A stretch of 63,914 nucleotides of DNA, counting the filler, from Candidatus Hydrogenedentota bacterium (GTDB lineage: Bacteria; JBFMHD01), in assembly GCA_040752395.1 (NCBI GenBank). It is 17 parts of 17 records of this genome, joined end to end, with 100 filler letters (N's around TTAATTAATTAA, not from the genome) between each part and the next. Parts side by side here need not be neighbours in the genome. Positions count along the whole stretch, not along the records: positions 6,153 to 9,080 come from JBFMHD010000284.1; positions 9,181 to 12,107 come from JBFMHD010000285.1; positions 12,208 to 15,116 come from JBFMHD010000286.1; positions 15,217 to 18,110 come from JBFMHD010000287.1; positions 18,211 to 21,060 come from JBFMHD010000288.1; positions 21,161 to 23,987 come from JBFMHD010000289.1; positions 24,088 to 41,573 come from JBFMHD010000029.1; positions 41,674 to 44,457 come from JBFMHD010000290.1; 9 more parts are not named here. One strand, written 5' to 3'. The notes below the pieces were generated by a model. It was not told where the DNA came from. It worked only from the letters and a program-made list of their open reading frames with translations, and did no database searches. Both the position numbers and the translations under genes were made by a program. Positions 1 to 63,914 of this stretch are shown in pieces. Position 1 is the first letter of the stretch. Each line of letters starts with the position of its first letter.

Positions 1-199
1 AAGGATGGATCATAACTCTTAAAACATTAGGTAGTTTACCATCACTTGTGATGAGTTCTCTTCTCTAATGCGATTTATGAGAAAAGTTTTTAAACATTTT
101 TGTATTGTTTTTGCTGAAAAATGGGAGGTGGTTTTGAAAAGTTTTTCCCTAAATCTTAATTTTTATCGGGCTCTTTGCTATTGCTTTCGTTATCACTCT

Positions 200-228
200 T
201 TTTATTTACACAATTTTTCTATTGACAT
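200..228. mobile_element. Possible terminal inverted repeat of an IS (IS256/IS481-like end)
   Basis: Minus strand reads TGTCAATAGAAAAATTGTGTAAATA and supplies the stop codon of the NTase gene. The partner end is not in the fragment. Confidence 0.4.
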
Positions 229-1474
229 CCGGATGTCTGCAAAATAATATCTTGCTCTCCTTAAAATTCCGCCAGTATGAGGTATTTCTACGAAACACAA
301 TACCTCTATATGTAGATGTAAAATTTATCCATTCAAAACTGAACTCTACCCCATCTATCCATCTTCTCTCATATATTCTCCCGGTGTTCTCTGTCACAAT
401 GTACATATCAATATCGCTATCCTGCTTTGCTATATTCAAACCATGTGATCCAAATACCAGTATACCCAATACTTTTTTGTCCTTTGCTATCTCTTTTACC
501 ACTTTTCTAACCACATCATCATGATATTGTAGTGGCTCTTCATAAAATATTTCCCGTGGTTCAATCTCATAACCCGGTGGTAACTCTAAATCATTCTGGC
601 CCAAAACTCGTTCCTGATTTATACCAATACCAAATGCATCCTTCATCGGCTGTACCTCTTCTATTGGCGGTAAATGAATCTCTCTCCATTCACTTCTACC
701 ATTATCATTATATTTCTCAAATATATGTTCTTCCCCTGTCACAATTTTCCATTCATTGGGCGGATACCCGCCAAACGGTGCAACTATATAATCAAATATC
801 TCTCTCAGTTTCCTTTCTTTATTCTCTATATCTGTACTTAACAAAAATTCTTCTGACATATCATACAACTTTTTATCTCTTACCTTCAAATACCCCATCA
901 AATAACTCCATTTCGACAAATACAACTGCATCATCGCATAGTGCGCTGATATAGCATAATCAAAATCCCATGCTAACAAAAATCGTTTTACCATCTCATC
1001 GTTTGCTCTTGTCTTTAATTCGCTTAACATATTCTCTAATTTATGCCGTATAAAGAAATGTGATGAGGTCTTTAATCGAAGTGGGCCTTGTCTCCAGTTT
1101 ATCTCAGCAAGCCTCTTCAATGCAGGCACGAGCGGATTAATATAATCCACGAGTAGTCCAGCCCCGATATTTCTTGTGTAAAAGAAGTCACGGGTTGCAC
1201 ATACCGCATTCACTATCTTATCAAACGGTCGTATATATATCTCTGCTTTAACTCCTTTAACCCGCTTAACCACATTCGACTCAACAAACGGCGGTTTCAT
1301 AAAAACTATTATATCAAGGTCACTTGTTGGTTTCGGTATTTTCTCTACCACACTTCCGAACACCAGTGCCCCCATATACGCTGGATTACCGCTTTTATAC
1401 ACCCGTATTATTTCCTGAAGACTCTCGGAAAACGGTTCTTGTATTACAGTTTTATACATTAAATAATCGTTCAT
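206..1474 (-). CDS. Protein with two nucleotidyltransferase (Pol-beta/MNT-like) domains, C-terminus probably truncated
   Basis: Two motifs, VFGSV...SDLDI and VFGSH...SDIDM. The second domain ends abruptly in an IS-end-like sequence. Confidence 0.75.
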   Translation of the reverse strand: MNDYLMYKTVIQEPFSESLQEIIRVYKSGNPAYMGALVFGSVVEKIPKPTSDLDIIVFMKPPFVESNVVKRVKGVKAEIYIRPFDKIVNAVCATRDFFYTRNIGAGLLVDYINPLVPALKRLAEINWRQGPLRLKTSSHFFIRHKLENMLSELKTRANDEMVKRFLLAWDFDYAISAHYAMMQLYLSKWSYLMGYLKVRDKKLYDMSEEFLLSTDIENKERKLREIFDYIVAPFGGYPPNEWKIVTGEEHIFEKYNDNGRSEWREIHLPPIEEVQPMKDAFGIGINQERVLGQNDLELPPGYEIEPREIFYEEPLQYHDDVVRKVVKEIAKDKKVLGILVFGSHGLNIAKQDSDIDMYIVTENTGRIYERRWIDGVEFSFEWINFTSTYRGIVFRRNTSYWRNFKESKILFCRHPDVNRKIV

Positions 1475-2038
1475 TTACTTGTTATTGATTTTTTCAGCCA
1501 CAGGTTTATTTATGTAATGACTAAGTATTTTGAATAATATCGCGGAAATAAACAGTGATAAAAGAATAAATAAAATGGGTATTAAATCTTCAAAATAATT
1601 AATAAGTATTTTATCGAGTAAAGAATAAATACAGTAAGCAATCGGTATAATAATCCATGAAATCAAAAAAAAATAGACATTCATTCCAACAATTGTTAAT
1701 TTAAAAGATATCTTTAAATCATTTTTTGAAAAAGACTGCAGTAGATTCTGTAAAATATTATTACTTTTCAAATTCTTTTTATATTCTTTATACTCTTTGT
1801 TGTATATAAATTCTTTTTTTATATCATCGATGATTATACGAATGCCAAATATATTTAGTATGGCGAATATAATAATTATTCCCACAAAAATATTAATAAC
1901 TTTTTCCATTCCGAAATCATACAGACCTGATTCTTCTTCAAAATATTTGGAAATAATATTATAAAGAAATAAACAAATCCATAAAGCTAGGGCTATATGA
2001 TTAACCGCCAGTTGGATAAAAGATATTATTAAACGCAT
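1475..2038 (-). CDS. Hypothetical membrane protein (about 4 TM)
   Basis: 187-aa ORF with four hydrophobic stretches, abutting the downstream gene. Confidence 0.6.
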   Translation of the reverse strand: MRLIISFIQLAVNHIALALWICLFLYNIISKYFEEESGLYDFGMEKVINIFVGIIIIFAILNIFGIRIIIDDIKKEFIYNKEYKEYKKNLKSNNILQNLLQSFSKNDLKISFKLTIVGMNVYFFLISWIIIPIAYCIYSLLDKILINYFEDLIPILFILLSLFISAILFKILSHYINKPVAEKINNK

Positions 2039-2053
2039 TGAGTATAACCATTC

Positions 2054-2509
2054 TTAAATATAATCTATATCTAAACCTGTTTCGCTTGTATCATCACCCC
2101 AAAAAAATTTATCTTGGCCTGCACTTACATCATTAAGATCATTTGTCATTTGAGACCATGCGGTTAATGCGGCTACAGCTTGCGTCGCACTCCATATAGC
2201 TCCACCAGCAAATGAAACTACCTGACCTATCCGCACTCTCAGCGCTTCTTTTGTTATTTTGCCATACCATGACATAATTACACCTGTAAGTGCCAAAGCT
2301 TGTCCAAATGTCTCAAGTTTATCTAATTTCTGAAATAATTCAGTCGCTGGCTTACTTAGATATCCTTCATTTGCAGCATTAATACCCCAGTCTGCTAAAT
2401 CATCTGCTAAAACTGGATTTAGAATAATATCCCACGGACCATCTACTCCTTCTACTTTCTTTTGAAACGCTTTTGCAAATGCAATTGCATCATGTACGTT
2501 CTTACTCAT
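2054..2509 (-). CDS. Hypothetical protein
   Basis: ORF from ATG 2509 (MSKNVH...), with an Ala/Gly-rich hydrophobic C-terminal half. Confidence 0.55.
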   Translation of the reverse strand: MSKNVHDAIAFAKAFQKKVEGVDGPWDIILNPVLADDLADWGINAANEGYLSKPATELFQKLDKLETFGQALALTGVIMSWYGKITKEALRVRIGQVVSFAGGAIWSATQAVAALTAWSQMTNDLNDVSAGQDKFFWGDDTSETGLDIDYI

Positions 2510-2895
2510 AAGTATTAACCCCCAATAAATCAATTTTTCTGCAACAAAGTTGCGATTTTATCTTTAACATAGAGAAAAATTCTCTATGGAAATTGAGTTT
2601 AAAAAATTTATTGAAAAATGCATCACAAATTCTTTTGTCAGTAATTGGGGTAAATTTGATTTGATTTGATCTGCAAGCACTGTGCCAGGTTTTTCAAAAA
2701 AAATATAAATTCCATAAAATTTTTTCTTATCTGTTATTATATAAATTTTAACTTTTTCCCGTTTTCTGTCAAATCTTTTTTACTTTTTTCACATGTTCTG
2801 AGAGATTACTTTTAAAACAAAGTGGTCTGGTCTGTTTCAGGAATGGTTTTTGTATTTGAAATACTTAAACGAGGGCTTTGTAAATATTTTCTGAA

Positions 2896-2960
2896 ATTGA
2901 AAAATTATCTTGTCAAAACTTGCGGGTGGCTGTATACTTTGCTGTGTATTAAGCATTGTA
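2896..2960 (+). promoter_or_regulatory. Repeated sigma70-like promoter cassette, copy 1
   Basis: TTGTCA-17nt-TATACT within ATTGAAAAATTATCTTG...CGGGTGGCTGTATACTTTG...TTAAGCATTG. Near-identical to 26766-26830. Confidence 0.6.
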
Positions 2961-3107
2961 CATTCCTCCGTATAGTAAGATTATTAAATTATAATCAATA
3001 TTATCCNNNNNNNNNNNNNNNNNNNNNNNNNNNNNNNNNNNNNNNNNNNNTTAATTAATTAANNNNNNNNNNNNNNNNNNNNNNNNNNNNNNNNNNNNNN
3101 NNNNNNC

Positions 3108-3577
3108 TCTTAAGCAAAACTTTAATCTGACTAATGACCAAATCTATTGGCGCCGAGAAACTATTGACAATAAATGTCAAGCATACAATCAACACCATGC
3201 AAACCATAGCAAGAATCGTTGACTTATATCCCCCGCACCAGCAGGCTCAGGTGAGAATACAGATTTCAGAGACTTTAAAGGGAGTCCTATCGCAGAGGCT
3301 CATTCCCTGCACAAAAGGCGGACGGGTTCCTGCAGTTGAAGTGATGATGATTACCCCGCACATCAAAAAGATGATAATGGAAAACAACATGGAAGCCATA
3401 AATCAGGCAATTGCAAAGGGCTCCTTTTATGGAATGCAGACTTTTAATCAATCCCTGGTTAAACTTTACAAGAGCCAGATAGCAAAATTAGATGATGTAA
3501 TTGCAGCTGCTTCCAATCCTGATGATGTGCTTTTAGCCATAAAGGGAATTGAACAGGAAATAGAAACCAAAAAATAG
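3108..3577 (+). CDS. PilT/PilU family type IV pilus ATPase, C-terminal part
   Basis: HTIN...QTIARIVDLYP...SQRLIP...GRVPAVEVM...GMQTFNQSL; 5' end lost at the contig edge. Confidence 0.85.
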
Positions 3578-3637
3578 AGAGTAGAAAATAGAAGATATGT
3601 AGAAACAGGCATTTATGCCTGTTAGAATATTAACAGA

Positions 3638-5191
3638 CCTAAACCTGAAAAATGCGTGAAAAACGCATTTTTCAATATATAATTTTACTAATTTTATGAA
3701 TGAAAAAACATATAATATTTATATAAAATCCTTTATTTCACAAACCTCACTTTTAGTTAGGTTAATGAAACATGCCCAAAGGTATCAAAAATATTCAGTT
3801 TTCATTTACAAAAAACAACTTAACCCATTATGGTGGACTATTTCTAATTTACAAATTTTGCAAAAAATTAAATCTCAGGTGGTATTTTCAAAACTATGTG
3901 AAATTTCACCAGAGAAACCAAGACTATCAAACAGCAGAGTTTATTTTAATTTTAATATACATGATAATTGCTGGTATAGGACGAATAGAAAATGCGAGAC
4001 ATCTTGGATACAATGGAGTAATCAAAAAGATTCTTGGTATAAAGAGTTTTCCAGAACCTACAGTAATAAGACGTTTTCTATATCGTCTTACGCCGCAAGC
4101 AATTCGTCAAATAGTCAAGGTGCACAATTTAATTCAATGGAAAATATTTCGTATTGGACATGTTAAAACAAGTATAACGATTGATATAGATGGAACTGTT
4201 CTGATAGTTTATGGTAAACAAGGAAGAACCAAAAGAGGATTTTGTCCTAAGAGAAAAGGAGCAAGAAGTTATATGGCGATGTTGTGTTTTGAGTCGGACA
4301 GAGAATTCTGGTATGGGAGTTTAATGTCAGGAAATATTTCACAGACAAGAGTGGCACCGCATATTATTAAGAAATGTCTTGATAAGTTGCCATATCCAAT
4401 TTACAGGATTCGTATTCGTGGGGATGCCATTTTTTATAGTCATTCTTTTATAGAAGAATATCTGGAAAGAGAAAATATTTTATATACCATAGAAGCAAAC
4501 ACAGAAGGGAGTGAGATGCAAAGTAAAATGCAAAAAGCGGAATATAGTTCTTATAAAGAAGATTGGGAGATAGGAGAATTTAGTTATCAACCAACAAGAT
4601 GGAAAAAGCCACATAGATTTATAGTTCAAAGGAGGCCGATACCAGAAGATCCTGATGAGAGAGCACAGTTAAAACTATTTGAGATGAAAGATTATGGATA
4701 TCGCGTGGTAGTAACCAATCTGATGAAAGTTAAGCCCAGACATGTGTGGAATTTTCATTCAAAAAGAGCGCAGGGTGCTGAACAAAATATTAAGGAATTG
4801 AAAATGAATTATCCATTAGCAAAAATTCCTACAAAATATTACATAGCAAACATAGCATATTTTCAAATACTTTTGTTTGCATTTAATATTATCAATTGGT
4901 TTAAGTGGATATGTTTACCGGAAGAATATCATTACAAAACTTTACAAACATTAAGGGAGCGATTGATAGTGATACCAGCAGAATTAACCAGACCTGGTAA
5001 TAAAAACAAATTAGAATTTCCTGCTGGTTATCCATATATAAATTTATTTAATCAAGCAATGAAAAATATTAACAAAATGAAGCAAATATAGAAAATTTAA
5101 AAATTTGCGAAGATTTTTAAATTTTCAAAAAGCATTTTACGAGGAGAAATTAAAGAAAAAATGCGTTTTTCACGCATTTTTCAGGTTCAGG
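3638..5191 (+). mobile_element. IS1380-family insertion sequence
   Basis: 35-bp terminal IRs with 1 mismatch (3638-3672 and 5157-5191) starting CCT, enclosing one transposase ORF. Confidence 0.88.
3772..5091 (+). CDS. IS1380-family DDE transposase
   Basis: LTHYGGL, IDIDGT, RGDAIF and R...EQNIKELK motifs. Confidence 0.9.
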   Translation: MPKGIKNIQFSFTKNNLTHYGGLFLIYKFCKKLNLRWYFQNYVKFHQRNQDYQTAEFILILIYMIIAGIGRIENARHLGYNGVIKKILGIKSFPEPTVIRRFLYRLTPQAIRQIVKVHNLIQWKIFRIGHVKTSITIDIDGTVLIVYGKQGRTKRGFCPKRKGARSYMAMLCFESDREFWYGSLMSGNISQTRVAPHIIKKCLDKLPYPIYRIRIRGDAIFYSHSFIEEYLERENILYTIEANTEGSEMQSKMQKAEYSSYKEDWEIGEFSYQPTRWKKPHRFIVQRRPIPEDPDERAQLKLFEMKDYGYRVVVTNLMKVKPRHVWNFHSKRAQGAEQNIKELKMNYPLAKIPTKYYIANIAYFQILLFAFNIINWFKWICLPEEYHYKTLQTLRERLIVIPAELTRPGNKNKLEFPAGYPYINLFNQAMKNINKMKQI

Positions 5192-5206
5192 TCTGTTAAA
5201 AGGAAA

Positions 5207-5740
5207 ATGAATCCTGATAATTTTATGAAATTTTTTAAATCTAACAAAAAAGGATATACCATCACAGAACTCATGATAGCGGTAACCATCATAGGAGTAA
5301 TAATTCTTGCTGCGCCGCAGATATTTACCGGTATATACAGATTTACCAGACTTGCAACAGCAAGGGCTGAAATACAGAAAAATGCAAGGAGTACCATTTC
5401 AAATATAAACCGTGCATTAAGACAGGCACAGGCCGGCACAATTACTGTTGACCAGGTCTCGGGTCAGCCACCCCATTCAAGAATAACTTTTACAAGATAC
5501 AAACCGGACGGCTCAACTCAAGTAGTCTCTTATTATCAGCAGGGGAAAAGTCTTTACATGAGTGTGGACGGCGCTACCGGACAAAAAATACAAGACTACC
5601 TAAGATATATAGCTTTTACTTATCCGGAGACGGATAATGATACAATAATTTCCATTTCAGTAACTTTTGAGAAAGAAACTTATGAAGGCGGGACCAAAGC
5701 CTTGCAGATGGCAGTTGAAAAAGTCCGCATTATGAACTGA
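5207..5740 (+). CDS. Prepilin-type N-terminal cleavage/methylation protein (PilW-like)
   Basis: KKG|YTITELMIAVTIIG class III signal. The ORF-track start at 5105 lies inside the IS. Confidence 0.85.
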   Translation: MNPDNFMKFFKSNKKGYTITELMIAVTIIGVIILAAPQIFTGIYRFTRLATARAEIQKNARSTISNINRALRQAQAGTITVDQVSGQPPHSRITFTRYKPDGSTQVVSYYQQGKSLYMSVDGATGQKIQDYLRYIAFTYPETDNDTIISISVTFEKETYEGGTKALQMAVEKVRIMN

Positions 5741-5746
5741 AAATTT

Positions 5747-6052
5747 ATGAAAAAAACAAATTTTCTCTTATCCCTTATCCCTTATCCCTTATCCCTTAAT
5801 AAGGGACAGATGGCAATAATGCTGGTTTTAACCAGTCTCCTTTTTATTCTGATAATGATTCCTGTAATAGAAACTTATGTTAAAAACGAGGCTAAATGGT
5901 CCGTAGCAGAGAGGAAAAAGACAACAGCGTTTCATCTGGCAGAGGCAGGAATAGACCGCGCCATGTGGCAGTTGCGGGAGGACTCTGCTAATTACGACAG
6001 GATACTTTTGGGACAGGCGCTGACCGGCTATAATAATGATAAAAATTATACT
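5747..6052 (+). CDS. PilX-like minor pilin, partial
   Basis: NKG|QMAIMLVL...AFHLAEAGIDRA motif; runs into the gap. Confidence 0.8.
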
Positions 6053-6291
6053 NNNNNNNNNNNNNNNNNNNNNNNNNNNNNNNNNNNNNNNNNNNNTTAA
6101 TTAATTAANNNNNNNNNNNNNNNNNNNNNNNNNNNNNNNNNNNNNNNNNNNNGGGATGCGATCCGCGAGCTGAGCGCGGGCGCGTGAGGCGGTGCGGCCC
6201 CGCGGGGGGTGCAGGGCATAGGCGTTAACCTAAGATCCAGTTCTTCAGAAGGGTGGTGAGACGCACGGGGGGGTTACAGCAGGATTAGTCT

Positions 6292-7674
6292 ATGAGAAGA
6301 ATAAATATCATATTCTGGCTAATCTATATTTTGATAATTATTTTATTTTTAGGTTTTGGAATACAAGCTTTTGAAAAAATGAATTTAACATTGATTACAA
6401 TATTTCTTGCCTCTCTTTGTTCTTTGATTACATTTTTTGAATATGAATGGGGGATATATCTTTTAATTGTTTCTATGTTATTTTCACCTGAGATCCTTAT
6501 TGCCCAGCTTCCCAAAAGAGATGTCGTTTTAAGAATAGATGATATACTTATTCTTGTTATTACATTAACATGGCTTGCGAGAGTCGCGATTATGAAAAAT
6601 TTACAATATTTAGTCTTTACGCCAGTACACAGGCCTTTTTTTATTTTTATAGCCGCATCTTTATTTTCTACTGCTTTTGGAATTTTAAATGGTTATATTG
6701 ACTCGGCTACACGTGGTTTTCTTTATGTTGTGAAATTTTTCGAATTTTTTATGATATTTTTTTTAACAGTCAACGTTATAAATAGTGACAGAGTTTTAAT
6801 TAGAGCTTTAAATTTTTATTTTATCACATTCACCGGTATTATTCTCTATGTTGTTATCTCTCAACCTTTTATGGAATTAGGTATAAGGGTTACAGCACCG
6901 TTTGAAGGTAAGGTCGGTGAACCTAATACTTTAGGAGGCTATCTGGCTTTTTCGTTTATAATACTACTTTCTATTGCACTTAAAAACAGAAATTATTTTA
7001 TCAGATATTTATTAATGACTATAACCTTTCTCTCCTTGATACCGTTTTTGAATACTCTTTCAAGAGGGTCATATATAGCAATCGCAATATCATTATTTGC
7101 TCTTTTTTTTATGACTGATAGAAAAATTAGTTTGCTTGTATTTATAGTAATTGCAACCATAGTTTTTTCTAATTATTCGGTTATGGCTGAAAAAGTGATT
7201 AATAGAATTAAAGAAACATTTATTATATCACCTGATGGTGAATATACAAGATTAATATTAGATGAATCAACCCGGGCAAGATTAAATAGCTATGTTGACG
7301 CAGTAAAACTATGGAGAGCAACACCTTTTTTGGGTCGAGGTATTACAGGTGCAATCTTTATTGACGGTTATTTTGTAAGAGTGCTGGTTGAAGCCGGGGT
7401 TGTTGGGTTATTTAGTATAGTATATACTTTATACTCTGTTTTTAGAGTTGCAAGAAATTTAGTTAAGAATATCGAACTCAATGATTTGCAAATAGGTTTA
7501 GTACAGGGCTTTATCGCCGGCTTTTTAGGACTCATAGGACACTCGGCCGGCGCCAATACTTTCCTTATTGTTAGAATATCTGGTTCTTTCTGGATAATGG
7601 CCGGGATGATAGGCTATTTGTATTTAAAACATTTTTATGAACAAAAGAATATTACACATCATTACACGGCTTGA
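6292..7674 (+). CDS. O-antigen ligase/Wzy family membrane protein
   Basis: Multi-TM; R...PF...EPNTLGGYL, TLSRGSY, PFLGRG motifs. Confidence 0.85.
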   Translation: MRRINIIFWLIYILIIILFLGFGIQAFEKMNLTLITIFLASLCSLITFFEYEWGIYLLIVSMLFSPEILIAQLPKRDVVLRIDDILILVITLTWLARVAIMKNLQYLVFTPVHRPFFIFIAASLFSTAFGILNGYIDSATRGFLYVVKFFEFFMIFFLTVNVINSDRVLIRALNFYFITFTGIILYVVISQPFMELGIRVTAPFEGKVGEPNTLGGYLAFSFIILLSIALKNRNYFIRYLLMTITFLSLIPFLNTLSRGSYIAIAISLFALFFMTDRKISLLVFIVIATIVFSNYSVMAEKVINRIKETFIISPDGEYTRLILDESTRARLNSYVDAVKLWRATPFLGRGITGAIFIDGYFVRVLVEAGVVGLFSIVYTLYSVFRVARNLVKNIELNDLQIGLVQGFIAGFLGLIGHSAGANTFLIVRISGSFWIMAGMIGYLYLKHFYEQKNITHHYTA

Positions 7675-8728
7675 TAAAGGTGGTTCAAGCGATGTATTCT
7701 GCGAATGGATCATTGAACTTAAAAAGAGAGCAATTGATCTCATTGTTTGTTTCGGGTTAGGTGTAAATACTGATCAGAATTTAGTTGGTCTTCTTAATAG
7801 TGAGAATATACCAGTATATATAAATAAATACCTTCAGAGAGAAGTTTCTATTATTAAAGACACTCTGGCTTTATTATATTTTATCAAACTTTATTATAAA
7901 TTAAAACCAGATATTATTCATTTACATACGTCAAAAGCAGGTTTCCTGGGTAGAATCGCATCTCTATTTTATTTTAACAATAAAAAGGTAATCATCTATA
8001 CTCCCCATGGCCACATTTTCCACGAATATTTCTCTAAATTCTGGGTGCGGGTATTTCAAATAGCTGAAGAAATCGGGACTTTATTCACTGATTTTATAAC
8101 TTTTCTCACACAGGATGAAAAAGAAGCGTTTAATAGAATGGGTATAAATATTAAAAGAGAAGTTATACTACCCTGTGGTATTAAAATAGAAAAAGTAACT
8201 AATCCAAGAATAAGAGAGATTAGAAACATCGGTTATGTCGGTCGGCTTGAATACATCAAAGGGCCGGATTTATTTGTTGAATCAGCTAAAAGGCTTACTA
8301 AAGAAAAAAACATTGAGTTTTATGTTTTTGGTGAAGGTGGGATGTATGAAAAACTATTAAAAATAGCTGAAAATAATCCTAAAATCCATTTTAGAAATTT
8401 TGAGACCTTTGACAATCTCTTTTCATTAATAGATTTACTTGTAGTACCCTCGAGAAATGAAGGTTTGGGCAGAGTGATACTTTATGCCGGGTTATGTGGA
8501 TTACCTGTTCTTGGCAGTTCAGCAGGTGGTATCCCTGAGGTGTTGGATTTTGGTAGAGGAGGATTTATCTTTGAATCAAGTAATGTTGATGATATGGTAA
8601 ATAGAATATTATACGTTATCTCTCATCCTGATGAAGCATACTTAAAATCATTAAAACTTCAGCAGAGGGTGATTAACGAATACAACCTTAATAAAACGAT
8701 TAATATTTTATGTAAAATCTACTCTTGA
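7637..8728 (+). CDS. Glycosyltransferase family 4
   Basis: HLHTSKAGFLGR, YTPHG, VGRL, PSRNEGLG motifs. Confidence 0.9.
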   Translation: MNKRILHIITRLDKGGSSDVFCEWIIELKKRAIDLIVCFGLGVNTDQNLVGLLNSENIPVYINKYLQREVSIIKDTLALLYFIKLYYKLKPDIIHLHTSKAGFLGRIASLFYFNNKKVIIYTPHGHIFHEYFSKFWVRVFQIAEEIGTLFTDFITFLTQDEKEAFNRMGINIKREVILPCGIKIEKVTNPRIREIRNIGYVGRLEYIKGPDLFVESAKRLTKEKNIEFYVFGEGGMYEKLLKIAENNPKIHFRNFETFDNLFSLIDLLVVPSRNEGLGRVILYAGLCGLPVLGSSAGGIPEVLDFGRGGFIFESSNVDDMVNRILYVISHPDEAYLKSLKLQQRVINEYNLNKTINILCKIYS

Positions 8729-8766
8729 CAGATTATAATAATATGATTTAGTAATCAGTTATAGTT

Positions 8767-9052
8767 AGAAGCAAGAGGCAAGATAATTGGGTTATTGCGT
8801 TTTTGCGCTCTACACAACGTATGAAAAACTGAAGATGATATGAAAAGAGTCACAAGTCGCAAGTCGTGAGTCAAAACAGGACTCAAGACTCAAGACTCAA
8901 GACTCAAGACTTTTCAGCAGGCTTTTGGCTTTTGGCTCCAGCCGGCTGTAGTCCGTAGCCTGTAGCCTGTCCTGACACCTCTCACTTCTTCCGTTATCTT
9001 GCTTCTTGCTTCTACTTGATATTATTATAGTTACAACGTTTTTCAGAGGAGG
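8767..9052 (+). repeat. Modular heptamer-hairpin/SD leader element, copy 1 (long form)
   Basis: GAGTCGT/GACTCAA arms, GGCTTTT/GTAGCCT arms, CTTGCTT array, ending TTTTTCAGAGGAGG before a possible GTG at 9056. Confidence 0.95.
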
Positions 9053-9180
9053 CAAGTGAATCTTGAGTCTAATTTATACANNNNNNNNNNNNNNNNNNNN
9101 NNNNNNNNNNNNNNNNNNNNNNNNTTAATTAATTAANNNNNNNNNNNNNNNNNNNNNNNNNNNNNNNNNNNNNNNNNNNN

Positions 9181-9339
9181 GCCGGGCCAGAAAGTTAAAA
9201 CCGAGGCTACTGGAGGCTCTATATCAGGGAACATATCTATGGGTAATTTTGTCAAAGAGACAATACCTAGCAGACAGATACCTAAGAAAAGCATTATTAT
9301 TGTCACGGGCTGGCTTACTGCAAACTCAGGTATCCTCAT
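9181..9339 (-). CDS. RND efflux permease (AcrB family), N-terminal fragment
   Basis: MRIPEFAVSQPVTIIML...LPIDMFPDIEPP; follows the membrane fusion protein gene. Confidence 0.85.
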
Positions 9340-9342
9340 CAA

Positions 9343-10518
9343 TTATAACCCCTTTACAATCTGAACCCGGGTTCCATCCTGGCGTATCCTGTTCTGACCC
9401 TTGATGATTACAACATCTCCTCTGTTTATCCCTTCTCGTACCTCAATCAGGTTCTCCTCTTGTATCCCCGTTTCTATATTTCTTAAAAAGGCTTTATTCT
9501 CAATTACCGTATAAATATAATATGTTCCTGTACCTGGCATTTTATTAAGCGCTTCGACGGGTATAACAAGAGCACTCTTTTCCCCCAAAAAAAGGTTTAT
9601 ATGTACAAACATCCCCGAACACAATCTGAAATTTTTATTAAGAATAATTATCTCTATTTTACCTGTTCTTGTGGCAGGATCAATCGTTGGAGAGATTATG
9701 GATATCTCCCCATTTATCCCTTTTTCCAGGTTGAATGCATCAGGTATTATCTCAGCTTTCATCTCTTTTTTCAAGTAAGGAAAATATCTCTCTGATACCC
9801 CGGTAATAACCTTTAATTTCTCTTCATTATTGATTCTCACCACAGGCTGGGCGATATTTGAGAGACTCCCTTTATCTATGAATCGTTCTGAGACAATACC
9901 TGAGATCGGGGCATATATTCTATGATACCGATCCAGAATCTCTACCTGATTAAGAGCTAATCCAGCTCGATTTATCTCTGATTCAGCCAGCTCTTTTGCT
10001 GCCATGGCAGCTTTGTATTCTGCCTCAATGTGGTCAAGCTTCTGGCGGCTAATTGCCTTATTTTTAAAAAGGTTCTCAAACCTCAGTTTATCTTTCTGGA
10101 TAGACTCAAGTTTTGCCTCAATTTCTTTCATCCTTGCTTTCGCAGAACAGAGTGTAGCCCGGGCTTCGTTTAGAGATGTTCTCACTGTCTCGTCTTCAAG
10201 TATAGCAATCGTATCACCCTGGCAGACCCTCTCCCCTTTCTCAATAAGAATATCTTTTATTATTTTATTGGGTACACGTGGATAGATATCAACAACTTCG
10301 TATGGTATTAAATCTCCGGTTAGTTCGAGTACCTGGTTAAGTCTCTGATATTCAGCTTTTACCACCTCGACTGGTATAATATCGATCTCCTCTATTATTT
10401 CAACTTTTTTATGTTTAAATTTTATATAATTTGATACTGTGTACCATGTGAAACCCACTATAACAATTAAAATAACTATATATATTAATCCTGATGTTAA
10501 TTTTTTAGAGTCTTGCAT
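9343..10518 (-). CDS. RND efflux periplasmic adaptor (membrane fusion protein)
   Basis: N-terminal TM, lipoyl half-motifs, IYAPISG, IDPATRT. Confidence 0.9.
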   Translation of the reverse strand: MQDSKKLTSGLIYIVILIVIVGFTWYTVSNYIKFKHKKVEIIEEIDIIPVEVVKAEYQRLNQVLELTGDLIPYEVVDIYPRVPNKIIKDILIEKGERVCQGDTIAILEDETVRTSLNEARATLCSAKARMKEIEAKLESIQKDKLRFENLFKNKAISRQKLDHIEAEYKAAMAAKELAESEINRAGLALNQVEILDRYHRIYAPISGIVSERFIDKGSLSNIAQPVVRINNEEKLKVITGVSERYFPYLKKEMKAEIIPDAFNLEKGINGEISIISPTIDPATRTGKIEIIILNKNFRLCSGMFVHINLFLGEKSALVIPVEALNKMPGTGTYYIYTVIENKAFLRNIETGIQEENLIEVREGINRGDVVIIKGQNRIRQDGTRVQIVKGL

Positions 10519-10591
10519 TATACTAAAACCTCCCCAAAAAAGTTGATAAGTTCAAGAGTATCGCGGTTATAAAGTGTATGGTATAGAATAC

Positions 10592-11932
10592 TCAGAATTC
10601 TGACGCCGTAGCTCGTTCAAGTTCAGCCTGAGAGATCAGATATCCATATAAAGCATTATAATAGTTCATCTCGGCTCTGGTTAAAAATGTCCTGGCATCA
10701 ATGACCTCAGTTGAGGTTGTCGCTTGTTGTTGATATTGTAAATTTGTTATGCGGAAGTTTTCTTCTGCCTGGGTAAGCGATTTTTTAGCAATTGATATAT
10801 TATCTTCTGCAACGCTTAGATTTAGATAAGCATCCTTTACCTCAAGTTTTATATTATCTGTTATTGAGTTGACCTTTTCCTGGAGGGCAAGTTTATCATA
10901 CTGGCATTTATCAATCTCTGCTTTTCGCTTACCCCAATCAAATAATATCCATTTTGCCTCTACCCCAATTATAGAATCATAGAACCTCCCAAAATCATAA
11001 TTTGTTGCTTTGAAATTATCACCTGTCTGTTTGTAAGTTCCAAAAAGAAAGATCTGGGGATAAAAACTACTTTTAACAAGTTTAGCCGACAGTTCAGACT
11101 GTTTTATATATGATTCTATAATTTTTATCTCAGGTCTATTTTTTATCGCTTTGTTAATAAGTGAAACCAGTTCATACTTAGCCGGGGTTAGCTTCAGGAT
11201 ATCTTCAACAATTAGCTCTTTATCAATATCCTGGTGAAGAAGGATATTAAGATAAGATACAGCCATTTTCAGATTGGACTCAGATTTTCTCTGGTTCTGA
11301 CTGGCATAAGAAAGGGCAACCTCTGATTTCAATAAATCATTATAAGCAATTATCCCCTCATTATACAAACTCCTGGCATCAGAGAGATGAGCCTCAAGTT
11401 GGGTTACCTCCTCGTGTGCGATATTAAGATACTTTTGAGCAAGCAGGATATTATAATAAGCAATCTTAACATTCTTGATAACGTCCAGCACCGCCATCTT
11501 TTTCTCAATATCTTTTATATTGATCCCGAGTTCTGCTACCTTAACCCTGGTTTTGAGAGCATAACCCGTGAATAATGGCTGTTTGATGGTAACATTATAT
11601 GTATAACTCTCCTCACCACCTACGGTAAACTCCATACCACTGAACACTGCCACAGGTGCATCTTTTAATTTTGTATATGAATATGATGCTAAAAGCTCAG
11701 GAAATCGGGAGGCATTAGCTGATTTATATTCATACCACGCTTTTTCCCGTGCATTTATAGCTTCTTTTATTACTGTATTATTTTCCAGAGCAAACTCGAT
11801 GGCTTTACTGAGGGTTAATGTATCATTATTATCTATACTCTGGAGAGGATAACTTACAAATAAAATAGGTAAAAAGACAACCAGTATAAATCTTATCATT
11901 GCACTAACCTTTCTCATATTCTTCAAATGCAT
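10592..11932 (-). CDS. TolC family outer membrane protein
   Basis: Signal peptide, LTLSKAIEFALENN, FPEL, QPLFTG OEP repeats. Confidence 0.9.
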   Translation of the reverse strand: MHLKNMRKVSAMIRFILVVFLPILFVSYPLQSIDNNDTLTLSKAIEFALENNTVIKEAINAREKAWYEYKSANASRFPELLASYSYTKLKDAPVAVFSGMEFTVGGEESYTYNVTIKQPLFTGYALKTRVKVAELGINIKDIEKKMAVLDVIKNVKIAYYNILLAQKYLNIAHEEVTQLEAHLSDARSLYNEGIIAYNDLLKSEVALSYASQNQRKSESNLKMAVSYLNILLHQDIDKELIVEDILKLTPAKYELVSLINKAIKNRPEIKIIESYIKQSELSAKLVKSSFYPQIFLFGTYKQTGDNFKATNYDFGRFYDSIIGVEAKWILFDWGKRKAEIDKCQYDKLALQEKVNSITDNIKLEVKDAYLNLSVAEDNISIAKKSLTQAEENFRITNLQYQQQATTSTEVIDARTFLTRAEMNYYNALYGYLISQAELERATASEF

Positions 11933-12080
11933 CTATTATTCTGTTTAATCCATCTAAAGAACTTTTCACTCTCTTATTATCCTATACTTTCGCACATTTT
12001 ACCTTAAAAAAATAAAAAGCCCCCGTATAATATTGACTACAATTAAATAATCAACACTATACAGAGGAAACTTCAATGTT

Positions 12081-12107
12081 TACTACACAGCAAAGTATAC
12101 AACCACC
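12081..12107 (-). promoter_or_regulatory. Repeated promoter cassette, partial copy upstream of the tolC operon
   Basis: Minus strand GGTGGTTGTATACTTTGCTGTGTAGTA, cut by the gap. Confidence 0.55.
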
Positions 12108-12307
12108 NNNNNNNNNNNNNNNNNNNNNNNNNNNNNNNNNNNNNNNNNNNNTTAATTAATTAANNNNNNNNNNNNNNNNNNNNNNNNNNNNNNNNNNNNN
12201 NNNNNNNAAGAGGATGACATCAAACGATTCCTTCAGTTTTTGTTCAGAGAAGAGGTCACCAGAGCAAGACCCAGAGCTAAAAATGTCTAAGAAATCACCA
12301 TCGTCGC

Positions 12308-12394
12308 TTTTGCGCTCTACACTATTGCGTTCTCTTGCTTCTTGCTTCTTGCTTCTATTTGATATTATTATAGTTACAAAGTTTTTCAGGAGAG
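12308..12394 (+). repeat. Leader element copy 2 (short form)
   Basis: TTTGCGCTCTACAC joined to the CTTGCTT array and TTGATATTATTATAGTTACAAAGTTTTTCAGGAG; ATG at 12407. Confidence 0.9.
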
Positions 12395-12406
12395 AAACAA
12401 TATATT

Positions 12407-13339
12407 ATGCCTGAAGAAAAGATATTAATTATTGATGACGAACCTGACCTTGTTCAAATCGTGAAAATAAATCTGGAACTCGCTGGTTATATAGTTAAAG
12501 ACGCAGATAATGGTGAGGATGGGGTAAGATTGGTTAAAGAACAAAGACCTGATGTTGTGCTACTGGACGTGATGCTACCTGATATCTCAGGCAATGAGGT
12601 ATGTAAGATCTTAAAAAATGATCCGAGAACATGTTTTATACCAATAATGATGCTTACAGCTCGAAGTCAGGTAACTGATAAAGTAAAAGGCCTCCACTCA
12701 GGAGCAGATGATTATCTTACAAAACCGTTCGAACCAGAGGAACTCATTGCAAGGATTGAGATGCTGATACGGCGTTCAAAAAGAGATTTAGGAGCAAATC
12801 CTCTTACCGGTCTCCCCGGCGCAGCATTCATAGAAGAACGTATTAAAAAAGTTGTAGAACAAGGTACCACTTTCGCTGTTTACTATCTTGATTGCGATAA
12901 TTTTAAAGCATTCAATGATAAATACGGTTACCAGGCAGGTAATGAGTTACTTAAAGCATTCGCAAATATTATTGTTGATTCAGTAGACAAAAATGTAGAT
13001 TTTGTAGGACATATTGGTGGCGATGATTTTATCATAATAACAGAGCCACTAAAGATTGATGCTGTCTGCACAAAAATTATTAAAGATTTCGATCGAATAA
13101 TGCCCACTTTCTATGATGAGGTTGACCTTAAAAAGGGATATATCCAGGCATTAGATCGTCAGGGGAACACTCTTAAGTTCCCTATAATAACTCTCTCTAT
13201 CGCGGTTGTTACAAATACAAATTTCATCATCTCAAACCATCTACAGATAGGCGAGATCGCAGCTGAGCTAAAAAAGAAGCTTAAAAAAGAATTAAAAAGT
13301 AATTATCTTGTAAATAGAAGAACAAAGCTTAATCCATAA
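12407..13339 (+). CDS. Response regulator receiver plus GGDEF-domain protein
   Basis: IIDDE...LLDVMLPD...KPF receiver; NPLTGLPG, DNFKAFNDKYG, GHIGGDDF. Confidence 0.92.
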   Translation: MPEEKILIIDDEPDLVQIVKINLELAGYIVKDADNGEDGVRLVKEQRPDVVLLDVMLPDISGNEVCKILKNDPRTCFIPIMMLTARSQVTDKVKGLHSGADDYLTKPFEPEELIARIEMLIRRSKRDLGANPLTGLPGAAFIEERIKKVVEQGTTFAVYYLDCDNFKAFNDKYGYQAGNELLKAFANIIVDSVDKNVDFVGHIGGDDFIIITEPLKIDAVCTKIIKDFDRIMPTFYDEVDLKKGYIQALDRQGNTLKFPIITLSIAVVTNTNFIISNHLQIGEIAAELKKKLKKELKSNYLVNRRTKLNP

Positions 13340-15018
13340 ATCTCGAATAAAATTTCTTCTCATAAGGTTCGGTTGAGAGTCTGTTATAAATTTTTAGATA
13401 AAATTCAGCTTGCGCATAATCATTTTGCTCGTTGTATATCTTATATAGATATAAATATGACATTTCATTATTTTTATCAAGAGTAAGAGCCTGCAGAAAA
13501 TAATCCCGGGAAGTCTTAAAATCGTTTTTATTATAATATATTATCCCGAGATTTGAATATAGATACGATTCTTTTTTAGAGAATTTAAGTGCTTTCTTAA
13601 ATATCTCTTCTGCGATATCATAATTCTTAAGCTCCATTAACGTAACACCAAGATTAACCCATGCCGGGTTATTATACCGCTCTACTTTTAAAGAAAGATT
13701 ATAATATTTTAACGCTTCTAAAAATTTATTTTTTTCACGATATATATCACCTATTATATTATAATGCTCATAGGGATGTGGCCCAACATTATACCAATTA
13801 TTAAATGTGATAACCATAGATATAAAACATATCAAAATATATCTAACAAAGATTTTATACTCATTAAGTTTTAAAACTTCTAAAATATTATATATCCCAC
13901 ACGCCGCTAAAATTATAAAAAAAGGAACCACAGGTAGTCTGTACCTGCTATTTACAAAAAATGCGATAACAGAAAAAGAATACAGAATAACGTATGAAAA
14001 TATAAATGTTGAAAAAATATATCTTCTTATAAAAAATAGACCAACAATAGAAAAAGTAAATATTATACCAAAACTTAGTAGCGGTAAATGCATTACTCTT
14101 GACAGGTCTTTGAAATAATATATCGGAGAATTGTTAGAAATCTCAAAATTGTTAATAAAAAAAAGAGTTTTCCTGAAGAGTGTTTTCAACCAGACTAAAG
14201 GATACGATTTTATGTCTAACAATGCTTTTTTAAACCAGAACCTCGATACCTCAGATGGCTTTAATTCTCTATTCAATTCTTCTTCAGCTATCCTGAAACT
14301 GTCAATATACCCTCCCCACCAATCCTGTCTTCCCTCAGGATATACAGCACTACAACCATCAGAAAATCTATTGTTCCCTATATAAAAATTTATCCCTGCC
14401 TGGCTAGATATCAATAAAGTATCTTTCCCGTATATATAATTAATAAAAGTAATAACAAAAATAGGCGCTGCTAAAGGTATCATAAAAAATGAAAAATATC
14501 TTCTATAATTCTTCGCAAATGCAATGATTAAAAGATAAGCAAGTAAAACAATTAATATATTGGGCCTCGTTATCGCAGAGAGACCAGCAATAAACCCTGA
14601 AAACAGGATATAATATTTATTATTGCTTTTAAGCCCCTTAAAAATGAATAAATGAAATAATAAAACTAAAAAAATATAAAAAGTCTCGATTAATATCTCT
14701 CCCTCATAATAGATAAAGGGCCAGTGGAATGCAGAAATAAAAGCAGTTATTAAAAAGAGGTAATTATTCTCTGTAATCTCATAAACTATCAACGATAAAA
14801 TAATTACGCTTAATATTCCAAGCAACGATTGAATGACTGTCAAAATCAATGGGTTATATTCAAATAATCCTATGATTATTCTTAAAAAAAGTGGATATAA
14901 TGGTGCTCGAAAAAAAGGTGGTTTTGATAATGGGTGGCCTTCAAAAAAGTTCAACGCCAACTCTGTATGGATTTTCGCATCCATAATAGGATGATAAAAT
15001 AAAGGGTTATTTCTACTA
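13329..15018 (-). CDS. ArnT/GT39-like glycosyltransferase with C-terminal TPRs, 5' end apparently missing
   Basis: FRAPLYPLFL, ITRPN, GINFYIGNN, SRYRLP, TPR repeats. The frame is open upstream of ATG 14984. Confidence 0.8.
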
Positions 15019-15020
15019 AT

Positions 15021-15116
15021 TTAGCCAAACGGCAGAAAAAAAGCATGGCTCAGATTATCAGGGAGCTTGTCGATGAGCATATACAGAAGAGGGCAGGACA
15101 AAAACAGGAAGACCCC
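15021..15116 (+). other. Fragment resembling a CopG/RHH antitoxin
   Basis: Translates LAKRQKKSMAQIIRELVDEHIQKRAGQKQEDP; no start codon, at the contig edge. Confidence 0.5.
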
Positions 15117-15216
15117 NNNNNNNNNNNNNNNNNNNNNNNNNNNNNNNNNNNNNNNNNNNNTTAATTAATTAANNNNNNNNNNNNNNNNNNNNNNNNNNNN
15201 NNNNNNNNNNNNNNNN

Positions 15217-15472
15217 GAAACAGATGGATGAACGATTTACCGCTATGCAGAAACAGATGGATGAACGATTTACAGCTATGCAAAAACAGATGGATGAGCG
15301 GTTTGCTAAAATGGATGAGAAGTTTGAAAAGTTTGCTATTGCGTTGGCAAGGGTTGAGTCAAAAACAGACCTGCTTGTCGAACTCGTTAAAGATTTTAAA
15401 AAAATTGATACTTTTGAATTCAGATTAGTTCAGGTAGAGAAAAAAATAGAAAAACTTGTTTCAGCCGCTTAA
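15217..15472 (+). CDS. Coiled-coil repeat protein, partial, with 33-bp tandem repeats
   Basis: KQMDERFTAMQ 11-aa repeats; the contig begins inside the repeat. Confidence 0.7.
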
Positions 15473-15685
15473 CTGTTTAAATTTATTATAAACTTAATCT
15501 CTATAATAAATTCAGTATTTAGTTTAATGGCCAATAATGTTATTTAAAAAAGGTCTGTACCAGATATGAATCTGTAAGTCGTACGTATAACCCTGAATAT
15601 TTATGGTTAAGATGTTCATATAAAATACTAATATCCCGCGTCGGAAATAGCGGTATCAGTATCGCAAAAAATATAGTAGTGCGGG

Positions 15686-16528
15686 TTACAATATAATCTT
15701 TAAAAACCTGTCTCTTCCTGCCAAATCTTTCTCTATATTATAATTTGAGAAATCATCCCTTACCATAGCTAAAATTCTATCTGTATTATATTCAGCTATT
15801 TCAGCGATAAAAATCCCGCCTTTTCTTAAATATCTTTTTAGTTCTCTTAATATAATCTTTATGTCAAAAAGGCCTGAATCTTTTGAAATCAATGCAGATA
15901 AAGGCTCAAACTCTTTTACTTCCTTTTGAAGCAACGAAAAAGAAGCAACATAAGGTGGATTTGCTACTATACAATCAAATTTAATGTTTTCATTTATACC
16001 GTTAAACCAATCAGAACAAACCCATTTAATTCTATTATCAATCTTCAATATTTCGCCGTTTTTTTGTGCGATACTCAACGCTTTTAAACATTTATCGATG
16101 CCGATACCATAACTTTCTTTGAATATTTTTAAGAGTGAGCATAATATGGCCCCGCATCCTGTCCCGAGGTCAAGAAACCAATAAATATTCTTAAAAAAAA
16201 GATGTTTTATTACTATATCTATTAAAACCTCTGTTTCTTTACGTGGTATGAATACGCCTTCCTCAATCATAAACTCATAATCATAAAAATCTATTTTTTT
16301 TGTAATATACGCTACGGGTATTAATGACTTTCTTTTATTGATAACTTCATTTATTTCTTTTATTTTTAAATCATCAATTTCCCTATCATAATTCAAATAT
16401 AAATCTGGTCTACTCATATTTAAGACATAACACATTAGAATCTCAGCATCTTTTTTTGGGGAGAGTATCTCATTATTTTCTTTAAGTGTATTTATACTAA
16501 AAAGGTGCAAATCTTTAATAGTTTTCAA
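15686..16528 (-). CDS. prmC: Release factor glutamine methyltransferase
   Basis: VFIPRKETE, DLGTGCG, NPPY; directly downstream of prfA. Confidence 0.93.
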   Translation of the reverse strand: MKTIKDLHLFSINTLKENNEILSPKKDAEILMCYVLNMSRPDLYLNYDREIDDLKIKEINEVINKRKSLIPVAYITKKIDFYDYEFMIEEGVFIPRKETEVLIDIVIKHLFFKNIYWFLDLGTGCGAILCSLLKIFKESYGIGIDKCLKALSIAQKNGEILKIDNRIKWVCSDWFNGINENIKFDCIVANPPYVASFSLLQKEVKEFEPLSALISKDSGLFDIKIILRELKRYLRKGGIFIAEIAEYNTDRILAMVRDDFSNYNIEKDLAGRDRFLKIIL

Positions 16529-16531
16529 TTT

Positions 16532-17605
16532 TCAACCTGAGATTCTTTTTATTTTTTCTGCAAGCTCATTTTTAATTAAAGCATCTATTAACTCATCAAG
16601 ATTACCGTCGAGTATGGAGTTCAGATTGTATAGATTAAGATTTATTCTATGGTCGGTTATTCTATTATCTCGAAAATTGTATGTTCGTATCTTTTCACTT
16701 CTATCACCTGTACCGACCTGTTCTTTTCTGTCTTTAGCGCGTTTTTCGTCTTCTTTTTCACTTATATATTCAAGCAGTCGTGATTTTAATATTTTCATAG
16801 CCTTTGCTTTATTTTTATGCTGTGACTTTTCGTCCTGACAGGTAACTGTAAAACCAGTTGGGATATGCGTGATTCTTACAGCTGACTCGGTTTTATTTAC
16901 ATGCTGACCGCCGTGGCCTGAGGCACGAAAAACATCTATGCGCAAATCATTCTCATCAATCTCTATTTCGATATCATCTGCCTGTGGTAATACCGCAACG
17001 CTTACAGCAGAGGTATGTATTCTTCCCGAAGCCTCTGTTACTGGCACACGCTGCACTCTGTGTACCCCTCTCTCAAACTTTAAATAACTAAATACTCTCT
17101 TCCCTGTAATTTGAAATATTATCTCCTTAAACCCGCCTATGCCAGTTTGGTTTATTGACATAACTTCATATTTCCAGCCTTTATTATCAGCGAATTTAGT
17201 GTACATCCGATACAGGTCAGCAACAAAGAGTGTAGCTTCATCTCCACCTGTTCCTGCCCTTATCTCCATAATAATATTCTTTTCATCACGGTGGTCAGTT
17301 TCAATAAGTCTTTGATAGAAATCCTGTTCAGTCTTTATTCTCTTTTCTTTTGCTTTAACTAAATCGTTCTGCGCTTCGTTTTTTAATTCTTCTTCAATAT
17401 CTTCTTTTAATAGTTCTTCAAGATTTTTTATTTCTTTTTCTGTTTTAATCAGCTCATCGCCAATATTTGCAAGCTCTCTTATCCGTGAATATTCTTTACT
17501 GATCTCTGTAAATTCTCTGGTCCCTGCGCTATTATTATAAGATAATCTTTCTTCTATTTTTACTAAGTCTTTTTTTATTTTTTCAATCTGCTGATGAATA
17601 TTCAT
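16532..17605 (-). CDS. prfA: Peptide chain release factor 1
   Basis: GGQ, PVT motif, [20 protein letters not shown]. Confidence 0.97.
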
Positions 17606-17653
17606 TTTAATTACCTTGTTATAAATATAGTCTTTTGGTCTGATTTATATTAA

Positions 17654-17860
17654 CTACTTTTCAGCAAGTCTATATTTTCTCTTAAATTTCTCTACCCTTC
17701 CTGCTGTATCTACATATTTAAACTTGCCTGTAAAAAACGGATGACAGTTAGAACAGATATCAACATGTAAAGTCGGTCGGGTTGACCTTGTTTTAACAGT
17801 ATTACCACAGGCACAGGTGATAATACACTCCATATATTCAGGATGAATCTTCTCTTTCAT
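17654..17860 (-). CDS. rpmE: 50S ribosomal protein L31 (Zn-binding type)
   Basis: MKEKIHPEY...CACG...[20 protein letters not shown]. Confidence 0.97.
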
Positions 17861-17968
17861 AAAATAAATCACCTCAAAATTAAAATCGAGGTATAATTAG
17901 TTAAATAAGTGATTTTTGTCAACTTCTTTTTGGTCTGATTCTACCCCAGTTTTAATATTGAAAAATAA

Positions 17969-18082
17969 CCCCCCTTCGAAAAACATTGTAATTATAATAA
18001 TATCAAGTAGAAGCAAGAAGCAAGAAGCAAGAAGCAAGATAACGGAAGAAGTGAGAAGTATCAGGATGGACTTCGGGCTACG
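17969..18082 (-). repeat. Leader element copy 3, SD degenerate, about 100 nt upstream of rpmE
   Basis: TCCTGATACTTCTCACTTCTTCCGTTAT, CTTGCTT x4, ...GTTTTTCGAAGGGGGG. Confidence 0.9.
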
Positions 18083-18210
18083 AAATTAGTCTATAGTGTC
18101 AAAAAGTCGTNNNNNNNNNNNNNNNNNNNNNNNNNNNNNNNNNNNNNNNNNNNNTTAATTAATTAANNNNNNNNNNNNNNNNNNNNNNNNNNNNNNNNNN
18201 NNNNNNNNNN

Positions 18211-18352
18211 AAGTCGTGAGTCAAAACAGGACTCTAGACTCAAGACTCAAGACTTTTCAGCAGGCTCCGGGCTTCGGGCTCCAAGCCGGCTGTAGTCCGT
18301 CGCCCGGAGCCTGTACCCCGAATTATTAGAGTTACAGTGTTTTTCAGAGGAG
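18211..18352 (+). repeat. Leader element copy 4
   Basis: Hairpin modules plus the alternative 3' end CCCCGAATTATTAGAGTTACAGTGTTTTTCAGAGGAG; GTG at 18361. Confidence 0.95.
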
Positions 18353-18360
18353 AATTTATC

Positions 18361-20859
18361 GTGAAAAGTATTATTGAAGAGACTTATTTAACTGATGCTC
18401 AGCTTAAAGCTGAATTAGAGCGGTGCGAGTATTGCGAGGAGAAACCCTGCAAAGAAGCCTGCCCGGCAAACTGTTCTGCTGCTGATTTTATTATGGCAGC
18501 AAAAGTCTTTGAGAAACAGGATATTCAACGAACCGCTGCTTTGATTATGAAAGACAATCCTCTGGGTGGGGTTTGCGGCGTTGTTTGTCCTGACAGGTTC
18601 TGTATGGATGCCTGCTCACATAAATTATTTGATGTCCCCATAAACATCCCTTCTGTGCAGGCTACTATTATAAAAAAAGCTAAGGAGCTGGGTGGTATCC
18701 CTGTATTTAATAAAGTACCAAGAAATAATAAAAAGGTTGCTGTCATTGGTGCTGGACCCGCTGGCCTTTCCTGCGCTGCCCTTTTATCACAAAAAGGTTA
18801 TAGAGTTGATATATTTGAAAAAGAGAGAGTAGCTGGTGGTATGTGTAATCTTATACCCGAATACAGACTTTCTAAAGACGTTCTAAAAACAGATATCGAT
18901 TTTATTCTCTCGCTTGGTGATATAAAAATACATACCTCTAAAACTATTTCTGACCCTTTTAAATTACTTAAAAAAGGCTATAATGCTGTACTTGTTTCTG
19001 TCGGTTTATGGGAACCTCTTTTGCCAGGAATTATCAATCAAAATTTAGCAATAGATTCAATAAAATATCTTAAAAACCCTAAAAGATATAAAGTAAAAGG
19101 GTTAAATGTTGCTATCATAGGTGGCGGTGCTGTTGCAACTGATTGTGCAGTTACAGCAAAACAACAGAAGGCAAAAAGAGTTGAGATGTTTGCACTTGAA
19201 AAATTAAGTGAGATGCCTTTAACCAAAAAAGAAATGAAGGAGATATTCGAGAATGGTATTGAGGTTTCGGGCAGAACCAAAGTCTTGGAAATTTTAAAAA
19301 AGGAGGGAAAGGTTAAGGGACTGAAGATAATAAAAGTCACTCTGCCACCAAAAGTTAAATTTAACTTAAAAGATATTAAAGAAGTCAAAGGTACTGAACA
19401 AATGTTAAGCAGAATCGATTTTGTTATCATAGCTATAGGGAACAAGCCAAAAATGAAAATATTTAAAGATAAAAGAGTATTTTATGCCGGGGATTGCGTA
19501 AACGGTCCTAAAACAGTGGTTGAATCTGTCGCATCTGGTAAAAATATAGCGCTTGAGATCGATTCTTTTCTTACGAATCAAAAGAAACCAGGGATTGAAA
19601 AAAGCACAAAGAGTAGAGTCTCGCTTCCAGGATATGTAAAACTTCCTGTCTCTCTTGAGACTGATTTTTTTGGAAGAAAAATATTATCGCCTTTCTTATT
19701 ATCAGCCGCACCTCCAACCGATGGTCTTGAAGAAATGAGAAAAGCATATAAAGTTGGATGGGCTGGCGGTATTATGAAAACATCATTTGATAATGTAGCT
19801 ATACATATACCCTCTGAATATATGCATGTTTTTGATAAATATACTTATGGTAATTGCGATAATGTTTCAGGTCATCCGCTTGATCGTGTCTGTAAAGAAG
19901 TCGAGATTTTAATAAAAGAGTATCCTGATAGATTAACTATGGCTTCAACCGGCGGTCCTGTTACTGGCAACGATGAAAAAGATAAAATCCAGTGGCAAAG
20001 CAATACTAAAAAACTTGAGAATGCTGGTTGTATGGGTATCGAATATAGTTTATCCTGCCCACAGGGCGGTGATGGTACCGAGGGCGATATCGTTTCGCAG
20101 AACGCTTCATTAACTGCAAAAATTATTGATTGGGTGATGGAGATTAGTAATCCCGCTATACCAAAACTTTTTAAACTCACCTCTGCCGTTACCTCAATTT
20201 ATCCAATTGCGAATGCTATTAAAAAGGTTTTTTCTAAATATCCGGATAAAAAAGCTGGCATCACACTGGCCAATACCTTCCCTACCCTATTTTTCAGGAA
20301 AGGTATAAAAAAAGAGTGGGAAGATGGTATTATTGTTGGGATGAGTGGTTTAGGTGTATTACCTATAAGTTATCTTACTCTCTCCAATGTTTCAAAAAGT
20401 GGTCTTATTGTATCAGGTAATGGTGGTGTTATCAGTTATAAAGATGCTGCTAATTTCTTAGCGCTTGGTGTTAACTCAGTGCAGGTCTGTACAGTGGTCA
20501 CTAAACACGGTTATGGTATTATTGACGAGCTGACAAATGGTTTAAGTTATTTAATGCAGGAACGCGGTATTAAATCTATTGACAGTTTGCGTGGCATAGC
20601 GATTCCAGAACCGATACGTGGTTTTATGGAACTCTCTGCTGTCAAAAAAATCTCAGCATTCAATCATGAGATATGCGTTAGTTGTGGTAATTGTACGCGT
20701 TGCCCGTATCTCGCAATAACGTTAAACATAGATAAAAAACCAGAATCAGACCCGGCAAAATGTATCGGCTGCAGTCTCTGTGAAAAGAAATGTTTCACAG
20801 GTGCTATCTATATGCGAGAGAGAACTAAAAAAGAATTAGCTATGTTGAAAGAAGCATAG
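18361..20859 (+). CDS. Dihydropyrimidine dehydrogenase-like PreT-PreA fusion
   Basis: N-terminal Fe-S (RCEYC..PCKEACP), GAGPAG FAD motif, DHOD-like FMN domain (SCP), C-terminal 2x[4Fe-4S]. Confidence 0.85.
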   Translation: MKSIIEETYLTDAQLKAELERCEYCEEKPCKEACPANCSAADFIMAAKVFEKQDIQRTAALIMKDNPLGGVCGVVCPDRFCMDACSHKLFDVPINIPSVQATIIKKAKELGGIPVFNKVPRNNKKVAVIGAGPAGLSCAALLSQKGYRVDIFEKERVAGGMCNLIPEYRLSKDVLKTDIDFILSLGDIKIHTSKTISDPFKLLKKGYNAVLVSVGLWEPLLPGIINQNLAIDSIKYLKNPKRYKVKGLNVAIIGGGAVATDCAVTAKQQKAKRVEMFALEKLSEMPLTKKEMKEIFENGIEVSGRTKVLEILKKEGKVKGLKIIKVTLPPKVKFNLKDIKEVKGTEQMLSRIDFVIIAIGNKPKMKIFKDKRVFYAGDCVNGPKTVVESVASGKNIALEIDSFLTNQKKPGIEKSTKSRVSLPGYVKLPVSLETDFFGRKILSPFLLSAAPPTDGLEEMRKAYKVGWAGGIMKTSFDNVAIHIPSEYMHVFDKYTYGNCDNVSGHPLDRVCKEVEILIKEYPDRLTMASTGGPVTGNDEKDKIQWQSNTKKLENAGCMGIEYSLSCPQGGDGTEGDIVSQNASLTAKIIDWVMEISNPAIPKLFKLTSAVTSIYPIANAIKKVFSKYPDKKAGITLANTFPTLFFRKGIKKEWEDGIIVGMSGLGVLPISYLTLSNVSKSGLIVSGNGGVISYKDAANFLALGVNSVQVCTVVTKHGYGIIDELTNGLSYLMQERGIKSIDSLRGIAIPEPIRGFMELSAVKKISAFNHEICVSCGNCTRCPYLAITLNIDKKPESDPAKCIGCSLCEKKCFTGAIYMRERTKKELAMLKEA

Positions 20860-20875
20860 AAAATCAGCCCTGTAA

Positions 20876-21026
20876 GTCAAAGAGTCGAGAGTCGTGAGTC
20901 ACAAGTCGCAAGTCGTGAGTCAAAACAGGACTCGAGACTCAAGACTTTTCATAGGGGGCTCCAGCCGGCTGTAGTCCGTAGCCCGTAGCCTGTAGCCCGA
21001 ATTATTAGAGTTGCGAAGTTTTTCGA
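20876..21026 (+). repeat. Leader element copy 5, SD absent
   Basis: Same hairpin modules; ends GTTTTTCGAAAT. Confidence 0.92.
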
Positions 21027-21160
21027 AATAGTGAGGGTCACAAGACCCGTAGTAGGGGGANNNNNNNNNNNNNNNNNNNNNNNNNNNNNNNNNNNNNNNN
21101 NNNNTTAATTAATTAANNNNNNNNNNNNNNNNNNNNNNNNNNNNNNNNNNNNNNNNNNNN

Positions 21161-21328
21161 AAAACAGGACTCGAGACTCAAGACTCAAGACTTTTCATAG
21201 GGGGCTCCAGCCAGCTGTAGTCCGTAGCCCGTAGCCCGTCCTGATACCTCTCACTTCTTCCGTTATCTTGCTTCTTGCTTCTTGTTTCTACTTGATATTA
21301 TTATAGTTACAATGTTTTTCAGAGGAGG
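21161..21328 (+). repeat. Leader element copy 6 (upstream of degP)
   Basis: Ends TTTTTCAGAGGAGG, 10 nt before ATG 21339. Confidence 0.95.
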
Positions 21329-21338
21329 TGTATATTTA

Positions 21339-22847
21339 ATGAGGATATCAGCTCTTAAAAAGATGGGTTTTCTTTTAAGTCTGGTTTTAATAGGTTTTTT
21401 TATAGGGATTATGATCTCGACTGAATTTAATTTATTACCCTGGTTAAAGGGTGAGAGATACTATTATGAAGCAGATAAAAGTTCAAATAATTATAAAGAG
21501 TATTCAAAGGCTTTTATAGAAGCAGCAAATAAAGTAAAATCAAGCGTTGTGAATATTTATACTGAAAAGATAATAAAATCAAGAATTATAGAAGACCCGT
21601 TTTTTGATTTATTTAATGATGAATTTTTTAAAAGATTTTTTGATATACCAGAGTATAGTCACAAACCACAAGAGAGAGAATTTAAGGTAACCTATCTTGG
21701 TAGCGGGTTTATTGTTAATCCTGAAGGTTATATTTTGACAAACAGCCATGTTGTTAAAGATGCAGATAATATTAAAGTCAAACTAATCAACGGAAAAATT
21801 TATGAAGCAAAATTAGTTGGGCTCGATGAGAAGTCAGATATAGCTGTATTAAAGATAGAAAACAATGGTGATCTATCCTGGGCGAAATTAGGTGATTCTG
21901 ACAGAATTGAGGTGGGTGAGTGGGTTGTGGCTGTGGGGAATCCATTTGGGTTATCTCATACTGTCACAGCCGGCATAGTGAGCGCCTTAGGTCGCTCCAG
22001 CATGCATATTATACCCGAGGGCTATGAAGATTTTATACAGACAGATGTAGCAATAAATACAGGTAATTCAGGCGGACCTTTAATAAATCTGAATGGTGAT
22101 GTAATAGGAATTAATACTGCCATATATTCGAGAACAGGGACTTATATGGGGATAGGTTTTGCTATCCCGATAAATATGGCTAAAAAAGTTATGATGGATT
22201 TGATTACAAAGGGTGAGGTTGAGAGAGGTTACCTTGGCGTATATATTCAGGATGTTACACCTGAGATAGCTCTGAAATTGGGACTTTCTGAAAATACCAG
22301 AGGTGTTCTTATCTCAGAGGTAATAAGTAACAGCCCCTCTTATAAAGCAGGATTAAAACAGGGTGATGTTATTCTCTCTTTTAATGGTAAAAAAGTTAGT
22401 GATGCCTCTCAACTAAGGAATATTGTTGCCAATACTTCTATAGGTGAGAGAGTCGAGATAGAGTTTATACGTGATGGGAAGAAAAAGAGCGTATATGTGA
22501 CCATTGAAAAGCAACCAAGTGATATTCAAACTTCAAAACTGATACCAAAAGGTAGGGCTGAGGATAAAAATTTAGGTATTAGTGTGAGCAACATTACTGA
22601 TGATTTGAGAAAAGAATATTCATTAGATCCGAGTGAAAAAGGTGTGGTGATTATAGAGATTGAGGCAGGGGGATATGCGGATAATTCGGGGTTAAAAGCA
22701 GGTGATATAATAATTGAGATAGACAGGAATGCGATAGATGATGTTAAAGATTTTGAAAGAGTTATGAAATCGCAATCGAGTTCCAGTACATTTTTATTTC
22801 TTATCAAACGTGGATCACATTATCTGTATTTAGTAGTTAAAAAATGA
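21339..22847 (+). CDS. degP: DegP/DegQ (HtrA) serine protease with two PDZ domains
   Basis: TNSHVV, DIAV, GNSGGPL catalytic triad; two PDZ domains. Confidence 0.9.
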   Translation: MRISALKKMGFLLSLVLIGFFIGIMISTEFNLLPWLKGERYYYEADKSSNNYKEYSKAFIEAANKVKSSVVNIYTEKIIKSRIIEDPFFDLFNDEFFKRFFDIPEYSHKPQEREFKVTYLGSGFIVNPEGYILTNSHVVKDADNIKVKLINGKIYEAKLVGLDEKSDIAVLKIENNGDLSWAKLGDSDRIEVGEWVVAVGNPFGLSHTVTAGIVSALGRSSMHIIPEGYEDFIQTDVAINTGNSGGPLINLNGDVIGINTAIYSRTGTYMGIGFAIPINMAKKVMMDLITKGEVERGYLGVYIQDVTPEIALKLGLSENTRGVLISEVISNSPSYKAGLKQGDVILSFNGKKVSDASQLRNIVANTSIGERVEIEFIRDGKKKSVYVTIEKQPSDIQTSKLIPKGRAEDKNLGISVSNITDDLRKEYSLDPSEKGVVIIEIEAGGYADNSGLKAGDIIIEIDRNAIDDVKDFERVMKSQSSSSTFLFLIKRGSHYLYLVVKK

Positions 22848-22928
22848 TGTATTCTTTCGGTCTTCGGTGGAGTTCTTAAGTTTGGTGTTAAATTTTCGGT
22901 TAGAGATTTTGGGTTTTAGGGTTACAAA

Positions 22929-23672
22929 ATGACGTATATAAAGTCAGAGGGATTTGTTTTACGCACCCAACCGTATAAAGAGGGTGATAGGCTGGTCACA
23001 CTTTATACGCTGGAGAATGGGCTGCTTCATTGCATCGCAAAAGGGTCACGAAAACTGAAAAGTAGAACCTGCTCCTTGCTTCAGCCCTATTATAAAAATT
23101 TCTTTGTACTCTATCGATCGCCAAATAGAGAATTATTTACAATAACGCAGGCCTCAGCTATTAATCCCCACAATGCCTTACGTGAAGATATAAAAAAATA
23201 TACTATAGTCTGTGCGATGACTGAGGTACTCGTCAATTATCTTGAAGCCGAGGAAAAAGATACCTTTCTGTATCATCTTCTGGAACATTGTATAACACGG
23301 CTTGAGGCAAATGATGAGCCTAAAACTTTGTTTCGGATATTTGAGTTCAGGTTTATAGCGCATTCCGGGTATATGTTTCAATTGCATTATTGTGTTTGCT
23401 GTAAGAGATACATCAAGAGGCCTGAACTCTTTTCAGTCAAACGGGGCGGCATAATATGTCAGAAATGTGTTAAAGAGAGAGAGATAATAAGGATAGGCCC
23501 AGGGACATTGAGTTTTCTTGAGAAAGTATTTAGAGAACCATTAAAAAATCTCGTAAGATTTAAATTAGGTGGAAGCACAGAAAGGATCATTGATAAAATA
23601 TCACAATTTACTCATAAATTTTATACAGGTAAAAAGATTAACTCCGTGGAATTCTTGACTTGTATAAAATAA
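22929..23672 (+). CDS. recO: DNA repair protein RecO
   Basis: EGFVLR...EGDRLVTLYT...AKGSRK; CVCC...CQKC zinc finger. Confidence 0.9.
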   Translation: MTYIKSEGFVLRTQPYKEGDRLVTLYTLENGLLHCIAKGSRKLKSRTCSLLQPYYKNFFVLYRSPNRELFTITQASAINPHNALREDIKKYTIVCAMTEVLVNYLEAEEKDTFLYHLLEHCITRLEANDEPKTLFRIFEFRFIAHSGYMFQLHYCVCCKRYIKRPELFSVKRGGIICQKCVKEREIIRIGPGTLSFLEKVFREPLKNLVRFKLGGSTERIIDKISQFTHKFYTGKKINSVEFLTCIK

Positions 23673-23743
23673 GAAAAAGATAGGAGTTAGGAGTTCGTAA
23701 TAATAGATCCGAGCTTCGAACTCCGAACTCCGAACTTTTTTCG

Positions 23744-23987
23744 AAGGAGTACTCATGAGCGCGTTTGCGCTCTACACTATTGGGTTCTTGGGTTCTTGTG
23801 TTATTGGGTTATTGCGTTATTGGGTTATTGGGTTATTGGGTTATTGCGCTCTACACAATATATGAAAAACTAAAGATGATATGAAAAGAGTCGTGAGTCG
23901 TGAGTCGCAAGTCGTGAGTCAAAACAGGACTCGAGACTCAAGACTCAAGACTTTTCAGCAGGCTTTGGGCTTTTGGCTCCAGCCGGC
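23744..23987 (+). repeat. Leader element copy 7 (5' part, cut by the gap)
   Basis: AGGAG-ATGAGCGCGTTTGCGCTCTACAC, 8-nt TTATTGGG array, then the heptamer hairpins. Confidence 0.95.
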
Positions 23988-24087
23988 NNNNNNNNNNNNN
24001 NNNNNNNNNNNNNNNNNNNNNNNNNNNNNNNTTAATTAATTAANNNNNNNNNNNNNNNNNNNNNNNNNNNNNNNNNNNNNNNNNNNN

Positions 24088-24265
24088 AACAGGACTCAAG
24101 ACTCAAGACTCAAGACTTTTCAGCAGGCTCTGGGCTTTTGGCTCCAGCCGGCTGTAGTCCGTAGCCTGTAGCCCGTCCTGACACCTCTCACTTCTTCCGT
24201 TATCTTGCTTCTTGCTTCTTGCTTCTACTTGATATTATTATAGTTACAATGTTTTTCAAAGGAGG
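24088..24265 (+). repeat. Leader element copy 8 (upstream of the macrodomain gene)
   Basis: Ends TTTTTCAAAGGAGG; ATG at 24276. Confidence 0.95.
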
Positions 24266-24275
24266 TATCTACTCG

Positions 24276-24812
24276 ATGAAGAAAACGATATCAGGTATTA
24301 CGATTGAGTGTATTAAAGGGAATATAGCTTCTCAGACAGATATTACTGCGATTGTAAATGCAGCAAATGCCAGGCTCAGGATGGGTGGCGGAGTAGCTGG
24401 TGCAATCCACCAAGCTGCTGGTCCCGGGCTTGAAGAGGAATGTCGGCCTTTAGCACCTATTAAACCCGGGGAGGCTGTTATTACTGGTGGACATAAACTT
24501 CCAAATCGATTTGTCATTCACTGTTTAGGACCTGTTTACGGTGTAGATAAACCAGAAGATAAAATTTTAGAAAATTGCTATCAGAACTCGATAAAACTCG
24601 CTGAACAATACAAAATAGATTCAATCGCCTTTCCTGCCATTTCTACAGGTGCATTTGGTTACCCTGTTGAAAAAGCAGCAGAGGTTGCATTTAGAGCAAT
24701 TATAGAGATTGTGCCCAATCTTCAATATGTCAAAAAGATTCGATTTGTGCTTTACGGTGACAAAGATTTAGAGATCCATGAAAAAACATTGTCTCATCTT
24801 TCAAGGATATAG
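24276..24812 (+). CDS. Macro domain protein (YmdB-like)
   Basis: IVNAAN, GGGVAGAIH, AFPAISTGAFGYP. Confidence 0.93.
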   Translation: MKKTISGITIECIKGNIASQTDITAIVNAANARLRMGGGVAGAIHQAAGPGLEEECRPLAPIKPGEAVITGGHKLPNRFVIHCLGPVYGVDKPEDKILENCYQNSIKLAEQYKIDSIAFPAISTGAFGYPVEKAAEVAFRAIIEIVPNLQYVKKIRFVLYGDKDLEIHEKTLSHLSRI

Positions 24813-24869
24813 TACAAAATGCAACTACACTTAACACAAATTTTCTAATCAATCATTAGAAGCATAATG

Positions 24870-25178
24870 TTAATTCACTTTTTGGCGTTTATACAGGTTG
24901 ACAGTGATGCGTAACAAAAATTTTTGCTGTTCTTCCAGCTTATTTACAAGCCCTAATAACAGATGCAGGTCTTTTTTAACGGAATCAAAATCAGTATTAA
25001 CTGTTGAGATACGTTTAATTTCTCTTTCTGTCTCAAGCATCAGCTTTTTCTTTTCAGTGTAATACCATATAAGAAGGCTGCTGAAAAAAAATGATAAAAA
25101 TAGCGCTGTATATCCTGAGATATTTATATCTATAGATTTTAAAAAAGAAACAGCCCATAAATATAGATTGTTAATCAT
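24870..25178 (-). CDS. Hypothetical TM/coiled-coil protein
   Basis: 102-aa ORF with one TM followed by a coiled coil. Confidence 0.5.
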   Translation of the reverse strand: MINNLYLWAVSFLKSIDINISGYTALFLSFFFSSLLIWYYTEKKKLMLETEREIKRISTVNTDFDSVKKDLHLLLGLVNKLEEQQKFLLRITVNLYKRQKVN

Positions 25179-25400
25179 AATTAAATCTCTTTAATTATTG
25201 TAGAGGAAAAACGTTGTTAAATCAATAGTATTTATGGGCTAACCATATAGGATAAAAGACCTATCCCGCACCTTCGAACACCAAACACATAACTTAAGAA
25301 TTTCAACAAAGACCGGGAAGAAACAAGAGAAAAATAATATTTCTTGAATATAATTAGAAAAATTGATTAGCTTGTATAAAATTTTTATCTTAGAAAGAGT

Positions 25401-26711
25401 ATGACTGAGCAAGAATATTATTATGCGGTTTATCCAAAAATAAAAAATTGCTTTACGTATGCATATTACGTTTTAGGTGCTGGAGCTGAACTGATTAGAT
25501 TGGGATGGAATCCGAATGGTTTACTTGTAACTGTTGAGCCTAAAGAGAATCTGTATAGATTGATATCTGAGCACGGTCTGCAGGTTTTTATTCCTGTTAT
25601 AGGGATTAACTCAGATACAGTACTCGCACCATTTGATTTTGAGATTTCGCTTACTTCAGAAAATTATAAATTATATGAAGATAAAGAGTATCAGAAACAT
25701 TTTTATAAAAAAATATTTGTTTTAATAAAGTATCTTGAAAAAATGTTCAATGAGAGAGGGATACATTATTTACTTGATTTGACACCATCAGGTGGACATA
25801 TTCTTTTCCATGTTAAACGAGGAACAAAAGTTTTTAATGAATTAAAAGAAATAGGCTTTTTAGAAGAGGACTTAAAAAAAGCGTATGCTCATAAAAGCGA
25901 TATTGATTATCAGAGAAAATACGGGGTTAGTGAGGATGCAGGATTTGTATTTTCCGGCTTGGGTAGATTATCTGAATATATAGGATTAAAGGCCAAAAAA
26001 GAATTAAAAGAGTACGATGGTTATCCTATAACGATCTGTGATTCTCTTGATAAATCCATTAATTATGATAATTCCTGGGCAGGTGATTCTGCTTATAAAA
26101 GAATAATGAGATCACCATTCAGTTTGCATAAGAAAAATACGCAGAAATACGGTAAATACTGGCAGAATTCGCTGGTTGATATATTACAGACAGTAAGAAG
26201 TGAGAATGAGAATATTACCATTGATAATATGGAGTATCTTATAGATTGTATGTGGGATTTAAATTTAGCTTCTATTCACTCAGAACAATTTAGCGGTAAT
26301 ATACCAGTCGCTAATGACAGTCTCTGCTCATTAATAGATGATTATAAAAAATCGGAATTATATGAGTTTCATAAAGAATTTGATTCTTCTTTATCTTTTT
26401 CTAAAGGAGAAATATTAAAAAAGGCTTTAACAGATAACAGGCTGAATAATGATACAAAAAATATATTACACTACCCTGACCCTGCATTATTACAGCCGAT
26501 GTGGTTAAAATCTCTTATTCACGATTTAGTTATAGAAAATGGTTATTCTCCCAGAGAAGCAGCCTGTCTTATTCGCGATTTTTATCAAAACAACCAGTAT
26601 CACTGGGCTGGAACAGACTGGTTAAAATATCCTTCAGAAACACGGGCGAACTTCTGGGCACGTACCTATACCGCTGTTCTATTATTAGAAAATGGTAAGA
26701 TAAGAGTTTAA
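25401..26711 (+). CDS. Hypothetical protein with archaeo-eukaryotic primase-like motifs
   Basis: FDFE, TPSGGHI, NYDN and RIMRSPFSLH in AEP motif order. Confidence 0.55.
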   Translation: MTEQEYYYAVYPKIKNCFTYAYYVLGAGAELIRLGWNPNGLLVTVEPKENLYRLISEHGLQVFIPVIGINSDTVLAPFDFEISLTSENYKLYEDKEYQKHFYKKIFVLIKYLEKMFNERGIHYLLDLTPSGGHILFHVKRGTKVFNELKEIGFLEEDLKKAYAHKSDIDYQRKYGVSEDAGFVFSGLGRLSEYIGLKAKKELKEYDGYPITICDSLDKSINYDNSWAGDSAYKRIMRSPFSLHKKNTQKYGKYWQNSLVDILQTVRSENENITIDNMEYLIDCMWDLNLASIHSEQFSGNIPVANDSLCSLIDDYKKSELYEFHKEFDSSLSFSKGEILKKALTDNRLNNDTKNILHYPDPALLQPMWLKSLIHDLVIENGYSPREAACLIRDFYQNNQYHWAGTDWLKYPSETRANFWARTYTAVLLLENGKIRV

Positions 26712-26765
26712 ATTTACTCCATAATAAGATACAAATATTAAATGAAGGAAAAGACGAGGAATTTT

Positions 26766-26830
26766 ATTGAAAAATTATCTTGCTGAAACTTTCGGGTGGC
26801 TGTATACTTTGTTCTGAATTAAGCATTGAA
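26766..26830 (+). promoter_or_regulatory. Repeated promoter cassette, copy 2 (upstream of the sulfatase gene)
   Basis: TTGCTG-17nt-TATACT; near-identical to 2896-2960. Confidence 0.6.
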
Positions 26831-26845
26831 GTAACTTGAGGAATT

Positions 26846-27982
26846 ATGTCGATTTTTGAGTTGTTTAAAAGCAGTAAAAAGAAAAATCTTATATTTATTG
26901 TAATTGATAATTTTAGAAATGATTGGTTATCAAAGTATCAAATTTTCAGTAAATTAGAAGAGATGGGAACATTTTTTAATGAGATGATTACTTATGCCCC
27001 CTATACAATAGCTTCTATGCATGCCTATCTGAGCGGTATATATGGTAATCATAATGGGGTTGATGGTTATTACAAATTAGAAAAGTTTGACAAAGAGAAC
27101 ATATATACGCTTGCACAGTACCTAAAGGATAATGGTTATACAACAGTAGCTGATTCCTTTAATAAGGTAGTGTTCCCTTGTTATGGGTTTGACGAACTTA
27201 TGTTTTACGACGAAACAACAGAGAATTTTCTTGTTAGACACCCTCAAATTCTAAATGGGCTTGTAAAAAAAGGTAAGCCCTTCTTTGCATATCTTCATTA
27301 TCCAACAATTCATAGAGACATAGTTAAGTATGTTATAAAATGTTTTGATGATTTTGATGAAAGATATTTTTATAAGTTCGGAGAAAATGCAAAAAGATAT
27401 GATAGTTTTACCGCCCAGGCTGTTGAGTATCTTGAAAAAATGGTTTCATACATTAATGAGACTGAACTTTTTAATAATTCGCTTGTTATAGTAATGACTG
27501 ACCATGGTTGTAGTATAGGTGAGCGTCCAGGCGAGAAAGTGTATGGTATCTTCACTTATGAATACTCGATAAAAGTCTGGGCTTATTTTATTGCACCCTG
27601 GCTTGTAAAAAAGAATAACAGAATAACAAGCGTTGTACGTACAGTCGATGTTATGCCCACGATTCTTGATATTTTAAAAATAAAATCAAAGAAAAAATAT
27701 ATGAAATGGGATGGCTCGTCGCTTATGCCAGCTTTATTGGGTAATGATATTCCAGACCGCATTGCTTTCTGCGAAACAGGCGGTGTCGATGGCCCGCATC
27801 CATCGCCTTTTGAAGCTAATGTAAAATGTATAAGAACAAAAGAGTGGAAATTGATTTATAATTTAACAACCAAAAAGAAAGAATTATATAATATTATTAA
27901 AGACCCGGCAGAAAAGAACAATCTTATAGGAATTGAACTTGAAAAAGAAAAAGAGCTATGGGAAAAACTGGTTAAGATTTAA
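26846..27982 (+). CDS. Sulfatase-like hydrolase
   Basis: NLIFIVIDNFR, YTIASM..YLSG, TDHG, RTVDVMPTILD. Confidence 0.85.
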   Translation: MSIFELFKSSKKKNLIFIVIDNFRNDWLSKYQIFSKLEEMGTFFNEMITYAPYTIASMHAYLSGIYGNHNGVDGYYKLEKFDKENIYTLAQYLKDNGYTTVADSFNKVVFPCYGFDELMFYDETTENFLVRHPQILNGLVKKGKPFFAYLHYPTIHRDIVKYVIKCFDDFDERYFYKFGENAKRYDSFTAQAVEYLEKMVSYINETELFNNSLVIVMTDHGCSIGERPGEKVYGIFTYEYSIKVWAYFIAPWLVKKNNRITSVVRTVDVMPTILDILKIKSKKKYMKWDGSSLMPALLGNDIPDRIAFCETGGVDGPHPSPFEANVKCIRTKEWKLIYNLTTKKKELYNIIKDPAEKNNLIGIELEKEKELWEKLVKI

Positions 27983-28112
27983 TTATGAAAAATCAAATAC
28001 ACTATGATTTTGGGTCATCTTAGTGTTACTTTAACCAGAGTTATTAGAGATTATGTTGTTGACTACTATAAATGGAGGAGCGGTTTTTATTATTGATGGT
28101 AAGGAATAAAAA

Positions 28113-28859
28113 ATGAGTAAAAAGATTGATTATAATGGTTCTTTCTGGAAATTGAGGTCTCACCATTACAATGAGCTTGAATGGGTAAATCATCGTCTCT
28201 ATTTAGACGCTTTTATTGAAGCTGGAAATTTTAAAAGAAGTGATATTGTATTAGATGTAGGTACTGGTACAGGAATTATTGCTCGTGCAATTGCTCCTTT
28301 TGTAAAACAGGTTATCGGACTGGATAAATCTCAGGACATGCTGGAACATTGTAACTGGCAGGGGAATATGTATTTTATCAAGAGAAATATTTTGGATCCT
28401 ATATTTACGGATGAAGTTTTTGATAAGATAACCTGCAGGCAGGTATTTCATCATATATTAAAACACAGACAGAAGGCTATGGATATATGTTATAGAATGT
28501 TGAAAAAAGGGGGAATGATGATATTTTCCGATGGCGTCCCCCCAACAAAAAGAGTAAAAAAAGACTATATAGAGATTTTTCGTCTAAAAGAAAAGAGAGT
28601 CACATTTTATGAAGAAGATTTAGTTGATTTGATAAGAAAAAGCGGATTTAAAAATATTAATCTTAAAATTATTTATCTAAAAAAGATGAGCGTAAGGAAT
28701 TGGCTTATTAATAGCGGACTTCCTGAAATTATTCAAAAGAAAATATATCTGCTTCATAAAAATGCAGCTGATTATTTTAAAAATGACTATAATATGGTTG
28801 AGATAAAGAATGATTGTCTGATAGATATGAAAATGGCGATACTTACTGGTATAAAGTAA
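28113..28859 (+). CDS. Class I SAM-dependent methyltransferase
   Basis: VLDVGTGTG motif I. Confidence 0.88.
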   Translation: MSKKIDYNGSFWKLRSHHYNELEWVNHRLYLDAFIEAGNFKRSDIVLDVGTGTGIIARAIAPFVKQVIGLDKSQDMLEHCNWQGNMYFIKRNILDPIFTDEVFDKITCRQVFHHILKHRQKAMDICYRMLKKGGMMIFSDGVPPTKRVKKDYIEIFRLKEKRVTFYEEDLVDLIRKSGFKNINLKIIYLKKMSVRNWLINSGLPEIIQKKIYLLHKNAADYFKNDYNMVEIKNDCLIDMKMAILTGIK

Positions 28860-28991
28860 AGAAGACCAGACTTTTACCCTCACACCTATAGATAGCTGTG
28901 TGAGATTTATTTATACTTTTTATCTTTTAATCATCTCATTTCTTGATAATTAAGATACAAATATTAAATGAAGAAAAACGCGAGGGATTTT

Positions 28992-30065
28992 ATGGTTGAG
29001 TATAAAACAGAGTGTATTCATTTTACAGGCGAGAAACCTTGCGTCTATGATATACATTGTAAAGAATGTTTAAAATTCAGTCCACGTGGCAAAAAAATAT
29101 TAGTGATCGCTACCCACACTCTTAAAGAATTAATGCCAGTAACCTCAATTTTCGAAGGACTCACAGCACAGTACGATAAATCTTATATCACACTACTTAT
29201 AGATAATGAAAATTTATGGGTTTTTGAAGAAAATAAAATGATTAATGAGATTATAATTTATGAACCAGTAAATATATTCTTTCTTCTGACAAGAAAATTC
29301 GATATACTTATTAACCTCGATACCACCTATAAAGGAACTTCTTTAACTTCCCTAATTAATGCTGAAGAAAAATTAGGGATTGGAATATCTAAGGAAGGTA
29401 ATATCATTCCTTTGAATGAGAGAGCCGATCCCTGGTTTCAAACAAAGATAATAAGTTCTAAACGTAGAGAAAATGTTAAAAGTATTCCAAATCTTTTATA
29501 TGATTCTATCAGATTATCATATAGAAATCAGGAGTATTATTTACCATTTGATGAATCTTTTCGAAAACAGGGAATCGAATATTTAAAATCAAAAGGGATA
29601 TTCTTAAAAAAACCTGCGGTATGTTTAAGCGCTTTAGGCTCAACCGGTGAATTACCTTTAATGCTACTCCCTCAACACATAGATATTCTATTCGACCTAC
29701 TTACGAAAGAGGGCTTGTTTACTATTGTTTTATGCGAGCAAAAAAGGGTTGATGATAGAAATTATATTTTAAGCTCTTCAGTTGATAATAAAACCAGGGC
29801 AGCTATTATAAGCTGTTTTGATATTATGGTAAGCGGTGATACACTGGATTTACACCTGGCTATAGCTTTAAAACTGAAAACCATAGGGATTTTTGGACCA
29901 ACTTTACATCAGGAGGTATCATTATTTGGTAGAGGAACAAAAGTAGTATCAGATAAAACCTGCGCCCCCTGTCTAAAAGATAAATGTATTTATCCAGAAG
30001 ACAATTGTATGAAAAAGATTAATGTCAATGGTTTAATAAAAGTTGTTCAAAAGTTGATTGGTTGA
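28992..30065 (+). CDS. Glycosyltransferase family 9 (heptosyltransferase-like)
   Basis: CIHFTGEKPC N-terminus; SGDTLDLHLAIAL...IFGPT; C-terminal Cys cluster. Confidence 0.8.
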   Translation: MVEYKTECIHFTGEKPCVYDIHCKECLKFSPRGKKILVIATHTLKELMPVTSIFEGLTAQYDKSYITLLIDNENLWVFEENKMINEIIIYEPVNIFFLLTRKFDILINLDTTYKGTSLTSLINAEEKLGIGISKEGNIIPLNERADPWFQTKIISSKRRENVKSIPNLLYDSIRLSYRNQEYYLPFDESFRKQGIEYLKSKGIFLKKPAVCLSALGSTGELPLMLLPQHIDILFDLLTKEGLFTIVLCEQKRVDDRNYILSSSVDNKTRAAIISCFDIMVSGDTLDLHLAIALKLKTIGIFGPTLHQEVSLFGRGTKVVSDKTCAPCLKDKCIYPEDNCMKKINVNGLIKVVQKLIG

Positions 30066-30075
30066 AGGTGCTTAA

Positions 30076-30816
30076 ATGACCCCACTTGAACACGGACTTA
30101 TTGGTATTTCGTTAGCCAGTGTTACTGAAAATTTATTTGATACAAAAAAACTGGGTGTTTCAAAGAAATCGATCTACTGGTATTTTGTTTTATCAAGTAT
30201 GGCTCCTGACATAGACTCGATTTCAGCTTTGAAACAAGGTTATTATAATAACTTAATAAATAATATCTTCTTATCTCACAGAGGTATAACCCACTCTATT
30301 TTTGGTGTAATAATATTATCACTTTTGTTTATAATGTTTAAATACCTCAAAGATAAAAAATCAATAAAAACCATCTTTAGCATAACTTTTATTTGTGGTA
30401 TAATACATCTACTTTGTGATTTGCCGAACCCATCTCATTTCTGGAATGGTATACCTGTTTTTTTCCCTATGAGAGTCAATGGAGAGTGGTACCGTATTGG
30501 TGGCTGGAATAAAATTGGGTGGTATGATTACTTTATAATGTATATACTATTCGGAGTTGTTTTTATTGATTTATTTTTTAAAAGATTTTTATTAAAAGAT
30601 AATACCAGAAGAATTCTAATTTTGTCTTTGCACTTTTTATCTTATGTAGTAATTATTATTCATATAATTAACTCGAGGTACAATGCTGAGGCTGATTTTT
30701 ATACTGCCGAAGAGACCTGGCTCGCTTATCAATACGACATTTTACCCGACTTCCTGGTAGATTTTGCTGAGTCTATTAAATATCAGATAATAAAATTAAT
30801 CCTTTTTTTAAGATGA
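30076..30816 (+). CDS. Membrane-bound metal-dependent hydrolase (YdjM/DUF457-like)
   Basis: EHG, PDID, HRGITHS, HLLCD. Confidence 0.85.
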   Translation: MTPLEHGLIGISLASVTENLFDTKKLGVSKKSIYWYFVLSSMAPDIDSISALKQGYYNNLINNIFLSHRGITHSIFGVIILSLLFIMFKYLKDKKSIKTIFSITFICGIIHLLCDLPNPSHFWNGIPVFFPMRVNGEWYRIGGWNKIGWYDYFIMYILFGVVFIDLFFKRFLLKDNTRRILILSLHFLSYVVIIIHIINSRYNAEADFYTAEETWLAYQYDILPDFLVDFAESIKYQIIKLILFLR

Positions 30817-31364
30817 AAGATAAAATTAAAAAGATTATATTAATACTCTGCATGGGACCGTTATTCGGAACGATTATTCATGAAGCAGGTCATCTTTTAA
30901 TGATAATGTTTACTGATGCAAATATAGGATCGATCACGATATCTGGTAAATTGCAGATTTATCCCGAGGTTACTATTAAAGAGAATATGAAAGCAGGTTT
31001 TGAAATATATGTTTATTTCCCTGACACAATAACTAAAGGATTGGTTCAGGTTTCAGGTGCTTTTGCGACCTTATTAGTATCTATAATTGGTTTTATTTTA
31101 TATCTAAAAAAAAGAAGATTTATATATTTGATCTTCATATTCTATGTTTTAGATATCTTGACTTATATAACTCTGCCGTTAATTGGGTTGAGACGATGGC
31201 TATTATTCGGTCCCAAATTTTCAGAGGTTATCCAGGGGTTCTACCTGCTTTCCATAAACCCATTCTATTTATATTTATTTCTTGTGATATATTTAATTAT
31301 ATCGGGAATATTTATATACAGGCTTAACATAAACAAAGATTCTAAGAAATATAATTCACTTTGA
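30813..31364 (+). CDS. Membrane protein with HExxH motif (M50-like)
   Basis: IIHEAGH within a hydrophobic segment. Confidence 0.6.
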   Translation: MKDKIKKIILILCMGPLFGTIIHEAGHLLMIMFTDANIGSITISGKLQIYPEVTIKENMKAGFEIYVYFPDTITKGLVQVSGAFATLLVSIIGFILYLKKRRFIYLIFIFYVLDILTYITLPLIGLRRWLLFGPKFSEVIQGFYLLSINPFYLYLFLVIYLIISGIFIYRLNINKDSKKYNSL

Positions 31365-31974
31365 ATATCGGAATTATTTCTTTGATACGATTGATAGTAT
31401 ATTCAAGTGCTTGAAAGGATTCGGCACGATGCGGGGATTGAATAATGATTCGTAACGCAACCTCAGATACTTTTATTTTACCTGCTCTGTGAATAATCTG
31501 AAGTGTTTTGATCCCAGGATATTTATCTTTTACTTCGCTTAATAATTCTTCAAACTTTTTTTGGGCCATCTCAGTATAGATGTCATAATATAACGTATCT
31601 ATTTTCTTATTATCTTCAATATCCCGAACACTACCATCAAAAATAAAAGTTGCACCACAATCAGCTGGATATTCAATATCGAATTTCCGTATAGGTTTAT
31701 CGGTTATTTGATAAAAGAAATCAGAGTTGCCACCACTTAAAGGAGGCATAATCCCTACTTCAGCATTTTCAGGGATAATGTAATCTTTATCCGATACATA
31801 TTCCTGGTTTACTGAAAATAAGATTGGCGTATTATGATTAAATATTTGGCCAAAGTTGTTATATAAAAATGATTCGATATCACAAAGCCGGGCACCATCT
31901 TTTAAATCAATAACAAGATTTTCAAGATTAGTTTTGATTTTATAAATCCCAAAAAATAATAATTTTACCTTCAT
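31342..31974 (-). CDS. MoaD-MoaE fusion molybdopterin synthase
   Basis: Ubiquitin-like domain ending PPLSGG, then CGATFIFDGSVR, HRAG, SPHR. Confidence 0.88.
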   Translation of the reverse strand: MKVKLLFFGIYKIKTNLENLVIDLKDGARLCDIESFLYNNFGQIFNHNTPILFSVNQEYVSDKDYIIPENAEVGIMPPLSGGNSDFFYQITDKPIRKFDIEYPADCGATFIFDGSVRDIEDNKKIDTLYYDIYTEMAQKKFEELLSEVKDKYPGIKTLQIIHRAGKIKVSEVALRIIIQSPHRAESFQALEYTINRIKEIIPIFKVNYIS

Positions 31975-32027
31975 ACTTGTAATAAATTATCGAGATTTCT
32001 TTAATATGTCAAAATAAAGTTTGACAT

Positions 32028-32048
32028 ATATGTATATATTATACATAT
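32028..32048. promoter_or_regulatory. Palindromic operator upstream of vapBC
   Basis: ATATGTATA-tat-TATACATAT immediately after TTGACA. Confidence 0.5.
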
Positions 32049-32084
32049 TAATACATATATTTTATACATAAAAGGAGCGGTACC

Positions 32085-32282
32085 ATGAGAACAACGCTTA
32101 ATATTGATGACACTCTTATTGAAAAAGCAGCTAATTTATCAGGTATCCACGAAAAGACTAAACTAATTAAGTTGGGGTTAGAAGCATTGATCTCACGCGA
32201 AAGCAGTAAACGGTTGGCTAAATTAGGAGGAACCGAAAGAAAATTGAAGCCAATACCAAGGCGTAAGATGGGAACTATTTGA
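32085..32282 (+). CDS. vapB: VapB-type antitoxin
   Basis: MRTTLNIDD RHH start; directly upstream of a PIN toxin. Confidence 0.88.
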   Translation: MRTTLNIDDTLIEKAANLSGIHEKTKLIKLGLEALISRESSKRLAKLGGTERKLKPIPRRKMGTI

Positions 32283-32284
32283 TT

Positions 32285-32641
32285 ATGATATTGGTGGATA
32301 CATCAGTATGGGTTGACCATCTACGAAATAAGAATAATGAACTTGAGCAGCTATTGAATAACGGTAATGTCGTATGTCATCAGTTTATAATTGGAGAAAT
32401 TGCCTGCGGTAATATTAAAAACCGTTCTTTAATAATTTCATTGCTCTTGGAACTCCCACAAATTGTATGTATTAATTTTGATGAAATTTTGATCTTTATA
32501 GAAAAGAATGACTTAATAGGTAAAGGGCTTGGATTTATTGATGTACATCTTCTTGGTTCTGCTGTTTTACATAATGTGCGCTTGTGGACTCTGGATAATA
32601 CGTTAAGCTATCATGCTGATAGATTAGGGATAGGTTATTAG
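32285..32641 (+). CDS. vapC: VapC/PIN-domain toxin
   Basis: MILVDTSVW, E, D and TLD PIN acidic residues. Confidence 0.9.
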   Translation: MILVDTSVWVDHLRNKNNELEQLLNNGNVVCHQFIIGEIACGNIKNRSLIISLLLELPQIVCINFDEILIFIEKNDLIGKGLGFIDVHLLGSAVLHNVRLWTLDNTLSYHADRLGIGY

Positions 32642-32674
32642 CACGGATAAGGTCTTACTCTAAAATTAATTGAA

Positions 32675-33517
32675 ATGGATAAAATAATTGATCTGCATAT
32701 TCATTCAAATGCTTCTGACGGCAGTTTTACTCCATCGGAAATAATTAATTTAGCCTGTGAAATAAAGATATCTGCTATCTCAATTACTGACCACGATACT
32801 ATAAACGGACAGAAAGAAGCATTGAGCTGCAAGACCTCTATAGAGGTTATACCTGGTGTTGAGGTAAGCACAGATTACTCGAGGATGTTACATATACTTG
32901 GTTATTGTTTTGATATACATAATCAGGAGCTCAATAATAAACTTGAATATTTCAGAAATGGGAGAAAGATAAGAAACGAGCTGATAATAAAAAAACTGAA
33001 TGAACTCGGGATGAAGATTAAATTAGATGAGGTGCTTGAGAATGCGGCTGATGGTGTACCAGGAAGACCTCATATCGCACAGGTGTTATTAACTAACGGA
33101 TATGTGAAAACAATACAGCAAGCATTTGATAAATATCTTAAAAAAGGGGCTGTTGCGTATTTTAATAGAGCTAAACTTTTACCAGATGAGACAATAAGAT
33201 TAATTAAACAGGCTGGTGGTATACCTGTTATGGCTCATCCCATACAGACAGGATTAGCTGGAGATAGGCTTGTTAAATTGGTTAAGAACCTAAAAGATTG
33301 CGGGCTTGCAGGGATTGAGGTCTGGTATTCTGCTCATTCTGATGAACAAACTAAATTTTATCAATTCATAGCAAAAAAATTCAGACTGATACAGACAGGT
33401 GGAACTGATTTTCATGGTAAAAATAAACCGGATATAAAATTAGGCAAAGGGTTTGGTAATCTTAAGATACCTTATAGTTGCGTAAAAAGTCTTAAAAAGT
33501 CAAATTTAAAGTTCTGA
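32675..33517 (+). CDS. PHP-domain metal-dependent phosphoesterase
   Basis: DLHIHS..SDG, ITDHD, HILGY, AHP, GGTDFH. Confidence 0.92.
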   Translation: MDKIIDLHIHSNASDGSFTPSEIINLACEIKISAISITDHDTINGQKEALSCKTSIEVIPGVEVSTDYSRMLHILGYCFDIHNQELNNKLEYFRNGRKIRNELIIKKLNELGMKIKLDEVLENAADGVPGRPHIAQVLLTNGYVKTIQQAFDKYLKKGAVAYFNRAKLLPDETIRLIKQAGGIPVMAHPIQTGLAGDRLVKLVKNLKDCGLAGIEVWYSAHSDEQTKFYQFIAKKFRLIQTGGTDFHGKNKPDIKLGKGFGNLKIPYSCVKSLKKSNLKF

Positions 33518-33611
33518 CCCCAATTCGACCCTAATTCCGGTGATTTTTTGGGGAGCCAGAACCGTCCACGTTTTCCTCCGTTTTCGTTTTTCGTTTTCCG
33601 TAGAATTATTT

Positions 33612-35381
33612 TTAAGGAAGCTGGGAGCAATACACGGACCACATAACCTGTTGCAAACGGTAGGTACCAAAATTAGGGATATTCAGTAGTTCATATTTGT
33701 CTTTGAAACCATTATTGGTTTTTCTATATTCAATTATTTTAGACGCAAAAACAGGACCTATTTCAGGGAGTAACTCTAATTCTTTTTGTGAGGCTTTATT
33801 TAAATCCATTTTGTATTTAACCTTTGGCTGCGGGTAGTAGATATTTGTAAAAAGTTTTTTAAGCTGGTCTGCTATCTCATAAGATTCAAAATACACATCA
33901 ATCTCGTAATTTTCATTAAATGCACTTGTAGTCCAGTTATGACTGCCTAAAAATATTTTATAGTTATCAACTATAACAAGTTTTGTATGAGTCATTATCG
34001 GTGATTCATCAAACCGCACTTTTATCCCGGCTTCTCTGAGATATTGATACGCTACTAAATTTTTTTCAAACATAGTCTCATCAAGTATAACCTCAATATC
34101 TATGCCTCTGTTTTTAGCATTCACAAGTTCCTGGAGGATTCTGCGCACAGGGTGTTCTTTTGAAGCACTCGTAGCCATGTAAAACATTATTACTTTAATA
34201 GAAAATTTTGCGTTTACTATACTTTCTTTTAAGTCCCAGAAATATTCTCCATCAGGTAAAATCCTGAGATTCGCTACTTTTATAAATCCTGGTAAATATC
34301 TTTCCGGCAGTTTAGTAATGGATACCGAAGAGCTAAAATATTCTTTGAAATGAAGAAAGATTTTTTGGTCCCACCCAAGAGACTTCGCCACGATAGATAC
34401 CTCATTATTTTTTATTAAAGCAGATTTTGAGAGATTGTGATTACCTATAAAAACGGTATAACCATCGATGATGACTACTTTATCATGCAGCTCTCTCTCC
34501 TGTATGTCCCATAATGTTTGTATATTATAGTTTTTTAAAAATTGTTGGGTTTTAGAATTACTTTTCAGTAATACATCATCTGGATTTTTTGGATTTTCAA
34601 GTAGAACCCTAACACACACCCCCCTTTTTTTAGCTGCTACTAATTCTTTTAATATTGTATTTACCGGGTTATCAAGCTCCTTACCCATAGTAATTGTATA
34701 CATTGAAATATCTATGCTCTTTTTTGCTTTTCTTATCTCGTCTGTTAATTCTTCGAGATATTCAGTATTTATAAGGGGTTTTACATAGAAGCCATAAGGA
34801 TATTCAAAATTGAGTTTGGGATACGTATTTATACGGATATATCTATCGATCTCTTCGAGTAATCTCTGCCAGAAGAAAATATACGTTATATAGATGAGCA
34901 AGAGACTGATAAGAAGTGAATAAAATCTGATTCTTTTTTCCGGATGGAATAATGTTATAAACAAAAATACAACGATTATAAATCCGAAGAGATAAAATAG
35001 AGGTATCTGAGAAAAAAGAAATTTTGAGAAATCTATAAGTTTGTACAGCCTATATTTTAATCTATAAGATTCGGTAACCTTAATTTTTTTTTGTTTAAGT
35101 TCTTTTATTATTTCTTTTTTAATGCTTTTGATGTATTCCTCAAGTTCGGGTTCTGCTAAATTCTTCTGTTTTTCAATTTTTTTTATTGAGTTTTCCAGTA
35201 CTTTTTTATCTTCTTTGGTTACAAGTAGATTGTTTATTTCAGAGAAAAAGACCTCGTCTTCAAATAACATCTCATAGATGCGGATTGAAGCGGTATCAAT
35301 TTCCGATCCCATTAAAATAAAAGAATTGTATCTGGCAAAAAATATTAGAATAAATACTAAGAATTTTATTATAGAAGGCAT
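33612..35381 (-). CDS. Membrane protein with two PLD (HKD) domains and a C-terminal ComEA-like HhH
   Basis: HDKVVIID, HTKLVIVD, LNKASQKELELLPEIG. Confidence 0.85.
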   Translation of the reverse strand: MPSIIKFLVFILIFFARYNSFILMGSEIDTASIRIYEMLFEDEVFFSEINNLLVTKEDKKVLENSIKKIEKQKNLAEPELEEYIKSIKKEIIKELKQKKIKVTESYRLKYRLYKLIDFSKFLFSQIPLFYLFGFIIVVFLFITLFHPEKRIRFYSLLISLLLIYITYIFFWQRLLEEIDRYIRINTYPKLNFEYPYGFYVKPLINTEYLEELTDEIRKAKKSIDISMYTITMGKELDNPVNTILKELVAAKKRGVCVRVLLENPKNPDDVLLKSNSKTQQFLKNYNIQTLWDIQERELHDKVVIIDGYTVFIGNHNLSKSALIKNNEVSIVAKSLGWDQKIFLHFKEYFSSSVSITKLPERYLPGFIKVANLRILPDGEYFWDLKESIVNAKFSIKVIMFYMATSASKEHPVRRILQELVNAKNRGIDIEVILDETMFEKNLVAYQYLREAGIKVRFDESPIMTHTKLVIVDNYKIFLGSHNWTTSAFNENYEIDVYFESYEIADQLKKLFTNIYYPQPKVKYKMDLNKASQKELELLPEIGPVFASKIIEYRKTNNGFKDKYELLNIPNFGTYRLQQVMWSVYCSQLP

Positions 35382-36844
35382 TAAGAGAGATTCTGAAACT
35401 CTTTATTATATTCTTGTGATATCTGATTATCTTTTATAATCAAACCATTCTCATCGTTTTTAGTTTCAGCGGAATAAGTCCAGTTATACGAACCTGTGAT
35501 AGTGGTTTCGCCATCTATTACCATAAATTTGTGATGTAAAAGACCGTTATTGGTATCTTTTGTAACATCTATTCCTTGTTTTTTCATTTCATAGTATGCG
35601 CTGTTCGGGTTATCAGTCTGCCAGGCATCAAAAACACCGTTAATTTTCACGCCTCGTTCATGGGCTCGAATAAGAGCATCTTTGATTTTATCATCAGTAA
35701 AAGTGAATACAGCGAAATTTATCTCGGTTTTAGCATTATCAATCAATTCAACAATTTTATTTCGATAATGATCAGTGGGTGAGAAATAGACTTCGACCCC
35801 AACCTCACGTGTCGGCGTAGCCTCGCATACGATATAATCTTTGATTTTATTGTAAGTCTTCTCGCCGATACCAGAGACTTTCTTTATATCAGAAGGTGTG
35901 GTAAAATCGCCGTTTTGTTTACGATAATCTATAATCCTTTGAGCAAGTGATTTATCTATACCAGGTAACAACATAAGAGTTTCAATGTTATCAGAATTGA
36001 TTGAGACTTTATTAGGGTCACCTACTGTAATAGTGAAACTATTATTAGTCGATTGGTCTTTAGATTTACCAAACTTCTGCTCTTCAAACATCTCAACAAA
36101 TTCCTGATGATATGCCTCTGCAACTTCTTTGGAGTTAAGAAAGACCATATTATTGTTATTATCGTATAAATCACTATTAGAGAAATTAGTAGAACCTGTT
36201 ATTACTTTCTCTTTATCAATAACAAAAAATTTATTATGAACAAGACCATCTCCATTATCAGTTACTATTTTTATACCTTGTGATTCTAATGCTTTATAAT
36301 ATTTCTGGTATTCAGGTTTATCATAATAGTCTTTTTCTACCACTATCCTGACGTTTTCTGGTCCGAGTCTATCAGCTGCGGCAATCAGGGCATCAACTAC
36401 ATCCTGATTACCTATTATATAAGCTACTACCTCTACAGAGGATTTAGCTTGATTTATATTCTGAATTAGTTTAGATGTGGGGGTTGCATCATTTTTTATA
36501 GGGTCAGTAAAAATAATATCGAGATTATTAGCCTCGCTTAAAGAAGAGACAACTTCTACTTTTAGATTACCAATAAGGGTATGTGACTTACCCTGGTTAT
36601 CAGTAAAACTTGTCTTCTTTTCTATTAAGACATCGCCGATATTGGTAAACTTTTTCTTGAAACTCTCTTCTTTAATTATATTTTCATCTTTATCATATAC
36701 TTTTAATTCATATTTTTCTGTTGAATTAACCTCAACACTTTGATCACCTGTTATTACTGCATAATATCCTGATTCTTCGTATAAAGCTGTAAGCCCTCCA
36801 GGGAATAATATAAAAAAGACAAGCAAAGACCCTATTATCTTCAT
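35381..36844 (-). CDS. Secreted protein with two PLD domains and an internal ComEA-like HhH
   Basis: Signal peptide, HNKFFVID, LPGIDKSLAQRII...VSGIGEK, HHKFMVID. Confidence 0.85.
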   Translation of the reverse strand: MKIIGSLLVFFILFPGGLTALYEESGYYAVITGDQSVEVNSTEKYELKVYDKDENIIKEESFKKKFTNIGDVLIEKKTSFTDNQGKSHTLIGNLKVEVVSSLSEANNLDIIFTDPIKNDATPTSKLIQNINQAKSSVEVVAYIIGNQDVVDALIAAADRLGPENVRIVVEKDYYDKPEYQKYYKALESQGIKIVTDNGDGLVHNKFFVIDKEKVITGSTNFSNSDLYDNNNNMVFLNSKEVAEAYHQEFVEMFEEQKFGKSKDQSTNNSFTITVGDPNKVSINSDNIETLMLLPGIDKSLAQRIIDYRKQNGDFTTPSDIKKVSGIGEKTYNKIKDYIVCEATPTREVGVEVYFSPTDHYRNKIVELIDNAKTEINFAVFTFTDDKIKDALIRAHERGVKINGVFDAWQTDNPNSAYYEMKKQGIDVTKDTNNGLLHHKFMVIDGETTITGSYNWTYSAETKNDENGLIIKDNQISQEYNKEFQNLS

Positions 36845-36958
36845 ATTGTTATTATATCTAAGATTAGAAATAAAGTCAAGTCTTATTTTAGAAATTTTTG
36901 TGATTCAGACAGTAGGGGGCACTTGCCCGAGAAATTCTTGTAAAAAATATTCCATTAT

Positions 36959-37110
36959 CCCGACTTGTCCAAACCGATTTTCTCCAAAATATAATTATTG
37001 TAATATCAAGGGATTATAAACAATTATATACAAATCTGCTGCACTAATGTAAAATAGAGGCATGTTTTATGTTCGCACCGTCAAGACAGCTTCAAGAGGT
37101 CTCTTTTAAA
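36959..37110 (+). mobile_element. IS1634-like remnant (left end plus first codons)
   Basis: CCCGACTTGTCC end-like motif and MFYVRTVKTAS from ATG 37062, then an early stop. Confidence 0.4.
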
Positions 37111-37302
37111 ACCTCATTTTTTAAAGACAGGTCTAAAGTCTAAAGAACGGGTCTTGTGACCCTCTTTACATTATATTGATTATATTGAAATTACAAAAAA
37201 TGAAAATCGAATTCTCGGTGCAAATCCAACAACCCCGGCACGCAATCAACCATTACCTGAAGAACCGGTATATTCGTACATACCTTGTGATGATGAACTG
37301 CA

Positions 37303-37430
37303 TTTCTAATTGTTTTTATAAACTTTTTGAGTTCAAGGCTGCCTTGAACTCTTTTTTAATTTCATCTTGACCTTTTCCGCTGTTTTCTCTATTCTTCGCT
37401 TAACTATGTCAAATCAAATTTCCTATGAAT
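37303..37430. repeat. 128-bp direct repeat, copy A, containing a terminator-like hairpin
   Basis: Identical to 40300-40427; contains GAGTTCAAGG-ctg-CCTTGAACTC-TTTTTT. Confidence 0.92.
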
Positions 37431-37466
37431 TGATCCATCTTATCGTAAACTTTTGGAATTTTTACT

Positions 37467-37673
37467 ATGGTAAGATATGAAAAAAGTATTTTAAGTTTTC
37501 ATCAAAAAAAAATTTAGATTCAATATGTACAGAAAAATTTTTTACTCAGAAATTTTATTTAACTGGTGGAACTGCCTTATCTGAATTTTATTTAAAGCAC
37601 CGTATTTCTGAAGATTTAGATTTTTTTTGTGAAAATGAGGAAGTAAATGCTATATATAACACGATTCTTTAAA
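37467..37673 (+). pseudogene. AbiEii/AbiGii-like nucleotidyltransferase toxin fragment
   Basis: FYLTGGTALSEFYLKHRISEDLDFF signature; 5' frameshifted and stops early. Confidence 0.75.
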
Positions 37674-37714
37674 TTAAAATCAAAATTTTTAGAATTGGAG
37701 AAATTAGAAGAATA

Positions 37715-38701
37715 ATGAAAACGAAGATATTAGTAACAGGAGGAGCAGGATTTATCGGTTCTAATTTAGTAGAAAAATTAACAGAAGATAAAAATAATCT
37801 TGTAATAGTATTAGATAATTTTTCATCTGGGAAAATGGAGAATTTATTATCTGTAAAAGAAAAAATTAAAATTATAAAAGGAGATATTACAGATAAAAAT
37901 TTAGTAGATAAGATAACTAAAAGAGTAGATGTAGTATATCATTTAGCAGTAGTATGTCTTAGAGTTTCACTTAAAAACCCACAGATTACACACAAGGTTA
38001 ATGCGACAGGAACATTAAATTTACTTGAAGCATCTTTAAAAAATAAAGTAAAAAAATTCATTTATATCTCATCTTCTGAAGTTTATGGAACTTTGATTAA
38101 AGTTCCTATGGATGAGCAACACCCTACAAATCCTACTACGGTTTATGGTGCAAGTAAATTAGTAGGCGAGCTTTATACAAAAACATTCTACCTAACTTAT
38201 GGATTTCCTTGTGTAATAATAAGACCTTTTAATACATATGGTCCGAGGGAACATTTTGAAGGGGTTTATGGTGAGGTAATCCCAAAGTTTTTGATTAGGT
38301 TATTGAATAATAAACCACCTGTAATATTTGGAGATGGGACACAGACAAGAGACTTTACTTATGTAGAAGATACTGTAAAAGGGATAATTTTAGCAGGTAA
38401 TTGTATAAAAGCTATTGGCAAAACTATAAATATTGCCAAAGGTGAAGAGGTTTCAATTAATAAAATTGCTCAATATTTAATAGAGCTAACAGGCAAATTT
38501 TCTATAAAACCTGAGTATGGTAAATCTCGTCCAGCAGATGTAAAAAGGCATTTTGCTTCAATTAAATTAGCAAAAGAATTGTTAGGCTACCAACCTAAAA
38601 TAGATATAAAAACTGGTCTGAAAAAATATATTGATTGGTTTTTATCTCAAGGATACGATTTCAAAAGACTAATAAAAAAAGAAAAAAAATATAACTGGTA
38701 A
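37715..38701 (+). CDS. NAD-dependent sugar epimerase/dehydratase
   Basis: TGGAGFIG, SSSEVYG, YGASK, GDGTQTRDF. Confidence 0.93.
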   Translation: MKTKILVTGGAGFIGSNLVEKLTEDKNNLVIVLDNFSSGKMENLLSVKEKIKIIKGDITDKNLVDKITKRVDVVYHLAVVCLRVSLKNPQITHKVNATGTLNLLEASLKNKVKKFIYISSSEVYGTLIKVPMDEQHPTNPTTVYGASKLVGELYTKTFYLTYGFPCVIIRPFNTYGPREHFEGVYGEVIPKFLIRLLNNKPPVIFGDGTQTRDFTYVEDTVKGIILAGNCIKAIGKTINIAKGEEVSINKIAQYLIELTGKFSIKPEYGKSRPADVKRHFASIKLAKELLGYQPKIDIKTGLKKYIDWFLSQGYDFKRLIKKEKKYNW

Positions 38702-38765
38702 ACCCAGTTAGAAGTAAATCGCTGAAACCGACTGCCACACTTTTGGTGTAGACTTCTAACGGGGT
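38702..38765. mobile_element. Miniature inverted-repeat element (CCCGTTAGA...TCTAACGGG type)
   Basis: ACCCAGTTAGAAGT / ACTTCTAACGGGGT 14-bp IR with 1 mismatch. Confidence 0.6.
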
Positions 38766-38777
38766 AAAAAGATTTAT

Positions 38778-39779
38778 ATGAAAAACCAAATACCTGTAAC
38801 AAAACCTTATTTGGGTGAAGAAGAAATTTCTCTTCTTAGAAAAATTATAAAATCTGGGTGGGTTACACAAGGACCTTATGTAGAAAAATTTGAACAAAAA
38901 ATTTGTGAATATACAGGTGCAAAATATGCAGTTGCTTTAAATTCTTGCACTGCAGGTTTACACATAGCATTAAAAATTTTAGGGATAGGTCCCGGCGACG
39001 AAGTAATTGTGCCATCTTTCTCATTTATTGCGACAGCAAATTCAGTAATTCACTCAGAAGCAATTCCGGTTTTTGCCGATATAGATGAAAATACTTATAA
39101 TATTGATCCAAAAGATATAGAGAAGAAAATTACAAAAAAAACAAAAGCAATAATTCCAGTGCATCAAATAGGTTTACCATGTCAAATGGATGAAATAAAA
39201 AAAATCGCTAAAAAATATAAATTAGAAATAGTAGAAGATGCGGCTTGTGCCTTAGGTTCAGAATATAAAGGTAAAAAAATAGGAAATATTTCAGAAATTA
39301 CGGTATTTTCTTTTCATCCAAGAAAACTCATAACGACCGGGGAAGGTGGAGTGATTACAACAAACAATCATAGGATTGCTGAAAAAGCAAGGATGTATAG
39401 ATTTCATGGTCAATCAATTTCCGCATTCTAAAGACATAAATCAAAAAAGATAATTTTTGAGAATTACCCTATAGTAGGATATAATTATAAAATGACAGAT
39501 ATTCAAGCTTCTATAGGATTAAAACAGATGGAAAAATTAGATTTTATTTTAAAGAGGAGGAAAGAACTCGCTTTAAGATACAATGCAGTATTTGGTAAAA
39601 GTGAATTTTTTAAGATTCCTTATGTGCCTTCAAATTGTTCCTATAATTATCAATCATATATTTTAAAATTAACAAACAAAGTAAAAAAATCTCGTGATAG
39701 GATAATGCAAGAACTTTCAAATTTTGCTCCGCAAAACTTCACAAATACCAAAACCGTTAAGCGACATTTTGCCTGGTAA
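38778..39779 (+). pseudogene. DegT/DnrJ sugar aminotransferase, in-frame TAA at 39429-39431 and truncated 3' end
   Basis: EDAACALG, SFHPRKLITTGEGG. The frame continues after the stop (…GYNYKMTD). The tail is replaced by a half attC. Confidence 0.85.
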
Positions 39780-39931
39780 TATAGTACCTTACAAATAAAA
39801 TCTTGACGTTTTCAGCAAAAATATTTTACCACAAAAGCACAGAATTACTGAAACACGGAATGTTTTTCTGTGTTTCCATATTTCAGTTTTTTCTATGGTA
39901 AAATTTATTTTCCGATTTATTCGGGTTAGAA

Positions 39932-40129
39932 TTGAAAGTCAAAAAGATTCACCCCGTTAGATGTTCACTATCTAACGGGAGAAAGGTAAGAAACAACGGA
40001 AGGAAATACTTATTCATACTCGGTGAAAAAGACGGGAAAGAAATAGCCATCGTATGGAGAGGATATGAGGATAACTGGACTGAGGAGGATTTAAGAAAGG
40101 ATAAGGAATTATACTGCTCCCCTGATTAG
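39932..40129 (+). pseudogene. C-terminal fragment resembling a type III R-M methyltransferase
   Basis: GRKYLFILGEKDGKEIAIVWR...WTEEDL; recognised from memory only. Confidence 0.45.
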
Positions 40130-40299
40130 AATGGTCAGGTCAAAATGTGCCGAAAATTTACTAAAAAATGTCTCGACAAACGGGGAGCACTACAAACCTG
40201 AATTAGTATCAGTGGTTGAAGGGGTTGGCTAATGGGCCGAAAAGAGTATTTGTTTAGATTTTGTTATTATTTTTTAACAACTGCTATAGACTTCTTAAT

Positions 40300-40427
40300 T
40301 TTCTAATTGTTTTTATAAACTTTTTGAGTTCAAGGCTGCCTTGAACTCTTTTTTAATTTCATCTTGACCTTTTCCGCTGTTTTCTCTATTCTTCGCTTAA
40401 CTATGTCAAATCAAATTTCCTATGAAT
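40300..40427. repeat. 128-bp direct repeat, copy B
   Basis: Identical to 37303-37430. Confidence 0.92.
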
Positions 40428-40485
40428 AGATTTTGGAAAGAAATGATAACAAAAGGTTACAATTTGGAGTTTCATATAGAGTCGT

Positions 40486-40560
40486 GCATAAACGAAGTAG
40501 TTCGCAAAAAATACCAATTTGGGAGCATAAACGACGTAGCTCGTCTATTTTAAGTTAGCC
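40486..40560 (+). other. attI-like integron site
   Basis: Two 19-bp direct repeats (17/19 identical) followed by the core GTTAGCC at 40554. Confidence 0.5.
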
Positions 40561-40595
40561 GACATGCTAATAATTTATCAGGAAAGGAGGGATTA

Positions 40596-41348
40596 GTGAT
40601 GAATGAAATCACGAAAAGAGTTGTTATTGCATTTGTTCTTGTTTTGTTTTTTTCATTTCCTGCTTGGGCAGGAGATCAACCAGAACTTCGCCTCATCACA
40701 GTTACTGGAGATGCTGAAGTCAGGATTGTTCCAGATGAAGTTATCCTTACCCTTGGCGTGGAAACATGGAACAAAGATCTTGGTGTAGCGAAAAGTCAAA
40801 ATGATGAATGTGTTAAGAAAGTGCAAGCAGTTGCCAAAAAGTATAAGATTGAGCCAAAACATATCCAGACCGACTACATCAGCATTGAGCCAAGATATGA
40901 GGATCATTGGGAACATCGAAAATTTGTTGGTTACTTTGTCCGTGAGACGATCGTCTTTACACTCAGGGATACTTCTAAATTTGAGGATCTTCTTAGTAGT
41001 GCACTTGAGGCCGGTGCAAATTATGTTCATGGGGTACAATTTCGCACTACAGAACTCCGTAAGTATAGGGATCAAGCACGTGCTCTTGCAATCAAGGCAG
41101 CTCAGGAGAAGGCCAACGATTTAGCCAAAGAATTGGGACAAAAAGTTGGTAAGCCTCATACGATTCAAGAAGATCGAGCTGGATGGTGGTCTTGGTATAA
41201 TGCTTGGTGGGGTTCTCGCTGGAGCGTCGGAATGGCTCAAAATGTGATTCAAAACGTTGCCGGAGGACCTTCGGAAACTGAGAGTAGCATTGCTGTTGGA
41301 CAGATTAATATCAACGCAAGGGTCACAGTAAGTTTTGAACTTGAATAG
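40596..41348 (+). CDS. SIMPL/DUF541 periplasmic protein, carried as a gene cassette
   Basis: Signal peptide, ITVTGDAEV...PD, ARALAIKAA..KA..LA, VTVSFEL. Confidence 0.9.
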   Translation: MMNEITKRVVIAFVLVLFFSFPAWAGDQPELRLITVTGDAEVRIVPDEVILTLGVETWNKDLGVAKSQNDECVKKVQAVAKKYKIEPKHIQTDYISIEPRYEDHWEHRKFVGYFVRETIVFTLRDTSKFEDLLSSALEAGANYVHGVQFRTTELRKYRDQARALAIKAAQEKANDLAKELGQKVGKPHTIQEDRAGWWSWYNAWWGSRWSVGMAQNVIQNVAGGPSETESSIAVGQININARVTVSFELE

Positions 41349-41366
41349 TTATATAATCAGCACGTC

Positions 41367-41453
41367 GGCTAACACAGAGTTTGTGGCTCAAGTGCTTTCG
41401 CACTTTCGCCCAAATAACCTTCGGGCACTTCACAAACTCTGAAAACGTTAGGC
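41367..41453 (+). other. Integron attC site
   Basis: R'' GGCTAAC, 11-bp inner IR CAGAGTTTGTG/CACAAACTCTG, R' GTTAGGC. Confidence 0.8.
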
Positions 41454-41487
41454 GAAATTGGGCCTTAAATAAAAAGGAGAATAAGCT

Positions 41488-41573
41488 ATGAAATTTATTG
41501 TAACAATTGATCGGGATGAGGATGGCATGTTCGTAATAGAATGTTCTTCTATCCCTGGATGTGTAAGTCAAGG
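41488..41573 (+). CDS. HicB-family antitoxin, partial (next cassette)
   Basis: MKFIVTIDRDEDGMFVIECSSIPGCVSQG after AGGAG. Confidence 0.8.
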
Positions 41574-41702
41574 NNNNNNNNNNNNNNNNNNNNNNNNNNN
41601 NNNNNNNNNNNNNNNNNTTAATTAATTAANNNNNNNNNNNNNNNNNNNNNNNNNNNNNNNNNNNNNNNNNNNNTATAACTATGATTAAATAGATGATACT
41701 CT

Positions 41703-42125
41703 TCAATTTTTACCTCTCTTTTTCAACTCTTCTGCTGCCTTATCAAGAACACCATTGACAAACTTCCCTGAATCTTCTGTCCCGAATCGTTTAGCTATCT
41801 CTATACATTCGTTGATCACAACCTTTAAAGGGGTATTAATCTCTGAAAAGAACATTTCACCTATCCCGAGTCTTAAAACCGTTTTATCAGTGATAACAAG
41901 CCTCTCAAGATTCCAATGTTCGATATGCTTTTTAATCATTTCATCTATTTTTTTTATGTTATCTATAACCGCTCCAACCAGATTATAAAAGAAATCCCTA
42001 TCCTTTTCAGAGAGGCCTTTATCACTTATAAACTCTTCCAATTCAGAAGCGTTTTTCGTTTTTTTAAAATCGAGCCTAAAAAGAAACTGAAAGACAAGTA
42101 CTCTTGCATACGTTCTTGTTGACAT
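41703..42125 (-). CDS. nusB: Transcription antitermination factor NusB
   Basis: VVINECIEIAKRFG...FVNGVLD; downstream of ribH. Confidence 0.95.
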   Translation of the reverse strand: MSTRTYARVLVFQFLFRLDFKKTKNASELEEFISDKGLSEKDRDFFYNLVGAVIDNIKKIDEMIKKHIEHWNLERLVITDKTVLRLGIGEMFFSEINTPLKVVINECIEIAKRFGTEDSGKFVNGVLDKAAEELKKRGKN

Positions 42126-42126
42126 A

Positions 42127-42591
42127 CTATAATTGTTTATAAATATTTATCATCTCCACACAAGAAAGTGCGGCTTCAAAACCCTTGTTCCCTGCTTTTG
42201 TTCCTGCTCGCTCAATAGCTTGTTCAATAGTATCAGATGTTAAGACACCGTAAATAACAGGTTTAGCTCCCTGTAATCCAAGTTGTGCGATACCTTTAGT
42301 AACCTCTGAAGCTATATATTCAAAATGTGGTGTAGCCCCACGTATCACTGCACCCAGGGCTATAACACCATCTATATCTTTCCTATCAACAAGTTTTTTA
42401 CAAACAGCAGATATCTCAAAAGAGCCCGGCACCCAGCACACGAGAATATCTTTATCAGCTACTCCTAATCGCTGTAGCCCATCAAGACATCCGCTTAATA
42501 ATTTAGACGTGATAAACTCATTAAATCTACTCACAACTATACCAATCTTCGTTCCTTTACCATCAAGTTTACCTGTAATCTCTTTAGCCAT
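42127..42591 (-). CDS. ribH: 6,7-dimethyl-8-ribityllumazine synthase
   Basis: [24 protein letters not shown]. Confidence 0.97.
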
Positions 42592-42600
42592 TTTTTAATA

Positions 42601-42848
42601 CCTCCTCTGAAAAACGCTGTAACTCTAATAATATCAAATAGAAGCAAGATAACGGAAGAAGTGAGAAGTATCAGGACAGGCTACAGGCTCCGGACCACAG
42701 CCGGCTGGAGCCAAAGGCCAAAAGCCTGCTGAAAAGTCTTGAGTCTTGAGTCTTGAGTCTTGAGTCTTGAGTCCTGTTTTGACTCACGACTTGCGACTCA
42801 CGACTCTTTTCATATCATCTTTAGTTTTTTACACGTTGTGTAGAGTGC
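42601..42848 (-). repeat. Leader element copy 9 (between ychF and ribH)
   Basis: GACTCAA x5; ends CAGAGGAGG, 9 nt before the ribH ATG. Confidence 0.95.
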
Positions 42849-42915
42849 TGAAGTAATATTATCATTTTCACAATATTATTTCAATAAATAATTTGTATTT
42901 CTGATTACAATAATA

Positions 42916-43986
42916 TCAGGAGGACGAGAATCGTATTCTTATTATATCACCGTCTTTAACTATATAGTCCTTACCCTCTACACGCAATAACCCTTTTTCG
43001 CGGGCATGCTGTTCGCCACCGACCTCAATAAAGTCCCGATAGTTAATGACCTCTGCGCGAATAAACCCTTTTTCAAAATCACTGTGTACTTTACCTGCTG
43101 CTTTCTGAACCCTTGTATTTTCTTCAACTGTCCAGGCATGTGCTTCATTATGTCCGACAATAGTAAAAAATGTGATTAATTTTAAAATTTTATATCCTTG
43201 CTGTATCACAGAGATTAAAGAGTCTTTATCTAAACCTAATTCTTTTCTCATCTCATCTCTATCCTTTTCATCAAATTCATTTAATTCCTGTTCAAGTCTT
43301 CCTTTTAAAAGAATAACTTCTCTTTTCTTGTTTCTTATATACTCCTTTATCTCTTTTATATACTCATCCCCTCCGGTATCTGGAAGATTTAGAATATACA
43401 TAGCAGGTTTTAGCGTTAATAAATTCAGCTCCTTTAGTTCGTCATCAACATCTTCAATAGTTTTCAGTTCAGAAACGCATTTTAATACATTTTCAAAATA
43501 TATTATTCTTTCTTTTAATTTCGGGTTAGTCTTTGACTCTCGTTTTAGCGAATTTACTTTTTTATCTAACGTCTCAATATCTTTCATTGCCAATTCTGTT
43601 TCTACAAGTTCAATATCTCTTTTGGGATTGATGCTTCCTTCTGGATGTGATACGTTTTCATCTTCAAAACATCTTACAATATGTAAAATAGCATCAACAT
43701 CACGGATATGGGATAAAAACTTATTGCCTAAGCCTTCACCTTTATGCGCTCCTCTAACAAGGCCTGCGATATCAACGATTTTTAATGTTGTATAAACTTT
43801 CTTCTGTGGTTTAATTATTTCACATATCAAATCAAGTCTTTGATCTTTTACAGGCACTATAGCGACATTGGGTTCAACTGTGCTGAATGTATAGGGTGCT
43901 ATTTCGCAGGCCACATTGGACAAGGCATTGAAAATAGTAGATTTACCCGCATTCGGTAACCCAACAATTCCACAACTAAAACCCAT
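42916..43986 (-). CDS. ychF: Redox-regulated ATPase YchF
   Basis: GLPNAGKST, DIAGLVRGAHKGEGLGNKFL, TGS domain. Confidence 0.95.
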   Translation of the reverse strand: MGFSCGIVGLPNAGKSTIFNALSNVACEIAPYTFSTVEPNVAIVPVKDQRLDLICEIIKPQKKVYTTLKIVDIAGLVRGAHKGEGLGNKFLSHIRDVDAILHIVRCFEDENVSHPEGSINPKRDIELVETELAMKDIETLDKKVNSLKRESKTNPKLKERIIYFENVLKCVSELKTIEDVDDELKELNLLTLKPAMYILNLPDTGGDEYIKEIKEYIRNKKREVILLKGRLEQELNEFDEKDRDEMRKELGLDKDSLISVIQQGYKILKLITFFTIVGHNEAHAWTVEENTRVQKAAGKVHSDFEKGFIRAEVINYRDFIEVGGEQHAREKGLLRVEGKDYIVKDGDIIRIRFSSS

Positions 43987-44135
43987 AATATATCCTTATG
44001 AAGCAAGAAGCAAGATATTCGGTTATCGGTGAACCGAACACCGAACTTAAGAACTCCACCGAAAACTAAAAAAATATATTATAACTAAAAAAATTTTATT
44101 TACAATAAATTTTTAAATAATAAAATAAATGTATT

Positions 44136-44457
44136 ATGAAACTTAAAAAGAAAACCAAAGTGCTTATTCCGGCCGTGCGTGCGGAAAACAGGCTTGCCGT
44201 GGGAAACAAGCACCAACAAGGACGCAAGGTGCTTATTATAAAAATCGGGTTCTCAGAGTTTCTTGATAATCGGGTTGAAACAACGATAAGTTTAGGAGAC
44301 ATTTTAAGAAGTACCAGTATTTTACATCTTTTTAGAAACGATGTTGTCACTCTTCTAACAGCTAAAGAGGGGCTGATCCTGTTAGAAGGTAACCCTTATA
44401 TAAAGCGACTCCTTACCTATGATTTAACAACAATTCTCCAACTTCAGGCTGAACATT
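44136..44457 (+). CDS. GT9-like protein, partial, with a 69-bp in-frame insertion
   Basis: KVLIIKIG...LGDILRSTSIL...NPYIKR. Confidence 0.7.
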
Positions 44458-44557
44458 NNNNNNNNNNNNNNNNNNNNNNNNNNNNNNNNNNNNNNNNNNN
44501 NTTAATTAATTAANNNNNNNNNNNNNNNNNNNNNNNNNNNNNNNNNNNNNNNNNNNN

Positions 44558-44677
44558 GTTGGAATCTATATTTACTTTATTATTAAACTCAAGTCCTGAA
44601 ACAACAGTGCCGGTTATCACCCAGGCTCCTGAAAAAATAAAACAAAACAAAATAATAATTGAAAACTTATATTTCAT
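44558..44677 (-). CDS. Exported protein, N-terminal fragment
   Basis: MKYKFSIIILFCFIFSGA after AAGGAG; runs into the gap. Confidence 0.55.
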
Positions 44678-44698
44678 ACTCCTTCCTCTTACTATTAG

Positions 44699-46141
44699 CT
44701 ATAACAGCGGGACCGCAATCAAGCTATGTAATAAATCTAAATTATTATCGACATTTTTAGCTGTTTCCTTTAAAAACTTAGGCAAAGCTCTGTAATTTAA
44801 AAATGATTCCTTTAATCTTAAAATAAAATCAGAATCAGCCCTTGATAATAAATACTCTTTTATAAACTCTTTACCAGATTCGCAAGATAATTTTACATTT
44901 CGATATTTACTTATCTCTTTTCTTATTTTAGCTATTCGAGATAAAGTTTCAAGCGGATTTATCTCTATTTTTTCAAAAGGTGTCCAGGGCTTTGGTACAA
45001 AACCACTTATGCTAAAATGTATTCTACATTTTAACCCTCTCAATAGTTTTGCTATCTCTACTATTGCCATAATATCCTCATCCTCCTCATAGGGTAAACC
45101 TACAATAAAGTAAAATTTTATATTTTTAAATCCCATATTAGCCAAATTTTGTGCCAATCCCATTATCTCATCTAAAGAAAAATATTTGTCTATAATCTTA
45201 CTCATTCTTGCGGTACCAACCTCAGGTGCCAAAGTAATTGTTTTTACATTGAGTTTTTTAAGTTTTTCAACAATAAGAAGGTCTTTAATCAGCTCAAATC
45301 TTAGACTTGAAAAACCAGTAATATACCTTGATTGTATAAGATAGTCTAAAATCATATTCAGTTCTCTATCAGGTCTGATATCAGAGCCGATTATCCCCAA
45401 TTTTTTAGGGAAGTCTTTGCAAAAATCAGACTCTATCAGTTTAATAAAACTTAAAGCATCCCTCTGCCTTCTACTTCCTGTATAATTGCCTGTAACACAG
45501 AATTTACATTTAGAGCTGCATCCCCGGCTAAATTCTACGAGCGTTGTATTAGAGAAAACAGTATTGGCAGATATAACCTGTGATAGGGTATGGATTTTAT
45601 TTAAATCTTTTACTCTCTCAGGTTTTTTAGGATATTTTTCATTTATGTTAAACCCTATAAAATATTCTTCGTTAATAGCCCATTCTATAAAATCTCTTTT
45701 CTTTAATCTTAGAAGATTATAAAGTATCGTCTCTAATCTTTCATCTACCTCCCCTAAATAAATAAGATCAACTATATCCTTGATAAGTAAAGGGTTCATA
45801 GTAACAGCAACGCCGCCAGCAATTATAAGATTGGTTCTTTTATTTACACCCATTCCTGAGGCTTCCAAAATGTCGATAAAATTCAGTATTAAATTTTCAT
45901 ACGGGATTGATACAAATATTGTATTAAAAGATGATAACTTAGAACCGCTCTCGTCAGATGATACATTAAAGAATCTTTCAACATATATTCCGGGATTTTT
46001 TAAGAGTTGCTGATATAAATAAATAAACCCGAGATTTGACATAGCGACCCTGTAATCATCAGGATAAACAAGAGCTATTCTATGTTTTGATGGATTATTA
46101 AGATATTCAAAACCTGTTTTTTCAGGAAACTTTCTTTTCAC
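44699..46141 (-). CDS. Radical SAM protein
   Basis: RGCSSKCKFC CxxxCxxC motif; MSNLG, TLAPE, PKPWTPF. Confidence 0.88.
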   Translation of the reverse strand: MKRKFPEKTGFEYLNNPSKHRIALVYPDDYRVAMSNLGFIYLYQQLLKNPGIYVERFFNVSSDESGSKLSSFNTIFVSIPYENLILNFIDILEASGMGVNKRTNLIIAGGVAVTMNPLLIKDIVDLIYLGEVDERLETILYNLLRLKKRDFIEWAINEEYFIGFNINEKYPKKPERVKDLNKIHTLSQVISANTVFSNTTLVEFSRGCSSKCKFCVTGNYTGSRRQRDALSFIKLIESDFCKDFPKKLGIIGSDIRPDRELNMILDYLIQSRYITGFSSLRFELIKDLLIVEKLKKLNVKTITLAPEVGTARMSKIIDKYFSLDEIMGLAQNLANMGFKNIKFYFIVGLPYEEDEDIMAIVEIAKLLRGLKCRIHFSISGFVPKPWTPFEKIEINPLETLSRIAKIRKEISKYRNVKLSCESGKEFIKEYLLSRADSDFILRLKESFLNYRALPKFLKETAKNVDNNLDLLHSLIAVPLL

Positions 46142-47247
46142 TATTCAAAAACACTCGAAGCGATGTCTGAGAAGAACCCTTTCATAGCCATATGAAACGA
46201 ATCCGGTATCTCACTTGTCACGCGAGCATCTTCAAATTTTACGATGCCATCGTTCACAAGACTGACAAGGTCCTGGTCAAACGTCTGCATACCCTCATTT
46301 ACTGAATGATGAATTATACTCTTAATCATCTTGATCTTATTCTCGAAAATGAGTTTCTGCACAACAGGAGACATAAACATAATCTCACAAGTAGCTATCA
46401 AGCCGCTGCCGTCAGCTCGTGGTACAATCTTTTGAGCTACCACGGCTTTAAGAAATAAAGTAAGCTGTATCTTTACAAATTGATGCTGTTCGTGTGGGAA
46501 AAATTCTATTATTCGCTCAATTGTTTGAGCAGCATTATTTGTATGAAGCGTCGTAAGTACAAGATGTCCGGTCTCAGCAGCCTGCATCCCTGTCCTTATT
46601 GTCTCTACATCTCTTAACTCGCCAACAAGTATAACATCCGGGTCCTGCCTTAATGCAAATTTTAATGCTGTAGAAAAATCACTGCAATCAGTCCCTATCT
46701 CACGCTGGGTAACAATAGAATTTATATTTTTGTGAAGAAATTCTATGGGGTCTTCGATAGTCACGATATGGCAACGACGAGATTGATTTATTCTATGTAT
46801 TAAAGCAGCAAGAGTAGTTGATTTACCGCAGCCCGTAGGACCCACAACACAGACTAACCCTTGCCTGATATCAGCAATTCTGCCAATAGCCTGTGGAAGC
46901 TGCAGTTCTTCAAGGGTCGGTATTTTTAAGTTTATTTTTCTAACAACTATCCCTGGACTACCTCTGTTGAAAAAAACATTTGTTCTGAACCTGCCAAAAT
47001 CGTGGATACCAATAGATAAATCTACTTCCTCTCCTTTATTAAATCTCTCAAGCTGTTTCTCATTTAATATCTCTTTAACAAACCTCCATAGGTCTTCCTG
47101 TGTAAGTTTAGCTGAGTCTGTTTGATATATCTCGGTTCGTATACGGAAATATGGCGGACTCCCAACACGAAGATGTAAATCCGAGGCATCCTGCTCAACC
47201 ATTATCTGTAATAAATTCCTTATCTCCACACTTATAGAATCAGCCAT
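46141..47247 (-). CDS. PilT/PilU family retraction ATPase
   Basis: ASDLHL, GPTGCGKSTT, TIEDPIE, ALRQDPD, AETGHL. Confidence 0.93.
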   Translation of the reverse strand: MADSISVEIRNLLQIMVEQDASDLHLRVGSPPYFRIRTEIYQTDSAKLTQEDLWRFVKEILNEKQLERFNKGEEVDLSIGIHDFGRFRTNVFFNRGSPGIVVRKINLKIPTLEELQLPQAIGRIADIRQGLVCVVGPTGCGKSTTLAALIHRINQSRRCHIVTIEDPIEFLHKNINSIVTQREIGTDCSDFSTALKFALRQDPDVILVGELRDVETIRTGMQAAETGHLVLTTLHTNNAAQTIERIIEFFPHEQHQFVKIQLTLFLKAVVAQKIVPRADGSGLIATCEIMFMSPVVQKLIFENKIKMIKSIIHHSVNEGMQTFDQDLVSLVNDGIVKFEDARVTSEIPDSFHMAMKGFFSDIASSVFE

Positions 47248-47283
47248 ATTTTATCCTCTGACCAAACACCCTTAAGTTTGGCA

Positions 47284-47316
47284 CTACTCAATTACCTTCG
47301 TAACAACACCTGCACC
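47284..47316 (-). CDS. tuf: Elongation factor Tu, last 10 codons
   Basis: GAGVVTKVIE* at the contig edge. Confidence 0.75.
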   Translation of the reverse strand, partial: GAGVVTKVIE

Positions 47317-47546
47317 NNNNNNNNNNNNNNNNNNNNNNNNNNNNNNNNNNNNNNNNNNNNTTAATTAATTAANNNNNNNNNNNNNNNNNNNNNNNNNNNN
47401 NNNNNNNNNNNNNNNNTTTAAATTTGTCTTTGTCTCCCCTCTCCCTATCTACTCCTACTTCTACTTGGACTTGGACTTAAAATTGGAGAAAGGCAAAAAA
47501 ACCCCAAAAAATCGCATAACTCCTTGAAAATCAATAGGTTAAGTCA

Positions 47547-47574
47547 AGTTAACATAATACAGATTATCAGAAAT
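47547..47574 (-). other. dif-like XerC/XerD site
   Basis: ATTTCTGATAA-TCTGTA-TTATGTTAACT, 11-6-11 layout with a near-canonical XerD arm. Confidence 0.75.
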
Positions 47575-48110
47575 TAAATTTCATAAGTTCTTGATACTCA
47601 ATGACTTATGAAAACCCTAAAAGTTTTTTGAACCGCCTAAAAACAGACCCTCAGGGAGACCCTAGGGGGAAATCAGATAACCTTAGGGGTCTCCCATATC
47701 TCTAGTATTTGGTGGTGGAAAAAAGCTTAAGAAATCAAGGGAATTGCAAAATTGAACCAAGAAAGGCTAGGAAAATCAAGGGTTTCAAGAGAAGGTGTCA
47801 AAAAGGCTAGTAAAATCAAGGGTTTTAAGGGGAGGTGCTGTTTTTTTGGCTGATTTTATTGGTCTACTCGGTTAGTATTTTGTTAGTATCCTGTAAGTAA
47901 TTTTCATATCTCCTTCATTTTCAATAACTTACGCATTTCCAATTTTTGTCTTGCCTGTGAAAAAGTATCCTCAAAACCCCAATAAAATGATGCCCTAAAA
48001 CCCTAATAATATCAAGGGTTTCCAAGCCTTCCCAAAAAATCACTTGACAAACAAAAAAATAAACCCAAAACCTCAATAATATCAAGCCTTCGCAAAGCTA
48101 AAAAAAATAC

Positions 48111-48139
48111 TTGACAAAATCAAGAAAGCATAGTATAAT
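48111..48139 (+). promoter_or_regulatory. Consensus sigma70 promoter
   Basis: TTGACA-17nt-TATAAT. Confidence 0.85.
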
Positions 48140-48256
48140 ATAGATAGTTAGATTAAAATGGACACTAGACAAAATCAAGAATCCAAAAAAAATCAGGGGG
48201 ATTGCCTCTCCGTGTCTGGTGTCCAGCAATCCCCCATATATATGGAGGTGAAAAAA

Positions 48257-48670
48257 ATGGACACCGAGAAAAAACCCAAAGACAGAGAAAAGCTGTTCCG
48301 AGCAATTGCCCACCAATTAGCCTATCTGGACACTCCACAGGACATATACCAAGAATGTTGGGTAGCTCATCTTACCAATCCAGGAATGAGCTTATCCCTT
48401 ATAAAATGGCGAGTAATGGACGTATATCGCAACCGGCGCCAGAAACAGGATCAATGGATATCGTGGGATGATGAAGCCTACGAATATCTAACGGAAACTA
48501 TCCCGGCCCCGGAAGATGTAGAAGGCGAAACAACAGACACTGTCTGGCTAGAGGAATTGGCAGAAAAGGTAAAAATTGCTATCCGACAAAAAATCGGCAG
48601 AAGACAACTGGCTAGGATGTGGCACATCACGGAAAGGCAAGCAAGAAATCTTATTGAAGCGTTTGTTTAA
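48257..48670 (+). CDS. Sigma-factor-like/HTH protein, phage-type
   Basis: SD GGAGGTG; DIYQECW resembles sigma region 2; C-terminal HTH RRQLARMWHITERQAR. Confidence 0.5.
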   Translation: MDTEKKPKDREKLFRAIAHQLAYLDTPQDIYQECWVAHLTNPGMSLSLIKWRVMDVYRNRRQKQDQWISWDDEAYEYLTETIPAPEDVEGETTDTVWLEELAEKVKIAIRQKIGRRQLARMWHITERQARNLIEAFV

Positions 48671-48724
48671 AAAACTGGGACAGAATCCCAGCTAAAAATG
48701 CGTATATATAATGAGGTGATAAAA

Positions 48725-49024
48725 ATGACTAAAGAAGAAGCAATTAAGGCAATGAAAGATAAAACTCCTGTAATTTATACAGGGAAAGGAAGTTTAGGAA
48801 GGGCTCACATTTACCCAAATGGAAAATTAAGGGGTTCATTGAATAGTATTGGAATAATCAAAAAAGTAAGCCGTTCAACGGCTGATGTATATCCCGATAA
48901 TCAAAGCTACAGATTTCATTTGAAAGATTTACATTTTTGCACTTGTGAAGAATTAAAAATTGCTAAGGAATATAATAAAAAACATTATCCTGCATTAGTA
49001 TCAACAGGATATTTTACTTATTGA
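48725..49024 (+). CDS. Hypothetical phage-like protein
   Basis: GAGGTG SD, then MTKEEAIKAMK. Confidence 0.6.
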   Translation: MTKEEAIKAMKDKTPVIYTGKGSLGRAHIYPNGKLRGSLNSIGIIKKVSRSTADVYPDNQSYRFHLKDLHFCTCEELKIAKEYNKKHYPALVSTGYFTY

Positions 49025-49047
49025 TTGACATAAAAAATGCGTATATA

Positions 49048-49236
49048 ATGAAAAAACTATTATATCAAGTCATTTTCTGGCTTGCTAAACATTCACCCGA
49101 TGTCCTAGCCATCCCAATTGGAAGGTGGCTTCAAAAACGGCTTAATCAAGAAAGAAGGAAAGCCGTATTAAATGAGCTTGCCGACCTTCTTTTGAAGAAA
49201 AAAAGAATAAGAAAGGAGGTGAAAAACAATGATTAG
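49048..49236 (+). CDS. Hypothetical small protein
   Basis: Co-directional ORF in a tight small-gene array. Confidence 0.45.
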   Translation: MKKLLYQVIFWLAKHSPDVLAIPIGRWLQKRLNQERRKAVLNELADLLLKKKRIRKEVKNND

Positions 49237-49531
49237 AATTACGCTTACAGGGCATAGAGCACGGCAACCGTGGGTTGCCGAGCTTACAGGAACACATCCA
49301 AAATACCGATTTGCACGGCAATTTTTGCGGGCCGTAGCGGTAACCGGTAGATCGCCATACCAGGAATATATCTACGAACTGGAGGAAGACAAAATCTATC
49401 AAACTTCAAAGACTTACTCGTGGGGCAATCAAGATGTAAGAGAAATATTAACGGTATGCGATGATGGTATCAAGACCATTAAAGAAATTGAGGCTAGAGA
49501 CCTATTAATAAATAAGAAGGTGAAAAAATGA
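49229..49531 (+). CDS. Hypothetical phage-like protein
   Basis: Strong SD AGGAGGTG; PWVAELTG...KYRFARQFL. Confidence 0.65.
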   Translation: MIRITLTGHRARQPWVAELTGTHPKYRFARQFLRAVAVTGRSPYQEYIYELEEDKIYQTSKTYSWGNQDVREILTVCDDGIKTIKEIEARDLLINKKVKK

Positions 49532-49743
49532 CTACACAAGAGATATTGGCGGAGGCGGAGAAATTAGAGGCGGAGGCACGATTAGGAGATGCTTACGCCC
49601 AGCTAATGGAGCAGACAACAGTCAAGACTAATGGTCAATTTGGGCATTTACACAATCCGCTCCAATATGCTGCCCACCTAAATACTGCCGCTGCAAAGAG
49701 GCAAAAAGCAGCACAACTGAGAGCATCCATTACTGCTGATTAG
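49528..49743 (+). CDS. Hypothetical helical protein
   Basis: ATGA overlap with the preceding ORF; SD AAGGTG. Confidence 0.6.
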   Translation: MTTQEILAEAEKLEAEARLGDAYAQLMEQTTVKTNGQFGHLHNPLQYAAHLNTAAAKRQKAAQLRASITAD

Positions 49744-49805
49744 CCTCAGTGGCTCCTGACTCAGCCCATCGCCCCAGGGGCACGGTGGGCTGAGATGAGG
49801 GGCTA
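49741..49805. terminator. GC-rich nested hairpin
   Basis: CTCAGCCCATCG/CGGTGGGCTGAG stem inside TAGCC...GGCTA, followed by an A-run. Confidence 0.5.
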
Positions 49806-49992
49806 AAAAAAAGAGGATGAGAAATGAACGAACAGGGATAACAAAAATCGTAATCGGAGAATTTATGTGGGAAAAAGAAGATGATAAAAAAAGGTGGTTT
49901 GATTGGAAATATGGAAAATTGCCCTCTGAAAGGGCTGTAAAAGAGATTTTTGAAATAATAGACAATAGAAAGAAAAAAATTTTTAAAAACAC

Positions 49993-50021
49993 TTGACAAA
50001 ATGTTTTTCATATATTATAGT
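49993..50021 (+). promoter_or_regulatory. Sigma70 promoter
   Basis: TTGACA-17nt-TATAGT. Confidence 0.75.
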
Positions 50022-50135
50022 TTTGGTAGAATGGAAAGCAAGATTATAAATCATAAACCTAGAAATTTTGGGGGTCTTTATGTTGCTTTCTTACCAAAGG
50101 CAATCTTGCTTTTCATTCGCCATAGAGACCCCTTT
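50022..50135 (+). ncRNA. Structured leader resembling C4/CI antisense architecture
   Basis: Outer stem GGGGTCTTTATG/CATAGAGACCCC whose internal segments are complementary to 50022-50045. Confidence 0.5.
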
Positions 50136-50304
50136 GTTTTATAATGATAAATGATAGCCGAGATAATTCACAAANNNNNNNNNNNNNNNNNNNNNNNNNN
50201 NNNNNNNNNNNNNNNNNNTTAATTAATTAANNNNNNNNNNNNNNNNNNNNNNNNNNNNNNNNNNNNNNNNNNNNATTACTATTTCGCTACCCAATTGGAT
50301 AAAT

Positions 50305-50568
50305 CCTCCTCTGAAAAACGCTGTAACTCTAATAATCCGGGGTACAGGCTACAGGCTACGGACTACAGCCGGCTGGAGCCAAAAGCCAAAAGCCTGCTGA
50401 AAAGTCTTGAGTCTTGAGTCTCGAGTCCTGTTTTGACTCACGACTTGCGACTTTTGACTCTTTTCATACTTTGTGCCTCTGTGCCTTTCCTGTAGAGTAG
50501 AGCGCAAAAACGCAATAACCCAATAACCCAAGAACCCAATAGTGTAGAGCGCAACCCGCGCTCATAAG
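50305..50568 (-). repeat. Leader element copy 10
   Basis: ATGAGCGCGGGTTGCGCTCTACAC through TTTTTCAGAGGAGG; the downstream gene is lost in the gap. Confidence 0.95.
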
Positions 50569-50728
50569 TACTTTATACTTTTAAATTCTTTACCACCGCA
50601 CCAATCTCTTTAGATAGGTATTTATTCTATGCTACAATCTTTAAATTGTCAAGAGTATGCTTTGTCTGATGGAATACGTCTTATTAATCAGTTGACTTTT
50701 TTATGGGATATTTTATCTTAAATATAAT

Positions 50729-51502
50729 ATGTCATATATTGAAAAATTAGGCAGGGGTCTTTTTTCTATCTCTCAAAAATCAGGTGAAGTAATATTTTTA
50801 TTTTTAAATACTCTGTTGCAGACACCATTTATTATCAGTAAACGAAAAATAATAATCAAGCAGATGGTATTTTGCGGTATAGAAACGATACCTGTTGCAA
50901 TTATTGTTGCTATATTCAGCGGTATGGTCATAGCTCTACAAACAGGTAAAGAGTTAATGAAATTTCAATTACAATCTCAGCTGGGAATCGTGGTTGCGGC
51001 TTCTATGTTAAGAGAAATGGGGCCTGTAATGACCGCTATTATTGTTGCGGGCCGGGTCGGCGCTGCAATGGCTGCCGAACTCGGTACTATGAAGGTTTCT
51101 GAAGAAATCGATGCTCTCACTGTTATGGAGATTAACCCTGTTAGATTTCTTGTTATGCCACGGCTCGTAGCATTACTTATTATGCAACCTGTACTTACTA
51201 TTTTTTCTGATATAATCGGTATAGCAGGTGGGGCTGTGGTGAGTAAATATAAAATAGGTATAAGTTATCAAAGGTTCTATAACGGTGCTGTTGATTTTGT
51301 TGATTTGGGTGACTTTTATACGGGTCTCGTTAAATCTATTGTTTTTGCGATCCTTATTGTTGTAATCTCCTGCTCTGAAGGTTTACAGGCTGAATACGGG
51401 AGCGAGGGTGTAGGTAAAGCGATTACACGCTCTGTTGTTTTATCATTTCTTTTTATACTTATTTTCGATTACTTCATAACTTATTTCTTTTTTGGGGTAT
51501 AA
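50729..51502 (+). CDS. mlaE: MlaE family ABC permease
   Basis: LREMGPVMTAIIVAGRVGAAMAAELGTMKVSEEIDAL. Confidence 0.93.
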   Translation: MSYIEKLGRGLFSISQKSGEVIFLFLNTLLQTPFIISKRKIIIKQMVFCGIETIPVAIIVAIFSGMVIALQTGKELMKFQLQSQLGIVVAASMLREMGPVMTAIIVAGRVGAAMAAELGTMKVSEEIDALTVMEINPVRFLVMPRLVALLIMQPVLTIFSDIIGIAGGAVVSKYKIGISYQRFYNGAVDFVDLGDFYTGLVKSIVFAILIVVISCSEGLQAEYGSEGVGKAITRSVVLSFLFILIFDYFITYFFFGV

Positions 51503-51509
51503 TGTTTCA

Positions 51510-52253
51510 ATGATAGAAGTAAGTGATTTATATAAAAGTCTTGCAGGTAAAAATGTTTTAAATGGGATAAATTTAAAGATTGATAAAGGTATCCTGCTAA
51601 CAATTATTGGTGGTAGTGGTACTGGTAAATCTGTATTTCTAAAAAATATTCTCGGATTAATGAAACCTGATAAGGGCGATATTAAGATTGATGAAGTGTA
51701 TATTACACAATGCAATAAAAAAATTTTCTCATCGATACGTAAAAAGATCGGGATGGTATTTCAGGGTAACGCTCTTTTAAGCTCTTTGACTCTTTTTGAG
51801 AATGTCGCTCTTCCGCTACGTGAACACACAAAACTCAAAGAACAGAAGATAAAAGAACTTGTGTTTGAAAAGATTGCTATGGTGAACCTGAATGGGTTTG
51901 AATATTATTATCCTGCTGAATTATCCGGCGGTATGAGAAAACGTGCGGGGATCGCAAGATCACTCATAAATAATCCTTCGATTCTACTCTACGATGAGCC
52001 GACCACAGGTCTTGACCCTGTTATAGGCAATATTATTAATAACTTAATTGTTGACTTACGTGATAGATTAGGTGTAACATCTATTGTAGTGACACACGAT
52101 ATAATAAGTGCTTTGAAAATTTCTGATAAAATAGCGATGTTATATCAGGGTAAAATTGTTTTCGAGGGTACACCCGAACAAATCAAAACCACTGATAATC
52201 CTGTTGTGCAACAGTTTATACAGGGTAAGACCGAGGGTCCTATTACAGAATAA
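51510..52253 (+). CDS. mlaF: MlaF family ABC ATPase
   Basis: GGSGTGKS, LSGGMRKR, YDEPTTGLDP. Confidence 0.93.
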   Translation: MIEVSDLYKSLAGKNVLNGINLKIDKGILLTIIGGSGTGKSVFLKNILGLMKPDKGDIKIDEVYITQCNKKIFSSIRKKIGMVFQGNALLSSLTLFENVALPLREHTKLKEQKIKELVFEKIAMVNLNGFEYYYPAELSGGMRKRAGIARSLINNPSILLYDEPTTGLDPVIGNIINNLIVDLRDRLGVTSIVVTHDIISALKISDKIAMLYQGKIVFEGTPEQIKTTDNPVVQQFIQGKTEGPITE

Positions 52254-52306
52254 ATAAATTTGCAATTTACAATGGAGCGAAGTGACAGGGGGTTATAAGC
52301 ATATTT

Positions 52307-53023
52307 ATGCAAATATCTGCTGAGAAAAAAGTTGGCTGTGTATTTTTAATCGGAATGATTGCACTTGCTGTTATTACTATCATTCTTGGAAATTTCACCA
52401 TTTTTGATAGAGGCAAAATATACTATATTATTTTTGATGATGTTCGAGGACTGAATGTAGGTGATGCTGTAAGACTATCCGGGCTCGAGGTTGGTAAGGT
52501 ACAGGCTCTGGATATAGCAGGAAATAAAATCAAGGTCACTATCTGGACTCAATCTAATGTTGTACTTCGGGAAGGCTGCAGAATATATGTTCAGGATGAC
52601 ACACTAATAGGCGGTAAAGTGCTTGCAATAACAATGGCACCTTCTACTAATCCTACAATCCCGGTTTATAGCACAATCTATGGCGATAAACCTGAGACAG
52701 CTAAAGATGTGTTTAATGAGTTGGCTGCTCTGGGGAGCGACATCAGGGAATTGGTGGTCTCTTTTAATGAGAACCAGAAAATATTTTTTAATAAAATCAA
52801 TAAAATCCTGACCGATGATAGAGAGGCATTTCTTATAACTCTTGAAAACTTCAATAATATGGCGCTTGATTTTCAGGATGTAGCAGAAAGAGCTATCGCT
52901 ATTATTAAAAAGATTGAGGAGGCTGAAGGGACAGTTGGAAAACTGATCTCAAGCGATGAGATTTATGTTGATGCTAAAGATATATCAGAAAAAATTAATC
53001 GTANNNNNNNNNNNNNNNNNNNN
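52307..53023 (+). CDS. mlaD: MlaD/MCE domain protein, partial
   Basis: GLNVGDAVRLSGLEVGKV. Confidence 0.88.
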
Positions 53024-53159
53024 NNNNNNNNNNNNNNNNNNNNNNNNTTAATTAATTAANNNNNNNNNNNNNNNNNNNNNNNNNNNNNNNNNNNNNNNNN
53101 NNNTGGCACAAAGGATATTAGGGGATGGGTCATAGGGGATGGGGTATATTAGGGGTCGG

Positions 53160-53312
53160 GAGTCGAGAGTCGTGAGTCAAAACAGGACTCGAGACTCAAG
53201 ACTCAAGACTCAAGACTTTTCAGCAGGCTCCGGGCTTCGGGCTCCAGCTGGCTGGAGTCCGTAGCCTGTAGCCTGTCCTGATACTTCTCACTTCTTACTT
53301 TTTCATGGGAGG
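53160..53312 (+). repeat. Leader element copy 11
   Basis: Both heptamer hairpins, then a shortened end TTTTTCATGGGAGG; ATG at 53318. Confidence 0.92.
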
Positions 53313-53317
53313 ATTTT

Positions 53318-53986
53318 ATGAAAATTTTTGTTGATAATTTTTTCTCTAAAATGAGAAACTATTTTCTTACAGGACTCCTTGTAGTTGTCCCCTTTATAGC
53401 AACCATACTTTTTATTAAGATCATAATACAAATTTATCACAACATATTTAAACCTGCTATTTTTTTATTTGCACCTTTCCAAATACCTGTACCAAATTTT
53501 TTAATACCGTTGATTGGAACAGTTATTGGTGTTCTTCTTATAATATTTATAGGTATGTTTACAAAGAATATAATAGGAAAGAGGATTGTCTCTACAGGGG
53601 AGAGATTTCTTCAGAATGTCCCGTTTATAAGGACTATATATAAATTAGTTAAACAACTCATAGAATATACTTTATATTCACAAAAACAACTTCTTAAAGG
53701 CGTTGTTCTAATAGAATGGCCTAAAAAGGGTGTATACGTAATTGGTTTTATAACATCTGAGAGTAATATGAAATTTTTGGGACTTGAAGATAAAAAAATG
53801 ATAAATGTTTTTATTCCAACACCACCTAATCCTGCATCAGGTTTTTTTGTTATGGTTAGTGAAGATGTTGTTACCAGGCTTGATATGAGTATAGAGGATG
53901 CTTTAAAATTAATAGTATCTCTTGGCATTGTTTCTGGCGATGATTCATTACAACATCTTGCTTCTAAACAAGGCGACAGAAGGTAA
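53318..53986 (+). CDS. DUF502 family membrane protein
   Basis: YFLTGLLVVVP, VPFIRTIY, FIPTPPNPASGF. Confidence 0.9.
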   Translation: MKIFVDNFFSKMRNYFLTGLLVVVPFIATILFIKIIIQIYHNIFKPAIFLFAPFQIPVPNFLIPLIGTVIGVLLIIFIGMFTKNIIGKRIVSTGERFLQNVPFIRTIYKLVKQLIEYTLYSQKQLLKGVVLIEWPKKGVYVIGFITSESNMKFLGLEDKKMINVFIPTPPNPASGFFVMVSEDVVTRLDMSIEDALKLIVSLGIVSGDDSLQHLASKQGDRR

Positions 53987-53989
53987 GTT

Positions 53990-55787
53990 ATGAGAAAATC
54001 ATTAATTATTATCTTTTTCCTGGTCTGTAACGAGGTAAATGCGTATGTTGGTCCTGGTGCTGGTTTCGTTATAGGGGGTGTATCCGGTATTTTATTAATA
54101 GTTATTTTTTCTATATTGTTTACCATTGTTGTGTTACCTTTTTCTTTTTTTATCAAAGAATTCATCTATAAAAAGCCTGAACATAAACCCTTGAAAAACA
54201 GGGTAATAATAATCGGTTTTGATGGACTTGACCCTGAGATATTAAACAGATACATAGAAAGCGGGTTAATAAAAAATATCAATAAATTCTTTATAAATAA
54301 ATTAAAAACAACCAACCCGGCAATCTCGCCTGTTGCCTGGTCAAGCTTTGTAACAGGCGTAAATCCCGGGAAACATAATATATTTGATTTTTTAAAAAAA
54401 AATCATAGCACCCATTCATTACAATTGTCTTTAACTGATATTAATTATACTGAAAAAAAGTTTAGATCATTAAGAAAAAGCAGAAGTTTTATAAATATAT
54501 TAAAGGATTATAGGATACCCTGCTATTGTATAAGAATACCCGGAACATTTCCGCCCCAGGAACAAATATGTGGTTATTTACTCTCCGGGTTCCCCTGCCC
54601 TGATATCAAAGGAACCCAGGGCGAATATATATTGCTCTCCTGGAATACAAATAATTTTTCCGCAGATATAACAGGTCCGAAAATCAAAAACGAGATATTA
54701 AAAGTAAAAATTACCGGGAGTATTAATAAAGAAAAAAGAGAGGTAGAAATAAATTTACAGAATAAAAAAATTATCTTAAAAGAAAGAGAGTATTCTGACT
54801 GGGTGGAAGTAGTATTTGGCGATGTCTCTGCTATCACACGATTTTTACTACTCTCAATAGAACCTTATGTAAAAATATATTTAACACCTCTTAATGTAAA
54901 TCCTCTAAAACCTGTTTTCCCGGTATCTCAACCAAATGTATATTCGGTCTACTTATCTAAAAAATTAGGGTTATTTTCAACTCTCGGGATGGCTGAGGAT
55001 ACCGCTGCGCTAAAACAAGGCATAATTGATAAAGCTGATTATCTAAATCAATGCTATATCTATCAAAAAGAACGAGAAAAAATATTTTATGATATTTTAG
55101 ATAAATTTGATAAAGGAGTGTTTACATTTGTCTTTGATATACCTGATAGAATCCAGCATATTTTTATAGACGAGGATGAAGTTATAAAAGAGCTATATTG
55201 TTATATTGATAACTTTGTTTTGAAAATCATAGAAAAATTAAAAGATTCAGAAGACTATTATCTAATAATAATCTCTGATCACGGTATCAGTAATTATAGA
55301 CGAAGCTTTAATCTAAATACGTTTTTACTAAAGAATGGATACCTTATTCTACAAAAAGAGGTTGATAAGCTGGACCTCTCTTTTGCAGATTGGGACAAAA
55401 CCAAAGCATATTCATTCGGATTTAACGGTATATATTTAAATTTGAAAGATAGTGGGAGTCAAAGTATTGCTTTGATAAAACAGGAGATAAAAGATAAATT
55501 ACTTAATTTAAGTGATAATGGGATTAAACCTGTTAATTCAGTATACTTCAAAGAAGAAATCTATAAAGGACCTTATCTTGATAATGCCCCTGATATCATT
55601 ATTGGTTATAATAAAGGATACAGAACGTCGTTCGAATCTGCAAAAGGTATTATTGAAGAGAAAATAATAAGTGATAATCTGTTATGCTGGGTTGGTGACC
55701 ATAGTATAGACCCTGAATTTGTTAAAGGGGTTTGTATAACGAATTTTACACAGAAGGCGGACCCTGAGATAATTGATATAGCTCCAA
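53990..55787 (+). CDS. Alkaline phosphatase superfamily (type I phosphodiesterase-like) protein, partial
   Basis: IGFDGLDP, SPVAWSSFVTGVNPGKH, SDHG, GDH. Confidence 0.88.
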
Positions 55788-55887
55788 NNNNNNNNNNNNN
55801 NNNNNNNNNNNNNNNNNNNNNNNNNNNNNNNTTAATTAATTAANNNNNNNNNNNNNNNNNNNNNNNNNNNNNNNNNNNNNNNNNNNN

Positions 55888-58570
55888 CCGAAGATACTTT
55901 GCTTTCTTGTTCAGGAAATAAAATCTATAAACATCGGGGAATATCACCAGAAATAGATAGCTATTTTGAAGTTTTTGATATCCCTGTTCCGAATTTTACA
56001 GGACTGACTATTGCTAATAACAATCTTATTTCTTGCGATGATGCAGGAAATAAGATAAGGGTTCATTCTGGGATTTCGGCAATAATAAATTCTTCTTTTC
56101 CCTCGCCTGCTTCAAACCCTTCTGGGCTTTATTATGACGGCATTGACCTTTGGAGCTGTGATAAAGGAACATCAAAGATTTATCATCATTCTGGAATATC
56201 AGCAACAATAACAGAAAATTTTGATAGCCCAGGGAAAATTCCAACAGGTCTTTCTTGCGATAATGCAAAAAATCTTATTTCTGGTAATTGTGAAAGATAT
56301 GGAAGATTTATTGCAGAAAGAAAGACAATAAATGCTGTTAATAAAGAAGCACCACAAATTTGTATATATAACAATATGATATATCTTGTATGGCATCAAT
56401 TAGAAACTTATGGAAGAACATATGTTGCTAAAATGAATTTAGATAGAACAGCTTTTTCTGTTATAAAAATAATTGATACAGCCTACACTGTTCATTTTAA
56501 ATTTCCTCAATTTTCAATTGTAAATGATAAAATATATGGTGTTACATTTGATTATATTGCAACAGAAGCAGAAAATATACATTCTTTTATTATGAATTTA
56601 GATGGAAGTGGGTATAGTATGGATACAATTTGGTCGATATCTACTGGAATATATGAGCTTCAATTTCAAATATATGAAAATACAAAATATTATTTAATTA
56701 CTTATAATTCTGGAGGTTATAGACAAATTGCTTTAGGAGTTTTACCCCTTTCAAGTCTCAGTGGTCTTTCTGCAGTAACATTAACAACTTCTTCTGTCCA
56801 TAAATATGATGTTCAATTTCATATATATAATAATAAGATATATTATGTATGGGTTGAAAATAATCATATTTGGGTTGCAACTTCTCAATTAGATAGAACA
56901 GGATTTTTTGCAGTTCAAAAAACTTCAACATCTTTTGAAAGGGCAAAACCTCAGTTGCAAGTTAAAGATAATAAAATTTATTATATTTGGCAACAAAAAG
57001 ATGCTTTAGGTATCTGGCAGTTATGGACTGCGGTAATGAATATTGATGGAACTGAATGGGAAGAAACTAAAAGGTCAAATACACTTACTCATTGTCAAAA
57101 TCCTCAATTATTAGTTGGAAATGATGGTATTTATTATGTTTTTCAATTCAATACAGGAAGTTATAACCAAATTTATACTGCTACTATTTCTTTAGATGAT
57201 ATAATAAATACTTTTATTGGAATAGAACGAACAAATGATTCTTATCATAATATTACACCACAATTTCAAAGACAAGAAAATAATATATATTATGTTTGGA
57301 TTAAACAGGAAGCTAATCATCAAATTTGGAGTGCAATAACAAATTTAGGAACTATTTTTGTCCATAAGCAAAAAAGCAGTTTAATAGACCGAAGTTATAT
57401 AACTTCTGATAATATTGATGACATTTATTACGATGGCACTAATCTTATTTCTTGCGATATAACTGCTAAAAAGATAACGATTTATGATGGAATAAGCAAT
57501 ACAATTAAAAATAGTTTTACAATATCTCACGAATCATATGGACTATCTTTTGCTTCTATTGTTAAAACATCAAATCTTCAGGTTGATATATGCGATTTTG
57601 CAATCTTAAACGATACTTTAATAATAGTTACGGGTAAAAAATGGCTGTTAAGATGGACAGGAAGCGGTAATTTAATTTCAAATGTGCCAACAACTTCATT
57701 TCAGCAATTTCCTGTAATAAAATATTGTAAAGTCTTCAAAAATGTTGCCATTGGAGTAGATATAAATAATCCTTCAAGGCTTAAATGGTGCTTCTGGAAT
57801 ATGCCAGATACTTGGTATGACAGTAGTTATATTGATATAGATAAGGATAATGGAGAAATTATTAAGGGATTAAGCTTATTTAGGAACGATTTGATTGTTT
57901 TTAAAGAAAATTACCTTTATAAAGTCTCTTATACAGGGGATGCTATGATTCCTTTCATTTATGACAAAATTGACAATGTAGGGACAGTTGGACATAAGAC
58001 TGTAGTTTTGGTTGAAGGCTTGCTTTATTTTATCGCAAAAGATGGGATATATATCTTTGATGGGGTATTATCAAAAAAAATATCTTTTTTAATTCCTAAT
58101 ACATTTGCTAGATTTTTATCGCAACATTACGATAAGATAGTAGCAATTGATGTAAAGTCTTTACATCAAATTTGGTGGACAATTCCAGAGCCAGAAATAG
58201 CTGGAAATGCTACAGTATTGATTTATGATTATTTCCTAAATTGCTTTTGGACATCTTGCCAGAAGGAAGCTAATTATTTCAGTTGTTTTGAATTTGTCAG
58301 TAATGAATATCTAGCAGGAGGGGCTAAATCTGCTGCTTATATTTACAAATTAAATGAAGGAGATACTGCAGATGATAGTGCTTATTTTGCAGGAATATTT
58401 TATAGTAAGCGATTAGATTTTGGGCTTCCAAACAAATGGAAGCAGGTTAGAAAAATATTTCTTGATGTAAAGGCTTCCGGGAATTATAATTTAGGTATAG
58501 CTGTAAAGGTTGATGATGGTTTGTGGTCAACTGAAAAAACAATAAGTTTGTTAAATTCTCAAGAAAGAAT
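55888..58570 (+). CDS. Phage virion stabilisation/tail-like beta-propeller protein, partial at both ends
   Basis: C-terminal DNGEIIKGL..FRNDLIVFKE...VGTVGH...LYFIAKDGIYIFDG segment plus repeated IYYVW blades. Confidence 0.6.
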
Positions 58571-58670
58571 NNNNNNNNNNNNNNNNNNNNNNNNNNNNNN
58601 NNNNNNNNNNNNNNTTAATTAATTAANNNNNNNNNNNNNNNNNNNNNNNNNNNNNNNNNNNNNNNNNNNN

Positions 58671-59112
58671 CATCATTAGGTATAGTAAATGCTGCTATAG
58701 TATGAGTAAATTGCAATGCAGCGTCTTGGTTATAATGTATAATTTTATAATTCTGCAGATTGATGCCGGTTATACCAATAAGCTCTACAAACTCTTGGGT
58801 ACCAGACTGTGTCCTTATTTCATTTATTCTAACCAAGGGTGTGGTTCCTGTTGGGGGGTTTGACATCACCTCGCTTATCTGTAAAGCTCTATTAGTCTTC
58901 ATTTTATTATAAAGTTTTTCAACTGCGTATGCTATGCCGTATTCAGCAGCTGCAAAAAGCTTTGCTTCTCTAAGAAAATTGCCAGCTACTACGATCTCTG
59001 ATAACATTATCTCAGAAAAAACTAAAGTTAACCCGAGTAAAATAAAGAGTATGTAGATAGCTAACGCGGTTGCAAATCCTTTGTTTTTTGTTAAATGATT
59101 AAATAATTTCAT
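58671..59112 (-). CDS. PilX-like minor pilin, partial
   Basis: NKG|FATALAI...FAAAEYGI. Confidence 0.78.
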
Positions 59113-59140
59113 AAAAAACTCTCCTTGCTACTCATTCACT

Positions 59141-59872
59141 TTAATAAAACCTCTTCACTTTCCAGCAATATGGCCGAATTAACATCGCCATCTTTTCAGT
59201 TGCGGTTCCAGCATCGTTCGTTCCTGTTAATTTGACTCTGATAAGCGGCAAAACACTTTTGGAGCCAGTGGCATCCGGGGTTCCATCACCACCAGCTTCC
59301 CAGTTAGCACTACTTAGTCCTGCAAGATTACTCCCACACTCTATAGTGAAATTTGTAATATTAATACCCTGAATATCAGCTAAATCAGGTCCTGTAATAT
59401 CACATAACGGATCAAGCTGGGTCTCTTTTTCAGTAGCAGCTGTGATACTCTCACTATTAGAAGGGTCTATTTTTCGCTGTAAACACCAGTGTTGAAAATC
59501 ATCATAATTAGGTGGTGTATATTGCTGATAGGTATAAGCTATTTCAACTATATCGCTTGCTACTGTTGATGCCATTCCAGAGCTTGCTCTCACACAATTA
59601 AATCTAACTTTAGAGCCTGTGGCTCTAAACTCAGGGTGTGCGGTACCAGAATTAATCGGGTCAAGTATAGGGATAGCAGCCCGCAGGTCTTTACCTAATC
59701 TGTCAAGCGATTCTCGCATCTCGATTAAAATATCAAGATTTTTATTAGCGTTTCTAAAGATTTTAACGTACTGGGCAAAGAGTCTGCCAAGCGCAATAAA
59801 TATTATAGCTGCAACAACAATCGAGACAAGCAGCTCAACAAGCGTCATACCTTTTTTAGATTTTAATCTCAT
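59141..59872 (-). CDS. PilW-like prepilin
   Basis: KKG|MTLVELLVSIV...LGKDLRAA. Confidence 0.85.
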   Translation of the reverse strand: MRLKSKKGMTLVELLVSIVVAAIIFIALGRLFAQYVKIFRNANKNLDILIEMRESLDRLGKDLRAAIPILDPINSGTAHPEFRATGSKVRFNCVRASSGMASTVASDIVEIAYTYQQYTPPNYDDFQHWCLQRKIDPSNSESITAATEKETQLDPLCDITGPDLADIQGINITNFTIECGSNLAGLSSANWEAGGDGTPDATGSKSVLPLIRVKLTGTNDAGTATEKMAMLIRPYCWKVKRFY

Positions 59873-59880
59873 AATAACGA

Positions 59881-59955
59881 CTCCTCTGAAAAACATTGTA
59901 ACTCTAATAATATCAAATAGAAGCAAGAGGCAAGAGGCAAGAAGAACGTTGTGCC
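59881..59955 (-). repeat. Leader element copy 12 (short)
   Basis: CTTGCCT/CTTGCTT array plus the conserved 3' end with GAGGAG. Confidence 0.92.
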
Positions 59956-59984
59956 TCTAACTACTATCTCATCTCATTATGTCT

Positions 59985-60398
59985 TTAATTATTTATTATA
60001 TCATTAAAAATAATACACGGTATAGTATCTGAGAAAGAATCGCCAGCTGAAATTTTTATATCAGCTTGTCTTACTATATCACTCGCAGAACCATCATCTA
60101 CATCTTTTACAGTGTACTGCCAGGCCCAGATACTCGGTATGCCTTCAAGACCTAAAGTATTTGGATCACTATTAAAACCACCGCTATTACTAGAACCAAG
60201 AGAAAGAAACCCTAATGTTTTAATATATGAAGCAGCTGAATAATATAATATAGATGCATAGATTTGTTTTTCATTGTTAGTATAGGCTTTTAAACTTATT
60301 GGGATAGCTCTTGTTACACCTACAAGACCTATGCCGATTATAATAGAAGCTACCAGAACATCAATAAGCGAAAACCCTTTTTTAGTTTTTAAGTTCAT
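59985..60398 (-). CDS. PilV-like prepilin
   Basis: KKG|FSLIDVLVASII. Confidence 0.8.
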   Translation of the reverse strand: MNLKTKKGFSLIDVLVASIIIGIGLVGVTRAIPISLKAYTNNEKQIYASILYYSAASYIKTLGFLSLGSSNSGGFNSDPNTLGLEGIPSIWAWQYTVKDVDDGSASDIVRQADIKISAGDSFSDTIPCIIFNDIINN

Positions 60399-60404
60399 AA
60401 AAAA

Positions 60405-60615
60405 ACTCCTCTGAAAAACGCTGTAACTCTAATAATTCGGGGTACAGGCTACAGGCTACGGACTACAGCCGGCTGGAGCCCCCTATGAAAAGTCTTGAGT
60501 CTTGAGTCCTGTTTTGACTCACGACTTGCGACTTGTGACTCACGACTCTTTTCATATCATCTTTAGTTTTTCATCCTTTGTGTAGAGCGCAACCCGCTCT
60601 CATGACGACTCCTCT
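60405..60615 (-). repeat. Leader element copy 13 (both ends visible)
   Basis: AGAGGAGT-cgtc-ATGAGAGCGGGTTGCGCTCTACAC ... TTTTTC-AGAGGAGT. Confidence 0.95.
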
Positions 60616-60644
60616 ACTCAAGAAACAAGATGCAAGATAACAGT

Positions 60645-61199
60645 TTACGAAAAAGCTGGGAACGGAGTATTCCCGCCTTTTTTATAGTATCTTGGTTTTT
60701 GTGTCATATTACTCGGGATTATTGTTCTATATTTGGATTCTTGACCCGCGGCATAAGGTACATCTTTTGGTGCATAGTGGATTGAGCCAGGGGGGTCACC
60801 ATTATCTCGCTGAACCGTGCCATGACTGTTAAATTTATATACATAATCAGTAGTAATATTAGTAACACCAGCTAAGTTTATTCTCTTTGGTAATGTTCTT
60901 ACCATATATTTCTGCTCATCGGTATAAGCATTATCCTGATCTTCATCAATATAAACCTCCATTTTTTCATCCTGTGGTTTCATAACAAGATAAACATCTC
61001 TATTCCTTACTTTTGATAGCCGCGAGCATGCATTTATTGTGGATAAAATTATTCTCTGAGCAGAATCCATATCCATAGTGCTCTCCATTTGTTTAAATTT
61101 AGGCATTGCAGCAATAGCTGTTATGCCTATAATAGCAATAACTATAATCAATTCTAATAGTGTAAACCCTGTTTGTGCTTTTTTATTTTGAAATATCAT
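60645..61199 (-). CDS. FimT/GspH-like prepilin
   Basis: TG|FTLLELIIVIAIIGI...MPKF, FNSHG. Confidence 0.85.
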   Translation of the reverse strand: MIFQNKKAQTGFTLLELIIVIAIIGITAIAAMPKFKQMESTMDMDSAQRIILSTINACSRLSKVRNRDVYLVMKPQDEKMEVYIDEDQDNAYTDEQKYMVRTLPKRINLAGVTNITTDYVYKFNSHGTVQRDNGDPPGSIHYAPKDVPYAAGQESKYRTIIPSNMTQKPRYYKKGGNTPFPAFS

Positions 61200-61207
61200 A
61201 GTAGTAT

Positions 61208-61309
61208 CTCCTCTGAAAAACATTGTAACTCTAATGATATCAAGTAGAAGCAAGAAGCAAGAGGCAAGAAGCAAGATAACGAAAAAGAAAGATAACGAAA
61301 GAAGCAAGA
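61208..61309 (-). repeat. Leader element copy 14
   Basis: CTTGCTT array plus conserved end with GAGGAG; ATG at 61199. Confidence 0.92.
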
Positions 61310-61439
61310 NNNNNNNNNNNNNNNNNNNNNNNNNNNNNNNNNNNNNNNNNNNNTTAATTAATTAANNNNNNNNNNNNNNNNNNNNNNNNNNNNNNNNNNN
61401 NNNNNNNNNATGAAGGTATTGCAAAGTGGAAAAGAATGA

Positions 61440-61685
61440 TTACATCATAAGGAAGGTTTTTAAGACAAGGGATATAACACCGGCTAATACCACACCTACC
61501 ATCCATTTAAGAAGCCTGATTTCAACTTCAACTTCTTTCAGACGAAGGTCAAGATACTCTTTTGTTACAAGACGCTCTCCTATAGTTTCTCTGAAAACCT
61601 CTGCTATCTCTTTAGCGGCTATATCCGATAGTTCGGCTTTTTTTAGCCTTTCGTATATCTTCAGTGTATCAAATACTGCTTCCAT
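61440..61685 (-). CDS. DUF1640-like protein
   Basis: FDTLKIYERLKKA...LVTKEYLD...LLKWMVG. Confidence 0.8.
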   Translation of the reverse strand: MEAVFDTLKIYERLKKAELSDIAAKEIAEVFRETIGERLVTKEYLDLRLKEVEVEIRLLKWMVGVVLAGVISLVLKTFLMM

Positions 61686-61811
61686 GATTGGATTATACAG
61701 ATATGGTCATGTTTTTGCAATGAAAAAATATTTTGTTAGTTATATACACAAACCGAAATAAATTTTAGAGGGGGTCTGTTTAAAGAGGAAAAAAATAGTT
61801 AAGTTGTTAGT

Positions 61812-61980
61812 ATGCAAATCGAGCTAACAGAAAAAGAAAAAGCGGAATTAAGACGCTATCACAGAACGATAAAGGATGGGAAAAAAAGGGATAGGATAAA
61901 AGCGATATTATTGTTAGATGAAGGATATAGTGTAACGGAAATAAGCCATATATTATTGATAGAAGAGAACACAGTAAAAT
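61812..61980 (+). pseudogene. IS630-like transposase N-terminal HTH fragment
   Basis: IELTEKEKAEL...RDRIKAILLLDEGYSVTEISHILLIEENTV, then interrupted. Confidence 0.65.
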
Positions 61981-62017
61981 CTTTGTCATCAAATTATGCG
62001 AAAAATGGAAAAGAAAT

Positions 62018-63529
62018 TTAAGCGGCTGATAACTTTGGGATAATGAAGAATTCTTTTAACTGTAGCGCCGTAGAGATAATAGCTTTTCCAAATTTTGTAA
62101 TATAATATTTATAAGAATTTTTGACCTTCTTTATTATATGATGAAGAAGAAGTCGTTTTAGAATTCTTGAAACACCGGCAGAGCTAAGGTTTGAAAGAAA
62201 AGTTCTTATGTCTTTATTTCTGAAACCATTAATAAGGAATTCACCTCGAGAGATAGTTATAAGCAGCCTGAGATCGGATTGGTTGAAGAAGTTGAAACCT
62301 TTTAATGAACGATCGCCTGAATATATAGGCTCGGATACATTAAATAAATTTTTTCTTCCTCGAGTGTTATCCTCGAAGGCAGAAATAAATTCAAGATAGC
62401 GGTTGTTTGAACTTTTTAATAGCTGTCCTAATGCGTACAAACTATAAATGTTCTTTTTCATTTTTGCAAAGCCATAACTTTTAGTTCCGTCTTTCTTATT
62501 AATCTGGCGGAAATGATTAAAATCAGTTACGGAATTAACTGTGGTTTCTATTCTGAGGATAGTAGAGAATTTGTCATATATTTTAATATAATTGCCACCC
62601 TTTCGGTGCTTAATTCTTGTACCAAGAATGCGGTTATTATTAAAATTGTTACCAATTTCACCTTGATAAGCAGGTGATAATTTTTTGCCTAAGAAAGTAG
62701 AAATATTATCAGGCTTAACAGAAAGAGTTACTCTGTAAATTAAATCTTGATAGAATAATTGAAAGTTCGATTGGTTCTTAAAAATGATATCAGTTGAGTA
62801 TTCGGCTTGCATAATACTCCATCGATAGACTTGATTATATTCTTTAAGAAAAGGAAGATATCGATCGGTAAGAATATTGAGAAATTGATGAAGGTCTTCA
62901 ACTCTAAAGTTATCGGATAGAAGCTGAGCTTCGTCAAAACCAGCTATATTTAGGAAAGCATTATCTAGCATTTTGTATGCGATATTTTTATTCTTTAATT
63001 TATGAGCAAGCAGATTATGTCCGTTAAAATAAAATTGTAATCTGAAAGGTGCATAGGTAGGAATCCTAAGGAAGCAGAGACCATAATCTTTATCAATAAA
63101 GTAGATATAATAATGAAGACAGATGCCTTCTTTAGTTTTCAACGAAGAAAGCTTTGTGGTTTTGTTGAAGTGAGGCTTATAATAAAGACAAGGTTCTAAA
63201 ACAGAATAAATATGAACGATACCTTGTTGAATATTCTTTTCAGCAATAATTTTTTGAATGTTGGATTCTTTTGAAAAGGCAGATGGTCTGCGAATGTATT
63301 CGATTTGAATATTATTTTCTTCAGCAACGGATAAAATATTTTTATTAAGGGAGTCTCTTAGGGATTGGGCAAAAATAGGGAAGTCGAAAATTTTAATGTT
63401 GTTGTTAATGGCGAATGAAGTCATCCCTTCAGCATAGCACCACTGCGAAAGGTTTGCTTGAAGGATTACTCTATCATAACAACTAATTATTCCGGCGATT
63501 TGTTTTTTATATTTTTCAGTTAGAAACAT
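62018..63529 (-). CDS. Putative transposase of an IR-less element: Rep_trans-like motifs plus C-terminal winged HTH
   Basis: CYDRVI, CLHYYIYFID, QAEYSTDIIF, IKIYDK, LRIETT, then VSRILKRL...YYITKFG. Confidence 0.65.
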   Translation of the reverse strand: MFLTEKYKKQIAGIISCYDRVILQANLSQWCYAEGMTSFAINNNIKIFDFPIFAQSLRDSLNKNILSVAEENNIQIEYIRRPSAFSKESNIQKIIAEKNIQQGIVHIYSVLEPCLYYKPHFNKTTKLSSLKTKEGICLHYYIYFIDKDYGLCFLRIPTYAPFRLQFYFNGHNLLAHKLKNKNIAYKMLDNAFLNIAGFDEAQLLSDNFRVEDLHQFLNILTDRYLPFLKEYNQVYRWSIMQAEYSTDIIFKNQSNFQLFYQDLIYRVTLSVKPDNISTFLGKKLSPAYQGEIGNNFNNNRILGTRIKHRKGGNYIKIYDKFSTILRIETTVNSVTDFNHFRQINKKDGTKSYGFAKMKKNIYSLYALGQLLKSSNNRYLEFISAFEDNTRGRKNLFNVSEPIYSGDRSLKGFNFFNQSDLRLLITISRGEFLINGFRNKDIRTFLSNLSSAGVSRILKRLLLHHIIKKVKNSYKYYITKFGKAIISTALQLKEFFIIPKLSAA

Positions 63530-63914
63530 AATGCACCTGATTGGAATATTAATTTTTCTTTGGTTCTTTCTTTTGTATAATACAAAAGAAAGAACATAAA
63601 TGAAACTGTATCAAAATTTTATCCTCGATATATATGACTAGAAATCATCAAAAGGTTTTTACTTCTTGGTTCCGGCTCGTCCGGTTTAGGAATTAATAAC
63701 ATTAAATATGAATTTAAAATTGGAATAATTCTTGATAAGTATTATTTGTACTTGTAAATATTGAGGGAATAGAAGTTGCCCTTTCACTTATCCCATAATT
63801 TTTTCACTTCAGGTTTTACATAGATTTTGTTTACTTGCCTGGTAACATTTAACAAATGGAAGTAGTTATGAAAAGATTAATTAACTGTATTTATCTATTT
63901 ATCATTATTTCGGC

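Follow-up and report, generated by a model that had tools for sequence, protein, structure and literature searches.

How a short repeat comes to stand directly in front of many unrelated genes, and whether it supplies their ribosome-binding site, is the question raised by a patchwork DNA repeat present in many copies in an uncultured AT-rich bacterium (Candidatus Hydrogenedentota bacterium, GCA_040752395.1). The window, i.e., the whole stretch of 63,914 nucleotides that was analysed, joins 17 short contigs of 2.5-3 kb with N/TTAATTAATTAA linkers between them, and our sample comprises 14 copies within 62.5 kb of these short contigs, which are broken up by repeats, and one further copy from outside the window. 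With a probability of roughly 0.6, we interpret the element as a lineage-specific mosaic intergenic repeat that represents a gene-start cassette of the Neisseria REP2 and Borrelia IR kind.

Architecture and distribution of the repeat

Scanning the window by regex and blastn yielded a total of 14 copies and no additional ones; the first-pass annotation had listed 14 copies, all of which were present where it had placed them, with the same modules in the same, strictly colinear order (Table 1). This order runs from a cap hairpin through a TTATTGGG-type octamer array, a linker (C) and two hairpins (H1, H2) to one of two joins (G1 or G2) and an end module. H1 consists of xAGTCxx units, an AAAACAG loop and GACTCxx units, and H2 of GGCTxxx units around AGCCGGCT followed by GTAGCCx units, while G1 bears a (CTTGCTT)n array, G2 reads GTACCCCGA, and the 31-nt end module (ATTATTAKAGTTACANNGTTTTTCAGAGGAG) closes with a fixed terminal block in which an AT-rich stretch precedes the U5 run and GAGGAG. 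Since the modules of the mosaic body are optional and vary in unit number (H1 3-6 per arm, H2 1-4, (CTTGCTT) 1-4, octamers 0-9), copies range from ~75 to ~270 nt in length, and short copies are devoid of either hairpin. Long terminal inverted repeats (TIRs) flanking the element and a consistent target duplication at the copies were not found, in line with the earlier statement that consistent terminal inverted repeats are absent, which nevertheless needs amending as an 8-nt inverted repeat (TGAAAAAC / GTTTTTCA) connects linker C with the end module.

Table 1 Element copies and fragments in the window, with their modules and genomic context.
Position	Strand	Modules	Context
8733..8785	-	Inverted decayed G1/end-module fragment (CT7 match on - strand 8769-8782; aligned by eye)	Adjoins stop codon of glycosyltransferase gene 7637-8728, pointing into gene 3' end
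8783..9051	+	Long copy: octamer remnant, cap, linker C, H1 (4/5 units), H2, G1 with (CTTGCTT)2, end module	Contig stops 29 nt past its end
12305..12394	+	Short copy: cap, (CTTGCTT)3, extended -10-like box, end module (CAGGAGAG variant)	REC-GGDEF ATG at 12407
17969..18110	-	G1-type, degenerate end (TTTTTCGAAGGGGGG), cut by contig end	~100 nt upstream of rpmE, with rpmE's own TTGACA promoter in between
18211..18352	+	G2-type: H1, H2, GTACCCCGA, end module	DPD-like oxidoreductase GTG at 18361
20870..21025	+	H1 (6/3 units), H2, degenerate end (AGTTGCGAAGTTTTTCGAAAT)	Begins 11 nt past stop of DPD-like gene; contig end at 21060
21161..21327	+	G1-type, cut by contig start at H1 loop	DegP ATG at 21339
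23749..23987	+	5' half of full copy: cap hairpin (opening with GTACTCATGAGCGCG), ~9 octamers, second cap, linker C, H1, H2 start	Downstream of recO terminator; SD-like AAGGAG right before cap
24088..24264	+	G1-type, cut by contig start in H1	Macrodomain gene ATG at 24276
42602..42848	-	Complete contig-internal copy: cap remnant, linker C, H1 (4/6 units), H2, G1, end module	Between ychF and ribH; RibH ATG at 42591
44001..44014	-	Isolated (CTTGCTT)2, no end module	Right before ychF start, downstream of promoter-like site and different heptamer hairpin
50306..50571	-	Fullest copy: cap hairpin, 4 octamers, second cap, variant linker, H1, H2, G2, end module	Contig stops 31 nt past GGAG
53155..53312	+	Variant with H1, H2, initial part of G1, deleted end module (TTTTTCATGGGAGG)	DUF502 ATG at 53318
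59881..59955	-	Short copy: (CTTGCYT)3, extended -10-like box, end module	Between two prepilin genes; ATG at 59875
60406..60610	-	Complete G2-type copy	Prepilin genes on both sides; ATG at 60398; decayed G1-like stretch at 60611-60640
61208..61309	-	Short copy: (CTTGCYT)4, TGATATCAT, end module, cut by contig end	Precedes first prepilin gene; ATG at 61202

By our own reading, about 11 of the 34 contig ends fall in an element copy or within ~100 nt of one, and many of the contigs end in the repeat, a pattern that contig chimerism or collapse in a fragmented metagenome bin could create together with the repeats or their gene adjacency, although true repeats are likewise expected to break contigs. 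Three complete copies are internal to contigs with sensible neighbours (ychF-ribH-nusB; prepilin cluster), every copy carries its own substitutions and unit numbers, and the same module precedes a gene in an independent assembly, even though the contig of this outside copy is binned with a genome that is otherwise devoid of the element and has only 45% YchF identity. An assembly artefact is in our view highly improbable.

The 3' end carries the ribosome-binding site of unrelated genes

Allowing up to three mismatches, the end module matched ten times in the window, with zero matches expected from 100 shuffles, and in all ten cases a start codon lies 4-12 nt past GGAG, a distance that is somewhat circular because start codons were partly picked by their spacing from the Shine-Dalgarno sequence (SD). 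Eight of the end modules are followed at 7-12 nt by clear genes with unrelated functions, encoding a REC-GGDEF protein, a DPD-like oxidoreductase, DegP, a macrodomain protein, RibH and three prepilins, whose starts and N-termini agree with the Pfam domain coordinates. The other two lie 29-31 nt from a contig edge and have candidate start codons at 4-11 nt. Together with the DUF502 gene, which starts 5 nt past a variant end, this bears out the first-pass annotation, which had placed the terminal GGAG before clear starts and two further copies before starts at contig edges. An 11th end module, from another assembly (L002), is located 9 nt before an ATG.

The block CAGAGGAG is identical in nine of these 11 copies, and the conserved U5-CAGA leads directly into it with no variable junction. 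Copies cease to resemble each other directly behind GGAG, and the distance from there to the start codon varies (4-12 nt), so the SD belongs to the repeat. An SD of at least 5 nt precedes seven out of eight element genes, compared to five out of 47 other genes (at least 100 aa); at a threshold of at least 4 nt, 17 of these 47 non-element genes carry one, against a random background of 8.6%. The element block is the strongest SD in a genome whose other genes mostly have none, and the earlier claim that the repeat brings its own ribosome-binding site is supported by both its constancy and the SD-poor non-element genes. These observations support a dispersed modular repeat without TIRs that bears, at its 3' end, the ribosome-binding site for unrelated genes.

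Were the repeat instead a purely selfish non-autonomous mobile element (a MITE, or an IS200/IS605- or REP-type palindrome-associated element) inserting beside pre-existing ribosome-binding sites, GGAG would belong to the target and the gene would consequently gain nothing from the element. Its high copy number, the near-identity of the copies and the contig breaks at them would suit such an origin, as would the subterminal hairpins without TIRs, which are typical of single-strand transposon derivatives, and the AGAGGAGT on either side of the copy at 60406-60610. The window also contains a DDE transposase gene (3772-5091), which corrects the earlier statement that no transposase is present; its contig, however, has no sequence in common with the element. 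The invariance of CAGAGGAG and its seamless connection to U5-CAGA, the rarity of a comparable SD in non-element genes, the missing TIRs and target duplications, and a mosaic of internal deletions that fits recombination better than transposition all argue against insertion beside an existing site, and we judge a purely selfish element quite doubtful.

Putative promoter signals and hairpins

All eight G1-type copies contain an extended -10-like box (TGATATTAT or TGATATCAT), always 21 nt before GTTTTTC, in contrast to none of the four G2-type copies in the window. The box argues weakly for a promoter, since it is a single conserved motif with a ~3% chance per 40-nt module (background 0.74 per kb per strand), and a sigma-70 scan found no sense -35/-10 pair inside the element. 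As a gene-start cassette, the G1 variant would combine (CTTGCTT)n and the following CTAYTTGATATTAT into an extended -10 promoter (TGATATTAT), with transcripts starting in or near GTTACA and a leader of ~30 nt in which the SD is free; with the box only 21 nt before GTTTTTC, the hairpins of G1-type copies may lie upstream of the transcript start rather than within the portable 5' UTR that the first-pass annotation inferred. The G2 variant would be promoterless, the whole element being transcribed from an upstream promoter as a structured leader or intercistronic spacer. The G2 copy at 50306-50571 lies behind an 11/12 sigma-70 promoter (TTGACA-17-TAGAAT) located upstream of the whole element and directed into it, which fits a 5'-UTR reading of this copy.

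Compared with shuffles, the element folds well (z = -3.6), and the antisense strand folds at least equally well (z = -3.9), which leaves a role as DNA or on the other strand equally conceivable for the hairpins. Within H2, pairing holds for 83% of cells versus 20-53% with the partner slid; covariation support for H2 was not obtained (274 of 500 shuffles equal or better), and RNAalifold retained just an 11-pair core.

In folds of the full-length leader, the CU-rich G1 stretch CTCACTTCTTCC masks the SD: of four G1 copies folded in this way, three give a probability of 0.00-0.17 for the SD being unpaired and the one at 24088 gives 0.49, compared with 0.21-0.68 for a short leader. Such masking could indicate that the element is a cis-regulatory leader common to the genes of a regulon, transcribed in full, with SD access gated by an RNA-binding protein (e.g., of CsrA-, S1- or Csp-type) or by alternative folding. 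Promoter-like sites upstream of the whole elements at 50306 (11/12) and 42602 (9/12 with TG) point in the same direction, as do A-GGA motifs in both the H1 loop and the SD, which we take to resemble the CsrA consensus. Control of SD access would then imply co-regulation of the downstream genes, as reported for REP2/CREN genes in the summary of Delihas 2011 (PMC3184786). Nevertheless, no covariation was seen and no Rfam match for the element was found even at E up to 1, chance pairing is easy between GA-rich and CU-rich segments, and the downstream genes are functionally unrelated. In addition, module content is very different between copies, and those short ones that have neither hairpin make a common RNA switch unlikely for all copies. 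We therefore hold a regulon leader to be a tentative and rather unlikely explanation.

Every array differs in unit number between copies, contigs break inside arrays, and three copies are followed by prepilin genes, which could point to a contingency or rheostat locus where slippage changes the unit number and, via hairpin length or RNase III processing, tunes the expression of pilins and other genes. A precedent described in PMC12721329 is the (ATCTTTC)n array in the hmw1A 5'-UTR of H. influenzae, which is transcribed as one arm of a long hairpin and, through RNase III processing and repeat number, sets the expression of a surface-structure gene; as described there, it shares with the element a heptamer array and hairpin in a 5' leader, a putative one in the element, but concerns a single locus, has only one repetitive arm and donates no ribosome-binding site. 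Differences among paralogous copies, however, are not variation at one locus in a population, the downstream genes mostly have housekeeping functions (RibH, DegP, DPD-like enzyme) rather than encoding surface antigens, and the two arms of a hairpin change independently, so that the shorter arm alone sets hairpin length. Slippage-tuned expression as the role of the repeat is thus unlikely in our assessment.

Within the gene-start cassette, H1 and H2, long imperfect hairpins of heptamer arrays whose unit number would shift by slippage, are probably RNA-level insulators or processing sites; whether by blocking, terminating or stabilising the RNA or by offering an RNase III site, they would uncouple the gene from upstream transcription. 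The U-rich tract and the strong SD would raise translation initiation of whichever gene comes next.

Comparison with known systems

Among composite repeats, the BOX elements of Streptococcus pneumoniae consist of boxA, a variable number of boxB units, and boxC. Like BOX elements and BIMEs, the repeat described here has ordered composite modules with variable internal unit number, is intergenic and structure-forming, and has no transposase of its own; in contrast, their units measure 30-60 nt and those of the element are heptamers, and to our knowledge neither BOX elements nor BIMEs are anchored to start codons or supply a ribosome-binding site.

The first-pass annotation knew of no named family with this design, yet the same architecture has been reported for Neisseria REP2 (CREN) and the Borrelia plasmid repeats IR-A/IR-B (Parkhill 2000, Morelle 2003 and Dunn 1994, in the summary by Delihas 2011, PMC3184786). 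According to this summary, they are dispersed intergenic repeats of ~120-180 bp without terminal inverted repeats, in which two 5' stem-loops are followed by a promoter and ribosome-binding site directly before genes. The element agrees with them, as they are described, in being dispersed, intergenic and free of TIRs, in its two internal stem-loops toward the 5' end, with a putative promoter and a ribosome-binding site behind them, and in its position directly upstream of unrelated ORFs. It differs in that it stops at the SD, leaving spacer and ATG to the gene, whereas the ATG is part of REP2 and IR in their published description, in its body of optional modules made of 7- and 8-nt tandem arrays, and in a putative promoter box confined to one join variant. 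The likeness refers to the architecture as described, and a sequence relation is not expected.

TAACTGA heptamer direct repeats of marine Beggiatoaceae, Cyanobacteria and Bacteroidetes (MacGregor 2015, PMC4679880) are likewise tandem heptamers aimed at, and few nt from, the starts of functionally unrelated genes, with a translation role proposed in a host genome that is SD-poor (25% of genes). As described there, they replace the SD, which only ~10% of such regions possess, and form simple arrays outside any larger hairpin-bearing mosaic, whereas (CTTGCTT)n is one module of the element and is followed by a strong SD. The PeSL (promoter-early stem-loop) cassettes of T4-type phages, which combine a terminator stem-loop with a promoter, are also small repeated regulatory cassettes between unrelated genes, and recombination between their copies shuffles genes (Arbiol 2010, PMC2839356). 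In this description they differ from the element in being phage-borne and much shorter, with no heptamer arrays and with experimentally shown promoter and terminator activity.

Proposed spread and decay of copies

Copies of the gene-start cassette would multiply through recombination or duplication, with short homologies such as the SD as anchors, and not through a transposase, and copies no longer serving a start codon would decay. As no relatives with empty element sites were found, we infer both processes, the spread solely from the near-identity of the copies. All three ends away from a start codon are degenerate, namely those of the copies at 17969 and 20876 and of the inverted fragment at 8733. 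The rule given earlier that a copy always points the same way as its downstream gene has its exception in the decayed fragment at ~8733-8785, which aims at a gene 3' end, so that orientation is not absolute for fragments.

Copies and modular build of the element

The 14 copies recorded by the first-pass annotation all proved to be real when each place was read, every module was scanned for by regular expression and the fullest copy was compared with the window by blastn, and the same scans and search found no further copies in the window. Besides these, two fragments are present, an inverted one and an isolated (CTTGCTT)2 before ychF. The window, with a GC content of 30-39%, consists of 16 contigs of 2.5-3.0 kb and one of 17.5 kb joined by artificial N/TTAATTAATTAA linkers, and about 11 of the 34 contig ends lie inside the element or no more than about 100 nt from one, which is the expected behaviour of an assembler that meets a high-copy repeat. 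The family appears to be very abundant, interrupting the assembly every few kb, and it is young, given its near-identical copies, with deletion intermediates and two variants of the join (G1 and G2) visible.

Each copy was oriented by its end module and extracted before comparison, and by regular expressions and blastn within the window the modules follow one another in the same order in every copy (see table). In the short copies 12305, 59881 and 61208, only the CTTGCTT array and the end module remain besides a cap remnant, and the junctions, judged from the sequence, resemble products of internal deletion in the long form. The cap starts with an ATG, preceded by an SD-like (Shine-Dalgarno-like) GGAG in two of three copies, from which short hydrophobic ORFs run to an end in or near linker C. 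A conserved small ORF was dropped as a candidate, as frame and length differ among the three copies (36, 33 and 10 codons), and this ORF is probably not a gene. The presence of an SD plus ATG at the 5' end of the element itself suggests past joining of units at SD motifs.

Modules of the element, genes led by it, and positions of further features along the whole stretch
Feature	Position	Strand	Details
Module 1, cap hairpin			GTACTYATGAGCGCG...GCGCTCTACAC
Module 2, octamer array			0-9 TTATTGGG-type octamers; second GCGCTCTACAC closing the array
Module 3, linker C			3' end GAAAAACTRAAGATGATATGAAAA
Module 4, hairpin H1			xAGTCxx units x3-6, AAAACAG loop, GACTCxx units x3-6
Module 5, hairpin H2			GGCTxxx units x1-4 around AGCCGGCT, then GTAGCCx units x3-4
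Module 6, G1 join			GTCCTGAYACYTCTCACTTCTTCCGTTAT, (CTTGCTT)1-4, CTAYTTGAT
Module 6, G2 join			GTACCCCGR
Module 7, end module			ATTATTAKAGTTACANNGTTTTTCAGAGGAG
Element-led gene, REC-GGDEF			receiver domain from residue 6 (Pfam)
Element-led gene, DPD-like oxidoreductase			Fer4_20 from residue 9 (Pfam)
Element-led gene, DegP			Pfam match
Element-led gene, macrodomain protein			Pfam match
Element-led gene, RibH			Pfam match from residue 14
Element-led genes, three prepilins			N-terminal methylation motif from residues 4-8 (Pfam)
Inverted fragment	~8733-8785	inverted	decayed G1/end fragment, abuts a stop codon
Cap-ATG ORF, first copy	23752-23862		
Cap-ATG ORF, second copy	50464-50565	-	
Cap-ATG ORF, third copy	60572-60604	-	
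Non-element gene start	before gene 35381-36844		TTGACT-17-TATAAT-6 nt-ATG
Non-element TATAAT-like boxes near starts	near 36845-36890, 39460-39491, 48100-48157		6-20 nt before ATG, SD absent
recO terminator	23681-23745		heptamer hairpin (TAGGAGT)2 ... (AACTCCG)3, then T6
ychF leader	43987-44110	-	promoter-like TTGTAA-16-TATAAT, GTTCGGT-unit hairpin (~44014-44042), (CTTGCTT)2, AAGGA, ATG
(CTTATCC)4.6 array	5767-5815		directly 5' of AAGGGACAG-ATG, likely the true start (near 5812) of a pseudopilin-like ORF
End-module match on contig L011	190-212 of L011		23-nt identity, GTTACAATGTTTTTCAGAGGAGG
Palindrome GGGTCACAAGACCC	21035-21048	+	
Palindrome GGGTCACAAGACCC	37149-37162	-	
DDE transposase gene	3772-5091		PF13701
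503-aa ORF	62018-63529		no Pfam match
GC-rich contig start	6153-6290		GCG and GGGG runs
Gene-poor stretch	47417-48157		~740 nt, with a 40-nt tandem repeat (47762-47837)

Gene starts and origin of the Shine-Dalgarno sequence

The end module, the 31-nt block at the 3' side that ends in GGAG, has ten matches in the window at up to three mismatches, where none would be expected, and in all ten a start codon follows GGAG after 4-12 nt. Eight of them precede clear genes that start 7-12 nt after GGAG and whose Pfam matches begin a few residues in, and the two remaining ones stop 29 and 31 nt short of a contig edge. Upstream of the DUF502 gene, a deleted form of the end module, TTTTTCATGGGAGG, is followed by 5 nt and then ATG. 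The ends that lie away from any start are three degenerate ones, those of copies 17969 and 20876 and of the inverted fragment at 8733; copy 17969, whose end reads TTTTTCGAAGGGGGG, lies about 100 nt upstream of rpmE with a TTGACA promoter between. The earlier statement that copies point the same way as their downstream gene holds for the ten end modules before starts, but not for the inverted fragment.

Similarity between copies is unbroken through TTTTTCAGAGGAG and ends right there, CAGAGGAG being identical in 9 of 11 copies, and the spacer from GGAG to the start codon is variable in both length (4-12 nt) and sequence. Among 47 non-element ORFs of at least 100 aa, taken at their longest-ORF start, an SD match of 4 nt or more is present in 17 (random-position background for 4 nt 8.6%) and one of at least 5 nt in only five, whereas seven out of eight element-led genes carry an SD of 5-7 nt. 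Considering that the similarity ends at the SD, that the spacer varies and that the other genes are SD-poor, we conclude from these sequence comparisons that the SD comes from the repeat and not from the gene. Donation of a ribosome-binding site (RBS) to unrelated genes, as proposed in the first-pass annotation, is well supported by the end modules before eight clear unrelated genes together with an SD that is repeat-borne. Furthermore, in several genes that lack the element a TATAAT-like box precedes the ATG by only 6-8 nt, suggesting that many mRNAs of this genome may be leaderless or very short-leadered.

Join variants and the putative promoter

A sigma-70 scan found no sense -35/-10 pair within the element. 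All eight G1 copies contain an extended -10-like box, TGATATTAT and once TGATATCAT, which agrees with the form TGnTATAAT at five of six hexamer positions and always lies 21 nt before GTTTTTC, and no such box occurs in the G2 copies scored in the window (18211, 20876, 50305 and 60405). Because the window has a background of 0.74 such motifs per kb and strand, a single conserved box within a module of 40 nt gives no more than modest evidence for a promoter, and it is from this box that we infer a candidate promoter in the element. Just upstream of G1 copy 42602 there is a 9/12 promoter-like site with TG. An 11/12 promoter, TTGACA-17-TAGAAT, is directed into G2 copy 50306-50571 from a position about 60 nt upstream of the cap, and G2 copy 60406 is situated between two prepilin genes in the same cluster. 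In the simplest reading, G1 copies would start their own short leader with the SD free to pair, and G2 copies would be transcribed through from upstream. According to thermodynamic prediction, the SD becomes base-paired to the CU-rich stretch of G1 when the full-length leader is folded: the mean probability of the SD being unpaired is 0.00-0.17 in three out of four folded G1 copies, against 0.21-0.68 for a leader that starts at GTTACA, and for G1 copy 24088 and the G2 copies the predictions give no such difference between the full-length and the short leader.

Hairpins and heptamer arrays

A full copy folds better than its shuffles in both the sense (z = -3.6) and the antisense direction (z = -3.9). 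H1 is made of helices of 5-6 bp with GAGTC/GACTC cores, broken at each heptad and closed by TATGAAAAG/CTTTTCATA, and a symmetric hand-written pairing of H2 has 83% of its cells paired versus 20-53% with the partner slid. The covariation check proposed in the first-pass annotation gave no signal for H2, with 274 out of 500 shuffles reaching the observed count, and RNAalifold kept only 11 invariant pairs of this hairpin. As modelled, structure is present in the hairpins, and we infer for them a putative role at the RNA level. Their arms differ in unit number both within and between copies, a pattern that points to slippage.

Two other roles were considered and dropped. H1 could be a classical intrinsic terminator, and it does have a run of U, yet this comprises only four residues, which are paired with the upstream A-run in the stem. 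The arrays could also act as decoys for GANTC methylation or restriction; elsewhere, GANTC sites number 142 where 186 are expected, which is no notable avoidance.

The recO terminator is heptamer-built as well, so that heptamer-array hairpins represent a general habit of this genome and are not specific to the element. The ychF leader has the element's layout in other sequences and lacks the end module, and with the (CTTATCC)4.6 array another pyrimidine-rich heptamer array lies beside a start codon.

Occurrence in other DNA

In a scan of genome contigs with the end-module pattern, the matches listed included one true match, on contig L002 of a different public assembly, and one chance match, on contig L001. 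L002 starts within a copy comprising H2, G2 join and end module, and 9 nt after the latter lies the ATG of a small membrane ORF. This is the only copy in its genome (G001), which belongs to a different organism from that of the window: compared with the window's 16-kb stretch it has nothing beyond 66% paralogs, and its YchF is 45% identical. The end module is absent from the 24 phylum-mates of G001 (25 genomes of the phylum scanned), which are distant from the window genome, with a YchF identity of at most 47%. In metagenome contigs only two chance matches to the pattern were obtained, the H1 loop had no match in viral contigs, and blastn against plasmid and phage collections gave no match. 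One unrelated metagenome contig, L011, carries its identity to the end module before an anti-sigma-antagonist-like gene; we take this for chance because no other module is found there.

Relation to known repeat classes and gene-start cassettes

Miniature inverted-repeat elements (MITEs) have terminal inverted repeats, a target-site duplication and ends in common with an autonomous IS. The earlier observation that terminal inverted repeats are lacking was borne out by a scan of three full copies, which returned internal hairpins and one 8-nt pair, TGAAAAAC / GTTTTTCA. A flanking direct repeat, AGAGGAGT, occurs at one copy only, 60406-60610, where the SD itself forms the repeat; both points speak against a MITE. 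The accompanying statement that there is no transposase requires correction in that a DDE transposase gene is present in the window; searching the window by blastn with the full copy detects no sequence common to the contig of this gene and the element. REP, BIME and REPIN sequences are GC-rich imperfect palindromes of about 20-40 nt, usually at gene 3' ends and RAYT-associated. The element does not fit this class, with hairpins that are heptamer arrays of 60-80 nt, copies at gene starts and no RAYT in the window. Integron attC sites are imperfect palindromes with RYYYAAC...GTTRRRY core sites, found in promoterless same-direction cassettes beside an integrase; here the core sites are absent at the ends, the neighbours are housekeeping genes (ychF-ribH-nusB) and the window has no integrase, and this class was dropped. 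The Rfam search that had been recommended gave no match at the gathering threshold over the window and none at E up to 1 for the full copy.

The first-pass annotation knew no named family with this design, but REP2 of Neisseria and IR-A/IR-B of Borrelia are described with it by Delihas (2011), who terms REP2 'a unique class' (PMC3184786). As described there, these repeats lack terminal inverted repeats and have a pair of internal stem-loops close to the 5' end and, after these, promoter, RBS and ATG; they directly precede genes, and how they arose and proliferate is left open (PMC3184786). Measured against this description, the element is similarly without terminal inverted repeats, has two internal stem-loops toward its 5' end (H1 and H2, both missing from the short copies) and places its RBS immediately before unrelated ORFs, as in ten out of ten end modules and on L002. 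It differs in that the ATG lies outside the element, the similarity ending after GGAG(G), in that the promoter-like box occurs in one join variant only, and in that its body combines optional modules made of tandem arrays into a mosaic. The likeness, compared by description and between unrelated organisms, is one of design and not of family membership, and the element is best described as a REP2-like gene-start cassette in a mosaic heptamer-array form.

Related features have been reported separately: heptamer arrays directed at start codons in an SD-poor genome (MacGregor 2015, PMC4679880), a heptamer-array hairpin of the H. influenzae hmw1A leader that is transcribed and cleaved by RNase III (PMC12721329), and the PeSL cassettes of T4-type phages, which unite a terminator stem-loop with a promoter and mediate shuffling (PMC2839356). 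By sequence, the element is assignable to none of these, nor to REP2/IR.

Proposed mode of spread

For the spread of the element we propose, with a probability of roughly one in five, an SD-anchored copy-and-paste cassette for gene starts. The cassette would spread by recombination at the SD microhomology itself and, in a bacterium where SDs are scarce, would turn genes that are SD-less or leaderless into SD-led ones. The join variant would decide between an own promoter and a structured leader with masked SD, and the heptamer-array hairpins may serve as slippage-adjustable rheostats of RNA processing or termination. If true, the element would propagate itself and in doing so rewire the initiation of both transcription and translation across the genome. 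Repeats that donate promoter and RBS to unrelated genes are rare, and the element joins two separately described phenomena, heptamer arrays at start codons and long heptamer hairpins in 5' leaders. Being apparently abundant, and young, with visible deletion intermediates and two join variants, it is a good natural system for studying how such cassettes spread and whether they alter the translation initiation of a genome.

Other features of the window

The window contains the palindrome GGGTCACAAGACCC two times, where 0.11 would be expected, and one of these lies directly after the degenerate element end at 20876. The contig of the 503-aa ORF shares no sequence with the element. Set against a GC content of about 33% for the genome, one contig start is very GC-rich; an O-antigen-ligase-like gene follows shortly downstream, and the stretch may have a foreign or chimeric origin. 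In addition to its tandem repeat, the gene-poor stretch contains palindromes of the AGACCCTAGGG type and, beside TTGACA boxes, recurring AATAATATCAAG(G/C) motifs.
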